This document shows positions 1-64,000 of a DNA stretch of 64,000 nt, one piece after another (positions within the stretch are counted from its first letter, which is position 1; each line of letters opens with the position of its first letter). Origin of the DNA: an uncultured Gemmatimonadales bacterium (GTDB lineage Bacteria; Gemmatimonadota; Gemmatimonadetes; Palauibacterales; Palauibacteraceae); the NCBI GenBank assembly GCA_963807645.1, contig CAWECO010000003.1, positions 38,005 through 102,004 on the forward strand, written 5' to 3'. The notes beneath the pieces were generated by a model. That model worked only from the letters and a program-made list of their open reading frames with translations, was not told the origin of the DNA and made no database searches. Position numbers and translations under genes: made by a program.

Positions 1-2
1 TT

Positions 3-128
3 CGTTGCTTCATGGCCACGGATATGGACTGCCTGGTGCTGGAGGACGTCGTTCTTCTGAAGTCGGAGCAGCCGATGGGCCTGGGTGGGGACGCGGAGGC
101 CTATCGAGAGCAGTTCAAACTGGACTGA
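3..128 (+). CDS. 3-prime end of an unidentified CDS entering from upstream (partial)
   Basis: Frame 3 is open from the window edge to TGA at 126-128 (..DCLVLEDVVLLKSEQPMGLGGDAEAYREQFKLD*). 41 residues are too few to assign a family. Confidence 0.25.
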   Translation, partial: RCFMATDMDCLVLEDVVLLKSEQPMGLGGDAEAYREQFKLD

Positions 129-202
129 GTCCAGCGGAGGTCCGGCCTCTGGCTCCTCCGGGGCACTGTCGACCACAACACATACCTGTCGAGCAATACT
201 GA

Positions 203-763
203 ATGCTTATGCTACCTCGTCGTCCGACAAGATCCATGCTTCGGGCATTCGCCCTGGTGGGCGGTCTGCTGCTCGGGGCACTCCTCGCCGGGACCGCACT
301 TCTCGCGCGACTGCCGGCTCCGGTGGCGTGGGGGGCGCCGGCCGCCTGTGCGACAGCGTACGCGGGGTGGTCCCGGCCTTATGCCTTCACGCGGGTGTAC
401 GGTTGGTGGAACCGAGCCGCCGCCAAGACCCGGCGGCTGACACGCGCGGCGCTCGCTGGAATCTGCTTTCTCGTCTTCACGGTAGTCGGCTTCACTGGTG
501 GAAGGCTTCGGTGGAAGTCACTGGAGGCCGGCGGATCCGGCTGGTTCGCGAGGAAAGCCTCGGGGGCCGCCGATCTTTCGAGTCCTGCTGATGTGCCGCT
601 GCCGACAGCGGCGAGTAACAGCTGGCTGGCTGCCCTGACGTCGTGGGCGCGCGAAACGGGCGCCTTCTGGATATGGACGATCGTTCCGCTCCTGGCGCTC
701 CTGCGGAGCATAGAGCCGGATCAGGAGCTCGATGTCGGCCATACATCCTATACGCTCTACTGA
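203..763 (+). CDS. hypothetical small integral membrane protein
   Basis: 186-aa ORF with GC-rich third codon positions and three hydrophobic helices (AFALVGGLLLGALLAGTALLA, AALAGICFLVFTVVGF, AFWIWTIVPLLALL). No recognisable family. Confidence 0.4.
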   Translation: MLMLPRRPTRSMLRAFALVGGLLLGALLAGTALLARLPAPVAWGAPAACATAYAGWSRPYAFTRVYGWWNRAAAKTRRLTRAALAGICFLVFTVVGFTGGRLRWKSLEAGGSGWFARKASGAADLSSPADVPLPTAASNSWLAALTSWARETGAFWIWTIVPLLALLRSIEPDQELDVGHTSYTLY

Positions 764-770
764 GATTCGA

Positions 771-1895
771 ATGAAAAGGCCTTTGAGAGTCGCATTGCAG
801 GATATCGCCAGGCTGGCGCTCGCCGTTCCGTCTGCCCTGGTGGGGCTGGCGCTGGCTCTTCCGCTCCTGGCGCTTCTGGCGCCCTTCGCGGTCGTCAACG
901 GCCTGGTTCGCGCCGTGGCCCGCTTGCTGAGCCCGGCCACCGTCAGCTGGACCGAGCTGGTGGAATTCGACATGGAGCTGGGCTGGAAGACGCGGCCGAG
1001 TCTTGATACGCATGCCGTTGACCTGGCTGGCGACGCTTTCCACCTCGTAACCGACGAGAACGGGTGGGCGGGCCAGACGACGATCGACGAGAGCCAGATC
1101 GTGCTGTTCGGGGACTCCTTTGCGCTGGGTTTCGGTGTGGACGCGGAGGCCCTGTTCGCCAACGTGCCAGGCGACCCGGCGATCAAACCGATCGGCGCAC
1201 CGGCATACAGCATGGTCCAGCCCATCCTGATGATGGAGAGACTCGCAGAGCGCCTCGGCGGAAAGCTCGTCGTGCTTCTGGTCTATCTGGGTAATGACCT
1301 CGATGACAGCCTCCGTCCCAGCGCGGGCAAGTACCGGGCGCCCTTTGCCAGGCGTTCCGCCGTGGACGGGGATTGGCAGATCTGCGGGGAGCACGTGTCG
1401 CTCGAGCCCTGGACGGCCTCCGCGCCCGATCTCAGCTACGAGGCTTTCGTGGAGATCTGCAGCCCCTCCTATCGCAGCCAGCGCGTGTTCGAGGCATGCG
1501 AGTTCCTTATTGGCCGTGCCCGGGATATCTGTCGCGGCGCGGGGGCGGACCTCGCGGTCATGTCGGTTCCCGAGCTCTCTCCTGTCGTGCTCGAGAAGAT
1601 CGATAAGGTGCTCGCCGATCGCCCGCCGCCGGCAGGCTACGATCCCGGTCTTCCGGACAGGGAGATCGAGCGCATATGCGGGCAGGCGAGCGTGGCTTTC
1701 GTTCCTCTCAGCCGATATCTCACCTCGGCCGACTATCTGGAGCGTGACGTTCACTGGAACGAGAGCGGCCACCGAAAGGTGGCTGCCGTGTTGCGGGAGG
1801 TGGCTCGCGACGCTGCATCGACACCCATTCCAAAACCGGATGGACTACCGCTCGGCCCGGACGATGAGTTCGAAGCCGCCTGGCGGACCGGTTGA
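771..1895 (+). CDS. membrane-anchored SGNH/GDSL-family hydrolase (putative polysaccharide O-acyl esterase/acyltransferase)
   Basis: N-terminal TM helix, block I FGDSFALGFG and a C-terminal DVHWNESGHRKVA catalytic-type motif. The start is ambiguous: ATG 732 or ATG 771. 771 avoids overlap with the upstream ORF. Confidence 0.65.
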   Translation: MKRPLRVALQDIARLALAVPSALVGLALALPLLALLAPFAVVNGLVRAVARLLSPATVSWTELVEFDMELGWKTRPSLDTHAVDLAGDAFHLVTDENGWAGQTTIDESQIVLFGDSFALGFGVDAEALFANVPGDPAIKPIGAPAYSMVQPILMMERLAERLGGKLVVLLVYLGNDLDDSLRPSAGKYRAPFARRSAVDGDWQICGEHVSLEPWTASAPDLSYEAFVEICSPSYRSQRVFEACEFLIGRARDICRGAGADLAVMSVPELSPVVLEKIDKVLADRPPPAGYDPGLPDREIERICGQASVAFVPLSRYLTSADYLERDVHWNESGHRKVAAVLREVARDAASTPIPKPDGLPLGPDDEFEAAWRTG

Positions 1896-3217
1896 GGGGT
1901 GGAGAATCACCTGAGCGGGACCGCAGCGAGAAGCCAGTGAGAATCCTGCATTTGAGCAGTGACGATACTACGGGCGGCGCGGCACGATGCGCGTACCGGC
2001 TGCACCTGGGTTTACGGCGGCTGAGTCTCGACTCTCGAATGCTCGTGCGTCGTCGCCGCTCGGATGATCCGGAAGTACTCAAATTCCATCGGGAGGACGA
2101 TCCACTCAGCCGGGTCCGCCGTAGGTCACGCTCGCTGCGGATACGGAGAGACCGCGCTCGCTACAGGGCCACCATCGATCCGGATATCGAGGCATTCAGT
2201 GACGATCGGTCGCCCCTGGGTGGTGCCATCGCTGGGCAGCTGCAGGAAGCCGATATCATCCACCTTCACTGGATCTCAGGGTTCGTCGATTTGCAGCGCC
2301 TTCTCGCAGGGCTGCCATCTGCCGCCAGGGTTGTGTGGACGCTACACGACATGAACGCATTCACCGGCGGCTGCCACTACGCGGGAAGCTGTGATGGATT
2401 CGTCAATCAGTGCGGGGAATGTCCTCAACTCGGCTCGGCGGACGCGAGAGATCTGTCCCGCGGAATCTGGCAGAGGAAGGACAGGGCCTTCGGAAGCCTG
2501 ACACCAGACCGTCTTCAGATCGTGACCCCGAGTCGTTGGCTCGAGGGAGAGGTGAGACGCAGCTCGCTGTTGGGGCCGAGATTCGAGGTCCGGCGGATTC
2601 CTTATGGAGTGGACACAGACGAGCTGGCTCCGCGTGATAGGGCGGCGGCTCGCGCCACGCTCGGGGTGCCGGCAGAAAAGAAAGTGATTCTCTTTGCGGC
2701 ACACTCCATCGCCAACCGACGCAAGGGCTTCGATCTGCTCGCTCGAGCGCTCGCCGGCCTTGACGATCTCGACGATCTATTCCTGGTATCGCTTGGCGGT
2801 GGCCACCCCCCCGCGACGGGCGCGCTTCCCCACCGTCATCTCGGGTATGTCGGCGATGAAAGGCTGCTGTCGCTGGTGTACAGCGCTGCTGACGTCTTCG
2901 TCCTGCCATCCCGCCAGGACAATCTCCCGGCCACGGGTCTGGAAGCTCTGGCCTGTGGGACTCCGGTCGTCGGTTTCGCCGTCGGAGGGGTGCCCGACCT
3001 GGTACGACCTGGGGTTACAGGTGCACTCGCCGATGAGGTGGACGCAGGCGCGTTGGGTGCTACGCTGCGCGACATCCTGAGTCACGAAGACCGTCTCGCA
3101 GAACTTCGCCGCCGGTGTCGTGCGGTCGCATTGGACGAATACACCCTGGAGAGACAGGCGAGAGACTACAGAGCGCTCTACGAACGCTGCCATGAGAGCG
3201 TGCAGCCCGCTGGATAA
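1892..3217 (+). CDS. glycosyltransferase family 4 (GT-B, Glycos_transf_1)
   Basis: N-terminal ILHLSSDDTTGGAARCAYRL, Cys-rich TGGCHYAGSCDGFVNQCGECP insert and C-terminal EALACGTPVVGFAVGGVPDLV (E-x7-E region). The TTGA overlaps the upstream stop. GTG 1937 is an alternative start. Confidence 0.85.
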   Translation: MRGGESPERDRSEKPVRILHLSSDDTTGGAARCAYRLHLGLRRLSLDSRMLVRRRRSDDPEVLKFHREDDPLSRVRRRSRSLRIRRDRARYRATIDPDIEAFSDDRSPLGGAIAGQLQEADIIHLHWISGFVDLQRLLAGLPSAARVVWTLHDMNAFTGGCHYAGSCDGFVNQCGECPQLGSADARDLSRGIWQRKDRAFGSLTPDRLQIVTPSRWLEGEVRRSSLLGPRFEVRRIPYGVDTDELAPRDRAAARATLGVPAEKKVILFAAHSIANRRKGFDLLARALAGLDDLDDLFLVSLGGGHPPATGALPHRHLGYVGDERLLSLVYSAADVFVLPSRQDNLPATGLEALACGTPVVGFAVGGVPDLVRPGVTGALADEVDAGALGATLRDILSHEDRLAELRRRCRAVALDEYTLERQARDYRALYERCHESVQPAG

Positions 3218-3277
3218 GCTGATCGGAGGAAAGTCGCCCGTGGGAGACAAGGACATGAGCCAAGAACGGGAGAAGGT

Positions 3278-4270
3278 GTGAGGCCAACCGTCACGATCGC
3301 CATTCCCGTCTATAAACGCCTGAAATACCTGGAGACAGCCCTGGATTCAGTGGCGCGCCAGGATTATCCGGCGATCGACCTCCTGATCTCGGACAACGGG
3401 ATGCAGGGGAGTCGGCTGGAGGAACTCCTCGACCGGTGCCTGTCACGTCCGTATCGGCTGAGAGCCAATCCCCAAACGGTCAGCATCACCGACCACTATA
3501 ACCAGCTGGTTGACGCGGCCGAGGGCGACTATTTCGTTCTCCTGTGCGACGATGATGAGCTGGGGGGAACCCGATACATATCCACCCTCGTGGAAGTCCT
3601 TGATACGCAACCGGATGTCGGAGTCGCGCTGGGAAGGCTGGAGGTCATGGATGGCACCGGCGAGTACGTGCCGCGGCGCAACTCGGACAACCTACCGCCG
3701 AGCTTGGTGACGGGGCGCGAGTTCGTTCGAATGTGGTTCCGGAAGGAATACAATTTCGTGTGTTTCGTCACCAACGTGGCCAGAACCGACGAAATCCGTC
3801 GCGTCGGGGGATACCCGGTCTTTCCGAAGGGCACGGCGGTTGACAACGCGCTGCTGCTCAAGCTCATACTCGGTCGGAAGCTCGCCTTCGTTGCAGAAGC
3901 GGAGTTTCGGTATCGCCAGTACGAGGAAAGTCACGGGCTCGCCCTTTCGGATCGTGACTTGGCGCTCGACCTCAAGGCCTTCCTGCGTTTTGTGGACCGT
4001 GACCCGACCCTGCGCGCCTACGCAGCCTCTGATCCGGACGGCTGGAGGGAAGTGCGTGCCCAATTGGTCGAGGAGACGTGGCGCAGCTATCGCAGTCGCT
4101 GGAGAAACCTGTACCGGAGGCGGCTGGGGCCGGTTCAATGGCTGCGGGCCGCGGTTCGCATGCCATGGTTGCCTGCTTATTACAGCTCGGTTCTGAGCAC
4201 GGTGGTCCGGAGAGGAGTACGCGGAGTCAAGCACAAGCTTCGAGGAACGGGGGGGGGCGCTAGCACGTGA
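3278..4270 (+). CDS. glycosyltransferase family 2
   Basis: TVTIAIPVYKRLKYLETALDSVARQDYPAIDLLISDNG and LLCDDDE (DxD). A GGGAGAAGG Shine-Dalgarno sequence precedes the GTG start. Confidence 0.85.
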   Translation: MRPTVTIAIPVYKRLKYLETALDSVARQDYPAIDLLISDNGMQGSRLEELLDRCLSRPYRLRANPQTVSITDHYNQLVDAAEGDYFVLLCDDDELGGTRYISTLVEVLDTQPDVGVALGRLEVMDGTGEYVPRRNSDNLPPSLVTGREFVRMWFRKEYNFVCFVTNVARTDEIRRVGGYPVFPKGTAVDNALLLKLILGRKLAFVAEAEFRYRQYEESHGLALSDRDLALDLKAFLRFVDRDPTLRAYAASDPDGWREVRAQLVEETWRSYRSRWRNLYRRRLGPVQWLRAAVRMPWLPAYYSSVLSTVVRRGVRGVKHKLRGTGGGAST

Positions 4271-4333
4271 GGCCGATCCAAGCTGGCAGTGAAGAGACTG
4301 TCCTCGATCGTCAGGGAAAGGTCGGAGCCTGAC

Positions 4334-5599
4334 ATGACGCGCGTTGGCAGGCCTCGGCGAGTCCTGTTCGTTCAGCGAAGCGGCGGCGGCGGATCTTTGA
4401 TCAACGTGCTTCTGCTCGTGAAGCACCTCGATCACGATCAGTTCCAGCCGACCGTGCTGTTCTACAATTCGAATTCGTATGAGGAGGAGTTCAGAGCTGC
4501 CGGAGCCGAGGTCCGGGTGCTGGACAGCACCGTGCCGGTTCGATCGGTAGCGAACCTCATCCCACGCCATCTGCGGCCGGAGGGTGGAGAACGTCTTGGG
4601 CTCCGGCCGATGCGGCGGTTTAACGGTTTCGTCCAGCGCGACTTTCCGCTCGCTCGCCGAATCGCTGACGTGATCCTAGATGTGGGGGCCGACCTGGTAC
4701 AGAGTAACATTTGCCCGAGCGCGGATCGGGCCTCGATCCTGGCCGCCGGCCTGACACGGGTGAGACACGTCTCGTACTCGCAGTTCTTCACCGCCGACGA
4801 GGTGTGGCTCGACCGCCCGTTGTCAGCCTTCGTCGACCGCTACCTGTGCATTTCCGAGGCGGTCCGACAGCAGGTGCGGCGGGCGGCCGGAGTGCCGGAG
4901 GATAAGATGGGTGTTGTATATGCACCGTTCGAGTTCCCGACCCCGTCGATTACAGCCTCGGTAGCGGTGCGCGAAAGCCTGAGCCTGAACGGCCGGCACC
5001 GTTTGATCGTCAACGTTGGCCGGATCGTGCCGTGGAAGGGTCAGGACGTATTCCTGCGCGCCTTCGCCTCGGTGGCGTCCGCACATCCGGAAGCGCAGGC
5101 AGTCGTCGTGGGATCCGCAGGTGACAAGCGGGAAGGTCAGGCCTTCGAGCTTGAGTTGCGGAAGCTCGCGTCGGATCTCGATCTTTGCCAGCGAGTGACC
5201 TTCACCGGACACCGAGACGACGTCGAGGACATCATGTCCGCTGCCGAGGTCGTCGTCCACTCGTCGTCTGAGGCGGAGCCCTTGGGCCGGGTGATCATGG
5301 AAGCGATAGCTCTTCAGAAGCCCGTGATCGCCACCGGAGCCGGCGGGGTCCCCGAAATGGTTCAGGACGGGAAGACGGGCTCTCTGGTGCCTCCGGGAGA
5401 TGCGACGGCCATGGCCCGAGCCCTGGATAGAGTGCTTCGGGAGCCGGGCCGTGCTGCGCAGATGGCCACGAGGGCTCGCCGAGAGGCCGAGAGTCGTTTC
5501 GGTGCCGTGAGGTTCGTGCGGACTGTCGAGTCCGAGTATCGGAGAGTTCTTGGGTTGCGAGTAACTGCTACGCCTATCACGGATCGTCGGCGGGACTGA
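4334..5599 (+). CDS. glycosyltransferase family 4
   Basis: RVLFVQRSGGGGS N-terminus, VGRIVPWKGQDVFLRAF and EPLGRVIMEAIALQKPVIATGAGGVPEMVQDGKTGSLV. ATG 4334 has a GGAG 8 nt upstream. The ORF is open from GTG 4289. Confidence 0.85.
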   Translation: MTRVGRPRRVLFVQRSGGGGSLINVLLLVKHLDHDQFQPTVLFYNSNSYEEEFRAAGAEVRVLDSTVPVRSVANLIPRHLRPEGGERLGLRPMRRFNGFVQRDFPLARRIADVILDVGADLVQSNICPSADRASILAAGLTRVRHVSYSQFFTADEVWLDRPLSAFVDRYLCISEAVRQQVRRAAGVPEDKMGVVYAPFEFPTPSITASVAVRESLSLNGRHRLIVNVGRIVPWKGQDVFLRAFASVASAHPEAQAVVVGSAGDKREGQAFELELRKLASDLDLCQRVTFTGHRDDVEDIMSAAEVVVHSSSEAEPLGRVIMEAIALQKPVIATGAGGVPEMVQDGKTGSLVPPGDATAMARALDRVLREPGRAAQMATRARREAESRFGAVRFVRTVESEYRRVLGLRVTATPITDRRRD

Positions 5600-5820
5600 G
5601 CATGGATCTTGCGCCTCTCACTCTAGTTACGACAGGCGGTCTGGTACCGGTTCGGGCCTGCAGTACCTGCGCGAGGCGGGCCGGACCCGCGGCTGTCAGC
5701 ATACACAGATCGAGTACGGTGGCGCTGAGTGTCGGCGTCACATCACCGGTGGTCGAGAAGGCCCGCAGCCGGCTTCACGGCGGGCCAGCCGGGCATCCGA
5801 GTAGTCCAAAGGGGGATTCC

Positions 5821-6462
5821 ATGATCCGTTCCATCGTCCGCATCGGCCTGCTGGGCCTCGCTCTCGGGGTGGTCGCCCCTCCGGCGCCTGCACAGGACAC
5901 AGGGAGCTACGACTCGCCTCTAAGACCGGGGGATGCCCTGCGAGTCTCGGTATGGCCGGAGGCGGACCTGGGAGGCCAGTTTCCGGTCGAGGTAGACGGC
6001 AACGTGTATCTGCCTTTCCTGGGGGCAGTGCGGGTCACCGGCGTTCCGGGCGACGAATTGCGTCGAAACATTCGCGAGGGGTTTCAGGCGGCGCAGCGCA
6101 ACGCTGTGGTAACGGTCACTCCGCTGTACCGGATCGGAGTGACCGGATCCGTCAGGGCGCCGGGCGCCTACCTGGTCCCGCCCTCGGACGGCTTCTTCAA
6201 TGTAATCGCCACGGCAGGCGGTTTCGACATGCGGGCCAAGGAGGACCAGGTCTCCGTGGTGCGAGGCGGCCAGGTGATCAGGCTCAATGCGGAAGACGCC
6301 ATCAAAAGTGGGAATACCCTTCCCCTCGATGCCCTCAGCTTGCAGTCGGGCGACCAGATCATCGTGCCCTTCGGAGCCTTGCCGTGGACCTTCCGGGACT
6401 GGTTGGCGCTGGGAAACTTCGCCATGACTACGATCCTGTTCGTGGAACGGGTGAGGAACTGA
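5821..6462 (+). CDS. polysaccharide export protein (short Wza/GumB-like, Poly_export + SLBB)
   Basis: Signal peptide MIRSIVRIGLLGLALGVVAPPAPAQ. PGDALRVSVWPEADLGGQFPVEVDGNVYLPFLGAVRVTGV is the typical Poly_export motif, and SGDQIIVP is SLBB-like. The ORF-track start at 5602 adds 73 non-homologous residues. Confidence 0.8.
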   Translation: MIRSIVRIGLLGLALGVVAPPAPAQDTGSYDSPLRPGDALRVSVWPEADLGGQFPVEVDGNVYLPFLGAVRVTGVPGDELRRNIREGFQAAQRNAVVTVTPLYRIGVTGSVRAPGAYLVPPSDGFFNVIATAGGFDMRAKEDQVSVVRGGQVIRLNAEDAIKSGNTLPLDALSLQSGDQIIVPFGALPWTFRDWLALGNFAMTTILFVERVRN

Positions 6463-6519
6463 TCGTTGGTACCGCGCGAGGCCCAAGCCTGACATTCGTC
6501 GTCTCGCGGTAGGCAGGGT

Positions 6520-7665
6520 ATGACCAGGGTGCTTGGTCCGACTGTCTCTGACGGGTCCCGGCGCCGAATCCTGTTCGTCACTCACACGAGCGAGTGGATC
6601 GGTCCCAACGTCAGCCTCGTCCAACTGGTCACACGAGCCCCAAGCTGGATGGAACCGATCGTTCTGCTTCCGTGCGACGGAGCTCTCTCGACCGAGTTGG
6701 ATCGGCACCAGGTGGCCTTTCGGCGGATCGGAAAGCTGGACAAGTACGCCATCCCTCGCATCGCCAGGATCATCCGACGCGATAACATTGACCTTGTCTA
6801 CGGAAACAGTGCGCACGGCGCCTCGAGAAACGCCCTGATCGCGGCGAAAATATGTGGCCGGCCGTTCGTGTATCATCTTCGCGAGATGTGCGGGCAGGTC
6901 AGAATGCGATCCGTCGCCTTTCTGCGAATCGCCGATGCCGTCGTAGCGGTGTCGCGAGCCACAGCAGACTCGTACAGCCAGTTCCTTCAGAAGCCTGCTG
7001 TGGTCGTCTACAATGGAGTGCCCGAAGAGCATTTCACCCCTTCTCTGCCAGAAACCCGCGAACGGTTGCGAGGGGAGTTTGAGATTCCAACCGAGGCATG
7101 CGTAGTGCTGCACGTTGGAAACGTGTATCGCCGCAAGGCTCAGGAGGTAGCGGTCAGAGCATTCCAAAACCTGAAGAAGAATCACGCGGATGTCAGGCTT
7201 TTTCTAGTGGGCCGCCTGGATCGTGATCCTAAATACGTCGGGCAACTCGAGGATCTGATCAACGAGGTAGACGAGTCACGACACATTCATCTCACGGGCT
7301 TCAGAGCGGACGTGCGCGACTTCCTGGCGGCCTCCGACGTATTTCTTCACACCGCGAAGGAGGACCCGCACCCGCGAGCGGTGATCGAGGCCATGGCCGC
7401 CGGTCTGCCGATCGTCGCGGTGGCTGTCGACGGCGTTAAGGAGACCATTGTGGACGGCGAGTGCGGGTACCTGGTTAAGCCGCCGGGGGATCCGAATGTC
7501 CTCGCGGACAGGCTGGACCACGTCCTCCGGGATCCGGAACTCGGGAAGAACATGGGTGCGAATGGCCAGGAACGAGCTTTGCGGCTCTTCTCCGCCGAAC
7601 GTCCGGCTCGCGAAGTCAGTGGACTTATAGAGAAAGTCTTGCGGAAGTCAGGGCGCTGGTTATGA
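6520..7665 (+). CDS. glycosyltransferase family 4
   Basis: ILFVTHTSEWIGPN, VLHVGNVYRRKAQEVAVRAF and HPRAVIEAMAAGLPIVAVAVDGVKETIVDGECGYLV. Confidence 0.85.
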   Translation: MTRVLGPTVSDGSRRRILFVTHTSEWIGPNVSLVQLVTRAPSWMEPIVLLPCDGALSTELDRHQVAFRRIGKLDKYAIPRIARIIRRDNIDLVYGNSAHGASRNALIAAKICGRPFVYHLREMCGQVRMRSVAFLRIADAVVAVSRATADSYSQFLQKPAVVVYNGVPEEHFTPSLPETRERLRGEFEIPTEACVVLHVGNVYRRKAQEVAVRAFQNLKKNHADVRLFLVGRLDRDPKYVGQLEDLINEVDESRHIHLTGFRADVRDFLAASDVFLHTAKEDPHPRAVIEAMAAGLPIVAVAVDGVKETIVDGECGYLVKPPGDPNVLADRLDHVLRDPELGKNMGANGQERALRLFSAERPAREVSGLIEKVLRKSGRWL

Positions 7666-8942
7666 GCGCCAAGGTTCTGCTGGTTGCCGAGTTGTGGGCC
7701 CCGGCGTTCACCGGTGCCGGCCTCAGGTTCGAGAGATACCTGCCCGGGCTAGCGAAGCGCGGCATCGCAGTGAACGTGCTTACGGCCACCCCTTCGGACT
7801 TGCAGGCCGAGCTGACTGGAACTTCGGTAACGTGGGCAGATCTTCCGGATGGTAGCTTCATGCCGACCGACTCAACCACCGGGGCTCGCGTCGATCGGGT
7901 CAAGCTTCCAGGGCGATCGTCGTGGAGGAGAGAGCGCCTTTTTGAACGAGCGATCGTCGAGCACGTTCGCCGTACTGAGCCGAACCTCGTACAGTTCTTC
8001 GGCCTCCGTCCGACTCGCTCGAGGATTCTGCCAGCGTTCCACAGGGCGGGTGTTGCATCCGTCGTCTGTGGTACATTGGGGGCAGGGTTCTCCAGCAACC
8101 CCGTGAAGCGGGCCCTCCAGCGGGCGCGGCTCCGTTACCCTTTGCAGAAGGTCGACCGGGTTGTGGCGAGCAGCGAGGTCATGCGTCGCTTCTACGAAGA
8201 TCTGGGGGTTCGAACGCCGGTCTCGGTCATCCCAAACGGCGTCGACGTTAAGAGGTTCGCGCCTTCCGGGTCCGAAACGGAGAAGCGCACGCTGCGATTG
8301 CGGTTGGGCATGTCTCCAGACAGTGAAATCCTCGTCTTCATCGGCTCCGTCATCCCGAGGAAGGGTGTGGATCTGCTCCTCGAGGCGTTCGGCCGCGTGG
8401 CCTCAAGCCGACCGACCCTTGAATTGTACATTGTCGGACCTCGTACAGACCAGGTGAACTCCGACTCGGGCACATACGGGGACCTGATCCACGATCTCGT
8501 CCGGAGATCTGGGGCCGCGGAGCGGGTGCACTTCACGGGTATCGTGGCGCAAGTTGAGCTCTACTTGAGGGCAGCAGACGCATTCGTGTTCCCGTCACGC
8601 CGAGAGGGAATGGGCAACGTGGTTCTCGAGGCCATGGCGTCGGGCCTTCCGGCGATATTGACGCCGTATGACGGCCTTCCCACAGTGGAATTCGGGATGC
8701 CCGGAAAGCAGTTCCTGCTCGCCGACCCGACGGCGGATTCTCTGACCGGGCAGATCAGCGGGTTGTTGAGCGATGTTGCGCTGCGTCGCTCCGTTGGCAT
8801 ACAAGCGCGCAGGTGGGTCGAACAGCGGATGGATGTGGAAGTCAGCATCGACATGTACGCTGATCTCTACGCCGCTGTTGCGAGCGAACGCGGGGGCAGT
8901 CCGGAGACGCCAGCTCACTTGAGGAATGCGGCACCCGAATGA
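7662..8942 (+). CDS. glycosyltransferase family 4
   Basis: ATGA start/stop overlap with the upstream gene. LVFIGSVIPRKGVDLLLEAF and FPSRREGMGNVVLEAMASGLPAILT. Confidence 0.85.
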   Translation: MSAKVLLVAELWAPAFTGAGLRFERYLPGLAKRGIAVNVLTATPSDLQAELTGTSVTWADLPDGSFMPTDSTTGARVDRVKLPGRSSWRRERLFERAIVEHVRRTEPNLVQFFGLRPTRSRILPAFHRAGVASVVCGTLGAGFSSNPVKRALQRARLRYPLQKVDRVVASSEVMRRFYEDLGVRTPVSVIPNGVDVKRFAPSGSETEKRTLRLRLGMSPDSEILVFIGSVIPRKGVDLLLEAFGRVASSRPTLELYIVGPRTDQVNSDSGTYGDLIHDLVRRSGAAERVHFTGIVAQVELYLRAADAFVFPSRREGMGNVVLEAMASGLPAILTPYDGLPTVEFGMPGKQFLLADPTADSLTGQISGLLSDVALRRSVGIQARRWVEQRMDVEVSIDMYADLYAAVASERGGSPETPAHLRNAAPE

Positions 8943-10177
8943 ACACTGGGAGAGTGAGCGCTCCAACCGGCGAGCCTCGCGAGGAAGGCTGGACCACATG
9001 CACGGGCGGGCCACAGCTTCGTGTGTGTCACGTAATCTCAGGTTTCTCTCCGGCGATCGGCGGCGCCGAGAAGGCCACAGAGACACTGGTGCAGTCATTG
9101 GCGGACCAAGGAACCGACGTCACGGTGTTGACGCGCCGCAGGCCGCGGACTAAAGGCCGCACCGAAGTCGGCGGCGTTCCGGTCTACAGGGCCGGAGTGC
9201 CGTGGCGTGGCAAGCTCGGGGCTCTGACGTTCGGGTTGCACGGATTCTGGCTCCTGGCCACGCGCCTGCGATCCTACCCGATACTGCACGTCCAGAACAT
9301 CGACGCTCCGCTCCTGCTCGGAATGCTCGCTCGGATCTTGCTGGGCCGTCGCCTCGTGGCGACCATCCACGCCGTGGAGTGTATCTCTGATAAGAAGGAA
9401 TCGTCGCTCGGGCGCTTGAGGTTGCGGGCCTTTTGCCGCTGGGTGGATCGATTCACAGCAATCAGTCCTGCTCTGGTCGATGAGCTGCGATCGGTGGGAA
9501 TCGAGCCGCAGCGGATCGATCCGATTCCGAATCCTGTCGACACGACATCAATCACCCCGGCCACGCGCGCAGAGCGTCTCAAAAACCGCCATGCACTGGG
9601 GCTCGATGCAAACGGAGGGGTGGTCTTCCTATTCGTGGGTCGACTAGTGGCGCTGAAACAGGTGGATTACCTGCTTGAGGCTATGCGCGTCATAGCGAAT
9701 GATAGTGACTGTCGTCTCTTGATCGTAGGCGACGGCCCGGAGGCTACTCGACTTCGGGAGCAGGCAGACGCTCTCGGCTTGTCCGCCAAGGTCATATTCA
9801 CGGGTGCGCTGCAGGATGTCCGCCCGGCGTTGAACGCAGCGGATGTCTTCGTTCTTCCATCCCGTCAGGAGGGGCTTTCTGTGGCACTACTGGAAGCCCA
9901 GGCCGCGGGTCTCGCCTGCGCGGTGTCCGACCTTCCAGGCAACAGGGAGCTCGTCCTCGACGGAGAATCAGGACTCGTCTTCCCAGTCGGTGACGTACCT
10001 GCCATGGCCCGAGCCATGAGCGAACTGGAGCGTGATCCATCCCTGCGCACACGCCTCGGAAGCAAGGCGCGGCGGGAGTTGGAATCCAACTATGCCGTGG
10101 ATGCGGTGGTAAGACGGTATATCAACTTCTACCGTACCCTCGGCGAACTGCAGTGTGTTCGCGGAGATGCTGTCTGA
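8939..10177 (+). CDS. glycosyltransferase family 4
   Basis: ATGA overlap with the upstream gene. LRVCHVISGFSPAIGGAEKA, FLFVGRLVALKQVDYLLEAM and LPSRQEGLSVALLEAQAAGLACAVSDLPGNRELV. Confidence 0.85.
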   Translation: MNTGRVSAPTGEPREEGWTTCTGGPQLRVCHVISGFSPAIGGAEKATETLVQSLADQGTDVTVLTRRRPRTKGRTEVGGVPVYRAGVPWRGKLGALTFGLHGFWLLATRLRSYPILHVQNIDAPLLLGMLARILLGRRLVATIHAVECISDKKESSLGRLRLRAFCRWVDRFTAISPALVDELRSVGIEPQRIDPIPNPVDTTSITPATRAERLKNRHALGLDANGGVVFLFVGRLVALKQVDYLLEAMRVIANDSDCRLLIVGDGPEATRLREQADALGLSAKVIFTGALQDVRPALNAADVFVLPSRQEGLSVALLEAQAAGLACAVSDLPGNRELVLDGESGLVFPVGDVPAMARAMSELERDPSLRTRLGSKARRELESNYAVDAVVRRYINFYRTLGELQCVRGDAV

Positions 10178-10243
10178 CTGAGACACCGCTCACCGGCGTA
10201 GTTCAGCCCCAGAAACAGGACATTCTGAGAATTGCCAAGTAAC

Positions 10244-11734
10244 ATGTCATTGAGAACCCATTCCAGGTCGACGGGGACTACACTGACTCTCGCCGTTCTC
10301 GGTTGTGCGGCCGTGCTGGGAATCTCGGCCGGAATCTTCAGCTGGCATGTTCTCGCTGTCCTTATTACAGTTGCCGGCGGGGTGACCGTTCTGGTCAACC
10401 CCTTCATTGGGCTGTCGCTCTTCGTGGCAACGGTGCCGCTCAACAACGTCTTCTTCTTCGTGGACGGAGTCAGCCCTCTAAAGATCCTGGGTGCTGCCGT
10501 GTTCTCTGCCTGGCTGCTTCGAAAGGTCGGCAACAGAGAGTCCTGGCGAGCTATTCTGTCCAGCGGCCTGTTTCTGGCTTCCATCATGTTCTTGGCGTTC
10601 ATTCTGACCAGCATGCTATGGGCACGGTATCCGTTGGCTGCCAGGACAGGCTTCGTTTCCATTGCTCTGGTAATCACTCTAGCAATCATGGTGATCGATC
10701 TCGCTGATTCCAGGGCGCGACTCCTGACTATCGTGAAGGTCATCGTCGTCAGCGCGACGGTGACCACGATCGTGACTGTCTACCAATCGGAGGTGGTTGG
10801 CCTACGCCGCGCGGGGGCGGGTGTGTCGGGCGACGTGAACTCGACAGCGACCATGCTTGTGACCTGCTTGCCCCTGGCGTTCTTTCTGATGCGTTCGGGT
10901 GGAGCTTTCGGCTGGCGACTCCTGGGCATGATCTTCATCCCCATGTCCCTCCTTGCCGTCGTTCTTACGTATTCTCGGTTCAACCTGCTCGTCGTTCTCC
11001 CGATGCTGCTCGTCTTGTACGGACTGGCGCTGCGCGAAGGAAGGAGCAAGGGGTGGCTGACGACCCTGACAATTTGTGCGATAGTGGCCGGAACGATGTT
11101 CGTTCCCTGGAACAAGCTCCTCGAGAGAGCCGAGACCATCCAACCGTATATCGCTCAGAGCTTCCAGTCCGATGAGGGTGATGTGACCATGTCCACTCGT
11201 GGGTATCACCTAGCGATAGCCTTTGCCATAGCCCGGGATCACCCGATCATCGGCGTCGGCTATCGCAACTACGGGTACTACTTCATCGAGGAGTACCAGT
11301 ATCAGGTGCCGGGGGCGGATCGCATCTATGGAACACCTCGAAGTCCACACAGCAGCTATCCCGGGATCGCCGCAGATTTGGGGGTGGTCGGCCTGTCACT
11401 CTGGGTAATGATTCTCGGCCTGGGCATGCTCGGAGCGGTGCGGGCGTGGCGCCGCTTCAGTGTAATGGGCGAATACCGATTCGCTGCCCTTGCCGAGAGC
11501 CTGGTGTTGGCACTCGGAGTGCATGTCTTCGCATACGGTTGGTATCTGCCAAACCAGCACACGAAGGTGCTCTGGGTCATGCTGGGCATGTCGGTGGCGA
11601 TGGAGCGGCTTTCGAAGCGGGTGCCCGGGAATAGGGTCACAGCGATCGAACTTGAGTCAAGTGGCCCAGGCCTCAACCCGCCTTCGGGCTTGTCGCAAGC
11701 GCGCCAGAACTTTTCCATGAGTCTTCGAGCTTGA
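10244..11734 (+). CDS. O-antigen ligase / Wzy-like polysaccharide polymerase (multi-pass membrane protein)
   Basis: About 10-12 predicted TM helices, with a Wzy_C-like core (TYSRFNLLVVLPMLLVLYGL) followed by a large loop. GC is lower than in the flanks. TTG 10232 is an alternative start. Confidence 0.75.
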   Translation: MSLRTHSRSTGTTLTLAVLGCAAVLGISAGIFSWHVLAVLITVAGGVTVLVNPFIGLSLFVATVPLNNVFFFVDGVSPLKILGAAVFSAWLLRKVGNRESWRAILSSGLFLASIMFLAFILTSMLWARYPLAARTGFVSIALVITLAIMVIDLADSRARLLTIVKVIVVSATVTTIVTVYQSEVVGLRRAGAGVSGDVNSTATMLVTCLPLAFFLMRSGGAFGWRLLGMIFIPMSLLAVVLTYSRFNLLVVLPMLLVLYGLALREGRSKGWLTTLTICAIVAGTMFVPWNKLLERAETIQPYIAQSFQSDEGDVTMSTRGYHLAIAFAIARDHPIIGVGYRNYGYYFIEEYQYQVPGADRIYGTPRSPHSSYPGIAADLGVVGLSLWVMILGLGMLGAVRAWRRFSVMGEYRFAALAESLVLALGVHVFAYGWYLPNQHTKVLWVMLGMSVAMERLSKRVPGNRVTAIELESSGPGLNPPSGLSQARQNFSMSLRA

Positions 11735-12641
11735 TCGATTCCTCGATGGCCAGAGCGGTGAAGACAATGTTGCAGTTGATCAGTTCCATTCTCGGTGCAA
11801 TCCTCAGCGAGGACCTTTTCAACAAGATCAAGTTCTTCGCCTTCAACAGGCGCATGCCGGAAATGCGTCAGCCAACGGAGTTTCACGAGAAGGTGTTGTG
11901 GCTGAAGATGAATCAGCGCAACTACCTCATGACTCAGTCAGCCGACAAGTACGCGGTGCGCCAGCTCGTGGCGGATGCGGTTGGGGCTGAGTACCTGGTC
12001 CCGCTGTTGGGAGTCCACGAATCGGTGGACTCTATAGACTTCTCTGAGCTACCGGAGCGCTTCGTGATCAAGGCCACTCACGGCAGTGGGTGGAACATAA
12101 TTGTCACCGATAAGTCAACGGCCGATCTAAGGAGAATCCGCCGGCAGGCTCAGGGCTTTCTCAATCGCAATTTCTTCTATCGGAGCCAGGAGTGGCAGTA
12201 TAAGAACATCAAGCCGCGCCTGCTCATTGAAGAGTATCTGTGCGGCCCCGACGGCCAAGTGGCGTGGGACTACAAGTTCTTCTGCTTCGATCGGGGAAGG
12301 CACCCGGAGATCTATCGTCCAGGTCGATGTGGACAGGTTCGGTGACCACCAACAGATCTTCATGACAAGAGACTGGCAGCCGGCGGGCTGGCGCTTCCGG
12401 GTCGGCACCCGGCCGCCGGATGTCCTTCCACCCCGTCCCGCTCAACTTGAGAGAGATGAGCCACCTCGCCAGGACTCTGGCTCGCGACCACGACCTCTGC
12501 CGGGTCGATCTCTACTTGGTGGGCGACAGGGTGTATTTCGGTGAGTTGACGTTGCATCCCTACGCTGGTTTCCGGCCGCTTGAACCTCTCGAAGCCAGTC
12601 TGCGGACAGGCTCCCTGATCCAGTTACCAGAAACCTGCTGA
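11731..12641 (+). pseudogene. TupA-like ATP-grasp enzyme (teichuronopeptide-type amino-acid ligase family), broken by two frameshifts
   Basis: Family-typical segments lie in three successive frames. The first is FHEKVLWLKMNQRN..FVIKATHGSGWNIIVTDKS..DYKFFCFD. The second is IVQVDVDRFGDHQQIFMTRDW. The third is PLNLREMSHLARTLARDHDLCRVDLYLVGDRVYFGELTLHPYAGF. Frame breaks are near 12291-12300 and 12400-12425. Confidence 0.7.
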
Positions 12642-12802
12642 GCTCCCTATCCATTGAGAATGCAAACGGCCTCGAGCCACGACTTTCGGCTGGCTGGTGC
12701 CAAGCAGGGCCACATGCTTTCGTGGCCGAAGGCAGCTGCCTCACCCTTGACCGGCAATCGAGTCGGCTTGTCCGAGCACGTTAATGAGAGTGTATTGCTC
12801 TG

Positions 12803-14788
12803 ATGTGTGGTTTCACGGGGGTCTTTGATCCATCGAACCAGTTCAGGGAGGAACAACTCCAAGAAGTAGTCGGCCGCATGGCCGATACCCTTCGTCATCG
12901 CGGCCCGGACGATCGAGGTGTCTGGGTGAACGCGGCACAAGGTATCGCCCTTGGGCACCGTCGGCTCTCGATCCTGGATTTGTCGCCGGCGGGTCATCAG
13001 CCCATGCTCTCACCGAGTGGCCGCTATTGTATAACCTACAACGGCGAGATCTATAACTATCGCGCGTTGCGAATGGAACTGGAATCGACGGGTCATAAGT
13101 TCAAGGGGCACTCCGATACCGAAGTACTGGTCGCCGCAGTGGAAGAATGGGGTGTTGGTCAAGCACTCGCTCGGATCGGGGGCATGTTTGCCTTCGGCCT
13201 GTGGGATTCGCGCGATAGAGTCCTGTATTTGGCTCGGGATCGGCTCGGAAAGAAACCGCTCTACTTCGGTCGCATCGCCGGGGGGCTGGTCTTCGGTTCT
13301 GAACTCAAGGCGCTTCGCAAGCACCCGTCCTTCAACAATGACCTTGACCGCGACGCTCTCACCTTGTTCTTGCGTCACAGCTACATTCCTGCTCCACATT
13401 CCATATATCAGGGAATCTACAAGTTGCCACCCGGGTCGTCGCTGCGAATCGACGCAAGGGCAGCGACGGAGTGTCGACGACTCGAAGACTTCTCACAGCA
13501 TCTAACCTATTTCTGGTCCGCTCGAGAGGCGGCAACAGTCGGCAAGGCGAATCTGCTCACCAACGATCCGGCAAGTGCAGTCGCTGCCCTCGACGGCGTT
13601 TTGCGGGATGCCGTTCTGTCCCGCATGGTCGCGGACGTTCCGTTGGGGGCCTTCCTCTCCGGTGGGATCGACTCGTCAACTGTGGTCGCGCTCATGCAAG
13701 CGCAGAGCACCGCGCCAGTGAAGACCTTCACTGTCGGCTTCGACGAGGAGCAGCATGACGAAGCGGCCTACGCCAGGGCCGTTGCGCACCATCTCGGTAC
13801 CGATCACACGGAGTTGTATGTCAGTCCGGAGGACGCCCTGGCGGTGATTCCGAAGTTGCCGCAACTGTACGACGAACCATTCTCCGATCCTTCGGCAATC
13901 CCTACTTACATGGTTTCGCACATGGCGCGGCAACATGTCACAGTGAGCCTCTCTGGGGATGGCGGCGATGAGCTGTTTGCCGGCTACGATCGTTACTTCT
14001 GGACACAACGACTGTGGGGCAAGATCGGCTGGCTACCCGGACCAACTCGAGCGAGCCTCGCTTGGACGATCAAACAGATCCCCGTGCCGGTCTGGAATGC
14101 CCTGTTCAAGCCGTTCACACCTGTCATTTCGGAGGCCCTCTGGTCGAGTCAACCGGGGGACAAGCTGCACAAGCTGGCTGATATCTTGGGCAGCGACGGT
14201 CGAGCAGCTCTCTATCGCGAGTTGATTTCAGTTTGGAAGGACCCTGCGTCCGTTGTGATCGGTGGGGCGGAGCCCAGCACCGTTTTGCGTGATCGCGACC
14301 AGCGGCCAGACTTTTCACAATTGATGGAAATGATGATGTTTGTCGATACAGTAAGCTACCTCCCGGACGACATCCTGGTGAAGGTCGATCGTGCATCAAT
14401 GGGAGTGAGCCTTGAGGCCCGAACGCCCCTGTTGGATCATCGCGTGGTGGAGTTTGCATGGCGGGTACCGTTGTCCATGAAGATCCGAGACGGTGCAGGG
14501 AAGTGGCTACTGCGGCAGGTGCTCTACAAGTACGTACCTAGAGGACTGGTTGACCGCCCGAAGATGGGTTTTGGCATGCCCATCGCTTCATGGTTGCGAG
14601 GTCCTCTGCGTGATTGGGCGGAAGATCTGTTGGGTGAAAGCCGACTGCGACAGGAGTGCCTCCTCCATCCAAGACCGGTAAGGGACAAGTGGGTAGAGCA
14701 CCTGAGCGGAGAACGCAATTGGCATTACTATCTATGGAGCGTGCTGATGTTTCAGGCGTGGCTACGGAGCCAGACTGCTACGGATTGA
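12803..14788 (+). CDS. asnB: asparagine synthase (glutamine-hydrolysing) family amidotransferase
   Basis: Canonical MCGFTGVFD Ntn start, [25 protein letters not shown] and the PP-loop FLSGGIDSS. In an EPS locus it is probably a sugar-carboxylate amidotransferase rather than a primary Asn synthase. Confidence 0.9.
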
Positions 14789-14838
14789 GTTGGCAACTCT
14801 CGATACCTCCCGGCGCCAGGTTCGAAGACAAGAGCTGC

Positions 14839-15936
14839 TCAACGGGCGCTGACCGACTCATAGAGCGCCGCGTAGGCTTCGGCCATCTGCTGGAGATCCC
14901 ACCCCTGGGCCCGCTTCTTCGCGAGGCGGGCTCGCGTGTGTGCGGCAGTTGGATTCTCCAGCACATTCTTCAGAGCTCGTGCGACTTCGGTGCTATTTCT
15001 GTCCTTTACGAAGAACGCCTGGCCGTCATCGAGTATCTCCCGATGCCCCGTGATCTCGGAAACGACCAGGGGACAGCCACATGCCATGGCCTCTGCAACC
15101 GTATTTGGCATTCCCTCCCAGGAGCTTACGGATACGAAGACGGACGCTCGCTTCATCCAACTCCAGAGATTTGGCAGGTATCCTCGGACGGTCACCCACG
15201 AGTCCAACCCCAGGCGCCCGACGAGGTTCTCGAGTAACTGCCGTTGATTCCCTTCTCCGCACACCAGAGCTTTCCGACCCGGTACAGCCCCGAGTTGGTG
15301 GAGCGCATCCAGCAACACGGGCCAGTTCTTCTGCGGTTCTAATCGACCAGCCGCGAGGATCAGTTCCTCTGGAGCTTTGCCACCGAAGGGCCAGCCTTCC
15401 GCTGCTCGAACCGAGCCTATCTCCTCTATTGCCAAGCCGTTTCGTATGACACATCGGCGCTGCTCAGGAACACCTTGCTTCGCCCAGTAGCGGGAGCCTG
15501 TCTCAGAGTTTGCAGCTATTGCGCTGGCGCGCCGACCCAGTCGCGCCCGAAGCCACTCGCCCCCGGGAGACGCGTAGACCGGGCCCGAACAGCGCTCACC
15601 CAGGATCCAAGGGACATCGGTAGTCAGTGAGGCAAGCCCACCAGCTAAGTCCATTAGGGGCAGCCAGGTGTGGCATACATCAGGTCTCAAGGCCCGTATC
15701 GACTGGCGCAGCCACCATATCAGACGCGGATCGTGACGCCCGCCTTGGGGGAGAGGTGTCAACGTTGCCCCTGATCGCTTGAGGCGCTCGAGGTATGGAC
15801 CCTCAAGACGGGCAACCGCCACGTGCACATCATGGCCCAGATCCACAAGACCTCCAGCTAGGTACGACAGCTGCCTTTCCGCACCACCTCCGTGCATCGA
15901 CCCGATACAGTGCAGGATTCGGAGCGGCCGATTCAC
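14839..15936 (-). CDS. glycosyltransferase family 4
   Basis: LRILHCIGSMHGGGAERQLSYLAGGL and SSWEGMPNTVAEAMACGCPLVVSEITGHREIL. AGGAG lies 5 nt before GTG 15936. The ORF-track start at 16008 is an upstream extension. Confidence 0.85.
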   Translation of the reverse strand: MNRPLRILHCIGSMHGGGAERQLSYLAGGLVDLGHDVHVAVARLEGPYLERLKRSGATLTPLPQGGRHDPRLIWWLRQSIRALRPDVCHTWLPLMDLAGGLASLTTDVPWILGERCSGPVYASPGGEWLRARLGRRASAIAANSETGSRYWAKQGVPEQRRCVIRNGLAIEEIGSVRAAEGWPFGGKAPEELILAAGRLEPQKNWPVLLDALHQLGAVPGRKALVCGEGNQRQLLENLVGRLGLDSWVTVRGYLPNLWSWMKRASVFVSVSSWEGMPNTVAEAMACGCPLVVSEITGHREILDDGQAFFVKDRNSTEVARALKNVLENPTAAHTRARLAKKRAQGWDLQQMAEAYAALYESVSAR

Positions 15937-16332
15937 GATAACTCCTGCATAGCGGAACGTGACAGAGAAGCAAGCACACCAACCGTCAACACAGTACCCT
16001 GATTGCAATGGGCGACTCCATATGACCCATTTGAGGTGAAGCCGTCAATTGCGATAGTTAAAAACCGTGGAGGCAGCCTTCGTGTGCCCGGTCGACCGCA
16101 TGCCGGCCGATTCGCCGTCGCTCGGTCGAATCGACTTCCGAGAATCGGTCGACCTGGGAGCCGGGCCTTGGTACTTTAACTCCCAAGTTCATCAAGTCGT
16201 ACGGCAATTGTGGCAACTATGCAACAGGACCATCTTGTCGTCATTCACAGAGCGGCCCGACGCTTCTTCGGACCGCTTGGGACAACGCCAGCGTGACTAG
16301 CGTAAGAGCAGTAACTGCAATTTGTTAGGGTC

Positions 16333-16650
16333 TTGATGCGGACGAGTTGCCGCGGCTTCTCACCGAGGGCTGGATGCCGGCCTCGGCGGGCACCGTCGTC
16401 TTGAAGCGCCGGCCCCGCACCGCGCCCCGAAGACCCACTTGCGCAGGATCTCGTTCACCCGCCGAAGTTCACGATTCTCACGCTCCAGCTCGCGGATGCG
16501 CTCACGTTCCCGTCGTCAGGCGCGGCCGGCGTCCCGCATCCCGCTCGGCCTGCCGCACCCACCGGCGCAACGTCTCCGCCGTGCACCCGATCTTCTCCGA
16601 AATGGATCGGATCGCCGCCCACTGCGACTCGTACTCCCGTCAACGCACCT
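16333..16650 (-). mobile_element. IS3-family remnant B: 5-prime-truncated orfA fused to a short orfB fragment
   Basis: Minus-strand translation gives EYESQWAAIRSISEKIGCTAETLRRWVRQAERDAGRRP..RIRELERENRELRRVNEILRK, with a frame break. Then comes ..GVVRGRRFKTTVPAEAG, a fragment from the middle of orfB. No intact transposase remains. Confidence 0.6.
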
Positions 16651-16940
16651 CTGTCTTCCGTTTCGGACTTAGAAGTTTCTCCGCAACCACTTCCTCCAGG
16701 AACAGCTTGTCCAGCCTCAGGGTAGCCACTGTGCGCCTCGGCGATCCGTTCTACCCGGTCCAGTTCCTCGAGCCGGCGTGCCTCACCTTCTTCAGGCTCC
16801 CATAATCCCGCGCCACAGTTGACAATGCTACTCGGTGATCCCCAGTTGCCGCAGTCTATGCGCGACCCGCTTGGTTCCGGTAACCCACGCTTCCGCCTGC
16901 CACAACATCCCGGCGATCTTCTCCAAGTGCTTCCTCTCCG
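16651..16940 (-). mobile_element. IS3-family remnant A: decayed HTH_Tnp_1-type orfA, no orfB
   Basis: The minus strand reads ..LEKIAGMLWQAEAWVTGTKRVAHRLRQLGITE*HCQLWRGIMG.., then ARRLEELDRVERIAEA.., then ..TLRLDKLFLEEVVAEKLLSPKRK across shifted frames. There is an in-frame TAG. It abuts remnant B. Confidence 0.5.
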
Positions 16941-17061
16941 TCTGAGACCTCCTTCAGCCATTTGAAGACCCGCCTGCTCGCTTCAGGCAATCCCGACTAT
17001 GTTGCAGATCAGGCAAGTACTTGCACAGCGGGGCGCGTTCGCAGACCATGTAAGACGTTGT

Positions 17062-17069
17062 TGTATAAT
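17062..17069 (+). promoter_or_regulatory. candidate extended -10 promoter element (TGTATAAT)
   Basis: A perfect TGnTATAAT sits in a short AT-rich patch between the IS remnant and the lyase gene, about 430 nt upstream of the predicted start. The applicability of the E. coli consensus to this organism is unknown. Confidence 0.25.
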
Positions 17070-17495
17070 ATATTAAGGGCCTCGCCGAGCTTGGCACGGG
17101 TCTAGCACTACCTCCAGCCGGATTTGAAGGGAAACTCAAACAGTCTGCTGATCAGGGCAAACCCGTGCGAAAGCCGGGGACGCAAAGCCACGAGGCTAAC
17201 GTCTTCCCACGAGGAAGGCCACGCCAGTCGGGTTGCCTGCGGATCGTTCCGCAGCATCTCAGGCAGCACCGGAGCTAACTCCGGTCTGAAGTGGTTCGGC
17301 GTCTTTGCGCATCAGCGAGAACAATGCGCGATCAGAGTGAGGACGCTGACCATGGCTGCGAAGACGAACACCGTTTGGCTCTCCCGGTATACCTTGCGCT
17401 GCATTCGCGTTGCAGCGACTGTCGGTGCGGCGCGCTGCACGGCACCGGCCGGTCGCTCGCTTGTTCGTCGAGGCAACCCTACCAGAGGGAGCGGC

Positions 17496-19589
17496 ATGGT
17501 TGGTCTGGTTCTCGCAATCTGCACGGCAGCGTGCTCTCAGGGCGTGGCTGGTCCGGCTGGCGACGATCTTGAGCCAGCATCCGTGGAGCTCGAGTACTAC
17601 GACTTTCAGCTCATCGCGGGTACGTCGGACGAGATCCAAGCCACAGTGAAGAACAGGCATGGAAAGCCATTGCCCGACGCAGCCGTCCGGTGGTCGTCAG
17701 GCGACCACACGATCGCATCGGTCGAGGAAAGTGCGATTGGTAGGCAGCGGGCCCGGGTCAAGGGCGAGGCGAAAGCCTCGACGAGGCTGACGGCCGCAGC
17801 GGGCGGAAAGACTGGTGTGGCAAACCTAACCGTGGTCGACTCTTCGGCGGTTCAAGGGATCGCAGTCACGGTACCGTCCCTATCGAACCTAGAAATAGTG
17901 ATCGGGCAGGAGACCCAAATTGAGGCGACTGGCCTGTCCAAGGATGGTCAAATCATACTCGGCGCCTCGTATTCGTGGTCTTCATCGAATCCCGAGATCG
18001 TAGAAGTCTCCCCTCAGGGGATGCTCGAAGCTCGATCCGCTGGCCAGGCCACGATCACCGCGACCTATATGGATGTACGGGAAGAACTCCAACTGTCGGT
18101 GAGACCGCAGCAGAGCTCGTCGATCCCCGCGTTCCCGCCCGCCGAGGCCGAAGGAGGCGGCATTGTTCCAAGTGCTGAAGGTTACGGTGCGCTTGCTCTC
18201 AACCGATGCAGATCGTTACCGCTCGTAATCCACCGGGTCACAAACACGGCGAGCGACGGTCCGGGGAGCTATTCAGATGTCATCACGAACCGACTTTCGA
18301 ACAGCTCATACGACATTGTCCTGTTCGATACCGGCGGTACGATCGCCTACCGTCAGGCACCCACGATCCAGAAGTCCTGTTTGTATATAGCAGGTCAGAC
18401 CGCCCCGGGCGGGGGTATACAGCTCCGACGGGCTGAGGGCAGTACATCGACAAAGGGGCTGTTCCAGATTGCACGGCGCGGCAATATATCCAATGTGGTT
18501 GTCAGGTACCTGCGCATTCGCCCGGGCATCGATGCTGGGCGCGCGTTCACCGTCCAGAGTGGTACGAATATTGTGCTCGACCACATCTCTGCGGAATTCG
18601 GCAGCAGCAAGTCGGAGTTCTTCACCCACAATGTGGAAGAACGTGCAGAACCGCTGAGGAACGTTACCCTGCAGTGGTCCATGATAGCCGCGACGCTGGC
18701 GCGGCAAGCGGGAAGCTCCAGGGGAGGGAGCTTGGGCCTGCTTGTGTCGGGCGCTGAGAACGGTGGAGCACCTCTGGAAGGCGTTTCAATACACCACAAC
18801 CTGTTCGCTCACAACTCGCACAGAAACCCCCGCGTGGGTCACCCGGCGCGAAGCGTGGAGATCGCAGGCAACACTGTGTATAACTGGGGGGCGCGCGTCG
18901 GTTTAACCACGCACGACGTCTCGGTGGACTACATCGGCAACTATTATAAGAAAGGACCGGGATCGGGTACGAGAGTGCTTCTACACCAGCTCACCCTCAA
19001 CCATCCGCAACGACTCCCGGGATCTGATCCGGAATTCCTCTTCCTGAGTGGCAACGAGCTTCACCCTGGTTGGGCTGAATCTGCGCAGGATCAGTATTCG
19101 TTGATCGAGTGGAACTATTATGACGTGCACAACTACGAGGAACCGGAGACCCAGACGTGGGAGCCCGCCTCGGAGCATATGGGCTCTTTCGAGAATTCTA
19201 GGCAGACTTCGCCAGCGATCCCTGTCAGCTTGGGCAGTGCCGCTGAGGCACACCAGAACGTGCTGTCCGAGGTTGGGGCGAACAGGAGACTGACGTGCGA
19301 AGGGAAATGGGTGGACGCACGTGACGAGTTGGACGCTCGGCTGATCTCCGACGTGGTCAGCGGGAAGGGCCCATCTCGGGATGAGGAAAAAGACGAACCG
19401 GAGGACTTCGGTGGTTACCCGGGTCTGGGAACGGGTATCGGCTGCGTGGATACTGACGGCGACGGAATGCCGGACGCTTTTGAGACCAGGTACGGACTCG
19501 ATCCCGAGCGCAGGGACGGGGGCTTTGACGACGATGGAGATGGTTACCTGAATGTGGAGGAGTACCTGAACGGTACGATCCCTCGCTGA
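17496..19589 (+). CDS. secreted lipoprotein: Big_2 Ig-like domains + pectate-lyase-like (PL1-type) right-handed beta-helix + C-terminal Ca-binding TSP3-like repeats
   Basis: GAGGGAG SD precedes ATG 17496, and the lipobox is LAICTAAC. Two Big_2-like segments (IQATVKN..VRWSSGDHTIASV and IEATGLS..YSWSSSNPEIVEVS). The lyase motif is VSIHHNLFAHNSHRNPRVG..GNTVYNWG. The tail is DTDGDGMPDAFETRYGLDPERRDGGFDDDGDGYLNVEEYLNGT. The ORF is open from 17124. Confidence 0.75.
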   Translation: MVGLVLAICTAACSQGVAGPAGDDLEPASVELEYYDFQLIAGTSDEIQATVKNRHGKPLPDAAVRWSSGDHTIASVEESAIGRQRARVKGEAKASTRLTAAAGGKTGVANLTVVDSSAVQGIAVTVPSLSNLEIVIGQETQIEATGLSKDGQIILGASYSWSSSNPEIVEVSPQGMLEARSAGQATITATYMDVREELQLSVRPQQSSSIPAFPPAEAEGGGIVPSAEGYGALALNRCRSLPLVIHRVTNTASDGPGSYSDVITNRLSNSSYDIVLFDTGGTIAYRQAPTIQKSCLYIAGQTAPGGGIQLRRAEGSTSTKGLFQIARRGNISNVVVRYLRIRPGIDAGRAFTVQSGTNIVLDHISAEFGSSKSEFFTHNVEERAEPLRNVTLQWSMIAATLARQAGSSRGGSLGLLVSGAENGGAPLEGVSIHHNLFAHNSHRNPRVGHPARSVEIAGNTVYNWGARVGLTTHDVSVDYIGNYYKKGPGSGTRVLLHQLTLNHPQRLPGSDPEFLFLSGNELHPGWAESAQDQYSLIEWNYYDVHNYEEPETQTWEPASEHMGSFENSRQTSPAIPVSLGSAAEAHQNVLSEVGANRRLTCEGKWVDARDELDARLISDVVSGKGPSRDEEKDEPEDFGGYPGLGTGIGCVDTDGDGMPDAFETRYGLDPERRDGGFDDDGDGYLNVEEYLNGTIPR

Positions 19590-19590
19590 G

Positions 19591-19609
19591 GTCGTGGCTG
19601 TGCCACGAC
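19591..19609 (+). terminator. stem-loop directly after the lyase stop codon
   Basis: GTCGTGGC-tgt-GCCACGAC is a perfect 8-bp stem starting 2 nt after the TGA. There is no U-tract, so its function as an intrinsic terminator is uncertain. Confidence 0.35.
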
Positions 19610-19892
19610 ATGCGCTTGCCCGGACAAGCTCGGGTCGTGAACGCGCCTCCGGGCCTACCGGACGAATACTGCGAACACGCTGCCATTTCGTCGTACCGTC
19701 CTTCTAGAATCTCGGGATCGACGCCCGACTGCGAGCACCCCTCAGATTCCGAGAAGTGCAGGCGCCGAGACGGATACAAGTTGCAGCTTGCCTTTGGAAG
19801 ATCGCTGATCGTCGTATTCCACGGGAGCTTGAGCCAACTGAGCACAGGGGGACTGGTGTCTTGGGTGCGTGGCTCGTACACCAGAGGCGATA

Positions 19893-21149
19893 CTGGAGTT
19901 GACCCTTCTCCGCGGACAGTTTCTGGTTTGAGACTCAAGCCGCGGAATCGCGTCTCCCTTCGTAGTTGAGCGGAGACAGGTGACCGAGGGCCGAGTGCCT
20001 GCGGTGCGGGTTGTACCAGGCCTCGATGAAGTCGAACACGGCCATCCTCGCCTCGGCCTGGTTGCGGAACCGTTACCTCTCCAGAGAGCTCACACTCGAG
20101 CGTGGCGAAGAAGCTCTCGCACATCGCGTTGTCGTAGGCATCGCCGACCGAGCCCATGGAGGGCGCACGCCGGCCTGCTTGCAGCGCAGTCCGAAGGCGA
20201 TCGAGGTGTACTGCGTGCCCTGGTCCGAGTGGTGGATCATCGAGTCGGGATTCCGCTGCCAGAGGGCCATGTTCAGGGCCTGGAGCACGAGCGTCGGTCC
20301 TCAGGTGCGTCTCCATCGACCAGCCGACGACTCGGCGGCTCCAGGCATCGACGACGACCGCCAGGTACAGGAAGCCGCTCCAGGTCGGAACGTAGGTGAT
20401 GTCAGCCACCCACAGCTGATCGGGCCGATCCGCCGCGAAGTCCCGGTCCACCAGGTCCGGGGCCGGGCGCGCGTCCTTGTCCCTCTTCGTCGTGCGCCAC
20501 TTCTTCCGTCTGCGTCGCACCCTGCAGGCCGTCGAGAGCCGTGAGCCGGGTGACCCTCTTGTGGTTCACCCGCCACCCTTCGTCCCTGAGCTCGGCGTAG
20601 ATCCGCGGCCGCCCGTAGGTCTCCCGGCTGAATGTATGGATTTCTCGCATCCGCTCGAGCAGACGCTGGTTCGCGACCTCCCGCACCGACGGCGGCCGAC
20701 CCCGCCACGCGTAGTAGCCGCTGGGGGAGACGCCCAGCACGCGACACATCGTACGAATGGGATAGTCGGCCCGGTGCTCGCTCGCGAATCGGTACGCTTC
20801 AAGGGTACCGTCCCCGTCTCCTGCGCGAACCAGACCGCGGCTTCTTTTAGGATCTCACGCTCGATCTTGAGCTGCTTGTTCTCCCGGCGCAGTCGCCGGA
20901 GCTCTTCCCGCTCCGCGCTCGTCAGGTTGTCGGTGCGACGCCCCTGATCCAGGTCGGCCTGCCGGACCCAGATGTGGATCGTCTGCGCCGAGGGTTCGAA
21001 TTCACGCGACAGTGACTCCGGCGTTCGGCCCGATCGGACCAGCGCCACCATCTGCTCGCGAAACTCCGGCGGGTACGGCGGATTGTGTTCCTGGCATCGT
21101 GGACTCCTCTCTCCCAAGAGATCGGGTGTCCACGGAACGGTCCATACCA
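19893..21149 (-). mobile_element. IS3-family insertion sequence, roughly full length but decayed (orfA/orfB pseudogenes)
   Basis: orfA: PPYPPEFREQMVALVRSGRTPESLSREFEPSAQTIHIWVRQADLDQGRR..ELRRLRRENKQLKIEREILKEAAVWFAQE. orfB pieces lie in shifting frames: YRFASEHRADYPIRTMCRVLGVSPSGYYAWR..; DRDFAADRPDQLWVADITYVPTWSGFLYLAVVVDAWSRRVVGW; HHSDQGTQYTS; SMGSVGDAYDNAMCESFFATLECEL; RFRNQAEARMAVFDFIEAWYNPHRRHSALGHLSPLNYE. Besides the normal orfA/orfB -1 offset there are at least 4 more frame breaks, an out-of-frame ATG and an in-frame TAA (LLER*RFRNQ). Imperfect terminal inverted repeats begin TGGAGTTGACC.. and TGGTATGGACC... Confidence 0.8.
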
Positions 21150-21426
21150 TCTCGCAACCACCAGATTGGGAGACTATGGCACTGAAGCAACAGTTGCTTG
21201 AGTAGACATCACGGTTCATCTTCACGTTGGCCCCAAATATGGCAATTGCACCTGGCGAGCCAAGCAGCACCCCCTCCTGCTGACCGATTGCCTGCGCATT
21301 TGTCTTCCCGGCGAGCCATGCTCGGGGCAGCTAGAGATCACGACGCAGACCTCGGGGGACGGCTGCAACCGGTAGGTAGACTTAAGGGCTGACGATTCCT
21401 TTCTGAAATTCATTCTTTAGTGAACA

Positions 21427-22383
21427 ATGAATCTAAAAAGCTATTTACCCAGCATCAAACCATACATTCACGGTGATTATAACTATAAGTTTACGGTGTT
21501 CATCCCCGTGTATAATGGAGAAAAGACCATTATTCGGGCATTAGAGTCCATTGAGGCACAGACTTTTAGGGATTTCGAGGTTCTGATCATTAATGACGGT
21601 TCGACAAATGCCACTGGCAAAGTCGTTCGAGACTACATGAGTGAATCAAGTTTGGACATCAGATTCATAGACAATCCTGAAAATATCAATAGGCGTGGCA
21701 CTGTCTACCAGGGTGTTTCTTTGGCTCAAGGAGAGTTTTTTCTCATACATGATGCAGACGATAGTTGCTTCCCAGATGCTTTGAGAGTTTTCGCAGACGC
21801 CTACGAGAGTATTCCTGAAGAACTCAGACATAGAGTAAGTGGTGTGACTGCACACTGTGTTGACCAAGACGGGAACCTAGTTGGGACGAGGTTGACTACT
21901 AACCCATTGTATTGCAATGCGTTGGAGTTCAGGTATTACCACAAGATCATTGGCGAAAAGTGGGGCTTCACAAAAACCGACATTCTAAAGCAGATCTCAA
22001 TAGATGAGTCACTCTTCGAACGAGGTCGGATTCCTGACGGGTATTTGTGGCTTACAATAGCCAAAGAAGGCTACATAACGAAGTATATAGACGATGTAAC
22101 AAGAGTCTATTTCACAGATACCGAGAACAGCTTATCGAAACTAGAGTACAGTCGAAAAGCTTTCGGTATGGCAATCTACTCCATCCTATTTCTGAACTAC
22201 TTCCATCGTGATTATCTTCTGAGAATACCCAAAGTATTCATAAGAAGACTCGTATCTATACTGAAAGCTTCGAACTACTTGGAGTATACAATGTCAACAT
22301 ATTTCAACTCAATTGAAAGCAGGATCATGAAGCTACTGTTCTTAGTACTGTGGCCATTGCGTAAGATCGCCCAATACGCATAG
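21427..22383 (+). CDS. glycosyltransferase family 2, compositionally foreign (low GC)
   Basis: KFTVFIPVYNGEKTIIRALESIEAQTFRDFEVLIINDGSTNATG and LIHDADD (DxD). Hand counts of two 60-nt lines give 33% and 40% GC, against 75% for a line just downstream (22441-22500). Confidence 0.85.
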   Translation: MNLKSYLPSIKPYIHGDYNYKFTVFIPVYNGEKTIIRALESIEAQTFRDFEVLIINDGSTNATGKVVRDYMSESSLDIRFIDNPENINRRGTVYQGVSLAQGEFFLIHDADDSCFPDALRVFADAYESIPEELRHRVSGVTAHCVDQDGNLVGTRLTTNPLYCNALEFRYYHKIIGEKWGFTKTDILKQISIDESLFERGRIPDGYLWLTIAKEGYITKYIDDVTRVYFTDTENSLSKLEYSRKAFGMAIYSILFLNYFHRDYLLRIPKVFIRRLVSILKASNYLEYTMSTYFNSIESRIMKLLFLVLWPLRKIAQYA

Positions 22384-23440
22384 GCGATTCGATCAATAGC
22401 GGCTGGCCACCCTCGTGCCGCTGCGCCGCGTGCACCGGCACGGCTACCACCGGTGCCGCCGCAGACCTCTCGTTTCCGCAGACGACTGGGGCCCGGCCCG
22501 TCTCCGCACCTGCTCGCCGGACTGCTCCCCTTGGATCCCGACGTATCTCGTCCCACTGGGCCTCTCTGCTCGTCCGGATCCACCACGCGCTTCCCCTCGT
22601 CTGCTCCCGATGCGGCTGATCGCCGTTCGCACCGACCTACTACTCAAACAGGGATGGGGACTTCGAAGTGTGCGTGTCGGAATCGCCAGGATCTTCCACC
22701 AAGGTCACAAGCAATACCGTAGTGGACGGCTGGCCGGACTGGGGGCCGTAGGACACCTATCGAGTTAAGATGCCAGAGAAGCGCTCGGTTCGCACTGGGC
22801 GCTTTCGCGCTGTACCTCGGTTTTGTTGTCTTGCTTTGGCACGCGGTTTCAAGTGTGAGGCGGAGCGCGAAGTGGGTGCCTAGCTTCCTCTGGCTGGACG
22901 AGGATTGTGGAGCCTACGTGGCGGACGGGAGTCGTACTATGGACTCTGAAGACTGAGGGCGAGTAACGCTCTTCCCGCTGCCGGCCCTCGGATTCACGAG
23001 GTGGCAGTCCGTTAAGAGATCCCGGAATAGACCCTCGGAATCAAGACGATCGCAGACTATTCGCACTTCATCGTTCAGAGTCGCTCGTTGGATCGTGCGG
23101 CGATTGTGGCAACCGCGCAACGGTACCATCTTGTTGGTACCGTCCGGGCGCACCGATGCTGGAGCGAGACGGATTGGAGGATGAGGTCTCGGCGGGCCTG
23201 CAGCTAGTAGTTACAGGACCTTAGAGTCTTCTACCGGGGCTTCTGGTGCCGTAGTATGGACCTTGGACAGGGGGATTAGGCTTGACTCTTGCGTGGCGGC
23301 CTATCGACGAGCGACCGGCAAACAGTCACACTGGGTGGTTGAATGGAGATTGCGCCTGTGAGCAGTGAGTTCGAGGGAAACGCCGCGCTGGCGGGCGGAC
23401 TAATCCCTCGGATTCCTTTGACCTTTGGCATTACTTCGGC

Positions 23441-25033
23441 GTGCTGCGCCGGCGGTGGTGGCTCATCGCGAGCACCACCCTTGTGGCCCTTGGCATGGCG
23501 TGGTGGTCGCAACGCAGTGAGTTACCAAGTTACACGGCGGAAACGCTGCTCCAGCAGGTCGCGGACCAGGCGTCCGCGTCGCCATGGGGCTTCATGATCG
23601 ACCAGGGTATGGGGGCGCACCTCGATATCATCCGGAGTGCAGAGGTGCTTACGCCGGTGGTGGACTCACTGGGGCTGCAGATGCGCCTACGCAACTACCA
23701 GGAGCGGCGGAGTGAGATCATCGGACAGTTCGCGGCTGACCGTGCGGCGGACCAGTCTTCCTACGAGATCAAAAAGGAAGGATCGGATGTGGTCCTCGTT
23801 CACACTCGTTCAGGCAGGGAGTTGACGAGAGCCCCGGCAAGCTCTGTCCTTGAGGGCCCCGGCTTTTCGCTTCGAGTGGACGATCTCACCGTTATCGACG
23901 AGCCACTGCAGTTTCAGGTAAGGAACTTCGACGTTGCCACGGAGTCGCTCGAGCGAAAGCTCCGCATCGAGCAAGGAACGGGCCCTGACTTGGTCTGGAT
24001 TCGGTTCTCGGACCCGGATCCCCAGTTCGCTGCTGACGTTGTAAATAGCGTGGCGCAGGCTTACCAGAGACACCGGGCGCAGTCTGCCCGGGAGACGGCG
24101 GGACGCCGTCGGCAGTTTGTAGCAGTTCAGTTGGCCGGTATTGCCGATTCTCTTCACTTGGCGCAGCAGACTGTGATCGACTACCAGACTCAGACCCTCT
24201 ATGATCCGAACACGGAGGGAAGCGCGGTCGTTTCAGAACTCCTGCAGATGGATAACGCCCTTCGCGAATTGCGTTACCAGGAGACCCTCCTTTCGAGCTT
24301 GGTAGCCGGTTTGCAGACGAGTGGGGAGAACGATCAGGCCTTGCAGCAGATCATGGCGCTCGGGGCCGATCTCGTGCCGCAGGGTCCCCAGCTGAGCCGG
24401 AACCTCCAGGATCTCCAACTCAGGCGTGCCGAGCTGACCGCGTCCAGGTTCGGCGCTACGTCGCAGGATCCGCAAGTTCAGGTCGTGGACTCGTTGATCG
24501 TGGAGACCAAGATGCAGGCGCGGCTGGCGGCCGAGCAGGCGTTGCAACTCTTGAGGGATCGAATCAGACAGGATGAGCTCCGATACGGACAGCTCAGCGG
24601 CAGGGCAGGTAGCCTTCCCGTGCGGACCGCCGAGTATGCTCGCCTCGAAGACCGGGTAGAGGCCATTCGGCGCATCTTCGACCAGCTGGTGGCTCGCTAC
24701 TTCGAGGCCCAGATCGCTGAGGGAGTGGAAGTGGGGGACATCGATGTCGTGGCCCCGGCCGCCGTGCCGGTGTGGCCCGATCCTTCACTCAAGAGGATGA
24801 ACCTGATCATCGGTGCCATGGCAGGGTTCCTCCTCGGTTTGGTAGGCGCGCTGGTAATCGATCAGGCAGATTCGAGAATCCGGCGGCCGACGGATATCAA
24901 GAACGCTGCGAACCTCGAGGTTGTGGGCACGATTCCCAATATCCAGGGGATCGCGACGGGTTCGGTCGCGGCCGAGATCGGCAAGGATGCTTTCAGAGCG
25001 CTACGCACGCACCTTACGCTTCGCGCTTCTTAA
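23441..25033 (+). CDS. polysaccharide co-polymerase (Wzz/GumC-type chain-length determinant) = N-terminal part of a Wzc-like protein
   Basis: RRRWWLIASTTLVALGMAWW TM1, PSYTAETLLQ, a long coiled-coil periplasmic region and TM2 MNLIIGAMAGFLLGLVGALVI. It ends inside the FRALRT-LRFAL kinase-entry motif. The conserved DSFDLWHYFG lies upstream of the GTG with no in-frame start. An ATG at 23343 in another frame suggests a further frame break near 23395-23405. Confidence 0.8.
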   Translation: MLRRRWWLIASTTLVALGMAWWSQRSELPSYTAETLLQQVADQASASPWGFMIDQGMGAHLDIIRSAEVLTPVVDSLGLQMRLRNYQERRSEIIGQFAADRAADQSSYEIKKEGSDVVLVHTRSGRELTRAPASSVLEGPGFSLRVDDLTVIDEPLQFQVRNFDVATESLERKLRIEQGTGPDLVWIRFSDPDPQFAADVVNSVAQAYQRHRAQSARETAGRRRQFVAVQLAGIADSLHLAQQTVIDYQTQTLYDPNTEGSAVVSELLQMDNALRELRYQETLLSSLVAGLQTSGENDQALQQIMALGADLVPQGPQLSRNLQDLQLRRAELTASRFGATSQDPQVQVVDSLIVETKMQARLAAEQALQLLRDRIRQDELRYGQLSGRAGSLPVRTAEYARLEDRVEAIRRIFDQLVARYFEAQIAEGVEVGDIDVVAPAAVPVWPDPSLKRMNLIIGAMAGFLLGLVGALVIDQADSRIRRPTDIKNAANLEVVGTIPNIQGIATGSVAAEIGKDAFRALRTHLTLRAS

Positions 25034-25679
25034 GGACCAGCCCAGGCTGATTGCTGTGACGAGTGCCACTCCCAGGGACGGGAAGAGCACCGTCGCGACG
25101 AACCTGGCTCTTACCCTGGCGGACCAGGGAAGTCGGGTCCTTGTCGTTGACGCAGACTTGAGGAGACCCCAGGTCCATACCGCCTTTGGCCTGGAACAGT
25201 CTCCTGGCATATCCGACGTCCTGACCGGTGTCGCCTCAATCGATGAGGCCATTCAAGGACTGTCGGGTAGCCCGACGCTGTCCCTGCTGGCATGCGGGAC
25301 GGCAGTCGAGCGACCGACCGAATTGATCGGCAACGAGGGCTTCGAGGCACTCATGACCGAGCTGAGGACGCGCTTCGACTACATAGTGGTGGACACTCCG
25401 CCTCTCTTGGCCGTCACTGACGCGGCTCTGGTAGGAGCGGTTGCGGATGGAACGCTTGTCGTCGTTCGTGCCAACAAGACGGACCTGGGGGCGCTAAGCA
25501 CGGCTGTGAGCCAGCTACGGCGTCTACGCGTCCCGCTCCTGGGCGTGGTCATGAATGGAGTCCCGACCGGAAGGTCGTCAGGCTACTCGTACACTCCTGA
25601 ATACTATCCGAGCTACGCTGGGGAAGCAGGTGCGTCTCCGGAGGTCGAGCGAAAGCGTCCGCTTCTGAAGTCCGGCTGA
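24987..25679 (+). CDS. BY-kinase (CpsD/Wzc-type protein-tyrosine kinase) domain
   Basis: Walker A IAVTSATPRDGKSTVATNLA, A-prime VLVVDADLRRP, Walker B YIVVDTPPLLAVTDA and a Tyr-rich tail GYSYTPEYYPSYAG. It overlaps the co-polymerase ORF in the +1 frame. The join around 25005-25015 reads ..FRALRTH|LRFALLKDQPRLIAVTS. Confidence 0.8.
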   Translation: MLSERYARTLRFALLKDQPRLIAVTSATPRDGKSTVATNLALTLADQGSRVLVVDADLRRPQVHTAFGLEQSPGISDVLTGVASIDEAIQGLSGSPTLSLLACGTAVERPTELIGNEGFEALMTELRTRFDYIVVDTPPLLAVTDAALVGAVADGTLVVVRANKTDLGALSTAVSQLRRLRVPLLGVVMNGVPTGRSSGYSYTPEYYPSYAGEAGASPEVERKRPLLKSG

Positions 25680-25765
25680 GCAACAGAGCTGAGGCAGCGG
25701 AGCGCAGCGCCGCTACCAGTAGCGCTTTCACAACGATCCAACCGAGGGCACAGGCCTGCGAAGGG

Positions 25766-27601
25766 ATGCACACACTCTCATATTTTCTGGCGGCTATTCG
25801 CCCGGTCGGCGACTATGCGACTGACCTTGCGACAGATTCAGTATTCTGCGGGAGACCCCCTGGCGACATAGTCTTCTCGGTCGTGTGCGGGGATTTCGAA
25901 ATCTGCTTGCTGACCTCTCGGACTACCGGAGTCGTGTCGAGTGATGTCGACGGCGGCGTGATTCTCGTGCTTCACGGCGAGCTGTACTCCGGCTCCGGAC
26001 CGACATCGGCGGAAGGATGCCTCGAAGCCTATATGCAGCGGGGGTTGAGCTTCCTGCCTGACCTGCACGGTTCGTTCGCATTGACCGTCATCGACGGAAG
26101 GCAGGGGCGGGTATTCCTCGCAACGGATCTGCTGAACAGCAGGAAGCTGTTCTTCGGCAAGCACCGGGGCCTGGCGTGGATATCCACGATGCACGCGTTT
26201 CATCTTCACCCTTGCTCGGGAAGGCCGGACCCGGCTGGTGTGGCGCACTGTCTCGTGAACGGAATACCGCTCAACGGTCTGACGCCCTTCGAGGGAGTAC
26301 GCGTGCTGGAGCGGGCGTCGATTCACGAGATTCGGGGACTCGACATGAAGTCGGAGTCCTACTGGCAGTATTCGCCGCGACCCCGGACGGATCGGTTGGA
26401 AGGAGCCTTCAAGAAGGATGTGCAAGACACTCTTGTCGCAGCGATTGGGCGACGAGTGTCGCAGGACGAACCGGCGGTCCTGTCGCTCAGCGGAGGCTAC
26501 GATTCAACGGCCGTTCTGGGCACCCTTCGCCACCTCCAGGTGACGGACGTTCGGTGCATTACGTACAAGATACCCGGGGAAGGAGATCTCGGCGATGCGG
26601 GCGTTGCGGGGAAGATGGCGACCATCGCCGGCTATCCTCACACGGAGATCGAAGCGTACAGGGATGATGTCGCCGCCGTCATTGCCGAGAACGTCCGTTG
26701 GGGAAACGGGCTCACTCGCCTCGTGGTGGAGACAGATGCCTGGAGGTCTTTGAGAGAGTGCTTGCCAAGCGATCGTCGAACCACGTTCTGGGTGGCGGAC
26801 GAGTGCTTCGGAATGGTTCCTTCCCACACACTTCTCGACGACGCGGACGTGCTGAACAGTCTGGCGTTCGCTGACTGGAGCAGTCTCGGGCCGCTGACGG
26901 CCCTGTTTCCTCGGACCGTGACGTCGTTGCTCGGGGGTGCGTTGCGCGCAGACCTGGATTCAATGCTCGAGCGCAACCGGGCGATCCAGGACCCGTACGT
27001 CCTCCGCGAATGCCTATACCTCGAACAGCGGCTTCCGCGCATTCTCTCGTGGCGCGAGGCTTATGCGGGATCGTGCGGTGAGGTGAGAATCCCGCTGATT
27101 GACAGAGAGGTCCTGGAACTCAGACAGCAGCTCCCGCAGCACATGAAACTGGAAAGGCGACTGTACAAAGAGACGGTGACGGAGTTGTTCCCGGACCTGT
27201 TTGCGATTGGCCGTGCCGTTGGGCCCGGGTGGTTCGCTGGCAACTGGTGCCGGGAAGCGGTACGGACACAATCTGACCGACTGGCGCGGATGGTCAGAGC
27301 GAACGCGAGCCCGCTTGACGAGTACCTGCCGCCCGAAATGCTTCTCCGCGTGATAGGTCAGGAAGCCCGGCGCGCAGCCGCGATACGAAGGCTGGCCTGG
27401 AGGGCGCGCAGAGGGCTGCGGAACCGGCTACCGTTGATCGGCAGGCCTGGCGTGGAAAACGGACGGCCACGCAGACCAACCGTGGATTCGGCAGTGTTCC
27501 TCCTGCGAGCGATCACTCTCAGGGAGGTGTTCCGCAGCCGCGCCAAGAACGCCGCGGCTCGAGGGGCTCAGGCAGAGAGGATTGGTCCGAGACTTGCATG
27601 A
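25766..27601 (+). CDS. asparagine-synthase-family protein with shortened/degenerate glutaminase domain
   Basis: PP-loop LSLSGGYDSTAVLG, and HGELYSG..LHGSFALTVIDGRQGRVFLATDLLNSRKLFF matches the distal half of the Ntn domain. HRGPD and RLSIxD are absent. ATG 25766 gives no Cys2. An internal GTG at 25883 would give MCGDFE... Confidence 0.75.
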   Translation: MHTLSYFLAAIRPVGDYATDLATDSVFCGRPPGDIVFSVVCGDFEICLLTSRTTGVVSSDVDGGVILVLHGELYSGSGPTSAEGCLEAYMQRGLSFLPDLHGSFALTVIDGRQGRVFLATDLLNSRKLFFGKHRGLAWISTMHAFHLHPCSGRPDPAGVAHCLVNGIPLNGLTPFEGVRVLERASIHEIRGLDMKSESYWQYSPRPRTDRLEGAFKKDVQDTLVAAIGRRVSQDEPAVLSLSGGYDSTAVLGTLRHLQVTDVRCITYKIPGEGDLGDAGVAGKMATIAGYPHTEIEAYRDDVAAVIAENVRWGNGLTRLVVETDAWRSLRECLPSDRRTTFWVADECFGMVPSHTLLDDADVLNSLAFADWSSLGPLTALFPRTVTSLLGGALRADLDSMLERNRAIQDPYVLRECLYLEQRLPRILSWREAYAGSCGEVRIPLIDREVLELRQQLPQHMKLERRLYKETVTELFPDLFAIGRAVGPGWFAGNWCREAVRTQSDRLARMVRANASPLDEYLPPEMLLRVIGQEARRAAAIRRLAWRARRGLRNRLPLIGRPGVENGRPRRPTVDSAVFLLRAITLREVFRSRAKNAAARGAQAERIGPRLA

Positions 27602-27609
27602 CGACCGAA

Positions 27610-27645
27610 CGTCCGACTGTAGATCGGCGAACATACTCGGACGTC
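27610..27645 (+). terminator. stem-loop after the AsnB-like gene
   Basis: ACGTCCGA (27610-27617) pairs with TCGGACGT (27638-27645): a perfect 8-bp stem with a 20-nt loop, 9 nt after the stop. No U-tract. Confidence 0.3.
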
Positions 27646-27653
27646 TCAGCGGA

Positions 27654-27665
27654 GTGAGATCTCAC
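27654..27665. promoter_or_regulatory. perfect 12-bp palindrome GTGAGATCTCAC (candidate operator)
   Basis: It lies 38 nt upstream of the GTG start (GGAGG SD) of the repeat lipoprotein gene, in a 100-nt intergenic region. Confidence 0.25.
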
Positions 27666-27702
27666 ATACTCTTGCATTCTACCGTACTTTTGGAGGTTTA
27701 CC

Positions 27703-29676
27703 GTGGGTGAATTGAAGAGCGGAAGGCGATGGTTGGCGGCGGGCGGGCTGGTCATGGTTCTGGCCTTTACCTCTGCATGTGGCGACGACAATGGAACATC
27801 ACCGCCTCCGCCCCCGGACACATACAGCGTCGGGGGGTCGGTCTCGGGACTCACGGGTGGCGGCTTTACCCTCCAGTTGAACGGTGGAGCGGATCTGTCC
27901 GTCACGGCCGATGGGAGTTTCCAGTTCGCCACAGAACTGTCGGATGGATCCAACTATCTGGTGACCGTCTCCACGCAGCCAGCCGGTCACACGTGCACGG
28001 TGTCCAACGGCAACGGTACGATCGATGGGGCCAATGTCACCAATGTGTCCGTGACCTGCTCGGTCGAAACGTACTCTGTGGGTGGAGTCGTTGCAGGCCT
28101 CACGGGGGGCACGCTCGTTCTCCAGAACAACGGTGGGGACGACCTGTCCGTCACGGCTGACGGCAACTTTACGTTCGGCACGGAGCTGGCCAGCGGTTCG
28201 AGCTACCTTGTGAGCATCGCGGCGCAGCCCGCGGGACAGACGTGCTCGATGTCGAACGGAAGCGGCACGATTGCCAGCGTCGACGTGACGGATGTCGCCG
28301 TGAGCTGCAGCGCCAATACGTATACGGTGGGCGGCTCCCTGGCAGGCCTGACAGAAGGCACGGTCGTTCTGCAGAACAATGGCGGGGACGACCTGTCGCT
28401 CACCGCGGATGGAGGCTTCGAGTTCGTTACGGCTCTGACCGACGGTTCCAACTACCTCGTGACCGTGTCGGCGCAACCCGCGGGACTCACGTGCGCGGTG
28501 GCGAACGAGAGCGGTGCGATCAGCGGTGCGAACGTGACCGACATTGCGGTGACCTGCACCCTGAACACGTACACCGTCGGCGGTACGCTAAGTGGCCTCA
28601 GCGGCGGCACGGTGGTCCTCCAGAACAACGACGGCGACGACCTGTCGTTGTCGGCCAACGGTAGCTTCACCTTCGCCACAGCAGTCCCTCAAGGTGGCGC
28701 CTACAGCGTCACGGTCGCCGGTCAGCCCGTAGCCCAGACGTGTGTGGTGTCGAACGGAGCCGGGACGATCAACGCGGCCGACGTGACGAATGTGACCGTC
28801 AGCTGCACCCAGGTAGCTCCTCTCGTGAACAAGATCGTATTCCACAGCGAGCGCGACGGCGACTTCGAGATCTTCGCGATGGATCCGGACGGGACCAACG
28901 TCGTCCAGTTGACCAACAACAACCTCGACGACCTGTGGCCGGCGGTCTCTCCGGACGGGAGGTCAATCGCGTTCTTCACGAACCGGGACGGCAACCAGGA
29001 TATCTGGGTGATGAACGCGGACGGTTCCGGAGCGAGGCAGGTGACGAGTAGCTTGCGCTCCGATCGGCAGCCGGCGTGGTCGCCCGATGGCAGCCGCATC
29101 GCCTTCCACAGAGTCGTGAATGGCTTCAAGGAGATCTATACCGTTCGGCTCGATGGGACGGACGAGCGTCGTCTCACGGACAACGACTTCAACGACGCGG
29201 AACCGGCCTGGTCACCGGACGGCCTGACGATGGCGTTCACTTCGGACCGAGATGGAAGCGCCGAGATCTATACGATGAGCGCCCTGGACGGTGAGACCGT
29301 CGGCCTCGCGAACCTGACCAACAATCCTGGGCGGGACAGTCATCCCGACTGGTCTCCGGATGGCACCAGGCTCATGTTTGACAGAAACAACGAGGACGTA
29401 GATGGCACCTGGCTCGGTGGTGCAGAGATCATGTGCATGGCGTCGGACGGGACAGGTGTGGTCCAAATGACCGCGGACGCGACGGGAATCACAGAGTTCC
29501 AGCCTCGCTGGTCCCCCAATGGCGCGCGTGTGGTGTTTGTCAGCGACCAGGATGGACTCCTGGTGAACAACGAGCTTTATGTCGCTGACACGAACGCGTG
29601 TGCCGCTCCGCTAAGCGGTGTGAGTCGAGTGACGATCTCCGCAGGTAAGGATGAGGCAGGCGCCTGGTCGCCGTGA
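27703..29676 (+). CDS. surface lipoprotein: 4 tandem 83-aa beta-sandwich-like repeats + TolB-like (PD40/WD40-like) beta-propeller
   Basis: Signal/lipobox LVMVLAFTSAC, then a PPPPP linker. Four copies of TY[ST]VGG..GLTGG..VLQNNGGDDLS.TADG.F.F...L..GS.YLVT...QPAG.TC.VSNG.GTI....VT.V.V.C. Then repeated PD40 units (FHSERDGDFEIFAMDPDGTNVVQLT, PAVSPDGRSIAFFTNRDGNQDIWVMNADGSG, PAWSPDGSRIAF ..). Confidence 0.8.
   Translation: MGELKSGRRWLAAGGLVMVLAFTSACGDDNGTSPPPPPDTYSVGGSVSGLTGGGFTLQLNGGADLSVTADGSFQFATELSDGSNYLVTVSTQPAGHTCTVSNGNGTIDGANVTNVSVTCSVETYSVGGVVAGLTGGTLVLQNNGGDDLSVTADGNFTFGTELASGSSYLVSIAAQPAGQTCSMSNGSGTIASVDVTDVAVSCSANTYTVGGSLAGLTEGTVVLQNNGGDDLSLTADGGFEFVTALTDGSNYLVTVSAQPAGLTCAVANESGAISGANVTDIAVTCTLNTYTVGGTLSGLSGGTVVLQNNDGDDLSLSANGSFTFATAVPQGGAYSVTVAGQPVAQTCVVSNGAGTINAADVTNVTVSCTQVAPLVNKIVFHSERDGDFEIFAMDPDGTNVVQLTNNNLDDLWPAVSPDGRSIAFFTNRDGNQDIWVMNADGSGARQVTSSLRSDRQPAWSPDGSRIAFHRVVNGFKEIYTVRLDGTDERRLTDNDFNDAEPAWSPDGLTMAFTSDRDGSAEIYTMSALDGETVGLANLTNNPGRDSHPDWSPDGTRLMFDRNNEDVDGTWLGGAEIMCMASDGTGVVQMTADATGITEFQPRWSPNGARVVFVSDQDGLLVNNELYVADTNACAAPLSGVSRVTISAGKDEAGAWSP
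27820..28815 (+). repeat. 4 x 249-bp in-frame tandem repeat inside the lipoprotein gene
   Basis: Repeat units start at 27820, 28069, 28318 and 28567, each at the ACG TAC codons of TY[ST]VGG. The period is exactly 249 nt. Copies are diverged (roughly half to two-thirds of residues shared). Confidence 0.85.
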
Positions 29677-29860
29677 GGTTCGCTGGAGTGTGTGAATATG
29701 AGGCAGGGGCCGTTCTCGGCCCCTGCCTCGCCGTTTGTACCATGGTCACCGCTTGCACGTCGGCCACCGCCGCGAGGACCGCGGATGAGTGCCAGCTTCT
29801 TCGGTCCTGGTCCCGGAGCCCGACACGCCGGGACGGTCTGATGAACGACGGAGAGGGCCC

Positions 29861-31489
29861 TTGAGCGACGAAGCACGACGTACCCCAGAAGACCGTGAGT
29901 GGGTGCTCGTCAGGAGAATCTGGTGGATCGGCGGCCTGCTGCTGATTCTCGCCTGGACCAGCTATGTCTTGTTCGTTCCAGCGCTGATTCGTTCGGCCTA
30001 TCTGGGCCAGAGTCTGCCGGTACTCAACCGGATGATCACCGGACAAGAGATACACTCGGTCGAGTTCTATCTGGCGCGGTGGGGTGTAGTTGGAGCCAAC
30101 GTGGCGAGCTATCTGACCGTGTTGCTGGTTCTCACGACGCCGCTGCTGTTCGTATCGCCGCGGTCTGCGGGAAGGGTCAGACTCGGCGGAGGCTCGCTCT
30201 CGACTCATTCATCGACCGCATGGAGCTGGGCCATCGTTGGTCTTCCCGTGCTGCTCACTCTCTATTTGTTCTACATGCAGCCTGTCGCATTTGTCCTCTT
30301 CGTGCACGAGGACTATTGGGCCGAGTGGGCGACCTCGTTCTTCTTCTCCGCCGCGTTTCTGTATCTGCTCTTCGCCATGGTCATCGATCCGACACGCAGG
30401 AAGTGGGGGTACGCTCTACTTGCGCTTGCCGCCTTCTTCGTGGCCGGGGAGGAATTCAGCTGGGGGCAGCGAATGCTGGGAGTCGGATCGACCCGGTTCT
30501 TCGCGGAGAACAACGTCCAGCGAGAAATGAACCTGCACAATCTGGCGCCCAATCCATCTTCAGGGCTGATTGCGGTGGCGATCTTGGTCTGGGTTGTCGG
30601 CATTGGGTGGGCCGCGAAGCGAGCGCCCTATGTATCACGCTGGGTCGAACGCATCGGCATTCCCCTGCCGCCACGCCGTCTCCGTCCTCTGTTCTACGCC
30701 TGCGCGGCGGTGCTATTCCTGTCCCACTTCCCCAACCTCGTGCCGAAGATCACTGAAATCGGAGAGCTTCTGTTCGGGTGTGCGGTGGCGGCCCTGTCGC
30801 TTCACATCGCGCTCGAGAGCGCGGCAAGAGGCACTCCGAAGAGGGCGCTGACCATTGTGTCCACGGGAACCCTGGTTACCGTGGTCGGGATTTCGACTGT
30901 GGCCTTTGTGAGCATCGCGGGCGCCAGGGACGCGGGCCCGTACTTGCACGCCTACGCGATTGATCGATACCCGGAGAGGCGGTTGTACGCCCAGGCCGGA
31001 GAGATCTTCCGCTACCTGGAGGGTCACGAAGATCTGCTGGCTGACACGACGCTGATTGAGGCAGCGCGGGTGTTGAAGGCAAGCGGTGACGAGGATGGAG
31101 CAGCGACCATGATGGAGTTGGCGCTCGAGCGCGCCCTCGAAGCCCGGGAGGCGGATGCCGAGGCTCCCGAACCGGCGCGGGTCGTCATGGTAGCCCACAT
31201 GCTCATGGAGCATGAGGAGGAGGCGGAGGTTGCCAGAGCAGTTGCTCTCGGGAGAGACTCTCTTCGACTTCGCTCGGCGCTGACCGGCCGTGAGAGAGCC
31301 GATGTTCATTGGTCGATGGCCATCACCCGCCTCAAGGCGGGGCAGGTGCAGGCAGCGCTCCGGGAGGTCGAGAAAGCCTGTTCACTCGCGTCCGGGGGGA
31401 CGGCAATGAGGATCGACAGGTGGACCACACTGCACCTGGGCGACGCCGCGCCGAACGGATGTCGGGGATCATTGCCATCCGGGGACTAA
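29861..31489 (+). CDS. hypothetical polytopic membrane protein with helical-repeat (TPR-like) C-terminal domain
   Basis: About 9 TM helices, a conserved-looking FVAGEEFSWGQRMLG loop and an Ala/Glu/Leu-rich C-terminal third. GGAGAGGG precedes TTG 29861. The ORF is open from 29789. No family assigned. Confidence 0.55.
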   Translation: MSDEARRTPEDREWVLVRRIWWIGGLLLILAWTSYVLFVPALIRSAYLGQSLPVLNRMITGQEIHSVEFYLARWGVVGANVASYLTVLLVLTTPLLFVSPRSAGRVRLGGGSLSTHSSTAWSWAIVGLPVLLTLYLFYMQPVAFVLFVHEDYWAEWATSFFFSAAFLYLLFAMVIDPTRRKWGYALLALAAFFVAGEEFSWGQRMLGVGSTRFFAENNVQREMNLHNLAPNPSSGLIAVAILVWVVGIGWAAKRAPYVSRWVERIGIPLPPRRLRPLFYACAAVLFLSHFPNLVPKITEIGELLFGCAVAALSLHIALESAARGTPKRALTIVSTGTLVTVVGISTVAFVSIAGARDAGPYLHAYAIDRYPERRLYAQAGEIFRYLEGHEDLLADTTLIEAARVLKASGDEDGAATMMELALERALEAREADAEAPEPARVVMVAHMLMEHEEEAEVARAVALGRDSLRLRSALTGRERADVHWSMAITRLKAGQVQAALREVEKACSLASGGTAMRIDRWTTLHLGDAAPNGCRGSLPSGD

Positions 31490-31514
31490 TCCAACCAGGG
31501 AACGGCTGGCTCGA

Positions 31515-32117
31515 GTGCAGAAAACGCAGTATACGGGGTCCGAGTCCGGGGTGGAACGGCTGAAACTGCCCAGACCGACGCTGGTCCTCTTGGCGGGAGT
31601 CGCCGGCTCGGGAAAATCGAGCGTCGCCCGCGGGCTCCTGGAACATCTGCAGGCAGTCTACCTGGACAACAACTTCATTGCCGACGCTTTCTTTCCAGAT
31701 ACCCGCCGGGGCGTCGACTACCGACAATTTAGGCCGCGCTTGTACAGGGCACTGTATAGGATTGCCGGCGAGAATCTCAATGTGGGCAACAGCGTGCTCC
31801 TGGACGCTCCCCACATCCGCCAGAGTCGGAGCGCTCTCTGGTACCGTTCGATGCTGTTGCGCACCAAGGAAGCCGCTGCAGATCTCGTCATGATCAGGTG
31901 TGTGGCGTCGGAGGGAGAAATCAGGCGGCGCCTGGAGTCCCGCGGAGAGGCAAGAGATCGCTGGAAGCTGCAGAACTGGGATGCTCACGTTCACTCGCAG
32001 CCGATCAGGGGGACGCTTCCGCATCCCCACCTGGATCTACCGACGGAGCGACCTATTGAGGAGACCGTACAGGAGGCTCTCAGCTACATTCTGGCCAGAG
32101 CGGCCACGGTCAATTAG
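31515..32117 (+). CDS. P-loop NTPase / small-molecule-kinase-like protein (AAA_33-like)
   Basis: Walker A LLAGVAGSGKSSVARGL followed by VYLDNNF.. and VLLDAPH, about 200 aa. It converges on and overlaps by 4 nt the stop of the priming transferase gene. Confidence 0.6.
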   Translation: MQKTQYTGSESGVERLKLPRPTLVLLAGVAGSGKSSVARGLLEHLQAVYLDNNFIADAFFPDTRRGVDYRQFRPRLYRALYRIAGENLNVGNSVLLDAPHIRQSRSALWYRSMLLRTKEAAADLVMIRCVASEGEIRRRLESRGEARDRWKLQNWDAHVHSQPIRGTLPHPHLDLPTERPIEETVQEALSYILARAATVN

Positions 32118-32914
32118 CGAGCACCTCTGCACCTGAGGACGACCGGAACGGTCCGGGCAAGGACGGCCACGTCCAACCAGAAGGAACGCCGCGCAATATA
32201 CTCGAGGTCGCGCTCCAGTTTGCGCTCGACCTCCGCCAACGTTCCACCATAGCCGCATGTGATCTGAGCAAGCCCAGTAATCCCGGGCCGCATCCTCTGT
32301 CGCTCGGGGAATTCCTCGAGCTGCTCTCTGAGGCGGGCCAAAATGTCAGGCTGCTCCGGCCGTGGGCCTACGATGTTCATGTCGCCCGTGATCACGTTGA
32401 ACAGCTGGGGTGTCTCGTCCAAACGGTGGGCTCGAAGCACTCGGCCCAACGGGGTGATTCGGCAGTCATTCTGCCGTGTCCACACCTGATGCGAAGGTGG
32501 GCCCGCTTCCCGGGACATCGTCCTGAACTTATAGATCGTGAACGGCCGGCCGCCGAGATCCCGCCGACGTCGGTCTCCGATCGTCGATCTGCCGCTATCG
32601 CGTCGGTCGAGGCCAATCCTCCGCTGCGTGTAAAGTACGGGGCCGCGTGAGCTCAACTTCACGGCCAGCGCAACTAGAATCATCAACGGTGCAGCGACCG
32701 CCAGGGCCAAAGCGGCGGCGATCACATTGCCCGCACGGGATGATCCCCGGGGAGTCTGCTTTGTTGCGGTTCGCCCCTCTTCCACCAGGGGATTGGCGAT
32801 CGGTTGCCGGCGGGTCGCTGAGCTCGAATGGTGGTTGCGGCGATGTCGAATCCGCGGTGAAGGCTCAATCGCCCCGCGTCCCGCATCTGCTTCTTGAAGC
32901 TGTGACACCTGCAC
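32114..32914 (-). CDS. undecaprenyl-phosphate sugar-1-phosphate transferase (Bac_transf family, priming enzyme)
   Basis: One TM helix (AAALALAVAAPLMILVALAV), then SSRGPVLYTQRRIGL, RPFTIYKFRTM, DETPQLFNVITGDMNIVGPRP and MRPGITGLAQI. Confidence 0.85.
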   Translation of the reverse strand: MQVSQLQEADAGRGAIEPSPRIRHRRNHHSSSATRRQPIANPLVEEGRTATKQTPRGSSRAGNVIAAALALAVAAPLMILVALAVKLSSRGPVLYTQRRIGLDRRDSGRSTIGDRRRRDLGGRPFTIYKFRTMSREAGPPSHQVWTRQNDCRITPLGRVLRAHRLDETPQLFNVITGDMNIVGPRPEQPDILARLREQLEEFPERQRMRPGITGLAQITCGYGGTLAEVERKLERDLEYIARRSFWLDVAVLARTVPVVLRCRGAR

Positions 32915-33107
32915 TCAAACCTCCAGTACAGTCTACGGCCGGGGGGCGGTGCCGAGACACCGCTGGAGAAAAGGCACGAGGACCCATTCGGCCAGCACAT
33001 GGATCTCGCAGCCCTCCCGCCCTCTACAATCTACACTACCGTCTCTCTGATCGCACAGCTCTCCACGCTCCGCCGGCGGGCTCCGTGCACCTGTCAGTTG
33101 GCAAGCA

Positions 33108-33845
33108 CTACGCATCGGGTGCTTCGAGCCTCTCTCGGCAGTAGTCGTAGATCAGATAGTCCACGTGGTTCTGGATCCTGAACTCACGGATGAACTCGCG
33201 GTCGAGCTCTACCCTGTCTCTCGCTGTTCTCGACCTGTTGGCGCGGGGAAGCCGTATCCTGGGACGACCCACCAGGTTCGCCAGCCTGTCAAACGATTCC
33301 TGCATCCGCTCGGTAACACCTATGAAGAAATAGCGCGACAGGACGCGATCAACATCCTCCGCTGCACACGGAAACCGATTCGCCATGAAGTTCGGCCTCG
33401 TGAGCAGTTCATCCTCGATCGACTGCGTTCCAAAATCCTTGCCCTTCCTCTTCTCCCAGAAATAGAGCGACAACTTGATTTCCAGCGGGTCACGAACAAA
33501 TGTGAACAATCGATATTTCCGCTCGGTCAGGATCTCGGGATATCGCTCGTGTAAGTACTCTCCCGGAACGGCCCAATGTCCGGCCAGGCAGTCGTTGGCA
33601 CGAATACGCGACAGATCCAGGGGTGGACCGGCGACGTGTCCGGCTGTCCAGTCGTTCGGGTCCACTCGAACCCGACCATCGTGGATTCGATAGAACCAGC
33701 AGGGGAGTACCCTGTTCACAGACGAACCACCGGTCTTCGGAATGTGGTGGAAGACATAGACGGGTGCCGTTCCGACGGGTGTAAGATGGTGTCGAACTGT
33801 ACGATACAGTCTTCGAAGACGTAGCACAGGCGGCGAATGGTTCAA
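33108..33845 (-). CDS. sulfotransferase (Sulfotransfer_2-like)
   Basis: 5-prime-PSB loop VFHHIPKTGGSSVNRVL and 3-prime-PB-like RLFTFVRDPLEIKLSLYFW. 245 aa, no TM segment. Confidence 0.7.
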   Translation of the reverse strand: MNHSPPVLRLRRLYRTVRHHLTPVGTAPVYVFHHIPKTGGSSVNRVLPCWFYRIHDGRVRVDPNDWTAGHVAGPPLDLSRIRANDCLAGHWAVPGEYLHERYPEILTERKYRLFTFVRDPLEIKLSLYFWEKRKGKDFGTQSIEDELLTRPNFMANRFPCAAEDVDRVLSRYFFIGVTERMQESFDRLANLVGRPRIRLPRANRSRTARDRVELDREFIREFRIQNHVDYLIYDYCRERLEAPDA

Positions 33846-33860
33846 GATGTGTTGCTCCGG

Positions 33861-34784
33861 TCAAGTTGCACCGTTCAGCCCGGCGGCTCGGCCTGCCAGG
33901 AGGCTCGGGTCCGGGGTCGCCGTGGGGGGAACCACGACCACCGGTTCCTCGAACCGATCTAGAATCGCCGTTGTGTGCGATCCAAAGAAGAAGTCGCGGA
34001 GACGCCCCCGCCCGAAAGCGCCCATGAACAGGCAGTCAGCTCCCCATCTCACGCGGGCCTCCGCGACTGCTTCAGCAGGGTCCATCTCGAGCCTCGCCGA
34101 CTCCCACGTTACGCCGGATTCCGCCAGCGCGCGGTGCGCGTTCTCCAGGCTCTGATCCGCGGACTCACCGCCCGCGTGGACAAGGCGCAACTGCCCGCTG
34201 GTCTCCAGCGCGTACTGAGCTGCCAGGTTGGTCGCTCGCAGCGCTCCGGGGCCGCTGTCCCAGGCCACCAGTGGCAAGCTGGGAGGGTCGCAAGGCGGCA
34301 CACACTCGCCAGCGACTCCAGCCGAAGGACCGACAAGCACCGGGCATGGAGCCCGGTGAAGTACACGCCAAAGAGTGGCTCCCAGGGATCGACTGCCGAA
34401 GCCCGCATGCTCTCCCCTACGCCCCATCACGAGCAGATCCGCATCGGCCGCACGGTCCAAGATCGCGTCTTCCGCCACGCCGATTTCCACGCACCGCTCG
34501 ATTCTGTCCAGGCCGGCCCGCTCTGCCGCGCTGTGGAACTCAGCCAGGGTAAAGTCCGCTCGCTCGCGATACAGACGCATCACCTCGGGCTGGAAGGGCC
34601 GGCCCGTCACTTCGCCCCACAGCGGCGACAGTGTCTCGACGGCGGGTCCCTCGACGACTCGCACGTCGATTACGGCAAGCCCTGTGACCTGAGCCCGCAC
34701 GAGCTTCGCGATACGGAGACCCAACTCCCCCGCGTACCTGGCTTCCTCTGATCCGTCCAGCGCGATGAAGATGCGATCGAACAC
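33861..34784 (-). CDS. tandem-domain universal stress protein (UspA family)
   Basis: MFDRIFIALDGSEEARYA.., LLVMGRRGEHAGFGSRSLGATLWRVLHRAPCPVLV, and a second Usp domain ending LFMGAFGRGRLRDFFFGSHTTAILDRFEEPVVVV. Confidence 0.8.
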   Translation of the reverse strand: MFDRIFIALDGSEEARYAGELGLRIAKLVRAQVTGLAVIDVRVVEGPAVETLSPLWGEVTGRPFQPEVMRLYRERADFTLAEFHSAAERAGLDRIERCVEIGVAEDAILDRAADADLLVMGRRGEHAGFGSRSLGATLWRVLHRAPCPVLVGPSAGVAGECVPPCDPPSLPLVAWDSGPGALRATNLAAQYALETSGQLRLVHAGGESADQSLENAHRALAESGVTWESARLEMDPAEAVAEARVRWGADCLFMGAFGRGRLRDFFFGSHTTAILDRFEEPVVVVPPTATPDPSLLAGRAAGLNGAT

Positions 34785-34796
34785 GAACTCACTCCG

Positions 34797-35543
34797 CTAC
34801 TTCAGGTGATGCCCTCCGTCCACCTTGATGATTTCGCCCGTTACGTAGGGAGCCCGGTCCAGGTACAGGACCGCACCCGCCACGTCGTCCGGTGTGCCGA
34901 TTCGACCGAGAACCGTTCGATCGGCGGCACGGCGTTCATCCCGCTCGGAAGATTCAGAGTCCGGAAGAAGGATGGGTCCCGGGGCCACAGCGTTGACTCT
35001 GATATCCGGCGCCCAGGCTCGGGCCAGGCCTTTGGTGAGGCTGACGAGCGCAGATTTGCTCGCCACGTAGGGCACGTAGGCTGGCCACGCCTCGTCCGCC
35101 CCCGTATCCGTGATGTTCACGATCGAGGAACCCGGCTGCATCCGGCTGGCAGCCTGCTGCGCACACAGAAACGGCGCCCGCGTGTTGACTTGGAACACCT
35201 TGTCCCAGTCCTCGGGTGACACAGTCAGCGCGTCGTCTCGTGGAAAGATAGCGGCGCTGTTTACCAGAAGGTCGATTCCACCGAGCCGTTGGTCGACCTC
35301 CGCGAACATGCTCTGGATCTGCGCAGGATCCATGAGATCGGCCCGGAACGCCTGTGCGTGTCCGCCCATTGTGTTGAGATCTCGCACGGTCGCAGCCGCA
35401 TCGCCCTGAGAAGTCCGATAGTGAACCCCCACCCGATAGCCGGCCCGTCCGAGAGCCAGGGAAATCGACCTTCCAACGCGCACAGCGCCACCGGTCACGA
35501 GGGCCCGGCGGCCGCTCATGTGCGTATCAAATTCATGGTCCAC
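34797..35543 (-). CDS. SDR-family oxidoreductase (short-chain dehydrogenase/reductase)
   Basis: ALVTGGAVRVGRSISLALGRAGYRV (TGxxxxxG), NSAA, and YVASKSAL (YxxxK). Confidence 0.85.
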   Translation of the reverse strand: MDHEFDTHMSGRRALVTGGAVRVGRSISLALGRAGYRVGVHYRTSQGDAAATVRDLNTMGGHAQAFRADLMDPAQIQSMFAEVDQRLGGIDLLVNSAAIFPRDDALTVSPEDWDKVFQVNTRAPFLCAQQAASRMQPGSSIVNITDTGADEAWPAYVPYVASKSALVSLTKGLARAWAPDIRVNAVAPGPILLPDSESSERDERRAADRTVLGRIGTPDDVAGAVLYLDRAPYVTGEIIKVDGGHHLK

Positions 35544-35682
35544 TTCGGGGATCCAGGGTGCAGGTGATCCTCCTTGGACGGGGCGTGTGTGCCCCGTCCA
35601 CCGCCGTGCCTGAACCTAGCGACCTGAGGCCTGGCGCCCAAACCGAGACTGCTTTGATACCGGCGAATCCTCCAGCCGACGT

Positions 35683-36412
35683 TCACTCGTCATGTGGGAC
35701 GTTGACGCCGGGCTGATGCTCGGGTGGGGCGATGGACTTCACCCGAACGGACTTCGCGGGAATCCCCACGTTCACGTGATACGGCCTCACGTCCCGCGTC
35801 GCGAGCGCCCTTGCGCCCACCATCCCGTGGGCCCCGACGTGGACTCCGGCCAGGACTACGGCTCCGTACGTGATTCGCACGTCACTGCCGATCACCGTGG
35901 GAACGCAGGTTACTTCGTTGATCTCGTTGATCGAATGCGTGTGACTGAACACGGCGGCGTAGTCCGAGATCGAAACGCGGTCACCGATCACGATGCCTCC
36001 TCGATCGTCCAGATGAACGTTGCGGTGAATCACGACATCGTCTCCGACCTCCAGGTTGTAGCCGAAGGAGAACCGGGTCGATGTCCCTGCAGTACTCCGG
36101 CTCGAGCGTCGCATGGCGCGGGTCGAGATTGGCAAGCGCCGCCCGGGTCGAGGCCGGCAGGCGGGACTCATCCGTCCCTTCCGCAAGAGAGGGGAAGTAG
36201 ATCTCTTGGAGCACCTTGCGCACGGTTACGCTCCGGTCCTGGTCCCCGTCACCCAGGTCCCGCTCGATCTGAGCGAGCCAGGCATCGTAGATATCCGCGG
36301 ATTCTCCAGCGATCGACAAATCCCGCAGCGGCAAATAGGTCACCCGACACCTCCATTCTCGTACCCAAGAGAGATCGAATGCTCGGTCATTCGATCCCTT
36401 CATAATCGCCAT
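35683..36412 (-). CDS. hexapeptide-repeat (LbH) acyltransferase, interrupted by one frameshift in this sequence
   Basis: The C-terminal part reads FSFGYNLEVGDDVVIHRNVHLDDRGGIVIGDRVSISDYAAVFSHTH..VIGSDVRITYGAVVLAGVHVGAHGMVGARALATRDV. The N-terminal 110 aa (MAIMKGSNDRAF..LEPEYCRDI) are in another frame. The break is near 36065-36085. Confidence 0.65.
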
Positions 36413-36644
36413 GATGCCGAGGCGTTGGAATCCCGTGATCGTCGACCGGTCACGGATGAGCCGCGCCCCTGGCAAGTCTGCACCCGGCAACCGATGTTCG
36501 TCGTTTATCGTTCCCGTGGGACAAATGGACGCTGGAGGCTACCTTATCCGACGGATCGTCAGAGGTCTTTGAAACTTTCGGCGTTTTGCCACGAAGTATG
36601 AGGGAGCGGGCATCGGTGCTCGCTAGCAAACGGAAGAGGAGCGG

Positions 36645-37007
36645 ATGAACGAGATCCTCCGGAAGGAGATCTGGCGCAAGCTTGAATCGCTGCCGGACGA
36701 CAAGGCGTACCAGGTGCTGGACTACATCAATTATCTCCAGTCCCAGTACGGCGCCGCCGAATCTCAGACGAGCGGATTCCAGAAGTTCGGGGAATTGTTC
36801 CAGGACACGATGCGTAAGCGCAAGGTCCCGGCGACGGCTCTCAAGGAGACCATGAAGGTGATGGGCGCTGCGGACCGTGTGCTGGGAGCTTTTCGGGACG
36901 CCGGCCGTGAGTTTCTGGTTGAGCTCGAAGGAGGAAAGGCCGAGCCGGGTGCGCCCGACCATGACGACGAACCTCCCAAGCCTCGAGAGATCGCCATCGA
37001 CGAGTAG
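36645..37007 (+). CDS. hypothetical small protein (DUF2281-like N-terminus)
   Basis: 120-aa ORF. LESLPDDKAYQVLDYINYLQSQ resembles the DUF2281 motif. The C-terminus is acidic. Confidence 0.45.
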   Translation: MNEILRKEIWRKLESLPDDKAYQVLDYINYLQSQYGAAESQTSGFQKFGELFQDTMRKRKVPATALKETMKVMGAADRVLGAFRDAGREFLVELEGGKAEPGAPDHDDEPPKPREIAIDE

Positions 37008-37153
37008 CGGGTGCCTGCCCTGCCCGGTAACTCTGGCTCTTGTCCAGCCCGACACATATAGGATCCCCTGTCCCGGTTGACGGTACTACCGGCTTGTTCT
37101 ACCGTTTCAGGTTCGACATCCCAAGCACCAGAATGGAGAGCGGCCTCACCGCC

Positions 37154-38614
<1,461 letters not shown>

Positions 38615-38662
38615 ACAGGAGGAAGGTTCATGGAGGGGAAGCGGCGAGGCCGGGGAAGTTCC

Positions 38663-40118
38663 ATGAGGCTGGCATGCCTGATCGCGCCGTTGGGGCTGCT
38701 GGCGGCGTGCAGTTCGCACCCCGAACCGGTCTCGATGGAGCCTACGGCAGCCGCGGCTTCTGCGGTGACCCCTGAGCCGGCGGTCTCAGGCCGACGCGAT
38801 GGCGCTGGCCGAGGCCAAGGCAGAGGGTGTGGACACGGACCGCCTGACGGCGGCGCAGCGTGAGGCCGAGGAAGTCGTGGACAGCCTCGACGAGGTGAAG
38901 CGCGAGGAGTTCTATCTCCTGTTCGGCGCCGATCCCCTCGGGCTCAGCAGCAATCCGGCCAATGCGGCCCGCTACGAGATTCCCCTCGAGACCAACGAGG
39001 CCGTCGAGCGGTGGATCGACTTCTTTGCGGTCAAAGCGCACGATCGCTTCGCCACGTACCTGGCACGCGCCGGCCGATACGAAGACATGATCCGGACTCG
39101 CCTCCGTGCTGCCGGGCTTCCCGAAGATCTTCTGTACCTGGCGATGATCGAGAGCGGCATGAACCCCAATGCCTACAGCCGGGCGCATGCCGCCGGAATG
39201 TGGCAGTTCATCCGCGGGACGGGCCGGCGCTACGACCTGCAGATCGACTTCTGGGTGGACGAGCGGCGGGACCCGTTCAAGGCAACGGACGCGGCTATCG
39301 CTCACCTCAGCGACCTATACGAGGAGTTCGGATCGTGGTACCTGGCGGCGGCTGCGTACAACGCGGGTGCCGGCCGGGTCAGCCGTGGAATCAAGAGGAC
39401 CGGGTCGACGGATTTCTATGACCTGGCCGACGCCCGTGTGCTGCGGAGCGAAACGAGGAACTACGTTCCCAAGCTCGTCGCCGCGGCCGTCATCGCCAAG
39501 AACCCTAAGAAGTATGGCTTCGACGACGTGGTGCCGCAGGAACCGCTCGCGTTCGAGACCGTACAGGTCCCGGACGCGACCAGTTTCGACGTTCTCGCGG
39601 ATGCCGCCGGCGTGAGCGAGAGCAATATCCGCATGCTGAATCCGCATTACCCGCGCCGGGTCACGCCACCGGATCAGTCGGTCGAGCTGCGATTGCCCGT
39701 GGGCACGGGCGAGCGCTTTCTGGTTGCCTACGCGCAGGTTCCGGCTTCGGAGAGGGTTACCTGGCTCGAACACCGCGTACAGCGCGGAGAGACGCTGGGG
39801 CACATCGCCGGTCGCTATGGCACCAGCGTCACCGCGATACGGGCTGCCAACAACAACGTGAATCCGAAGCGTCTCCAGATCGGCCAGCGCCTCATCATTC
39901 CCAGGTCAGGCGCCTCACCGACGCGTGTGGCCAGTGCCGCTCCGGCGGGTGGAGCTACCGCGTCCGGGTCCGGCTCGCTGAGCGTGACCGTACGGCGTGG
40001 CGATACGCTGTGGGACATCAGCCGCCGCTACAACGTCACGACTACTCATTTGATGCAGATCAACGGGCTGAGCTCGAGCCGAATCCATCCTGGCGATCGG
40101 ATTACGGTGCGGCGGTAA
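38663..40118 (+). CDS. membrane-bound lytic murein transglycosylase (MltD-like; SLT domain + 2 LysM), one frame break after the signal peptide
   Basis: The lipoprotein signal MRLACLIAPLGLLAAC is in one frame. The body, in the +1 frame from about 38790, has MIESGMNPNAYSRAHAAGMWQFIRGTG and AAAYNAGAG. The LysM domains are VQRGETLGHIAGRYGTSVTAIRAANN and VRRGDTLWDISRRYNVTTTHLMQINGL. Confidence 0.8.
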
Positions 40119-40149
40119 GCCCAAAGGTCTGGTTTGAGCCGGGTCTGAA

Positions 40150-41052
40150 TCAGCCTGCGGTGGAGGGCGCCGGCAGGTAGGAAGCGAACTCGGTACCGCT
40201 CAGGTACTCGTGGACTTCCCCGTAGTTCGAGAGGTAGTCGGATACCTGTGCCCGGCTCGTCCTCACGTACCGTGTCTCGACAGGTGCTGTCTCCAAGCCC
40301 AGGTACTCCAGCACCCGGTCGCTGACGGCCTGGTGGTTTGCCGAATTCAGCAGGTCTTCCTCGTACGTAACTCGAACGTGCGGTATCCCCTCCAGGGCGG
40401 CCAACTCCGCCTCGTCCGCATTCCTCCGCTCACGCATCGCCGCCTCGAGGCGAGTCGGATCGATGGCGATCGAATCCACTCCCGTACCACCGGACTTGCG
40501 ATCGAGGAACTGCCCACGCGTCTCGGCGACAACCAGAGAGAGAGCCTTCCGAAACAGGTCCTCTCTCACCAGATAGATGACCTTCCAACCCCCGGAATGC
40601 AGATCCAGCATGAACCTATGCGGGTCCTCGATGCCCTGGTCGTCCGTCATCTGGTAGATCTTCATCTTGCATCCGTAGGCGGGCTTCGGCGACAGATCTG
40701 CCCGCGCGTGCAGGTAGTCCCACGGCTTCAGAAGCCGCGCCGCTACCTTCTCGTTGAAGATCTCGCTCTCGCAGTAGACGTCGGGATGGGATCCGATCAG
40801 GTCGAGGAGGACGCTGCTTCCACTGCGTCCCTGGCCGTAGATCACGAACTTGATCTGCGGGCCGCCGCCGGAGCCCAAGAGCTGCCGACCAGCCATGCGC
40901 GAGTAGATCCAGAGTTCCTTGACGTGCGTCCGAGCCGACAGGCGAGCACCCCATCGCTTGGCCCCGATCAGGGCACGGCGCAGCGGAGGCACCCGTCTGA
41001 CAAACGCTCGGACCGGGCCCACCCGTTCGGAGGTCTGGGGCTCAGCTATCAC
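40150..41052 (-). CDS. sulfotransferase (Stf0-like)
   Basis: FVIYGQGRSGSSVLLDLIGSHPDVYCESEIF (PAPS 5-prime-phosphosulfate loop) and KVIYLVREDLFRKALSLVVAETRGQF (3-prime-phosphate motif). Its start overlaps the stop of the dehydrogenase gene. Confidence 0.65.
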   Translation of the reverse strand: MIAEPQTSERVGPVRAFVRRVPPLRRALIGAKRWGARLSARTHVKELWIYSRMAGRQLLGSGGGPQIKFVIYGQGRSGSSVLLDLIGSHPDVYCESEIFNEKVAARLLKPWDYLHARADLSPKPAYGCKMKIYQMTDDQGIEDPHRFMLDLHSGGWKVIYLVREDLFRKALSLVVAETRGQFLDRKSGGTGVDSIAIDPTRLEAAMRERRNADEAELAALEGIPHVRVTYEEDLLNSANHQAVSDRVLEYLGLETAPVETRYVRTSRAQVSDYLSNYGEVHEYLSGTEFASYLPAPSTAG

Positions 41053-42415
41053 GTCCGCCCTCGGCGTCTGGCGCGCGTCGTGAACCAGCCCGCGGCGGTC
41101 CGGCGATCGGGTACACGACTGCTTTCTCGGCGCTCTTCATCACGTTCCTGGGATCCACTACGAGCGAGGCGTGGCGGCCGACCAGGTCGTAGTCCACGTC
41201 GCTGTGATCCGTGGCGATCAACACCAGGTCCGTGCCTTCGAGGCGGTCCGCGGTCAGCTCCACCGAGACCAGGTCCCCGGCTTCCACCTCCAGCGACGGC
41301 ACGTGCGGATCGTGATACTCGACCGCAGCCCCTCGCTGTCGGAGCAGAGCCATGATATCCAGCGCTGGGCTCTCGCGCGTGTCACCCACGTCCGGCTTGT
41401 AGGCGACGCCGAGCACGAGCACCCGGCTGCCGTTGACCGCCTTCTGAACCGAGTTGAGCGCCTCGGCCGCTCTTCGGATCACGTACAGGGGCATCTCGGC
41501 GTTGACCTCTGCGGCCAGCTCGATGAAGCGCGTCCGGTACTGCAGGGTCTTCATCTTCCAGGCGAGAAAGAGCGGATCGATCGGAATGCAGTGCCCGCCA
41601 AGACCTGGACCGGGGAAGAACCGCATGAAACCGTACGGCTTGGTCGCAGCGGCGTCGATCACCTCCCACACGTCGATTCCGAGCCTGTCGGAGATGACGG
41701 CCATCTCGTTCACCAGGCCGATGTTCACGGCCCGGAACGTGTTCTCGAGGATCTTGGCCAGCTCGGCGACCTCGGGAGACGAAACCTCGACCACCTGGTC
41801 GATGACGTCGACGTACAGGGCTACGGCCAGGCGGTGGCAACTCTTCGTAAGCCCGCCGACGATCTTCGGTGTGTTGCCGATGCCGCCACGTGGGGTTCGC
41901 CGGATCGACCCGCTCCGGACTGAACGCGACGAAGAAGTCCGACCCCACCTTGAGGCCCGACGCCTCGAGGGCCGGTGTCACCAGGTCGCGAGTCGTTCCC
42001 GGATAGGTCGTGGACTCGAGCACCACCAGCTGGCCTCTTCCGAAGCACGCTCGCGTCAGCGACTCGGTGGCCTGCATGACGTACGAGAGATCTGGGTCCT
42101 CGGTCTTCGACAGCGGCGTCGGGACGCAGATAACGACGGCGTCGACCTCCGCCAGTCTCGCGAAATCCGTGGTGGCCGACAGAAGGCCGCTGTCGACCGC
42201 GGATGCGACGGCCTCGGACGGCACGTCTCCAATGTGCGATCGCCCGGCCGATCAGTCCGTCGACGACCTGCGGATCCACATCGATGCCCAGCACGTGAAA
42301 GCCCGCTTCGACGAAGGCGATGGCAAGCGGCAGGCCCACGTAGCCGAGGCCGACGATGCCGACGACGGCTTCGTGAGTCTTCGATCTTCGACAGCAGTGA
42401 ATCGTATTCAGACAT
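41042..42415 (-). CDS. nucleotide-sugar 6-dehydrogenase (UDP-glucose/GDP-mannose dehydrogenase family, WbpA/WecC/TviB-like), three frame breaks in this sequence
   Basis: MSEYDSLLSKIEDS | HEAVVGIVGLGYVGLPLAIAFVEAGFHVLGIDVD | GRSHIGDVPSEAV..VVICVPTPL..ESTTYPGTT..FSPERVDP | GIGNTPKIVGG..AELAKILENTFRAVNIGLVNE..FFPGPGLGGHCIPIDP..VLGVAYKPDVGDTRESPA. Breaks are near 42375, 42248 and 41885. Confidence 0.85.
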
Positions 42416-42587
42416 TCCGTTTGTCCCCGCGACTTGCGTTTCGAGCGGCGCACGTCGACGTACTCAGATCCCGGAATTCAAGCACATTTCGTGCCCGTCG
42501 CCGTGCCCACCGGGACCGCAGATGCAAAACGGCCGGCGGGACATCCGTCCGCCGGCCGCCAGAATGCTCGAGACGGTTGCCGGCAGG

Positions 42588-43290
42588 CTACTCGCTTCCC
42601 ATGATCCGGGTCGCGTAGCCGTTCGCCGGGTCGCCGCCATTGGCAACGATCGCCCGAACCGTTCCCGGTCCCCGATTGTAGGCCAGCAGGGCCAGTCTCA
42701 TGTCGCCGGCGTTCTCTTCGAGCAGGAGCCGGAGATAGCGGAAGCCGAGCCGCAGATTGACGTCCCTCTCGTACAGGTTGGTCTCGTCCACGTTCGCGTC
42801 GAGCCACTTCGCGGTGCTCGGCAGGATCTGCGTGTAGCCGACAGCGCCTGCCTCGCTGAGCGCATTCCGTCGGAAGGACGACTCGGTCTCGACGAGGCGG
42901 AATGCCAGCTCCGGGTCGAGATCCTCGGAAATGGCGATCGAGTGGATCGCCTGCGCGAGATCCGCCGGAATGCGGTACCGGGATGAGTAGTCGATGATCT
43001 CGAGCGAGATTGTCATTCTGCAGTCTGAACGAGCGCGTGTCTCGCCGGCCGCATCCCGCCCGGCCGCTTGCGCTGCCTGAACGGCAGCCTCCGCCTCCAC
43101 CAGCCGCGGACGCACCGAGCCCAGCGACCCAGGCGGTATTCAGGGCGACGGCCACCCCCAGCACGAGGACCGCCACCCGGACCCCGGGCCCCGGACCTCG
43201 CCGCGCATCACGCAGTTGCTCCCGGAGGTCCACGACCGCATGCAGCAGCGGCTTCGGTCCCAGGTGAAGTTGCTCATTCTTCTTCGACAT
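42588..43290 (-). CDS. membrane-anchored soluble-lytic-transglycosylase-domain protein, one frame break
   Basis: MSKKNEQ..VRVAVLVLGVAVALNTAWV (TM) is in one frame. The SLT core is VETESSFRRNALSEAGAVGYTQILPSTAKW..LALLAYNRGPGTV, in the frame of ORF 42588..43115. The break is near 43100-43125. Confidence 0.7.
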
Positions 43291-43335
43291 CTATTCCAGC
43301 TCCTGCTCGAGTTTCGATCGCATTACGACTCGTCC

Positions 43336-43830
43336 TCACGCATCGTTCCGACTCCACTGACCGCTGCTTCCGCCCGACTTGTGCGTCAGCCGCACCGGGC
43401 CGAGATCTCCATCCCACGGTCCATCGCCTTGCACATGTCGTACACGGCCAGCAGTCCTGCCGATACCGCGCACATGGCCTCCATCTCGACACCGGTGCGC
43501 GACTCGGTCGTCACTACCACACTGAGACGTATACCCGGAAGCTCCGGTTTCGGCTCGATCTCGACGTCTATTCCGTCGAGCGCGAGGGGGTGGCACAGCG
43601 GAATCAAATCCGCCGTGCGCTTGGCTCCACCGATCGACGGCCAGCCGGGCCACCGTAAGGACGTCTCCCTTCTGCACTTCGTTGGCGAGGATCGCGTCCA
43701 GCGTCGACCGCTGCATGCGGATCTCGCCCTCTGCCACGGCACGCCGTCGCGTCACCGCTTTCGCGCTGACGTCCACCATGCTGGCGCGGCCCTGCTCATC
43801 CAGGTGTGTGAGCGATTCCGATTTCACCAT
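43336..43830 (-). CDS. moaC: cyclic pyranopterin monophosphate synthase MoaC, two frame breaks
   Basis: [39 protein letters not shown] | [50 protein letters not shown] | [16 protein letters not shown]. Breaks are near 43645 and 43400. Confidence 0.8.
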
Positions 43831-45005
43831 AATCCTTACTAATACCCAGATGCCAGCTGGGAGTTCCCACTCCCGGGATCGCTTCGTCCCGCAGCCCAGT
43901 CGCGGCCAGATCCGCAAGCAGGACGGCCACGATTCCCTGCGGGTTTCCGTTGCCGGCCGCCGCATCTCGAGCGGTCTCCACGTGGCGGGCCGCCTCGACC
44001 AGCCGCTCGGGCGACAGGGATCGTATCTCGGTGATCCGGTCTGCGATCCCCTCATCGAGCACGGCATCCGGCGCACCGGCGGCAATCGATGCCGCGTCTC
44101 TGACGGTGCGCTCAAGGACGTCCAGCATGCCCGAGAATGCGCCTCGTGCGCCGGCTGGCGGATATCCGGCGGCCAGGCGAAGCCGGTCCGCTCGCGATCC
44201 GCGCACCGCGCAGGCCAGGAGGCCCCCGGCCTCGACCCTGACGTCAGGTCCACCGTCGGTTGACCGCCCAGTGAGGACGGTGCCGATCGAGCCCTCGGAG
44301 CGCCGGGCCGCGGCCGCAGCCTCGTCCGCGTCCATTCCACCATGCTCCACGAGAAAGGCCGTCGCCTCGTCCGGAGATGGCGGTGTGACGCGCACCTCGA
44401 GTACGCGGGAGCGGACCGTCGGCAATAAGGCCCCCGGTCGACTCGACGTCAGAAACACGAGGGTATCGGCCGGTGGTTCCTCGAGAAGCTTGAGGAACGC
44501 ATTCGCCGCTTCGGGGCTGGAGGCCTGCGGCACCATGCGCTCGGCGTCACCGATCACGAACACGGACGATCGCCCCATGGCCGGTCGGCGTATGGCCCGC
44601 GCGCGAATCTCCTCGACGATAGGCAGGAAGATGGACGCGGCCTCATCACCCGCGGTGGTCCACAGCGGGTTGGCGCGCCGGGACTCCAGCTCCTCGAGCC
44701 GCGCTTCCTCCAACTTCTGGCGCCGCCGGTCTCCCGAGACCTTCTTCGGGGACGGGAGCGGGAAGAACCAGTGAATGTCCGGATGTTGAAGGTCGTCGGC
44801 GAGGTGGCACGAAGTGCACCGGCCGCAGGGCCTTCCCTCAGGCGTATCGCACTGCACGAGAGCGGCGAGCCACAGGGCGAGCCGCTGCTTTCCGATACCC
44901 GGCGGACCGCGAAAGAGAAGGGACTGAGGGATCCGGCCCGATTCCGCGGCCCGGGTGAGTCGAGCCTGAAGCTCGGAATGTCCCGACCACCGGATGGAGG
45001 CTCAC
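43796..45005 (-). CDS. holB: DNA polymerase III delta-prime subunit (HolB), one frame break near the N-terminus
   Basis: GTG-MSLHPVVG | [88 protein letters not shown]. The break is near 44975. The start GTG overlaps the envC-like stop (GTGA). Confidence 0.8.
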
Positions 45006-46226
45006 GATCGTCCTCGCAACCAGCGGACGGGATCCACCTGCCGTGGGTTTCCGTCCCGCCCCGGCTCGTAGATCTGAAACTCCACGTGCGTTCCCGCGGC
45101 GGAGCCCTCGTCGCCGCCAACGTGCCCGATCACCTGCCCACCGTTGACCCGGTCTCCCGATCGGACGTTCAGGTCCTGCAGGTACAGATACCCGGACCAA
45201 TAGCCACCGCCGTGGTCGATGATCACGGTCTGCCCGAGCACTCCCCTCGAGCCGGCCCAGGCGACGGAGCCCGACTCCACGGCCGCGACCGGGGTACCCC
45301 TGGGGGCCCCGATACCGATGCCTTTCCAGACGTCTTCGACGTCCGGCTTCGCCTCTCCAAACCGGTAGACGACGCTGCCCTGGACCGGCCAGTTGAGACT
45401 CCCGAGGTCAGACGTGCGGAGCGTGGGGGCGGTGCTCGTACCGGCCACCCGCTCCGCCTCCCGCCGGGCACGCTCGAGCTCTCCCAGCAGGTTGCCGAGC
45501 TGGCGCTCCTCCTCCTCCAACTGCGTGATCCGTGTCTGGGCCTGCGCCACCCGACGCTGGGTGTTCGCGAGGCGGCGCTCGCGCTGTGTCTCGAGTGTCT
45601 CGAGGTCGACGACTTCTCGCTGCTTCTCTCCTCGGAGCGCGCGAAGGCGGGCGAATTCCTGGGCCAGCTGTTGCCGTTGATCGACGAGGTGTCTCCTCCA
45701 GTCGTTGGACCTGGCCGACCAGGGTCCGGTCGTACCGGGCCACCAGGTGAAGGTACTTGTACCGGCTGATCAGGTCGCCGAACGAACGGGCTTCCATCAC
45801 GACCTGAACGGCATGGAGGTCGCCCCGCTTGTAGATCTCACGCAGGCGGGCCTCGAGCTCGGTGCGCCGCAACACGAGGTCGTCGTGCGTGTGGAGCATG
45901 TCCCGCGTGGTCTCGTCGACCTGGATCGCATACGCCTGGATCTGGAGGTCGAGCTCATCAAGGGCACCGCGCGACGACCCGATACGCCGCTCGATGTTCG
46001 AGATTTCCTCGGAAAACGTGTGGACCTGGCCGCGCAGATCATCATACTCACGTGCCAGCTGCTGCTTCTCGCGGCGAATCTGGTCCAGCCGATCCTGGCT
46101 GTCCCGGATCTGGTCCCCGATCGCGCTCTGGGCCGCGAGATCGCCGGCGCTACTGACCACCAGGGCCGCCGCGAGGACGGCCAGGCACCTCAGCCCCGGC
46201 ATCCGCGTCGGACGATCAGTAGACAT
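45002..46226 (-). CDS. EnvC-like murein hydrolase activator (coiled coil + M23/LytM domain), one frame break
   Basis: Signal peptide, then a long coiled coil (DRLDQIRREKQQLAREYDDLRG.. | ..QRQQLAQEFARLRALRGEKQREV..ITQLEEEERQL). Then the M23 domain: WPVQGSVVYRFGE..GIGIGAPRGTPVAAVESGSVAWAG..GQTVIIDHGGGYWSGY. The break is near 45690. Confidence 0.8.
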
Positions 46227-47079
46227 TCAGCCGACGCAGCTCCCGCCGAACCGCCCGACCGGCGGCGAGCATTCCGAGGACTCCGGCGAAGGTCAAACCG
46301 GCCGTGGTCCACAGGCCGGGAAGCCACGAGAGCGTGACGAGTGTGCGCTCGACGGCCTGGTAGGTACCGAACGTGAGGGCAAGGGCGAGCAAGCCTCCGC
46401 CAAGTCCGGTCATCAGACCCTCGATAAGGAAGGGTCGCCGGATGTAGCAATCGGTGGCGCCCACGGTCTGCATGATCGCGATTTCACGGGCTCGCGCGAG
46501 CACCGACATGCGTACGGCGATCCCGATGAGCAGAGCGGCCCCGAACGCGAAGCTCAGCCCGAGAATGACCGCCGCTCCTCCGGCCACCCGGCGGAGCGAA
46601 TAGATCCGGTCCACCCACTCGCGGCCGTACCTCGCCTCTTCCACGAAATGGTAGGAGGTGACTCGGTCGGCTACGGTCTCCACGTCCGCTGGGGTGCGGA
46701 AGTCCGGTCGAAGGGCGATCTCGAGGGAGGCGGGAAGCGGATTCACTTCCAGGTCCGAGTAGACGTCCGAGAACTCGGTCAGTTCCCGGGACGCTTCGTA
46801 AAGGGCCTCGACCTTCGAGACGTAGCGGGCCGACTCGACTTCCGGGTACGACTCGATCTCGTGCCGAGCGATCTCGATCAGTTCCTCGGACGCGTCGTCC
46901 CGCAGGTACGCGACGACCTCGACGCGTCCCTCCACGTCGGAGAGAGCCACGTCGATGTTGTGGGCCGTGAGGGCGAAGAGGCCTATGCTGAAGACGCTGA
47001 GTCCGATGGCCATTACGGACAGGACCGTCAGCGCCGGTGCGCGGCGAATTCCGGACAGGGCCTCGCGAAGCGACCTCAC
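46216..47079 (-). CDS. ftsX: cell-division ABC transporter permease FtsX
   Basis: LREALSGIRRAPALTVLSVMAIGLSVFSIGLF, a periplasmic loop and three C-terminal TM helices. It overlaps both ftsE and the envC-like gene. Confidence 0.9.
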   Translation of the reverse strand: MRSLREALSGIRRAPALTVLSVMAIGLSVFSIGLFALTAHNIDVALSDVEGRVEVVAYLRDDASEELIEIARHEIESYPEVESARYVSKVEALYEASRELTEFSDVYSDLEVNPLPASLEIALRPDFRTPADVETVADRVTSYHFVEEARYGREWVDRIYSLRRVAGGAAVILGLSFAFGAALLIGIAVRMSVLARAREIAIMQTVGATDCYIRRPFLIEGLMTGLGGGLLALALTFGTYQAVERTLVTLSWLPGLWTTAGLTFAGVLGMLAAGRAVRRELRRLNVY

Positions 47080-47756
47080 GGGACGGAGTCCGCGGCCGAA
47101 TCGAACACCAGCCGTCCCTGTTCGAGCTCGATCACCCTGATCTTGCGGTGGCGTCTCAGGAGCTCGGCATCGTGCGTGGCCATGAGGACGGACGTGCCCG
47201 AGGCGTTGATGCGCTGGAACAACTCGAATACACCGGAACTGGCACGCTCATCGAGGTTTCCCATCGGTTCGTCAGCGAGCAGAACGAGGGGCTCGTTCGC
47301 GAGGGCCCGCGCGACGGCGACTCGCTGTTGCTCGCCTCCCGACAGCTCGCGAGGGAGTGCCTGGGCACGAGAGGCCAGGCCCACCTGGTTCAGCAGCTTC
47401 TGAACGCGCGGCCCGATCTTCGCTCTCGGGAGGCCCGTCACCTGGAGCGCGAAGGCGACGTTCTCCTCGGCGGTGAGGTTCTCCAGGAGTCTGAAGTCCT
47501 GGAAGATGTAGCCGACGCGTCGGCGGAGATCGGGAAGATCCCGCCGCTTGATTCTACTCGAACTGTACCGCGATACCCTGACCTCCCCGGAGCTCGGCCG
47601 GTGCAACATGTGCACGAGCTTGAGGATCGTGGTCTTGCCAGCACCCGACGCACCGGTGAGGAAAGCGAATTCGCCCTTCCGGAGGTGGAACGAGATGTCG
47701 AGCACCGCGGGAGACGACCCGCCGAAGCTCTTGGTCACCGAGCGAAACTTAACCAC
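47076..47756 (-). CDS. ftsE: cell-division ATP-binding protein FtsE
   Basis: LTGASGAGKTTILKL (Walker A), LSGGEQQRVAVARAL (signature) and LLADEPMGNLD (Walker B). Confidence 0.9.
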   Translation of the reverse strand: MVKFRSVTKSFGGSSPAVLDISFHLRKGEFAFLTGASGAGKTTILKLVHMLHRPSSGEVRVSRYSSSRIKRRDLPDLRRRVGYIFQDFRLLENLTAEENVAFALQVTGLPRAKIGPRVQKLLNQVGLASRAQALPRELSGGEQQRVAVARALANEPLVLLADEPMGNLDERASSGVFELFQRINASGTSVLMATHDAELLRRHRKIRVIELEQGRLVFDSAADSVP

Positions 47757-47763
47757 CCTCTCC

Positions 47764-48723
47764 TTACCTCCCCCGACGACAGAAACGAATGCACTGAGCC
47801 ACGGCGGCCTTCATGGACGAAGGATCGGCCAGCCCACGTCCCGCGATGTCGAACGCCGTGCCATGATCCGGCGAAGTGCGGGGGAAGGGAAGTCCCGCGG
47901 TCACGTTCACGCCCGTTTCGCTCGCCAGGGTTTTGAGGACCGCGAGGCCAACGTCGTGATACGGAACGACCACCAGGTCCACCGTTCCCTCGAGACACCT
48001 CCGGAACACGGTATCGGCCGGGAAGATGCCCGCAATTTCAGCGTCTCCCGCGGCGGCCAGGCGCTCGGCGGCGGGTGCCAGGATTCGCTCCTCCTCGTCG
48101 CCGAACAGACCCCGCTCCGAAGCGTGCGGGTTCACGCCGGCAAACGCAAGGCGCGGTCGGTCGATGCCCCACCAGTCCTTGAGAGCGCGGGCCGCGATCG
48201 CGGAACGCCGAACTACGAGCTCGATATTGAGGAGTTCCGGCACGGTTCGGAGCGGCACGTGAACCGTCAGCAGGGCTATGCGGAGCGGCCCGCCCAGCAA
48301 CGTGTCCTCCGCCGCCATGACCATGGTCACGTCCGGGACCCCGCAGCGATCCCGGAGGAACTCCGTGTGGCCCGGGAAGTCATACCCTGCGGCCCGGAGC
48401 GCCGTCTTGGCGATCGGGGCTGTCACAATGCCGTCTACTCTCCCGGACAGGGCCATCGAAATGCCCGCCTCGATGGCCCTTCCCGAATGCTCGCCGGCTT
48501 CGCGCTCGCCACCCTGCCGCCAGGTTCCGGTCTCCTCGTATTCGACTTCCCGAGGAAACCGGAGGTGGGGATGCAGCGAACCGGGCGTGGGTCCGATCAC
48601 GACGTACTCCGCCGCTCTGGCGAGCTCCGGTTCCGCGAGCGCGGCCCGAACGATTTCAGGACCGATTCCCCTCGGGTCGCCGAGTGTGACGGCTATCCTG
48701 GGTCGCTGGGATGTCTTCGGCAT
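47764..48723 (-). CDS. pdxA: 4-hydroxythreonine-4-phosphate dehydrogenase PdxA
   Basis: IAVTLGDPRGIGPEIV, GYDFPGHTEFL and RTSPDHGTAFDIAGRGLADPSSM. Confidence 0.9.
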   Translation of the reverse strand: MPKTSQRPRIAVTLGDPRGIGPEIVRAALAEPELARAAEYVVIGPTPGSLHPHLRFPREVEYEETGTWRQGGEREAGEHSGRAIEAGISMALSGRVDGIVTAPIAKTALRAAGYDFPGHTEFLRDRCGVPDVTMVMAAEDTLLGGPLRIALLTVHVPLRTVPELLNIELVVRRSAIAARALKDWWGIDRPRLAFAGVNPHASERGLFGDEEERILAPAAERLAAAGDAEIAGIFPADTVFRRCLEGTVDLVVVPYHDVGLAVLKTLASETGVNVTAGLPFPRTSPDHGTAFDIAGRGLADPSSMKAAVAQCIRFCRRGR

Positions 48724-48763
48724 ATCTCGCAGGATGGATCAGCGTCGTCCGTAATGTGAGCGG

Positions 48764-50147
48764 TCAGAGCCTGATATCGACGTAGACCTCGTCTCGAAGT
48801 TCGTCCAGGAACCGCACGTACCCCTTCTCGTTCAGGAGACTCTCACGAATCTGATCGCGTATGTCCTCGAGCTTCCAGGCGCCCTCGGATTGGTAGCCGG
48901 TGATCCGGACGACAGCGAACACGGGACGCCCCGGCATGAAGCCCTCGGTCTGAAACGGTCCGACCACCGATCCCGGGATGGGGTTCGCGAGAGCCTGCGC
49001 ATAGGCTTCGCCGAACTGGCTTACCTGATCGTATGGAATTTCCGGGAACCGCACCGGCACCTCGCGGACACCGTATTTCTCGGCCATCGCGCGAACGTCG
49101 GCGCCCTCGCGGATCGAATCGGCCACGGCTATGGCCAGCTCGCCGGTGCGTCGAAAGTCCGTCTCGTCGATCAACGGCTGTATCAGAGATGTGCCGGATC
49201 TTGCGCTCGCCACCCCGGACGTTGTCCACCCGGATGATGTGGTAGCCGAACCGCGTGGCCACGGGTCCGACCGGCTGCCCTGTGCGTGCCGCCCAGGCCG
49301 CATCGGCGAACGATGGGACGAGCAGCGACCGCTGGATCCAGCCCAGGTCGCCGCCCTGCTCCCGGTTTGACATGTCCATGGAGTACTGGCGCGCCGCGAT
49401 CTCGAAGTCGAGCCCATCCCGAAGTTCCGTCAGCACCTGCTGCGCGAGCGCGATCGAGCTGTCACGAGCCACTTCTCCGGGGGCTGGCTCGATCACCACT
49501 TGCTCGATCGAGATCGACGCCGGGCGCGTCTGTCCGACCAGGTTTTCTTCGAAATATGCCTGGACTTCCTCGTCCGTAATGGCGACCGGAGGAAGATTGT
49601 CGCGATTCGCCCGTATGAACTCATCGATCATCATCTGGGAACGGACCTGGCCTCGCAGCCACTGCCGATACTGGACCAGGGACCGGCCTGACTTGGTCAC
49701 CGCGTCCTGGAAGTCAGTGGCCGTGGGGAAGGAGTTGCGGATCTCGCGGAACCGGCGGTCCGTCTCGCCATCGAGCTGGTCCGGCGGCACCTGGATGTCC
49801 GTCTCCTTGGCCTTCTGGAGAAGGATGCGCGAGTCGACGAGATTCGTCAGCGTCTCCCGGGCAAGCGTATCGAACTCAGGGGTCCCGACTTCGGGCACTT
49901 CCTCACCCTGGGCTCCAGCCTGGACGATCGATTCGACGATCTCGCTGTAGAGGATCGCCGTGTCGCCAACCACGGCGACGATCCAATCCACCGTCTCAAT
50001 GGAATCCGGGGCGATGCCTCGCCGAACCTGCTCCGAGGGTTCTGCGCCCGTGGGCTCCTGTGCCGCCGCGGGGGATACAGCCGCCCCGATGAGCGCCAGG
50101 ACCAGGGCGAAACCCACAGCGGCGCAGACCTCTCTGGCAAACTTCAT
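48764..50147 (-). CDS. SurA-like periplasmic chaperone / parvulin-type peptidyl-prolyl isomerase, one frame break
   Basis: Signal peptide, a SurA_N-like domain (DWIVAVVGDTAILYSEI..) and a parvulin domain (GGDLGWIQRSLLVPSFADAAW..GYHIIRVDNVR). The C-terminal 140 aa (..LIQPLIDETDF..YVRFLDELRDEVYVDIRL) are in the frame of ORF 48764..49417. The break is near 49190-49200. Confidence 0.8.
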
Positions 50148-51589
50148 CCGACCTCCACCCGCGTGCCTCCATCCTCCGCCTGCGGCGCTTCAGTTGCCGG
50201 GGCCGGGGGTCCGACGCCGGCAGCCCGCAGGTCCTCGGCGTGGCGGGCAGCGCTTCGTACTCCGCTTTCGTCTACCCGCACGGGGAAGACCGGGTCCAAC
50301 ACGACGCGGAATTCACCCAGCCAGGGCAGGGCGCGAGAACGGGCCATCACTCCCTGCAGGAAGTAGTAGCCCTGCTCGCCCACATCGAAGCGGGGATTCG
50401 CGACCAGCTGGCTCGTCAGACCCATACGCGCAGCGATATGGCCCAACTGCTCGGCCAGGGCCTCCGAGAGAGCCTCACGTTCCTCATCGTTCACGACGGC
50501 CCCGGAACGGGTGGCGGCCGTAATCAGGATTTCGTCTCGGGCCAACCGCATGAGATAGTCATACAACTCGTCTTCGGACGCTTCCGCGAAGACCCGTCTC
50601 ATGTCGCCGCGCACCAGGAACAGGCGTCTGATCTCCTCGACCGAAAGATCTCCGCCGTTCCAGGTAACCAGCTTCATTCCATCGGGGATCCGGGTCACGG
50701 CGAGGTCGGGGTCCCGGGCGATCTCGGACACACGACCGACGGCGCCCTGCATCACAGAGCGGCGCGCGTCACCGACCGCGGATTCAAGTACCCGCTTCTG
50801 CCTCTCCTCCTCTCGTTCTTCCAGCACCCGCCGGTACAGCTGGTCGCGGGACGATTCGAAGTCCGGCTCCCGTCTTGCCTCGATGCGGTAGATCAAGACT
50901 TCGTCATCGCCCGCGAATACGGGACTGATTTCGCCCGGCCGCAGCGTAAAGACGACCGAATCAGCGGCGGTCGAGAAATCGTCATGGCCCTGGTACGCGA
51001 GGACCTGCCCCCTCGCCTGAGCCGGTTCGGCGCTTCTCGCCCTCGCCACGGTGACGAAGTCGGCTCCGCCCACGAGCCGCTCACGTATGGCCAGGGCTTC
51101 ATCAATCACGCTATCCCGCACCGTGGCATTCCCATCAGCGGGCACCGGGAGCAAGACCCGCCGCACGTCGAGTCGCGTGTAGGGCTGCCGAAGCTCGAAG
51201 TACTCACGCAACTCTTCCTCTGACGGCTCGATTCCGACCATTACTACGCTGTCGCGGTACCGCATGACGGCGATCGCCGACAAGTGGCGTCCGTCTTCCA
51301 TCAGACGGGTATAGTCCAGGGACCGGGTGGTGTCGGGATCTTCATACAGTGTGGAAAGAACCACGAAATCCGCCCACAGCCGGGCGAACTCGCCGGCCCA
51401 ATAGGGAGTCAGCGACGAATCGGGCATGGGCGAGCTGGCCATCAGCTGGCCCAGCTCCTCCTGGTCCAGGGAGTATCCGGCCGCCGTCGCGGCGGGCCGT
51501 GCATGACTCGTCAGAGCATCCTCAAAGGCCCCGCACCCCGCGACCACGATCGACACGACGAGTGCGGTCATCACCAGAGTTCTGTTCAT
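50144..51589 (-). CDS. lipoprotein, SurA/PpiD-like chaperone with degenerate parvulin domain
   Basis: Lipobox IVVAGC, SurA_N-type helical region and a rotamase-like segment VVFTLRPGEISPVFAGDDEVLIYRIE. ATGA-type overlap with the downstream surA-like gene. Confidence 0.65.
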   Translation of the reverse strand: MNRTLVMTALVVSIVVAGCGAFEDALTSHARPAATAAGYSLDQEELGQLMASSPMPDSSLTPYWAGEFARLWADFVVLSTLYEDPDTTRSLDYTRLMEDGRHLSAIAVMRYRDSVVMVGIEPSEEELREYFELRQPYTRLDVRRVLLPVPADGNATVRDSVIDEALAIRERLVGGADFVTVARARSAEPAQARGQVLAYQGHDDFSTAADSVVFTLRPGEISPVFAGDDEVLIYRIEARREPDFESSRDQLYRRVLEEREEERQKRVLESAVGDARRSVMQGAVGRVSEIARDPDLAVTRIPDGMKLVTWNGGDLSVEEIRRLFLVRGDMRRVFAEASEDELYDYLMRLARDEILITAATRSGAVVNDEEREALSEALAEQLGHIAARMGLTSQLVANPRFDVGEQGYYFLQGVMARSRALPWLGEFRVVLDPVFPVRVDESGVRSAARHAEDLRAAGVGPPAPATEAPQAEDGGTRVEVG

Positions 51590-51640
51590 ATGGATCCAGG
51601 CTGTCCTTGTACGGGATTGACTCGCGTGGCGTCTGCCATC

Positions 51641-54600
51641 TCAGTGGCCGGGGACGCCCTCGAGCAGTTCCAACGCCGCCACCAGGGTCGGAAGCAGAGG
51701 CTCCACCCCGGCGCGGGCAAGCCTTAAGGATAACGGCTGCGTGCGCCGCACTTCAACCGCGATCTGCCGGTCGGTGAGCGCGTCCCTGAGCAGCGCGAGT
51801 CGCGGAACGGCGGCGAGGCCGAAGTTCATTCGCGCATCCGAGTCCGAAACGCGGAGCCATTCCACACCCAGACGCGTGCCCAGCAGGCGCAGGCGGACGG
51901 AAGCGAGGAGCCGGTTCGCGGCGGCCGGAATCGGTCCGAACCGGTCTCGAAGTTCGTCTTCCAGGGCATTCAATTCTGACGTGTGCCCAAGACGCGAAAT
52001 TCGGCGATACAGGTTCATCTTCTGATCGGACCCGGCGATGTACTCGTCGGGCAGGTACGCCTCGCCCTCTACGTTGACCTGCGTCGCGGGAGCGGCGGGT
52101 TCATCTTCCTCCCCGCGCATGCGCCGCACCTGTCTCTCCAAAAGCCTCTGGTAAGTATCGAAGCCCACGGCCTGCGCGAAACCGGACTGGTTCGCGCCAA
52201 GGAGATTCCCCGCGCCCCTGAGCTGCAGATCCTTCAGCGCGACCCGGTAACCAGAGCCGAGTTCCGTATGATGCTCGAGGATTCGCAGCCTTTGGACGGC
52301 CTCCGGCGTCACTCCCTCAGGCACGATCAGGTAGCAGTACGCCCGGTGATGGGAGCGCCCGACCCTGCCCCTGAGCTGATACAGCTGGGCGAGGCCGAAC
52401 CGGTCCGAGCGGTGCACGATCATCGTATTGGCGGTGGGCACGTCCAGTCCGTTTTCGATGATGGACGTCGACACCAGGATGTCGATCTCCCGATCCATAA
52501 GGGCGGCCATGGTCTCTTCAAGGTCGCGCTCGTTCATCCGCCCGTGCGCGACGGCGAGACGGGCCTCCGGAGATAGCCTCCGAATTCTCTGGGCGAGGGC
52601 CTCGATCGTCTCGATGCGGTCGTGCACGAAGAAGACCTGACCCGCACGATCGATCTCTCTTCGGATCGCATCCTGAATCACCGCGTCGCTCCACGGGAGG
52701 ACGTGCGTGATCACGGGCATCCGGTCCCGCGGTGCCGTCTCGATCAACGAGAGGTCTCGAAGGCCGCCGAGCGCCAATTGCAGGGTCCGGGGTATCGGAG
52801 TAGCGGTCAGGGTCAGCACATCGACCGTTCGCTTCAGGTCCTTGAGCCGTTCCTTGTGCCGGACGCCGAAGCGCTGCTCCTCGTCCACCACGAGCAGGCC
52901 CAGGTCCTTGAAGAGGACGTCCGAGGACAAGAGACGATGGGTGCCGATCGCTATGTCTATGCGCCCTTCCACCAGGTCCAGGAGCGCCGATTTTTGCTCG
53001 GCCGCCGTGCGCATCCGCGAAAACGCTGCCACGCGCACGGGGAAGCCTGCCAGTCGCTCGGCGAAGGTGTGGAGGTGCTGCTCGACCAGGATGGTGGTGG
53101 GGGCGAGTACCGCGACCTGTTTTCCATCCTGGACGGCCTTGAAGGCGGCGCGAATCGCGATCTCCGTCTTGCCGTACCCGACGTCTCCGCACACGAGACG
53201 GTCCATGATCGTAGGCGACTCCATGTCGCGCTTCACGTCGAGCCAGGCGGATCGCTGGTCGGGTGTGTCCTCGTACAGAAAGGACGATTCCATTTCGCGC
53301 TGCCAGCGGGTATCCGTGCTGAACCCGAAGCCGTCGGTTACGCTCCGATGGGCATAAAGGTCGAGGAGCTCGGTCGCCATCGCGCGGATCGACTCTTCGG
53401 TGCGGCTCCTGAGCGTCTTCCACTTCTTGCCGCCCAGCTTGTGAACGGCGGGGGGACGGGCCGCGGGGTCGGCGTCCCCGACCCCGGCCCACTTTTCGAT
53501 GAGATCGAGGCGGTAGTGCGGCACCCGAAGGATCTCGCCGTCCGCGTACTCGACCTTGAGCGTCTCCACCGTCTCCTGGCCGACCCGGACACGCTCGAGC
53601 CCGGCGAACCGACCGATCCCGTGATCCAGATGGACGATGTAGTCGCCGGGACTCAGCGAGGCGATGGTTTCGAGCGGGGCGACACCGTGCAGTCTCCGGT
53701 GCCTCCGAACACGCCGCGATCGCGCGAATATCTGATGATCGGTGAGGACCAGCAGCGGGGCCGGCCCGGGAATACGGAAGCCGCCGCTCAGTCCACCGAC
53801 GACCACGTGGATACGAGCGGCGAGTTCTATTCCGCCGGCATCGGAGAGGATCTCCTGCATTCGCTCGAGCTGTCCCGAACTGTCGCAGAGGATCAGCGCC
53901 CGATCACCCCGATCCAACGCAACCCTGATCTCGTCTACGAGAAGCCCGATCCGCCTCTCGATGGGTGGGTGGGGGTCGAGTCCGAGACTCACGGTGGCGT
54001 CGCCCGCGGGCGAATCCACATGCACGACCGCCAACTCGTTCATCTGCGCGCTGGCGGCCTCCGGCGGCAACACGAGATCCTCGGCGGGAAGGGCCGCATC
54101 GTCTCCCAGGTCCTCCCGCGCCTGCCGGATCTCCCCCCACAGCTGAGTTCGGCGCAGTTCGTCGCACGCGGCGCCCTCGAACAGGAGCAGCGTGTCCCGC
54201 GGAAGAAGCTCGAGGAGGCTTCTTCGCTCGCTCGATCTGCCCGCGTCTTCGAACAACTCGGGAGACAGCGCGACCGGAAGGACCGTCGCCTCCTCCAGCC
54301 TCTCCGTGGAACGCTGCGACAGGAGATCGAAGCGGCGCAGCGACTCGATTCGCTCGTCCCACAGTTCGATCCGCAGCGGTTCGTCGGTGCCGAAGGGAAA
54401 GACGTCGACGATGCCACCGCGAACCACGTAGTCTCCGAGCTCACGCACACCCGTCGTGGCTTCGAAACCCATCGAATCCAGCCGTTCCGCCAGCTCCGCC
54501 CTCGACAGCCGCTCCCCCGCGCGCAGGGTCATGCCGAAGCCACCGCCGGAACTCACCGGGGAGCGCTCCACCAGTCCGCGCGACGTCGTAACGAGAATTC

Positions 54601-54913
54601 GAGCGTCCCCCTCCAACAGGGCCGAGATGGCTTCGGCCCGGCGACTGGAGATCTCGACGTGGGGGTCGGTCTCCTCGTAGGGAAGGGTCTCGCGCTGCGG
54701 CATGTACCGCGCGACGGCCGAAGTCCCGAGCGTCTCGAGGTCGGCGAACCGCAACTCGGCCTCACCGGGGGTGTCCGCCACGAGGACCACGTGTCTGCCG
54801 GTCTCTCCGTGCAGCGTGGACGCGAGAAGGGAAGGTCCGGCTCCCGGGAGTCCCTTCACCGAGATCCGCTCTCCGGGCTCGGGCCACCGCACGTCCCGGC
54901 GGATGCGAAGCAT
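51641..54913 (-). CDS. mfd: transcription-repair coupling factor Mfd
   Basis: GDYIVHLDHGIGRF, CGDVGYGKTEIAIRAAFKAV, LLVVDEEQRFGV, TLTATPIPRTL, VHGRMNE and QLRGRVGRS. The start is placed at ATG 54913 (MLRIRR..) to avoid overlap with the upstream gene. The ORF is open to 55093. Confidence 0.9.
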   Translation of the reverse strand: MLRIRRDVRWPEPGERISVKGLPGAGPSLLASTLHGETGRHVVLVADTPGEAELRFADLETLGTSAVARYMPQRETLPYEETDPHVEISSRRAEAISALLEGDARILVTTSRGLVERSPVSSGGGFGMTLRAGERLSRAELAERLDSMGFEATTGVRELGDYVVRGGIVDVFPFGTDEPLRIELWDERIESLRRFDLLSQRSTERLEEATVLPVALSPELFEDAGRSSERRSLLELLPRDTLLLFEGAACDELRRTQLWGEIRQAREDLGDDAALPAEDLVLPPEAASAQMNELAVVHVDSPAGDATVSLGLDPHPPIERRIGLLVDEIRVALDRGDRALILCDSSGQLERMQEILSDAGGIELAARIHVVVGGLSGGFRIPGPAPLLVLTDHQIFARSRRVRRHRRLHGVAPLETIASLSPGDYIVHLDHGIGRFAGLERVRVGQETVETLKVEYADGEILRVPHYRLDLIEKWAGVGDADPAARPPAVHKLGGKKWKTLRSRTEESIRAMATELLDLYAHRSVTDGFGFSTDTRWQREMESSFLYEDTPDQRSAWLDVKRDMESPTIMDRLVCGDVGYGKTEIAIRAAFKAVQDGKQVAVLAPTTILVEQHLHTFAERLAGFPVRVAAFSRMRTAAEQKSALLDLVEGRIDIAIGTHRLLSSDVLFKDLGLLVVDEEQRFGVRHKERLKDLKRTVDVLTLTATPIPRTLQLALGGLRDLSLIETAPRDRMPVITHVLPWSDAVIQDAIRREIDRAGQVFFVHDRIETIEALAQRIRRLSPEARLAVAHGRMNERDLEETMAALMDREIDILVSTSIIENGLDVPTANTMIVHRSDRFGLAQLYQLRGRVGRSHHRAYCYLIVPEGVTPEAVQRLRILEHHTELGSGYRVALKDLQLRGAGNLLGANQSGFAQAVGFDTYQRLLERQVRRMRGEEDEPAAPATQVNVEGEAYLPDEYIAGSDQKMNLYRRISRLGHTSELNALEDELRDRFGPIPAAANRLLASVRLRLLGTRLGVEWLRVSDSDARMNFGLAAVPRLALLRDALTDRQIAVEVRRTQPLSLRLARAGVEPLLPTLVAALELLEGVPGH

Positions 54914-54933
54914 GGACTCGAAGCTGGTCGGTA

Positions 54934-56858
54934 TCACGATCGTGATTCCGTTCGAGAGGACCCGCGACGAGACGGGCTGCGTTTGCCCGCCGTGGCGAGC
55001 GCCGCTTCCGCGAGGACCACAGCCAGGGCGAGGCCGGACAGGTAGGGAGAGATCGCTCTTCCACGGCGGCTGCCGTACATCGCGGCCTGCCACTCGGATT
55101 CCGTGCTCGCCACGCGGGCTCCCGGCGAGCCGAGGGCCCGAACGAGCGCGGCGGCGGGTACCGTGGCGAGATCGGACTCCACAGGGGGGACGACGGCCGC
55201 GAGAAGCGACGTCACTCCGTTCTCCTGGAAGATTGTGTGTATCCCCGCCCGCCGGGGCACGTAGGGACTCCCGCCGTCCACTCGAATACGATCTCCGACG
55301 GGATCGGACACCGAGTCGGCTCCGATCGGTAGAGTCGCGGCGACGCCGGCGGGCACAGGGGCGGGCAGACCGCCACCAAGGCCGGTCCAGCGCAACAGAA
55401 CGGCCTCCATCAATGGAACCATGGTCGCCGTCAGGGGCAGCTCGGTGTGCCCCGGAACGAGCGGAGAAGCCATCAGAACGTATCTTCGCCCGCTGACGCT
55501 TCCCGCGACCAGCCAGGCCGAGTTCTCGGCCGTCCGGACGAGCACCGTATCCGCGGCCGCGCCGACGCCGCGTAGTCGGGTTCGGCCTCGAACTCGAATC
55601 GACTCGAGACCCGGAACGTCGGGCGACGACCGGAGGGAGGTACTACCCGGAGCGTTCTCGATATCGATCCTCCAGGGTACGGCGAGGCGTTCGAGGGCCG
55701 CGTTGAAGCGAGCGAGGAGGTCCTCGTCCTCCGGCGGCGTGAGTATCCAGGTGGTTCCCGCATCGACCGGGAGTCGGGTGGACGGCACACCCTCAACGAA
55801 CCACGCGTCTGCACCTCCCGTCTCCGGTCCGAGACGCAACCGTCCGGCCTGATCGAGCGTCTCCAGCGCCCGGGCGACGTAACTGCCCGCCGGGCCTACA
55901 TGCCGAACGACAGGCGGAGCGAAGGTTCGCAGGATGAACGCTCGCCGATCATCGGCCCGGAGACCGGAGGGCGGAATCTCGACCGAAATCGCGTGCTCTC
56001 CCACGCCGGGATCCGGAAGCCGCAGGACGGCCGCCCCACCCGACTCGGCCCGCGCGATCGACGCCGTTTGTCCTCCGACGCTCAGCCGGACTTCGACGGT
56101 GTCCGGCGCGGTGCCGCTTGCCAGGAGGTTCACGTACACGACGCCGTCCCGTCCCGCGCCGGGCGGTTCCGCCTGCACGCTGGCGACGCCGGCGTTTGCC
56201 GAATTCCCCTCGGTCACCAATGCCACCAGCCGCAGATCGGCCGGCACCGCGAGCGGATCGCGCGGGAGGGAAGACGCCTGGAGGTCCGTCATCACCGCCA
56301 CTTCCCTGGGTCGAGCGGTTCCAGGGGGAGGAGGCGGAGCGCCTCGCGAACCGCGGGGCCGAGGTTCGCGGCGGCATCCGTGGCCGGCACCGACGCGATG
56401 GCGTGTGAAGCCGCCTCGGCAGATACCCGGGATGCCAGCGTGGGGCCAACCGCGGGTACGACCCAGAAGCGATCCTCGGCTCGAGCGGCGCGGATGAGGT
56501 CCATCGCCCGTCCGCGCTGCTGATCCAGGAGCGTGGTCCCGTGCGTGACCCGGTTCATGCTCGCCGTGTTGTCAATCACCAGGATCACGTCCGAGGCCTC
56601 GTGATCCGAAACGTCCCCCTTTCCCACCAGCGGACCGGCGGCGGCCACGGCCAGCAAGGCAACCAGCGCCATTCGCGCGGCCAGCAGCAGTCGATCCCGG
56701 AGCTTGAGGGCCCGCGCACTTCGGTCACGAGCCCGACGCAGGTAGCGGATGGCCGGGAAGGCCATTCGGCGCCGGGTTTCCCGGCGAAAGAGGTGCAGGA
56801 CGACTGGAAGTGCCGCGAGGGCCGCCAATCCGAGGGCCCAGGGCGCCAGAAAGCTCAT
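54934..56858 (-). CDS. BatA-domain (N-terminal double-TM) membrane protein, probably one gene split by a frame break near 56305
   Basis: MSFLAPWALGLAALAALPVVLHLFRR..FPAIRYL is the aerotolerance/BatA N-terminal motif. Then a vWA-like VILVIDNTASM, and the second ORF continues ..REVAVMTDLQ.. and ends in a TM helix (ISPYLSGLALAVVLAEAALA). 188 + 455 aa. Confidence 0.65.
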
Positions 56859-57808
56859 CCGAGCCGTGACCGCTTCTCGAGGAACTCGCCGAGCACGACG
56901 CCGAGAGGCGTATCGGTCGTGAACAGGTGGTAGTCCGCTCCCATGCGCTGGCAGTCCAGGCGCCAGGACCGGACCGCCTCATCGACGGCGCGCCGGTACT
57001 CCGGACGCAGTCCAGCCGTATCGGTCCTGATCTCGGTCTCGTCTTCCGGGTCGAAGAACACGGCATCTCCTGCCTGGGGAAGGTCTCGCTCACCCGGGTC
57101 CATGAGATGAAACACCAGCACCTCGTGTCCCCGATGCCGGAGGAAATGGAGGGCTCGCCGAGTCTGATCCGGCTCTACCAGGAGATCCGAAATCAACACG
57201 ACCAGCCCTCTTCTCCTCATACGGAGCGCCACCTCGCGGATCGCGCCACCCGCATCGGTTGTCCCTGATCCGCGCAGATTGGCGAGCGAGCCGAGCAGGG
57301 TTCCGAGATGCCGCCGGGTGCCGCGCGGCCGCATCCGAACCCGGATCCGGTCGTCGAACGCCAACAGCCCTACCGCGTCTCCCTGCCGGAGGAGCAGGTA
57401 GGCCAGCGATGCCGCCAGGACCCGCGCGTACTCCAGTTTGGATAACCATCGCCCGGGGTCTGCTGTCCAGTCCATGGACAGACTGGTGTCGACGGCGAGA
57501 TAGGCCCGGAGGTTGGTTTCCTCCTCGTACTGCTTGACGTAGTAACGGTCGGACCGGGCGTACATCCGCCAATCCAGGTGTCGCAGGTCATCGCCTGGCA
57601 CGTAAGGACGGTTCTCCGCGAATTCCACCGAGAATCCGCGGTGGGGCGATCGATGGAGACCGATCAGGAACCCCTCCACGACGGAACGGGCCACGAATTC
57701 GAGATCGCCGAGCGCCGCGAGATCCGCCGGATTGAGCCGCGCTACGGCTGCCCGGCCGGGGGCCGCACGACGTCTCGAAGGTTCTCTGGTGGAACTTCTC
57801 GCATCCAT
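56855..57808 (-). CDS. DUF58 domain protein (vWA-like, MoxR-system associated family)
   Basis: HRSPHRGFSVEFAENRPYVPGDDLRHLDWRMYARSDRYYVKQYEEETNL..LAVDTSLSM. The start is placed at ATG 57808. The ORF track extends to 58015. Confidence 0.8.
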   Translation of the reverse strand: MDARSSTREPSRRRAAPGRAAVARLNPADLAALGDLEFVARSVVEGFLIGLHRSPHRGFSVEFAENRPYVPGDDLRHLDWRMYARSDRYYVKQYEEETNLRAYLAVDTSLSMDWTADPGRWLSKLEYARVLAASLAYLLLRQGDAVGLLAFDDRIRVRMRPRGTRRHLGTLLGSLANLRGSGTTDAGGAIREVALRMRRRGLVVLISDLLVEPDQTRRALHFLRHRGHEVLVFHLMDPGERDLPQAGDAVFFDPEDETEIRTDTAGLRPEYRRAVDEAVRSWRLDCQRMGADYHLFTTDTPLGVVLGEFLEKRSRLG

Positions 57809-58014
57809 TCCGACTACTCGGGTGTTGTGCACTAGAACGAAGGCGCCGCCTGACGCCGGGGCGTCTCGTAAATGGGTGTGCGCAGAGCCCGCCGCAAGCC
57901 CGCTCCCGGCATGGCTGTGCCGGGGTGGGTTGCACACCGGGCGTGCCGCGTTGTTCCGGCAGGTTTGTCGGCTCCGGCGGTCCGCGGTCCGAATGTCGAG
58001 AAAGGACAGTTTCA

Positions 58015-59517
58015 ATGCTCACGAGTCACTTCACGAAAGTCCTGCCCGTTGCCTTCGCGGCGGTTTTGGTGACGGCGTCCACGGCTTGCGGTCAAACGGC
58101 GACGGCCATCGACCCGGATGCCATCCGGGCCGCCGACCTCATCACGGAGAGCAACCTCCGGCAGCAGTTGGGCGTGATCGCTCACGATTCCATGCGCGGC
58201 CGTGACACACCCAGTCCCGAACTCACGCAGACGGCGCACTACATCGCCCGCCAGTTCGAGTCTTTCGGGCTCGAGCCCGGGGCCGGCGAAAGCTACATCC
58301 AGTCTTATCCGATGACGCGGATTAGTCCGGCGAGTGCGGAGTACCAGGTCCTCAGCGTCTCGGGTCCCGCGGGCCAGGTCGACCTGAAGTATGGATCCGA
58401 CTTCTTCGTGCAGGCCACGGGTGGGAGCGCGGAGGCAGACGGACTCCTCGTGCTCGTCGAGAGTGCCGCGGACATGCCGACCGCGTCGAACCAGATCGCG
58501 CTCCTCCGGGTCACCACGGCGAACATCCGGCAGGTCTTCGGCGGCCGACTGCGTGAGGCGATACGATCCGCGAGCCCGGCCGGCCTCGTGGTGATCATGG
58601 ATGTCCCCAGGGCCCAGTTCGATCGCTTCCGTGGCTTCCTGGGCAGCGAGAGAGTGGTGTACGGCGAGGTCGAGGCCGACGGTGTGCCGGTGGTCTTCGC
58701 GGCCCAGGAGTCGCTTCCCGCCGACCTCTCGGACCAGATCGCCGCCGGAAGCCTCGAGGACGGCTGGACGGCGCGTGTGGCGACGCGGGCGGAGACTGAC
58801 GTGGAGGAGGCGCCCAACACGATCGGTCTTCTCAGGGGGTCTGACCCGGAGCTCCGGGATGAGTACCTCCTGATCACGGCCCACATGGACCACGTGGGCG
58901 TGGGTCGGGCGGTCGACGGCGACTCGATCTACAACGGAGCGGATGACGATGGCTCGGGCACGGTAACCGTCGTCGAGATCGCTCGCGCTTTCGCGAGCCT
59001 CGAGGAGGCGCCCCGACGGTCGATCATCTTCATGACCGTGAGCGGCGAGGAAAAGGGCCTGCTGGGCTCGAGGTACTACGCGGAGAATCCGACGTTTCCA
59101 CTCGAGAACACGGTCGCGAACGTCAACCTGGACATGGTGGGTCGGAACTGGTCGGACACGATCGTCGCGATCGGGAAGGAAGAGTCGACCCTGGGGCCCC
59201 AGGTCGAACGCATATCCGCCGAGCATCCGGACCTCGACATGGCGGTGATCGACGACATCTGGCCGGAAGAGAGCTTCTACTCGAGGTCCGATCACTACAA
59301 CTTCGCGCGGCGGGGCGTGCCGATCCTGTTCTTCTTCAACGGAACGCACGACCAGTACCACCAGCCAGCCGACGAAGTGGAGCTCATCGACTACGACAAG
59401 ATGGCGCGCATCGGACGGTTGGTCTTCTACCTGGGACTCGAGGTGGCGAACCAGGATGAGCGTCCCGCCTGGGATCCTGAAGCCTACGAGAGGGTCGTCG
59501 AAACTCCGAGGACATGA
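58015..59517 (+). CDS. M28-family metallopeptidase with PA domain (secreted/lipoprotein)
   Basis: Signal VLVTASTAC. NTIGLLRGSD..LLITAHMDHVG, NGADDDGSGTVTVVEIARAF, FMTVSGEEKGLLGSRYY and RSDHYNFARRGVPILFF. Confidence 0.85.
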   Translation: MLTSHFTKVLPVAFAAVLVTASTACGQTATAIDPDAIRAADLITESNLRQQLGVIAHDSMRGRDTPSPELTQTAHYIARQFESFGLEPGAGESYIQSYPMTRISPASAEYQVLSVSGPAGQVDLKYGSDFFVQATGGSAEADGLLVLVESAADMPTASNQIALLRVTTANIRQVFGGRLREAIRSASPAGLVVIMDVPRAQFDRFRGFLGSERVVYGEVEADGVPVVFAAQESLPADLSDQIAAGSLEDGWTARVATRAETDVEEAPNTIGLLRGSDPELRDEYLLITAHMDHVGVGRAVDGDSIYNGADDDGSGTVTVVEIARAFASLEEAPRRSIIFMTVSGEEKGLLGSRYYAENPTFPLENTVANVNLDMVGRNWSDTIVAIGKEESTLGPQVERISAEHPDLDMAVIDDIWPEESFYSRSDHYNFARRGVPILFFFNGTHDQYHQPADEVELIDYDKMARIGRLVFYLGLEVANQDERPAWDPEAYERVVETPRT

Positions 59518-59572
59518 GGCCGAGACATTGAACCGCCCCCCTGTGGGGAATAGATTCAAGATGTGACCGAAC

Positions 59573-59593
59573 CCGCCGGCATGCTGCCGGCGG
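59573..59593 (+). terminator. GC-rich stem-loop downstream of the M28 peptidase gene
   Basis: CCGCCGGCA-tgc-TGCCGGCGG is a perfect 9-bp stem, 56 nt after the stop. No U-tract. Confidence 0.35.
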
Positions 59594-59626
59594 CGTTCGG
59601 ATCCTTACCCAGCATGGGACGGTCAA

Positions 59627-60130
59627 ATGACAGAGAACAACGACACCCCAGTGGTGATCGTGGAGCGGCGCAGTTCGAGCCTTGGCGCCTTCATCGGAGG
59701 GACCATTCTCGGCGCGGTGGTCGCTCTCCTGTACGCTCCCAGGACGGGAGAAGAGACGCAGGCGGAGATTCGCGATCGGGTGAAGCGGCTGCGCGACGAG
59801 GCCGAGGACCGTCTGCACCTGATGCGCGATGACGTCGAGGGGCGCTACCGCCGTGCGCGCGATGACGTCGAGGACAAGGTGCACCAGGTCCGCGGCGACC
59901 TCACGGACCGGGTGGATACGGCCCGCGAGGACCTGCGTCATCGGAAGACCCAGGCCGAGGAAGCCGTGAAGGTGGGCCGCACCACGGCGCGTAAGGCCCG
60001 TGAAGACCTCGAGAAGCGCGTCGCGGAGAGCAAGGAAGAATACAAGCAGCGAGTCGCCGAGCTCACGGAAGACGCCGAGGCGGGGCTTGCCGAGGCCGTC
60101 GACGTCGCCGAAGAGCCGGCGGCCGACTGA
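59627..60130 (+). CDS. YtxH-domain protein
   Basis: GAFIGGTILGAVVALLYAPRTGEETQAEIRDRVKRL, followed by a charged helical region. Confidence 0.75.
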   Translation: MTENNDTPVVIVERRSSSLGAFIGGTILGAVVALLYAPRTGEETQAEIRDRVKRLRDEAEDRLHLMRDDVEGRYRRARDDVEDKVHQVRGDLTDRVDTAREDLRHRKTQAEEAVKVGRTTARKAREDLEKRVAESKEEYKQRVAELTEDAEAGLAEAVDVAEEPAAD

Positions 60131-60176
60131 GGAGCGGTTGCGCGTTGCCGCTTTCCCGGTCAGGCGCTGACCGTCC

Positions 60177-61124
60177 GTGACGGCGCGCCCCCCCATTCCC
60201 GATAGCGCGCCGGGCCGAAGGTCCCAGTCCGGCGCGCGTGACGTGCCCGGTTTCGGGCGCGGACTGCGCGGGGCATGGGAGTACGTGCGTGAGGTGTACG
60301 ATCAGGCCGCGGCCGACAACATCTTCTTCCTTGCCGGCGGCCTGACGTTCAGCCTTCTCCTGGCCGCCATACCTTTCCTGATCCTGATCCTGTCGCTGGC
60401 CGGAATCGCACTCGCGCCGCGTATTGCGGCACCCGAGAACGCGGTGATGGAGTGGCTCGGGACCCTGATGCCCGTCAACCCGGCGACCGAAGCCCAGATC
60501 CGCGCACAGCTTTCGGACATCGTGGAGTCGTCGCGATCGGTGGGTATCATCAGTGGCATACTCTTCGTGTGGTTCTCCACCCGGCTGTTCGGTTCACTTC
60601 GCACGGTGCTCGAAGCGGTGTTCGATCTGCGGGAGGGACCGGGCATCATCAAGGGCAAGATCCTCAATGTGAAGATGGTGGTGATCGCCAGCGTCCTCCT
60701 GATCGCCAACATCGGGATCACGACGACTATGACTGCTGTGGGGCGACAGATCATCGAGCAGCTGGGCCTGCCTACCGCGCAAGCTCTGCAGGCCTTGGGG
60801 TACGGAACGGCGTATGGGGCCATCTTGCTGATGTTCCTGTTGATCTACAAGTTCGTGCCCACGACGCGATTGAGCTGGAGGATCGCCACCGTCGCTGCGC
60901 TGTTTTCGGCGGTCGGATTCGAGCTGCTGAAGTCCGCGTTGCGCTGGTACCTGTCGGAAGTCGCGGATTTCAGCCAGGTGTTCTTCGCGTTCGCGACCCT
61001 GATCGTGTTGGTCGTTTCGCTCTATTACGCGGCCGTCATCTTCGTACTGGGCGGTGAGGTCGCCAAGGTGTACGGTCAGCGCAGTGTCATGCGCCGCCAA
61101 CGGGTGATGTTCGATCAGGCTTGA
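60177..61124 (+). CDS. YihY/BrkB-family membrane protein
   Basis: DNIFFLAGGLTFSLLLAAIPFLILILSL, six TM helices and C-terminal YYAAVIFVLGGEV. Confidence 0.8.
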   Translation: MTARPPIPDSAPGRRSQSGARDVPGFGRGLRGAWEYVREVYDQAAADNIFFLAGGLTFSLLLAAIPFLILILSLAGIALAPRIAAPENAVMEWLGTLMPVNPATEAQIRAQLSDIVESSRSVGIISGILFVWFSTRLFGSLRTVLEAVFDLREGPGIIKGKILNVKMVVIASVLLIANIGITTTMTAVGRQIIEQLGLPTAQALQALGYGTAYGAILLMFLLIYKFVPTTRLSWRIATVAALFSAVGFELLKSALRWYLSEVADFSQVFFAFATLIVLVVSLYYAAVIFVLGGEVAKVYGQRSVMRRQRVMFDQA

Positions 61125-61212
61125 GGCCTCGCCGTCCGGCGGTAGCGCCTGCCCACCGCCTTCCCTAGATTTCCGCCGTCTCGTCCATGCGCCGTGCGGC
61201 TCGGGAGGTCAG

Positions 61213-61689
61213 GTGGCACGATCGGCCGGCGGCCGAAATATCGTCTTGCGGAACAGAAAGGCCCGACACGAGTTCGAGGTCCTCGAGGAACTCGAGGCGG
61301 GTCTCGTGCTGGAAGGGGCGGAGGTAAAGTCGCTTCGAGCGGGCAGGGCGAGCTTCAATGACGCGTATGCGGCCGTGGAGGGCGGGGAGCTTTGGCTCCA
61401 CAACCTCCACATCAGCCCTTACGAGTCGGCCAACATCGATCTTCCCGATCCTCTTCGTCGCAGGAAGCTCCTGGTGCACCGGCGTGAACTCCATCGATTG
61501 ACCGTCAAGACGGCCGAGCGGGGTTTCACCCTGGTGCCGCTGGACCTGCATTTCACTCGTGGAAAGGCCAAGGTGGCGTTGGGCCTGGCGCGGGGGAAGA
61601 AGCTGCACGACAAGCGAGAGAGCCTGAAACGCGATGTCATGCGGCGGGAGGTCGAGCGTGCAATTGATGGTCGTGGGGATCGGGAATGA
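61213..61689 (+). CDS. smpB: SsrA-binding protein SmpB
   Basis: NRKARHEFEVLEELEAGLVLEGAEVKSLR..LWLHNLHISPYE..RRRKLLVHRRELHRL..GFTLVPLDLHF. Confidence 0.9.
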   Translation: MARSAGGRNIVLRNRKARHEFEVLEELEAGLVLEGAEVKSLRAGRASFNDAYAAVEGGELWLHNLHISPYESANIDLPDPLRRRKLLVHRRELHRLTVKTAERGFTLVPLDLHFTRGKAKVALGLARGKKLHDKRESLKRDVMRREVERAIDGRGDRE

Positions 61690-61711
61690 GAGAACCCCTG
61701 TGAGTCGGAGG

Positions 61712-62887
61712 ATGAGTCTGGTCGGGTGGCTGCTGGTGCTGGCCGCGACGCCGGCCATCGGGCAGCCTTCGGTTTCTGAGATCAAGCTGGCCGGCAGCTC
61801 GTACACGCTCGAGGTGGGGCGTCACAACGGCTACCAGGCGGTCCCGTGGAGCCGGGTCCCTGAAACCGTGGTGTCCAGTTCGTTCCAGCGTGGCGGCGCG
61901 GCCACGGGGACCGTCGCCGGGGCGGCCCTGGAGCTCCGTTCGGGTTCTCCGTTCGGCCGACACGGTGATTCCGTCTTCCAGCTCAGCAACCCGCCGTACC
62001 AGCAGGGAGGCGAGGTCTGGGTTCCTCTGGAGCTGTTCTCCGATTGGATGCCGACCGTCCAGGCGCCCCCCGCCGTGCAGGCGTCTGCTGCGACGGCGGC
62101 GGCCCCGCCCGTGCCGGCGGCGAGCGTCGTGGAGGACGCCAGTCCGACACCGGGTTCTCGCCGCCCGGGTCCCTGGCGTGTCGTGATCGACGCTGGGCAT
62201 GGAGGAGTGGATCCGGGAACGATCAGTCCTCGGACGGGCGTCAGGGAAAAGGACATCACTCTCGCGGTCGCCCTGAAGCTGGCCAGGGAACTCGAGCGCA
62301 GGGGAGGAATCCAGCCTCTCCTGACGCGGGACCGCGACGTGTTTGTCGAAGTCATGGAGCGACCCAGTCTCGCCGTGGACTGGGAGGCAGACCTCTTCAT
62401 TTCGATACACGTGGACGCCCAGCCAGGCGGTCGCAGCTCGGCGCGTGGGTTCACGACCTATCACCTGGGCCAGGCGCGTACCGATGATGCACTGGCGGTC
62501 GCCCGTCGGGAGAACGCGGTCATCGAGCTGGAAGAAGGCGCGGCGCCCCCGAATCTGCAACAACTCGAGATCATTCTGGCCACGGTGGACCGCGACGCGT
62601 ACCGCAGGGAGTCACGACTCCTCGCCGGCCACATTCAGAACGGCCTGCGCGGTGCGGTCGACAGTCAGGACCGCGGGGCCAGACAGGGGCCGTATTACGT
62701 TCTGATGACTCCCGGCCTCCTTCCTGCTGTTCTCGTTGAGCTGGGCTACATCACCAACCGGACGGACGAATCGCAGCTCACCGACCAATCTCGGCAGAAC
62801 AGGATAGCGCGAGCGCTGGCCGACACGATCGAGCGGTTCCTCGACGATACCGGGAGGCGGATCGCGGCTACGGAGGGGCGCGGTTGA
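61712..62887 (+). CDS. N-acetylmuramoyl-L-alanine amidase (Amidase_3, AmiC-like with N-terminal targeting domain)
   Basis: Signal MSLVGWLLVLAATPAIGQ. VVIDAGHGGVDPGTIS, EKDITLAVALKL, DLFISIHVDA and PAVLVELGYITN. The ORF is open from 61634. Confidence 0.85.
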   Translation: MSLVGWLLVLAATPAIGQPSVSEIKLAGSSYTLEVGRHNGYQAVPWSRVPETVVSSSFQRGGAATGTVAGAALELRSGSPFGRHGDSVFQLSNPPYQQGGEVWVPLELFSDWMPTVQAPPAVQASAATAAAPPVPAASVVEDASPTPGSRRPGPWRVVIDAGHGGVDPGTISPRTGVREKDITLAVALKLARELERRGGIQPLLTRDRDVFVEVMERPSLAVDWEADLFISIHVDAQPGGRSSARGFTTYHLGQARTDDALAVARRENAVIELEEGAAPPNLQQLEIILATVDRDAYRRESRLLAGHIQNGLRGAVDSQDRGARQGPYYVLMTPGLLPAVLVELGYITNRTDESQLTDQSRQNRIARALADTIERFLDDTGRRIAATEGRG

Positions 62888-64000
62888 GGTCGACCCGTCT
62901 GCTCGCGCTTTCGCTGCTCGGCGGCTGTGTGTACTTCAACGCGATGTATGATGCCAACCGCGAGTTCGATGCGGCCCTCGAGTCGTTGCAGGAGCAGTCC
63001 GCAATTGCCGCTCGGGTGCAGTTCGACAGCGTAATTGCCAAGACCGGGCGCGTCATCGAGGACCATCCCGGGAGCAAGTATGCGGACGACGCGGCGATCC
63101 TCAAGACCCGCGCAGAACTCTATACCGAGGTGTGGGAGTCGGCGATCGAGACATCCCTCACGGCCGAGAAGCTTGCCGGGAGTCCGAAGAGCCGGGCCAT
63201 TGCCCTGGGCCTGCGCGGAGTCGCCCTGCGCGAACTTGGCTCGAACGGCGAGGCGGACTCTCTCCTGAGCCTCGCGCTCGAGGCGAACGTGGCTGCTGAC
63301 GACCGAGCGCTGTTCCTGTTCCAGAGAGGCCTGGCGCGACAGCAACTTGGCCTGCCGGACCTGGCGACCACGGACCTCGAGGCAGCCGCCAGTTCGGTGG
63401 AACTGTCGCCGGAGGGAAGCCTCTCGTTGTCGATCGCCCTGCGGGAGATTGGTGAATATGGCCGTTCGGCGGAAGTGGCATCGCGGCTCCTGGCGACCGC
63501 CAATCCGAATCCTATTTCTCCGCTGTACCTGCACGTCGATTCCCTTGGTGTGCTGGCTCCATCCGTCGTGGATTCGATGGCGGCCCGTTTGCGGACGGCA
63601 CCAGCCATTCCCGCAACACGCATGGCGGCCTTCCAGTTGATCTCCGGCCGCGCCCGGCTGGGCCAGGGTCGCGAGCAGGACGCGTTGAGCTCCTTCGATG
63701 CGGCCGTGGAGGAGGCGTCCAGCAGCCAGGCCGCTGCTGATGCCGCGTACTACGCGATCGATCTGCGCCTGCGCGACGCGACCCGGCCGGAAAACGTCAC
63801 GGCTCTGCTCGGAAGTTATCCGATCGCGCGTCGAGCCGGCCGTCGAGAGATGCGGGAACGTGTCGGTCAATGGGAGACCGCGTCGGCCGAATTCGAGGGT
63901 CTGATCGCCGCATATGAAGGCCGAGGGGCCTCCGCGGCGGAGGCGGTTCTCCGGGCGGCCGAAGTGGCGCGAATCGACCTCGAGTCCCTGGCCCTGGCGA
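62884..64000 (+). CDS. lipoprotein with helical/TPR-like repeats (partial, runs off the window)
   Basis: This frame is open from TTG 62884 (TTGA overlap with the amidase stop) to the window end, so it is absent from the ORF track. Lipobox LLALSLLGGC, and Ala/Leu-rich repeats (..GEADSLLSLALEAN.., ..QDALSSFDAAVEEA..). Confidence 0.5.
   Translation, partial: MRSTRLLALSLLGGCVYFNAMYDANREFDAALESLQEQSAIAARVQFDSVIAKTGRVIEDHPGSKYADDAAILKTRAELYTEVWESAIETSLTAEKLAGSPKSRAIALGLRGVALRELGSNGEADSLLSLALEANVAADDRALFLFQRGLARQQLGLPDLATTDLEAAASSVELSPEGSLSLSIALREIGEYGRSAEVASRLLATANPNPISPLYLHVDSLGVLAPSVVDSMAARLRTAPAIPATRMAAFQLISGRARLGQGREQDALSSFDAAVEEASSSQAAADAAYYAIDLRLRDATRPENVTALLGSYPIARRAGRREMRERVGQWETASAEFEGLIAAYEGRGASAAEAVLRAAEVARIDLESLALA

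Follow-up and report, generated by a model that had tools for sequence, protein, structure and literature searches.

Sulfotransferase-bearing gene clusters for sulfated capsules or exopolysaccharides (EPS) are on record from Vibrio, Cobetia and Pontiella (PMC11641403, PMC11766843, PMC7356697). An earlier note on this DNA called the sulfation of bacterial EPS rare outside cyanobacteria and rhizobial systems, a view now outdated. [quoted passage not shown] Polysaccharide loci with sulfotransferase and amidotransferase genes are already documented, and the locus described here is a real, fairly ordinary gene cluster for the synthesis and export of a surface polysaccharide. It lies in a window (the whole stretch of DNA that was analysed, 64,000 nucleotides) from an uncultured Gemmatimonadota-like bacterium. 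Pfam and NCBIfam profile scans identify positions 732-33845 as a Wzy-type polysaccharide locus. We consider it likely that the block is functional and directs synthesis of an acidic heteropolysaccharide by a Wza/Wzc-type, Wzy-dependent route, its frameshifts being predicted assembly errors.

Assembly and export genes

The earlier note had described one contiguous Wza/Wzc-type, Wzy-dependent block with a priming transferase, a Wzy-like polymerase and a Wza/GumB-like exporter. The scans (Pfam, NCBIfam), run on the proteins of the block, bear this out and assign both core and tailoring families. The core genes are:

1892-3217, plus strand: GT4 glycosyltransferase (Glycos_transf_1, 77.8 bits)
3278-4270, plus strand: GT2 glycosyltransferase (Glycos_transf_2, 54.5 bits)
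4289-5599, plus strand: GT4 glycosyltransferase (Glycos_transf_1, 131.5 bits)
5602-6462, plus strand: short Wza/GumB-like outer-membrane polysaccharide export protein (Poly_export, 52.3 bits, and SLBB)
6520-10177, plus strand: three consecutive GT4 glycosyltransferases, 6520-7665, 7662-8942 and 8939-10177 (Glycos_transf_1, 125, 100 and 138 bits)
10232-11734, plus strand: Wzy_C-domain membrane protein, candidate polymerase (Wzy_C, 65 bits)
14839-16008, minus strand: GT4 glycosyltransferase (Glycos_transf_1, 105.6 bits)
21427-22383, plus strand: GT2 glycosyltransferase (Glycos_transf_2, 88.1 bits)
23441-25679, plus strand: Wzc, chain-length protein and BY-kinase, in two frames (GNVR, Wzz; TIGR01007)
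32114-32914, minus strand: small polyprenyl-phosphate sugar-phosphate transferase, the priming enzyme (Bac_transf, 185 bits)

The Pfam scan gives eight glycosyltransferases (six GT4, two GT2) where nine had been counted. The priming enzyme also matches EPS_sugtrans (239 bits, below the cutoff of 295), and the exporter resembles pepcterm_export and EpsY with scores under both NCBIfam cutoffs. A signal-peptide-like stretch from Met74 of the exporter suggests a probable start near 5821. The candidate polymerase has 12-13 hydrophobic or transmembrane (TM) segments; that its Wzy_C domain is also common to O-antigen ligases was counted against a Wzy-dependent reading. When all six frames were scanned for hydrophobic segments, no Wzx-like 12-TM protein appeared in the window; this agrees with the earlier observation and was counted against a working locus.

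Frameshifts and the insertion element

Single-base indel errors, which the earlier note did not mention, pervade the window, and essential genes are broken into up to four frame pieces: IMPDH is read in four, MoaC, the M23 peptidase, SLT and SurA in two each, and a nucleotide-sugar dehydrogenase in three. The housekeeping-gene frameshifts (IMPDH, SurA, MoaC, M23 peptidase) fall at G-runs and dinucleotide repeats. Within the locus the features concerned, beside Wzc, are:

11731-12641, plus strand: TupA-like ATP-grasp ligase (Pfam), interrupted twice by single-base indels, near 12292 and 12453
19650-21270 (approximate), minus strand: insertion element of the IS3 family, its reading frames broken (rve, HTH_Tnp_1)

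As read, the TupA open reading frame spans positions 1-135 of the 241-position Pfam profile; without C12292 and G12453, coverage extends to 1-228 of 241, at 160 bits. The independent contig L001, 99.9% identical, shows one indel difference, exactly at the second TupA frameshift, where it does not have the extra G at 12453. Because L001 is free of one of the two frameshifts and essential genes are frameshifted too, the breaks are most likely an assembly artefact and not decay; the family named in the earlier note stands, its qualifier "decayed" most likely does not. The first Wzc frame (23441-25033; GNVR and Wzz domains in Pfam) ends in AFRALRTHL, and kinase homology begins directly after it in the next frame (24921-25679; TIGR01007, 150.9 bits, cutoff 108). 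Once A25016 is removed, the two frames join into a canonical fused Wzc of 745 aa, which has a Walker A motif and a tail rich in Tyr. Both domains of the Wzz/GumC and BY-kinase pair reported before are present; rather than two separate genes, they are probably one fused Wzc, interrupted by a single surplus base near 25016, and the split is most likely an assembly artefact as well.

The IS3 element, absent from the earlier note, was counted against a working locus. Its transpos_IS3 matches (108 and 39 bits) are both below the cutoff of 160, and clear terminal inverted repeats were looked for and not found; its boundaries are approximate.

Tailoring genes

732-1895, plus strand: membrane-anchored SGNH/GDSL-like protein, candidate O-acyl esterase or transferase (motifs)
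12803-14788, plus strand: AsnB1, glutamine-dependent AsnB-family amidotransferase, WbpS-like (Asn_synthase, 404 bits, and GATase_7)
25766-27601, plus strand: AsnB2, adenylating enzyme of AsnB type that has no glutaminase Cys nucleophile (Asn_synthase, 57 bits)
33108-33845, minus strand: Sulfotransfer_2-family PAPS-dependent sulfotransferase
40150-41052, minus strand: second sulfotransferase-like gene (Sulfotransfer_3-like), outside the block of the earlier note
41042-42400, minus strand: nucleotide-sugar 6-dehydrogenase (uronic-acid forming), in three frames (UDPG_MGDP_dh domains)

The sulfotransferase at 33108-33845 carries the motifs HIPKTGGSS (5'-PSB) and RDPLEIKLSLY (3'-PB). The call withstood the refutation test that the earlier note had set: PF03567 reaches 25.8 bits (cutoff 22), none of the 55 homologues departs from the two PAPS-binding motifs, and the predicted structure (pLDDT 94.6) resembles PAPS sulfotransferases alone, the carbohydrate enzymes first, with heparan sulfate 2-O, 6-O and 3-O sulfotransferases on top in Foldseek. 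PAPS-synthesis genes are absent from the window, which was counted against sulfation. The second gene has the motifs GQGRSGSS and VREDLFRKALS, and its Sulfotransfer_3 score of 23 bits is below the cutoff of 27.

AsnB1 begins with MCG, bearing the Cys2 nucleophile, and has the PP-loop SGGIDSS. Its closest NCBIfam family is eps_aminotran_1 (TIGR03108, 594 bits, below the cutoff of 817), which agrees with the proposal that AsnB homologues amidate uronic acids in the manner of WbpS. That it falls below this cutoff yet exceeds the generic asparagine synthase one (TIGR01536, 500 bits, cutoff 267) was counted against amidation. In AsnB2 the Asn_synthase match is confined to the N-terminal part; across its family alignment (A1) the N-terminal Cys is absent and the PP-loop SLSGGYDS invariant. 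Since the glutaminase nucleophile is absent, AsnB2 is not a glutamine amidotransferase, and of the two amidotransferases proposed only AsnB1 keeps that role. Close relatives of AsnB2 number about 25 among 5.8 billion clusters.

The dehydrogenase retains detectable central and C-terminal UDPG_MGDP_dh domains. Its intact orthologue in contig L002, to which it aligns in three frames, scores 433.7 bits with TIGR03026 (cutoff 189.8) and is closest to UDP-ManNAc and UDP-GlcNAc dehydrogenases; the frame breaks are most likely assembly errors. The block itself holds no uronic-acid dehydrogenase, the nearest being this one, about 7 kb off in the conserved flank, and it may serve another glycan.

TM segments lie at the N terminus of the SGNH-like protein, which also has the motifs GDSF, GNDL and DVHWNESGH. 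No Pfam or NCBIfam match is significant (ALGX, E 0.06, and Lipase_GDSL_2, E 0.11, are sub-threshold), and the earlier assignment as an acyl-esterase or transferase is carried by these motifs and a weak match to a GDSL protein of L055 (blocks I-III aligned, E 4e-6).

Genes beside the priming enzyme and comparison with related loci

29789-31489, plus strand: polytopic membrane protein with a C-terminal TPR domain, uncharacterised family
31515-32117, plus strand: AAA_33 P-loop kinase-like protein (AAA_33, 59 bits)

The membrane/TPR protein has no Pfam or NCBIfam match. An exhaustive search found 2849 relatives, which match TPR models only, and Foldseek likewise matches only the TPR part of its AF2 model (pLDDT 88). 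The family has the invariant motifs E..EEISWGQR and N.Q.E..LHN and belongs to a conserved module adjoining the priming enzyme. The AAA_33 protein is 75% identical in L055; it was considered as an APS kinase and rejected, and no informative solved relatives were found.

By synteny, the locus is a variable island adjoining a conserved SDR-Usp...IMPDH flank. The comparison with relatives proposed earlier found the flank genes 83-94% identical to those of L005 and the shared locus genes 27-61%. What lies between the priming enzyme and Usp differs: a sulfotransferase in the window and in L004, a GDSL protein in L055, and NTP_transferase and PIG-L genes in L004 and L005. The gene at 40150-41052 is 89% identical in L005; in L002 its slot is occupied by a homologue of the sulfotransferase at 33108-33845.

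Lyase and c-di-GMP riboswitch

17146-17240, plus strand: aptamer of a c-di-GMP-I riboswitch, within the lyase leader (RF01051)
17496-19589, plus strand: secreted protein with Ig-like (Big_1/Big_2) domains, a pectate-lyase-like beta-helix and C-terminal TSP3 calcium-binding repeats
27703-29676, plus strand: lipoprotein-like protein with four tandem repeats of about 85 aa and a TolB-like PD40 beta-propeller (PD40, 160 bits)

The dedicated lyase that had been proposed is present. Pfam detects Big_2, Big_1 and TSP3_bac in it and has no model that detects the lyase domain; residues 372-616 of the open reading frame 17124-19589 match the solved pectate lyase 9buj_A (E 1.8e-10), and the motifs AGQTAPG, VLDHIS, HHNLF..HRNP and VYNW are kept in the L004 homologue. 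The start at 17496 was adopted from the L001 gene call. The propeller protein (propeller_TolB, 177 bits, below the cutoff of 343; 75% identical to its L055 counterpart, repeats seen in translation) was rejected as the lyase. The riboswitch covers the full model (1-87) at 67.4 bits (gathering score 35; E 4.8e-11). Its pairing with the lyase, absent from the earlier note, recurs in two other loci, upstream of the lyase homologues in L005 (46.2 bits) and L084 (68.6 bits).

Alternative readings

The polymer could be made while the sulfotransferase, the AsnB-like enzymes or both act on a lipid, small molecule, peptide or other glycan, leaving the product neither sulfated nor amidated. We regard this as unlikely. 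The sulfotransferase sits at the island edge in a slot that varies among relatives, and its 68%-identical L002 homologue adjoins the dehydrogenase, with no polysaccharide-assembly genes in the 14 kb read; the solved structures nearest AsnB2 include, besides AsnB, the hydroxyamidotransferase 7ylz and a beta-lactam synthetase, and AsnB1 passes the generic cutoff. However, the sulfotransferase lies 194 bp upstream of the priming transferase in the same orientation, its structural neighbours are carbohydrate sulfotransferases, the homologous locus in L004 has two sulfotransferases, one directly upstream of AsnB2, and AsnB1 lies among glycosyltransferases. Less probable still is an O-antigen or a protein- or lipid-linked glycan in place of free EPS or capsule, with the Wzy_C protein as ligase. 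Wzy_C is common to WaaL-type ligases, the best NCBIfam match of this protein is PEP_O_lig_1 (70.8 bits, below the cutoff of 188), and the window has neither Wzx nor a second candidate polymerase; but the Wzc BY-kinase and Wza-like exporter are hallmarks of capsule/EPS (group 1-like) export, and a dedicated secreted lyase suits a released polymer.

A decaying, non-functional island, in which the IS3 insertion and the frameshifts of TupA, Wzc and the dehydrogenase mark true pseudogenisation and no polymer is made, seems very improbable. It would explain the broken IS3 frames at about 19650-21270 and the frameshifts, of which TupA and the dehydrogenase have two each and the Wzz/kinase junction one, but the same type of frameshift affects essential IMPDH, SurA, MoaC and M23 peptidase, and one TupA frameshift is missing from L001. 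Moreover, the reading frames of the eight glycosyltransferases, the two AsnB enzymes, Wzy, the exporter and the sulfotransferase are all unbroken, and the IS3 element sits between genes, not visibly inside one.

Predicted pathway

Beyond the observed gene families, sulfotransferase fold and motifs, AsnB1 Cys2 and PP-loop, lyase homology and riboswitch, one can reasonably predict a uronic-acid-containing polymer that is both amidated and sulfated. The small Bac_transf enzyme would prime undecaprenyl phosphate, and the eight glycosyltransferases would build a large or branched repeat unit including an N-acetyl-hexosaminuronic or hexuronic acid, supplied by the nearby dehydrogenase. WbpS-like AsnB1, Cys-less AsnB2 and the TupA-like ATP-grasp protein may act as carboxylate activators, converting some uronic carboxyls to amides. 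The cytoplasmic sulfotransferase would O-sulfate the sugar or lipid-linked unit, and the SGNH-like protein may add or remove acyl groups. A flippase encoded elsewhere would carry the unit across the membrane, where the Wzy_C protein would polymerise it, Wzc set chain length and the short Wza-like protein export the chain. The secreted lyase would then trim or release the polymer by beta-elimination, and a lyase of this type would imply uronic acid in the polymer. The c-di-GMP-I riboswitch in the lyase leader would tie polymer turnover to the c-di-GMP level.

Organization of the polysaccharide locus

A contiguous polysaccharide locus extends from about 732 to 33845, as seen through the ORF listing together with Pfam and NCBIfam scans, and the block proposed in the earlier note is thereby confirmed. 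The order of its genes, and of two further genes located outside that block, is as follows.

732-14788, plus strand: in order, an SGNH-like membrane-anchored protein, GT4, GT2, GT4, a short Poly_export/SLBB exporter, three GT4, a Wzy_C protein, a TupA-like ATP-grasp protein and a full-length AsnB (AsnB1, 12803-14788)
After 14788, minus strand: GT4, followed by a non-coding stretch
17496-19589, plus strand: Ig-like/beta-helix protein (the candidate lyase), inside ORF 17124-19589
About 19650-21270, minus strand: IS3-family element (HTH_Tnp_1 and rve, frames broken), between the lyase gene and the GT2 gene
Next: GT2, then a stretch of about 1 kb with no convincing ORF
Next: Wzz/GNVR and BY-kinase
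25766-27601, plus strand: divergent AsnB-like protein (AsnB2)
27703-29676, plus strand: PD40 propeller protein
29789-31489, plus strand: polytopic membrane protein with TPR domain
Next: AAA_33 P-loop protein
32114-32914, minus strand: Bac_transf priming enzyme
33108-33845, minus strand: Sulfotransfer_2 protein, at the end of the locus
40150-41052, minus strand: second sulfotransferase-like gene, outside the block
41042-42400, minus strand: nucleotide-sugar 6-dehydrogenase, outside the block

The core of the Wzy pathway is represented by several proteins. A priming polyprenyl-phosphate sugar-phosphate transferase is present (Bac_transf, 185 bits), and the candidate polymerase has 12-13 transmembrane or hydrophobic segments and a Wzy_C match of 65 bits to a domain that also occurs in ligases. 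Co-polymerase and exporter are recognized through GNVR and Wzz, with TIGR01007 over its cutoff, and through Poly_export and SLBB, the Wza-like exporter being short at about 213 aa when mature. The Pfam and NCBIfam scans count eight glycosyltransferases, one fewer than had been claimed. The remark that no Wzx flippase is visible in the window is upheld, since domain scans of the window proteins gave no Polysacc_synt or MATE-like match, and a six-frame hydrophobicity scan of the whole 64 kb gave no Wzx-like ORF and no other 12-TM ORF.

Positions 1-731, at the window's left end, contain no clear gene. Two stretches of about 1 kb each inside the locus, 22384-23440 and 16009-17145, are without a convincing ORF and have a weak coding signal; the former precedes Wzc, where no canonical start codon lies in frame with the N-terminal FDLWHYFG segment. 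The boundaries of the IS3 element show no convincing terminal inverted repeats.

Frameshifts and apparent gene decay

Single-base indels are common between 37150 and 50100, and are also present at 11731-12641 and at 25016. Frameshifts were mapped by tblastn against orthologues, the GC3 frame plot being too noisy. Orthologues from the related assembly GCA_964602635.1 (L002) are spread over several frames of the window when aligned to it, including IMPDH in four pieces, the nucleotide-sugar dehydrogenase in three, and MoaC, an M23 peptidase, an SLT protein and SurA in two each, and the frame breaks fall at G-runs and short dinucleotide repeats.

The same pattern touches two genes of the locus. 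Over 12327-18530 the window shares 99.9% identity with an independent contig (L001, run ERR12040029), and the sole indel between them is an extra G at 12453 in the window, coinciding exactly with the second TupA frameshift. With C12292 and G12453 removed, the TupA-like ATP-grasp domain (PF14305) reaches 160 bits and extends over profile positions 1-228 of 241, where the truncated ORF gives 105 bits; the full-length domain is obtained only after deleting these two single bases, one of which is missing from L001. At the Wzz/kinase junction, the first frame closes with the canonical AFRALRTHL and kinase homology resumes immediately in the next frame, and removal of A25016 gives a fused Wzc of 745 aa with a Walker A motif and a Tyr-rich tail. 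Given that housekeeping genes are likewise split, that L001 is free of the second TupA indel, and that base removal restores full-length proteins, the split Wzz/kinase pair and the "decayed" TupA of the earlier note are most likely assembly artefacts, and the reading of the ligase as decayed is disfavoured. With indels this frequent, any pseudogene or decay call in the window is unsafe.

Sulfotransferases

The protein at 33108-33845 matches Sulfotransfer_2 at 25.8 bits, over the gathering score of 22, and has 85 homologues, all metagenome- or MAG-derived. It carries the 5'-phosphosulfate loop HIPKTGGSS (pattern PKxGG[ST]) and the 3'-phosphate motif RDPLEIKLSLY (pattern RxP...S.Y), and in an alignment of 55 sulfotransferase sequences H34, G40, R118, P120 and S126 are invariant and K37 nearly so. 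In a Foldseek search with its AlphaFold2 model (mean pLDDT 94.6), the top 48 matches are PAPS/PAP-binding proteins of the sulfotransferase fold, all of them sulfotransferases except five retinol dehydratase entries, the best being heparan sulfate 2-O, 6-O and 3-O sulfotransferases (PDB; probability 1.0, TM about 0.5). By profile score, motif and fold alike, this is a predicted PAPS-dependent sulfotransferase. As the motifs are kept and the structural neighbours are PAPS sulfotransferases, the protein does not go to an unrelated function, and the assignment made in the earlier note stands.

The second sulfotransferase-like gene (40150-41052) adjoins the nucleotide-sugar 6-dehydrogenase, and the pair is conserved in relatives. 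In L002 its place is taken by a homologue sharing 68% identity with the 33108-33845 enzyme. Besides its Sulfotransfer_2 gene, the related locus L004 has a Sulfotransfer_3 gene (4610-5668, plus strand, 53.8 bits) immediately upstream of the AsnB2 homologue, so that sulfotransferases recur in these loci.

Amide-forming and acyl-modifying candidates

Two AsnB-family amidotransferases had been proposed, and the proposal fits one of them better than the other. AsnB1 starts with MCG(F), that is, with Cys2 as nucleophile, contains the PP-loop SGGIDSS, and has as its best match eps_aminotran_1 (TIGR03108), at 594.3 bits, below the cutoff of 816.9. This family includes WbpS of P. aeruginosa and WbqG of E. 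coli O121, and the P. gingivalis homologue PGN_1234 is needed for the conversion of uronic acid to uronamide (PMC7468200). AsnB1 thus shares Cys2, the PP-loop and the best-matching family with these proteins, its score being sub-cutoff and its activity predicted, whereas AsnB2 belongs to a separate Cys-less subfamily. This subfamily is rare, with about 25 close relatives; the N-terminal Cys is absent and the SLSGGYDS loop is invariant. The closest solved relatives of AsnB2 are a hydroxyamidotransferase, AsnB and beta-lactam synthetase, and it is best described as a candidate ATP-dependent carboxylate-activating enzyme. The SGNH-like protein is likewise a candidate, assigned through motifs and weak similarities.

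Candidate lyase and c-di-GMP-I riboswitch

Residues 372-616 of ORF 17124-19589 match the solved "Pectate lyase" 9buj_A over 245 residues (E 1.8e-10), and beta-helix motifs including HRNPRV and VLDHIS are present and conserved with the L004 homologue. The protein additionally bears Big_1 and Big_2 domains and C-terminal TSP3 calcium-binding repeats; no Pfam lyase model matches it, even at E up to 10. The candidate for the dedicated lyase of the earlier note is this pectate-lyase-like protein at 17496-19589, and not the protein at 27703-29676, which has a weak Pectate_lyase22 match and is a TolB-like propeller.

A beta-elimination lyase requires a uronic acid at its cleavage site. Within the locus, nothing argues better for an acidic polymer, which is thus predicted to contain uronic acid. 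The intact L002 orthologue of the nucleotide-sugar 6-dehydrogenase matches TIGR03026 at 433.7 bits and is closest to UDP-ManNAc and UDP-GlcNAc dehydrogenases.

Ahead of the lyase coding region, in its leader, lies a complete c-di-GMP-I aptamer (RF01051) at 17146-17240 on the plus strand, which scores 67.4 bits in the Rfam scan (gathering score 35) and spans model positions 1-87 of 87. The same aptamer is present in the related locus L005 (3887-3982, minus strand, 46.2 bits), upstream of a homologous Ig-like/pectate-lyase-like gene, and in the metagenome contig L084 (514-604, plus strand, 68.6 bits), upstream of a 27%-identical lyase homologue. The scan gave no such aptamer in 19 other lyase-homologue loci, many of them with short upstream flanks. 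A search for the expression platform gave no canonical terminator, and the MFE fold was uninformative. As with the c-di-GMP-I (GEMM-I) riboswitches of secreted and surface protein genes, a full-length aptamer lies in the 5' leader; the downstream gene, in contrast to those, is Ig-like/pectate-lyase-like and lies inside an EPS locus. Among the publications listed by a literature search, none describes a c-di-GMP riboswitch paired with such a gene.

The membrane/TPR protein and its module

The polytopic membrane protein at 29789-31489 (566 aa) carries its TPR domain at the C terminus and gives no Pfam or NCBIfam match. It is not an orphan: a word-indexed search returned one relative and an exhaustive search 2849. 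When 40 aligned family members were scanned against Pfam, TPR models matched in the C-terminal part only; likewise, the model (pLDDT 88) matches TPR proteins alone in the PDB, and the membrane domain has no structural match there. The family has the invariant acidic/polar motifs EEISWGQR and N.Q.E..LHN. A distant member sits in a Wzm/Wzt-type glycan locus (L057-L059), the window member in a Wzy-type one; further genomic contexts fell mostly on short contigs.

The neighbouring PD40 protein is lipoprotein-like, with four near-identical tandem repeats of about 85 aa (TY[ST]VGG...) before its TolB-like propeller, and is 75% identical in the related locus L055. The AAA_33 protein was considered as an APS kinase and set aside, there being no APS_kinase match and no informative solved relative. 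The segment from PD40 through membrane/TPR and AAA_33 to the priming enzyme is kept in L055 at 68-75% identity, and is absent from L004 and L005.

Identities as Wzx, Wzy, exosortase or GT-C were rejected for the membrane/TPR protein, for which HMM matches are wanting and fold matches are confined to the TPR part. It is conceivable, though we hold it improbable, that the PD40, membrane/TPR and AAA_33 module is an undescribed polysaccharide assembly component, in which the membrane/TPR protein would be a new lipid-linked-glycan translocase replacing Wzx, or a new membrane-bound glycan-modifying enzyme. As a separate part of this improbable reading, riboswitch control of a lyase for the cell's own polymer would be a new route for c-di-GMP over matrix turnover.

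A probable variable island at a fixed site

In an alignment-based scan of species-representative genomes, the closest AsnB2-family loci were L005 ("uncultured Gemmatimonadota bacterium") and L004 (an unclassified MAG), with remoter matches in other Gemmatimonadota MAGs and in Deinococcus. Single-protein scans, of AsnB2 against genome contigs and of the lyase against metagenome contigs, gave no matches, and it was the alignment-based scans that succeeded. Against L005, the flank genes are 83-94% identical (SDR, IMPDH, LysM-SLT, sulfotransferase-like gene, dehydrogenase) and Usp 70%, whereas identity falls to 27-61% for the locus genes that both have. The slot separating the priming enzyme from Usp changes from locus to locus.

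Content of this slot
Window: sulfotransferase
L004: sulfotransferase, NTP_transferase and PIG-L
L005: NTP_transferase and PIG-L
L055: GDSL-type protein

Because the flanks are conserved, the locus genes divergent and the slot content changing, the locus behaves, by these comparisons, as a variable island of the serotype kind that occupies one fixed site on the chromosome. A tRNA was looked for at the island border, and the window contains none.

Comparison with known systems and proposed mechanism

The locus resembles group 1-type Wzy capsule and EPS loci (colanic acid; xanthan with GumB/GumC; Eps of Methylobacillus and Myxococcus) in its Bac_transf enzyme, multiple GT4 and GT2 enzymes, Wzy_C protein, PCP-2a-like Wzc with Tyr-rich tail and Poly_export/SLBB exporter. 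It differs from them in having no Wzx within 64 kb, a short exporter, and an additional PD40 lipoprotein, membrane/TPR protein and AAA_33 kinase. In NCBIfam, most core genes have models of XrtA/PEP-CTERM EPS loci (TIGR03108, TIGR03007, TIGR03018, TIGR03027, TIGR03013, TIGR03088, TIGR03097) as their top match or close to it, in every case below cutoff: 594 against 817 for TIGR03108, 93 against 279 for TIGR03007, 131 against 231 for TIGR03018, 53 against 180 for TIGR03027, 199 against 393 for TIGR03013 and 71 against 188 for TIGR03097. Neither exosortase XrtA nor a PEP-CTERM protein was found among the scanned window proteins.

The production of Vibrio cholerae VPS is a classic c-di-GMP-controlled trait. 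VPS contains an amide-modified uronic-type sugar, with a glycine amide on a modified L-gulose unit, and its cluster encodes RbmB, a beta-elimination lyase that cuts the cell's own polymer (PMC12993940, PMC11637428). The present locus is similar in its predicted amide-modified uronic polymer and its cluster-encoded candidate lyase, which is compared with RbmB in predicted function. Unlike VPS, it has AsnB- and TupA-type candidates for amide formation and a sulfotransferase, and the c-di-GMP input is proposed to act through the riboswitch of the lyase mRNA. Sulfotransferase genes within polysaccharide clusters have precedents in synechan xss of Synechocystis (PMC8205485), the CPS of Vibrio sp. 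KMM 8419 (PMC11641403) and of Cobetia marina (PMC11766843), and Pontiella EPS (PMC7356697). Here, too, the predicted sulfotransferase gene lies in the assembly locus; the differences are a Gemmatimonadota-like phylum and a Sulfotransfer_2 subfamily seen only in metagenomes.

Standard Wzy-type assembly, supplemented with amidation, sulfation and trimming through a lyase, is the most likely model. A large repeat unit with uronic acid would be assembled, some of its carboxyls would be converted to amides via AsnB1, AsnB2 and TupA, and O-sulfation would take place in the cytoplasm, possibly along with O-acylation. The Wzy_C protein would polymerise the units, Wzc and Wza would export the polymer, and the secreted lyase would trim it in a c-di-GMP-linked manner. 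Families, motifs, folds and the riboswitch are established directly by the analysis, whereas substrates, step order and the chemistry of the polymer are inferred. Every element of this model has a precedent; what draws interest is the phylum, the way tailoring genes are combined, the pairing of riboswitch and lyase, and a membrane/TPR family that is still uncharacterised.

Significance

Sulfated polymers from bacteria attract biotechnological interest as mimics of glycosaminoglycans. Three groups so far known from metagenomes only, namely the sulfotransferase subfamily, the Cys-less AsnB subfamily and the membrane/TPR family, are defined targets for enzymology. Gemmatimonadota are abundant in soils and sediments and poorly cultured, and a literature search listed no study of their polysaccharide chemistry. 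If the predictions hold, the phylum would have a chemically rich surface polymer bearing uronic acids, amides and sulfate. The riboswitch-lyase pairing offers a testable link between c-di-GMP and matrix degradation.

What the first reader, a model, noticed from the sequence alone, without database searches (positions are those of the whole stretch)
21395..22383. Gene-sized low-GC island: a foreign GT2 glycosyltransferase inserted beside an IS3 element
GC drops from about 65-75% to about 33-40% (hand counts of 60-nt lines) exactly over one intact 318-aa GT2 ORF plus about 30 nt of leader. It returns to about 75% within a few bases of the stop codon. The cassette starts 278 nt from the end of the decayed IS3 copy and is followed by about 1 kb with no convincing gene. 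Such a sharp, un-ameliorated boundary indicates recent acquisition from a low-GC donor. The ORF is one of the few in this region with no frame damage, suggesting it is under selection and may have re-programmed the repeat-unit structure.
Basis: seen in the sequence. Interest (0 to 1): 0.65.

Follow-up and report, generated by a model that had tools for sequence, protein, structure and literature searches.

The report
Foreign sugar-transferase gene in slime locus
A marine-sediment Gemmatimonadota bacterium carries, inside its exopolysaccharide gene cluster, one intact glycosyltransferase gene that came from a Flavobacteriaceae-like (Bacteroidota) donor. This is a real but ordinary case of cross-phylum gene transfer into a surface-sugar locus, and it is older than its sharp edges suggest.

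Summary
One gene-sized island (21373-22398) has 41% GC in a 63% GC window and is the strongest compositional outlier in the 64 kb. It holds one intact 318-aa GT2 (GT-A fold) glycosyltransferase with a 54-nt AT-rich leader.

It is not an assembly chimera. An independent 3.2-kb short-read contig spans both junctions, and short contigs from two studies cross each junction.

- **Host:** a marine-sediment Gemmatimonadota, close to the Palauibacterales genus Benthicola.
- **Donor:** all close GT2 relatives are Flavobacteriaceae-type genes in 27-38% GC contigs. The window gene groups with a Maribacter orientalis clade (94/100 bootstrap).
- **Absence in relatives:** the syntenic sites of three related Gemmatimonadota loci lack the gene.

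- **"Un-ameliorated, recent":** the nearest relative is only 59% identical. GC3 (48%) and Arg/Lys usage lie between donor clade and host. Alleles 90-99% identical occur in other sediments.
- **"One of the few undamaged ORFs":** the frameshifts in neighbouring TupA and Wzc are absent from near-identical short-read contigs, so they look like consensus errors.
- **IS3 as vehicle:** the adjacent IS3 has host-like GC and no demonstrable role in delivering the gene.

Purifying selection is nonetheless supported (pN/pS about 0.2).

This is an ordinary kind of event, and interest is low to moderate.

The parts
21373..22398 (.). Low-GC island (41.3% GC in a 63% GC background)
   Evidence: Maximum-likelihood change points, and the lowest GC window of the 64 kb. 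GC profile.
21427..22383 (+). Intact 318-aa GT2 (GT-A fold) glycosyltransferase of Flavobacteriaceae-like origin
   Evidence: PF00535, 88 bits. All invariant family residues are kept, including D57 and D109-x-D111-D112. AlphaFold2 pLDDT 92.7. Foldseek matches TarS, K4CP, RmlT and TarP at E 1e-14. Homologues and tree.
21373..21426 (+). AT-rich leader that came with the gene; no Shine-Dalgarno-like motif
   Evidence: Read from the sequence. The change point is at 21373.
19900..21144 (-). IS3-family element (orfA HTH_Tnp_1, orfB rve) with host-like GC of about 66% and several frame breaks
   Evidence: Pfam hits. Ends were read by eye: TGACCCTTCTCCGCGGACA and TGGACCGTTCCGTGGACA, imperfect. The automatic repeat search found no clean terminal repeats. 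A 1-nt insertion in orfA codon 7 is shared with the independent contig L001. Indels at 20295 and 20514 are in the window only.
21145..21372 (.). Spacer of host-like GC (about 58-60%) between the IS3 end and the island
   Evidence: GC profile. Identical in L001; no other match.
22399..23085 (.). High-GC non-coding stretch of unknown origin downstream of the GT2
   Evidence: No Pfam, Rfam or coding-phase signal and no match in related loci. No unusual secondary structure, z = 0.02.
23086..23440 (+). Conserved leader of the Wzc gene, including a 68-nt element (23093-23160) that is duplicated at 16197-16264
   Evidence: blastn to L083 1977-2230, part of a 74% identical alignment. Direct repeat D1.
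23405..25679 (+). Wzc-type chain-length regulator and tyrosine autokinase of the host EPS cluster, split in the window by a 1-nt insertion at 25015-25016
   Evidence: Homologues are about 780 aa and fused. tblastn shows a frame switch at 25014-25015. Short-read contigs from X1 and X10 lack the extra base.
17146..19589 (+). c-di-GMP-I riboswitch (17146-17240) followed by a secreted Big_1/Big_2 gene (about 17496-19589). This module is inverted relative to related locus L083 and lies immediately upstream of the IS3.
   Evidence: Rfam RF01051, 67.4 bits, and 61.8 bits in L083. tblastn 40% identity to the L083 gene, in the opposite orientation.

Best explanation
**What it is.** The island is a single glycosyltransferase gene acquired by horizontal transfer across phyla. 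The donor was a Flavobacteriaceae-related member of Bacteroidota. The recipient is a marine-sediment Gemmatimonadota near the Palauibacterales genus Benthicola.

**Where it sits.** It lies in the variable stretch between wzy and wzc of a Wzx/Wzy-type exopolysaccharide cluster. It is next to an IS3-family element and to a riboswitch-controlled module that has been rearranged. In related loci the wzy-to-wzc stretch is short or differently filled.

**What it does (inferred).**
- The protein is an intact, metal-dependent GT-A (GT2) enzyme with four C-terminal helices. These probably hold it at the membrane.
- It most likely adds one sugar from a nucleotide-sugar to the undecaprenyl-pyrophosphate-linked repeat unit.
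- That would alter the polymer the cluster makes.

**Shown:**
- foreign composition;
- donor clade;
- real junctions;
- absence at the same site in three relatives;
- intact catalytic motifs;
- purifying selection among alleles.

**Inferred:**
- the enzyme's acceptor and sugar;
- that it is expressed;
- that rearrangement at this IS-rich spot created the insertion site.

**Timing.** The transfer is not very recent. Either the gene has been partly ameliorated towards host composition, or the direct donor was an unsampled Bacteroidota of about 42-45% GC.
For: **Composition**
- The island is 41.3% GC against 62-63% in the flanks, with change points 54 nt before the start codon and 15 nt after the stop.

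**Host**
- Mfd is 82-92% identical to Gemmatimonadota MAGs, including Ca. Benthicola marisminoris.
- Wzc hits are named Palauibacterales.
- That order's MAGs have 52.8-71.7% GC (PMC10469786).

**Donor**
- All 21 named hits among the top 113 are Bacteroidota, 20 of them Flavobacteriaceae.
- 14 close homologues sit in 27-40% GC contigs, with gene GC within about 0.1 of their flanks.
- In a neighbour-joining tree the window gene groups with P0002, P0003 (Maribacter orientalis) and P0004 in 94 of 100 bootstraps.
- The cluster's native GT2 (3278-4270) is only 27% identical over 90 aa.

**Not a chimera**
- Logan contig L001 (3,161 bp) is 99.15% identical to the window and spans both junctions.
- Short contigs cross the left junction (X3, 21361-21605) and the right junction (X2, 22258-22419, and X15 from another study, 22300-22448).

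**Absent in relatives**
- L083, L084 and L085 have Wzc directly after Wzy or after the Big_2 gene, with no IS3 and no such GT2.

**Function**
- Pfam hit, conserved motifs, a model with pLDDT 92.7 and GT-A structural neighbours.

**Constraint**
- 20 synonymous against 15 non-synonymous distinct codon changes among alleles from six runs, giving pN/pS of about 0.21.

**Intermediate composition**
- GC3 is 47.6% against 16-33% in close homologues.
- R/(K+R) is 0.55 against a median of 0.22.
- Lineage-specific changes gain G/A/R/P residues 12 to 4 and lose F/Y/M/I/N/K residues 21 to 11.
Against: - No expression data: no RNA run holds the gene.
- No sigma-70-like promoter on the + strand and no Shine-Dalgarno motif upstream.
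- No flanking direct or inverted repeats, integrase or attC-like site explains the insertion.
- The excess of GC3 over what GC1+GC2 predict within the family is only z = 1.6. Amelioration is therefore not proven against an intermediate-GC donor.
- The related loci used for the absence test are only 66-80% identical in Wzc. Closer relatives were not found.
- The diverged alleles (90-98%) come from 151-253-nt contigs without flanks, so their hosts are unknown.
- The window allele has N61 where the family, and all other reads, have D61.
Confidence: 0.85

Rival explanations
1. Very recent, un-ameliorated acquisition. The gene arrived so recently that it still has donor composition, which would make the donor a Bacteroidota of about 42% GC that has not yet been sampled.
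For: - The edges are sharp.
- The gene is found only in near-identical host strains in the protein database: one cluster with 2 members.
- The GC3 excess over the family trend is not significant, z = 1.6.
- The 54-nt leader is still about 33% GC.
Against: - No relative above 59% protein identity exists among 5.8 billion clustered proteins.
- All three sister genes have 28-31% GC and GC3 of 21-26%.
- The window protein is the most Arg- and GARP-rich of 113 family members.
- Alleles down to 90% nucleotide identity, at similar or slightly higher GC, exist in other studies. That implies a substantial history at this composition.
Confidence: 0.3
2. Assembly chimera: a flavobacterial gene wrongly joined into a Gemmatimonadota contig.
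For: The sample is a mixed sediment community that contains both kinds of organism. The window does contain consensus errors.
Against: - An independently assembled short-read contig (L001) spans both junctions at 99.9% identity outside the IS.
- Separate contigs from runs in two different studies cross the junctions without loose ends.
- The insert is exactly gene-sized, and its composition is unlike any sampled flavobacterial homologue.
Confidence: 0.02
3. A native gene whose low GC reflects local mutational or selective bias in polysaccharide loci, not transfer.
For: - Glycan-cluster genes are often AT-shifted. The Wzy-TupA-AsnB stretch here is 58% GC against 63-66% elsewhere.
- Flavobacterial homologues are also slightly below their own flanks.
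Against: - The shift here is 21 points. The largest seen in 34 other loci is 10.7.
- There are no Gemmatimonadota orthologues, and the gene nests inside a Flavobacteriaceae clade.
- The native GT2 of the same cluster has normal GC and is unrelated beyond the fold.
Confidence: 0.03
4. The gene was delivered by a mobile vehicle: the neighbouring IS3 acting as a composite transposon, an integron cassette, or a serotype-converting phage.
For: - An IS3-family element lies 229 nt upstream.
- An IS3-like fragment lies at 16476-16581.
- The IS lacks matching 3-bp target duplications by my reading of its ends. The adjacent module is inverted relative to L083. Both suggest IS-mediated rearrangement.
Against: - The IS has about 66% GC, which is host-like, so it did not travel with the gene from a low-GC donor.
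- The two IS-like sequences flank the Big_2 module, not the GT2.
- There is no attC-like structure after the stop and no integrase.
- The best relative in the viral collection is 37% identical over part of the protein.
Confidence: 0.15

Closest known systems
Flavobacteriaceae capsule/O-antigen-cluster GT2 enzymes (e.g. Maribacter orientalis 'glycosyltransferase involved in cell wall biosynthesis', P0003; metagenomic P0002 and P0004)
   Same: - Same family and length.
- 52-59% protein identity over 98-99% of the query.
- All invariant residues are shared, and the clade has 94/100 bootstrap support.
   Different: - Those genes have 28-31% GC in low-GC genomes. They sit among UDP-sugar dehydrogenase, epimerase and MBOAT genes.
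- The window gene has 41.6% GC and is Arg-enriched. It stands alone in a 63% GC Gemmatimonadota cluster.
- None of these enzymes has been characterised.
Low-GC glycosyltransferase, wzx and wzy genes in O-antigen and capsule loci of Enterobacteriaceae (the classical rfb-cluster observation; from general knowledge)
   Same: An atypically AT-rich sugar-transferase gene inside a surface-polysaccharide locus, next to IS elements. It is read as horizontal acquisition that diversifies the polymer.
   Different: Here the event is a single gene, the donor phylum can be named, and the recipient is an uncultured sediment phylum. No serotype data exist.
PglI (GalNAc5-diNAcBac-PP-undecaprenol beta-1,3-glucosyltransferase) and EpsE-type GT2 enzymes
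   Same: GT2 enzymes with a GT-A fold that add a branch sugar to a lipid-linked oligosaccharide. The PglI model aligns over residues 21-305, and one homologue is labelled pglI by its source.
   Different: Scores are far below the family cutoffs: 57.5 against 500 bits for PglI and 59.4 against 450 for EpsE. It works like them but is not a member.
Structurally solved GT-A enzymes TarS, TarP, RmlT, K4CP, WrtF and SpsA
   Same: Same catalytic fold. Foldseek E 1e-14 to 1e-11, TM-score 0.5-0.6. Profile hits down to E 6e-28.
   Different: Only 12-22% identity. The acceptors differ (teichoic acids, chondroitin). The four-helix C-terminal tail is not shared.

Membership tests
Glycosyltransferase family 2 (Pfam PF00535, GT-A fold) | Sequence match to the family model above its curated cutoff | tested here: met
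   88.1 bits against a cutoff of 23.3, residues 23-129.
Glycosyltransferase family 2 (Pfam PF00535, GT-A fold) | GT-A Rossmann-like fold | tested here: met
   AlphaFold2 model with pLDDT 92.7 and pTM 0.89. Foldseek probability 1.00 to TarS, K4CP, RmlT, TarP and SpsA.
Glycosyltransferase family 2 (Pfam PF00535, GT-A fold) | Nucleotide-binding Asp and a DxD metal-binding motif | tested here: met
   D57 and D109-A-D111-D112 are invariant across 26 family members, including the window protein. N61 replaces a D that is at least 90% conserved. Other reads show D.
Glycosyltransferase family 2 (Pfam PF00535, GT-A fold) | Inverting transfer of a sugar from a nucleotide-sugar donor | not testable with these tools
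   Requires an enzyme assay.
Horizontally acquired gene (genomic islet) | Composition atypical for the host genome | tested here: met
   41.6% against 63.2% GC, about 6 SD. Codon-position GC and amino-acid usage are unlike 13 host genes.
Horizontally acquired gene (genomic islet) | Phylogeny incongruent with the host | tested here: met
   The gene nests in a Flavobacteriaceae clade with 94/100 bootstrap. There is no Gemmatimonadota orthologue.
Horizontally acquired gene (genomic islet) | Absent from the syntenic site in relatives | tested here: met
   L083, L084 and L085 lack it. These relatives are only 66-80% identical in Wzc.
Horizontally acquired gene (genomic islet) | Donor-like (un-ameliorated) composition, indicating recent arrival | tested here: not met
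   GC3 is 47.6% against 16-33% in close homologues. R/(K+R) is 0.55 against a maximum of 0.40.
IS3-family insertion sequence (the neighbouring element) | orfA with an HTH domain and orfB with a DDE (rve) integrase domain | tested here: met
   PF01527, PF00665 and, in L001, PF13276.
IS3-family insertion sequence (the neighbouring element) | Terminal inverted repeats (TG...CA) with 3-4 bp target duplications | tested here: inconclusive
   Imperfect repeats were read by eye at 19900 and 21144 and were not found by the gapless search. The flanking triplets AGT and TAC do not match.
Composite transposon carrying the GT2 | Two IS copies bracketing the cargo gene | tested here: not met
   Only one IS lies beside the GT2. 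The IS-like fragment at 16476-16581 lies beyond the Big_2 module.
Integron gene cassette | An attC recombination site after the ORF and an integrase nearby | tested here: not met
   The 156 nt after the stop fold no better than shuffles, z = 0.02. No integrase appears among the annotated neighbours.
Phage-borne serotype-converting glycosyltransferase | Close relatives in phage genomes or a prophage context | tested here: not met
   The best hit in 2.9 million viral contigs is 37% identical over residues 21-228. There are no phage genes nearby.

The most novel reading that the evidence does not exclude
The gene could be a free-moving, single-gene "glycan-editing" module circulating among unrelated sediment bacteria. 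On this reading the cloud of 90-99% identical alleles in sediment, marsh, estuary and soil metagenomes would sit in different host phyla. Its intermediate GC and its AT-rich leader without a Shine-Dalgarno motif would be a compromise that lets it be expressed in both low-GC and high-GC hosts.
Probability: 0.1. Interest if true: 0.55.

Novelty: new member of a known kind. Interest (0 to 1): 0.3.

Why it matters
It is a clean, well-bounded example of cross-phylum transfer (Bacteroidota to Gemmatimonadota) into a surface-polysaccharide locus of an uncultured but cosmopolitan marine-sediment lineage. It shows that these organisms diversify their exopolysaccharide in the way well-studied pathogens diversify O-antigens.

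There are two practical lessons.
- A sharp compositional edge does not mean recent arrival.
- The apparent pseudogenes around the island are probably consensus errors in the assembly. Claims of gene decay in this contig need read-level checks.

Tried and rejected
- **RNA evidence:** none could be found.
- **Promoter and terminator scan:** nothing on the + strand upstream of the GT2, and counts were no higher than in shuffles.
- **The 22399-23092 stretch:** no Pfam hit in nine stop-free translations, no Rfam hit, no coding-phase signal, and no similarity to any fetched locus apart from L001.
- **attC or terminator-like structure after the stop:** rejected, z = 0.02.
- **Repeats flanking the island:** only a 6-nt CGATTC match seen by eye, which is compatible with chance. 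No repeat family brackets the island.
- **Second IS copy:** tblastx of the IS against the window found none. Only a 55-nt, 75% identical fragment turned up.
- **GC3 versus GC1+GC2 regression within the family, as a test for amelioration:** the residual was +0.125, z = 1.6, which is not decisive.
- **Shine-Dalgarno usage in host genes:** mixed, and confounded by uncertain start codons.
- **Viral collection scan:** no close relative.
- **Flanks of the diverged alleles:** contigs of 151-253 nt carry no flanks and show no loose ends.
- **First tree attempt:** it timed out and was redone with a faster distance method.
- **My own correction:** I first noted the 21607 difference as synonymous. It is N61D.
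Full report
**1. The observation**

A sliding GC profile shows a single trough between about 21.4 and 22.4 kb.
- The ORF 21427-22383 (+, 318 aa) has 41.6% GC. GC1, GC2 and GC3 are 42.6, 34.5 and 47.6%. The 64-kb window has 63.2% GC.
- A two-change-point likelihood fit puts the edges at 21373 and 22398. GC is 62.1% to the left, 41.3% inside and 62.8% to the right.
- The lowest 957-nt window of the whole sequence starts at 21395 (40.8% GC). That is about 6 SD below the mean. The lowest window elsewhere is 56.7%.

The feature is therefore real, gene-sized and unique in the window. It includes a 54-nt AT-rich leader and 15 nt after the stop codon. The rise to 73-75% immediately after the stop is correct.

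**2. What the gene is**

- Pfam places it in GT2: PF00535, 88 bits against a cutoff of 23.3.
- An alignment with 25 homologues shows that every invariant residue is retained. These include D57 and D109-x-D111-D112.
- An AlphaFold2 model built from that alignment is confident (pLDDT 92.7, pTM 0.89). It shows a GT-A core followed by four long C-terminal helices, residues 241-315.
- Foldseek finds TarS, chondroitin polymerase K4CP, RmlT, TarP, WrtF and SpsA at E 1e-14 to 1e-11. A profile search of PDB sequences agrees.
- NCBIfam equivalog models (EpsE, PglI, WcaA and others) match only far below their cutoffs.

It is thus a GT2 of undefined specificity. It works like the branch-adding or chain-extending transferases that act on lipid-linked repeat units. 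That last step is an inference.

**3. The host and the locus**

- The Mfd protein at 51641-55093 (-) is 82-92% identical to Gemmatimonadota MAGs. These include Ca. Benthicola marisminoris.
- Benthicola is a genus of the marine order Palauibacterales. That order's MAGs have 52.8-71.7% GC (PMC10469786).

The surroundings form an exopolysaccharide cluster. In order:
- GT4, a native GT2 (3278-4270), GT4, Poly_export, three GT4 genes, and Wzy (10232-11734);
- a TupA-like ATP-grasp gene, AsnB, and a GT4 on the minus strand;
- a Big_1/Big_2 secreted protein (about 17496-19589);
- the IS3 element, the low-GC GT2, and Wzc (23405-25679);
- an AsnB-like gene, a PD40 protein, a kinase, and the priming transferase (32114-32914, -).

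The native GT2 is only 27% identical to the island's GT2 over 90 residues. The island gene is therefore not a diverged paralogue.

**4. Where the gene came from**

- Of 1,311 database relatives, the only near-identical protein (P0001) is encoded on contig L001. The next best is 59% identical (P0002), followed by Maribacter orientalis at 55%.
- All 21 taxonomically named hits among the top 113 are Bacteroidota, 20 of them Flavobacteriaceae.
- A scan of metagenome contigs returned 80 loci. The close homologues (38-46% identity) lie in contigs of 27-38% GC, and their gene GC matches their flanks. The largest gene-minus-flank deficit in 34 loci is 10.7 points, against 21 here.
- High-GC family members exist, but they are distant (30-34% identity) and match their own flanks.
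- A neighbour-joining tree of 64 sequences groups the window protein with P0002, P0003 (M. orientalis) and P0004 in 94 of 100 bootstraps. Its branch is no longer than theirs.
- In those flavobacteria the gene sits among UDP-sugar dehydrogenase, epimerase and MBOAT genes of a capsule-type cluster.

**5. Not a chimera**

- A Logan contig from run ERR12040029 (L001, 3,161 bp) was assembled independently from short reads. It aligns to window 20122-23283 at 99.15% identity and crosses both junctions.
- Of its 27 differences, 23 fall inside the multicopy IS (20184-20785). Only four lie in the remaining 2.5 kb.
- Separate short contigs cross the left junction (run X3, 21361-21605) and the right junction (run X2, 22258-22419), each with 0 mismatches.
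- A run from a different study crosses the right junction with two substitutions (X15, 22300-22448).

**6. Absence in relatives, and local rearrangement**

- In loci whose Wzc is 66-68% identical (L084, L085), Wzy is followed directly by Wzc.
- The closest locus is L083, with Wzc 80% identical. There the Big_2 gene and its c-di-GMP riboswitch are divergent from Wzc, across a 940-nt intergenic region.
- DNA similarity between L083 and the window resumes at window 23086.
- Relative to L083, the window has the riboswitch-Big_2 module inverted. Three segments lie between that module and the Wzc leader:
  - the IS3;
  - the GT2 island;
  - 687 nt of unassignable high-GC DNA.
- A 68-nt piece of the Wzc leader is duplicated at 16197-16264. 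A short IS3-like fragment lies at 16476-16581.
- By my reading of its ends, the IS3 (about 19900-21144, -) lacks matching target duplications.

All this marks the site as a rearrangement hotspot. Nothing, however, links the IS mechanistically to the GT2. The IS has about 66% GC, like the host. No repeats bracket the island. There is no attC-like structure. No close relative occurs in viral contigs.

**7. How recent?**

The gene is compositionally intermediate, not donor-like.

| Measure | Window GT2 | Close homologues | Host genes |
|---|---|---|---|
| Gene GC | 41.6% | 25-34% (14 genes with DNA) | about 58-66% |
| GC3 | 47.6% | 16-33% (three sister genes: 21-26%) | 63-80% |
| R/(K+R) | 0.55 | median 0.22, maximum 0.40 (112 homologues) | 0.70-0.91 |
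| G+A+R+P fraction | 0.198 | median 0.142, maximum 0.180 | 0.29-0.40 |

- At sites where the three sisters agree, the window lineage gained G/A/R/P residues 12 times and lost them 4 times. It lost F/Y/M/I/N/K residues 21 times and gained them 11 times.
- Within the family, GC3 exceeds the value predicted from GC1+GC2 by 0.125. That is only 1.6 residual SD.
- An unsampled donor of about 42-45% GC therefore cannot be excluded.
- Fragments of the gene occur in runs from ten studies of sediment, marsh, estuary and soil. Their identity ranges from 99.5% down to 90%, at similar or slightly higher GC.

Either reading means the gene's history at this composition is substantial. "Un-ameliorated, recent" is not supported. 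A sharp edge is expected at any stage before full equilibration.

**8. Selection and the "frame damage" argument**

That premise fails.
- Most neighbours are full length compared with relatives.
- The Wzc frameshift at 25015-25016 is replaced in short-read contigs of runs X1 and X10 by a substitution plus one fewer base. That restores ...ALRTHLRFALLKDQP....
- A 503-nt contig from run X2 matches the TupA region with only three differences. It has a G>C change at 12306 and lacks one base at each of the two TupA frameshift sites, 12314 and 12453.
- A substitution next to an indel, in otherwise identical sequence, is typical of consensus error. That attribution is an inference.
- The window's A at 21607 gives N61, where D is at least 90% conserved in the family. 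It is G in L001, X2 and X7.

Selection on the GT2 is nevertheless supported directly. Distinct codon changes among alleles from six runs are 20 synonymous to 15 non-synonymous. With 205 synonymous and 749 non-synonymous sites, pN/pS is about 0.21. The amino-acid changes are mostly conservative.

**9. What remains unknown**

- Expression is untested. No RNA run holds the gene. There is no recognisable promoter and no Shine-Dalgarno motif.
- The sugar and the acceptor are unknown. The effect on the polymer is inferred only.
- The insertion mechanism is unresolved.

**10. Verdict**

This is a real, well-supported cross-phylum acquisition of a functional-looking GT2 into the variable part of a Gemmatimonadota exopolysaccharide locus. 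As a phenomenon it is ordinary: foreign, AT-rich transferase genes in surface-polysaccharide loci are a classical finding. It is wrong or unsupported on recency, on the frame-damage argument and on the role of the IS3.

Noticed in passing
window 17146-17240 (+); L083 1572-1665 (-): A c-di-GMP-I riboswitch (RF01051; 67.4 and 61.8 bits against a gathering score of 35) sits upstream of the secreted Big_1/Big_2 protein gene inside the EPS cluster. It is conserved in a related locus. This suggests c-di-GMP control of a polysaccharide-associated secreted protein in Gemmatimonadota.
   Followed up: partly
window 12306-12314, 12453 (TupA-like gene 11731-12641) and 25015-25016 (Wzc): The window has single-base insertions, two of them next to a substitution, that split TupA into three frames and Wzc into two. 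Near-identical short-read contigs (X2; X1 and X10) lack them. They are probably consensus errors in the 452-kb source contig, so other apparent pseudogenes in this contig need read-level checks.
   Followed up: yes
window 21607: The window allele encodes N61, where the family has an Asp that is at least 90% conserved. L001, X2 and X7 all read G (Asp). It is either a rare variant or another consensus error.
   Followed up: partly
window 16197-16264 and 23093-23160; L083 1991-2023: A 68-nt direct repeat (72% identical) whose core is conserved upstream of Wzc in a related locus. It may be a promoter or operator element of the EPS operon, duplicated during the local rearrangement.
   Followed up: no
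window 17143-19589 compared with L083 2-1668: The riboswitch plus Big_2 gene module is inverted relative to the closest related locus. It is flanked by an IS3-like fragment (16476-16581) and the IS3 element (19900-21144).
   Followed up: partly
window 11731-23440: Relative to loci L084 and L085, where Wzy abuts Wzc, the window carries about 11.7 kb of extra genes between them: TupA, AsnB, GT4, riboswitch-Big_2, IS3 and GT2. The 10-15 kb stretch is 58% GC against 63-66% elsewhere, so more of this stretch may be accessory.
   Followed up: no
window 20184-20785 compared with L001: 23 of the 27 differences between the window and the independent contig fall inside the IS3. This points to several diverged IS copies in the population, or to gene conversion between them. 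Loose ends in several runs show the IS in other contexts.
   Followed up: no
window 21744-22332, in runs X8 and X11-X14: Short contigs carry GT2 alleles only 90-98% identical to the window, in sediment, marsh, estuary and soil metagenomes from other studies. Their hosts are unknown.
   Followed up: partly
window 43336-44343 (-): A 335-aa ORF matches only the first 47 of 136 positions of the MoaC profile. It may be another frame break or a fused or misread gene.
   Followed up: no
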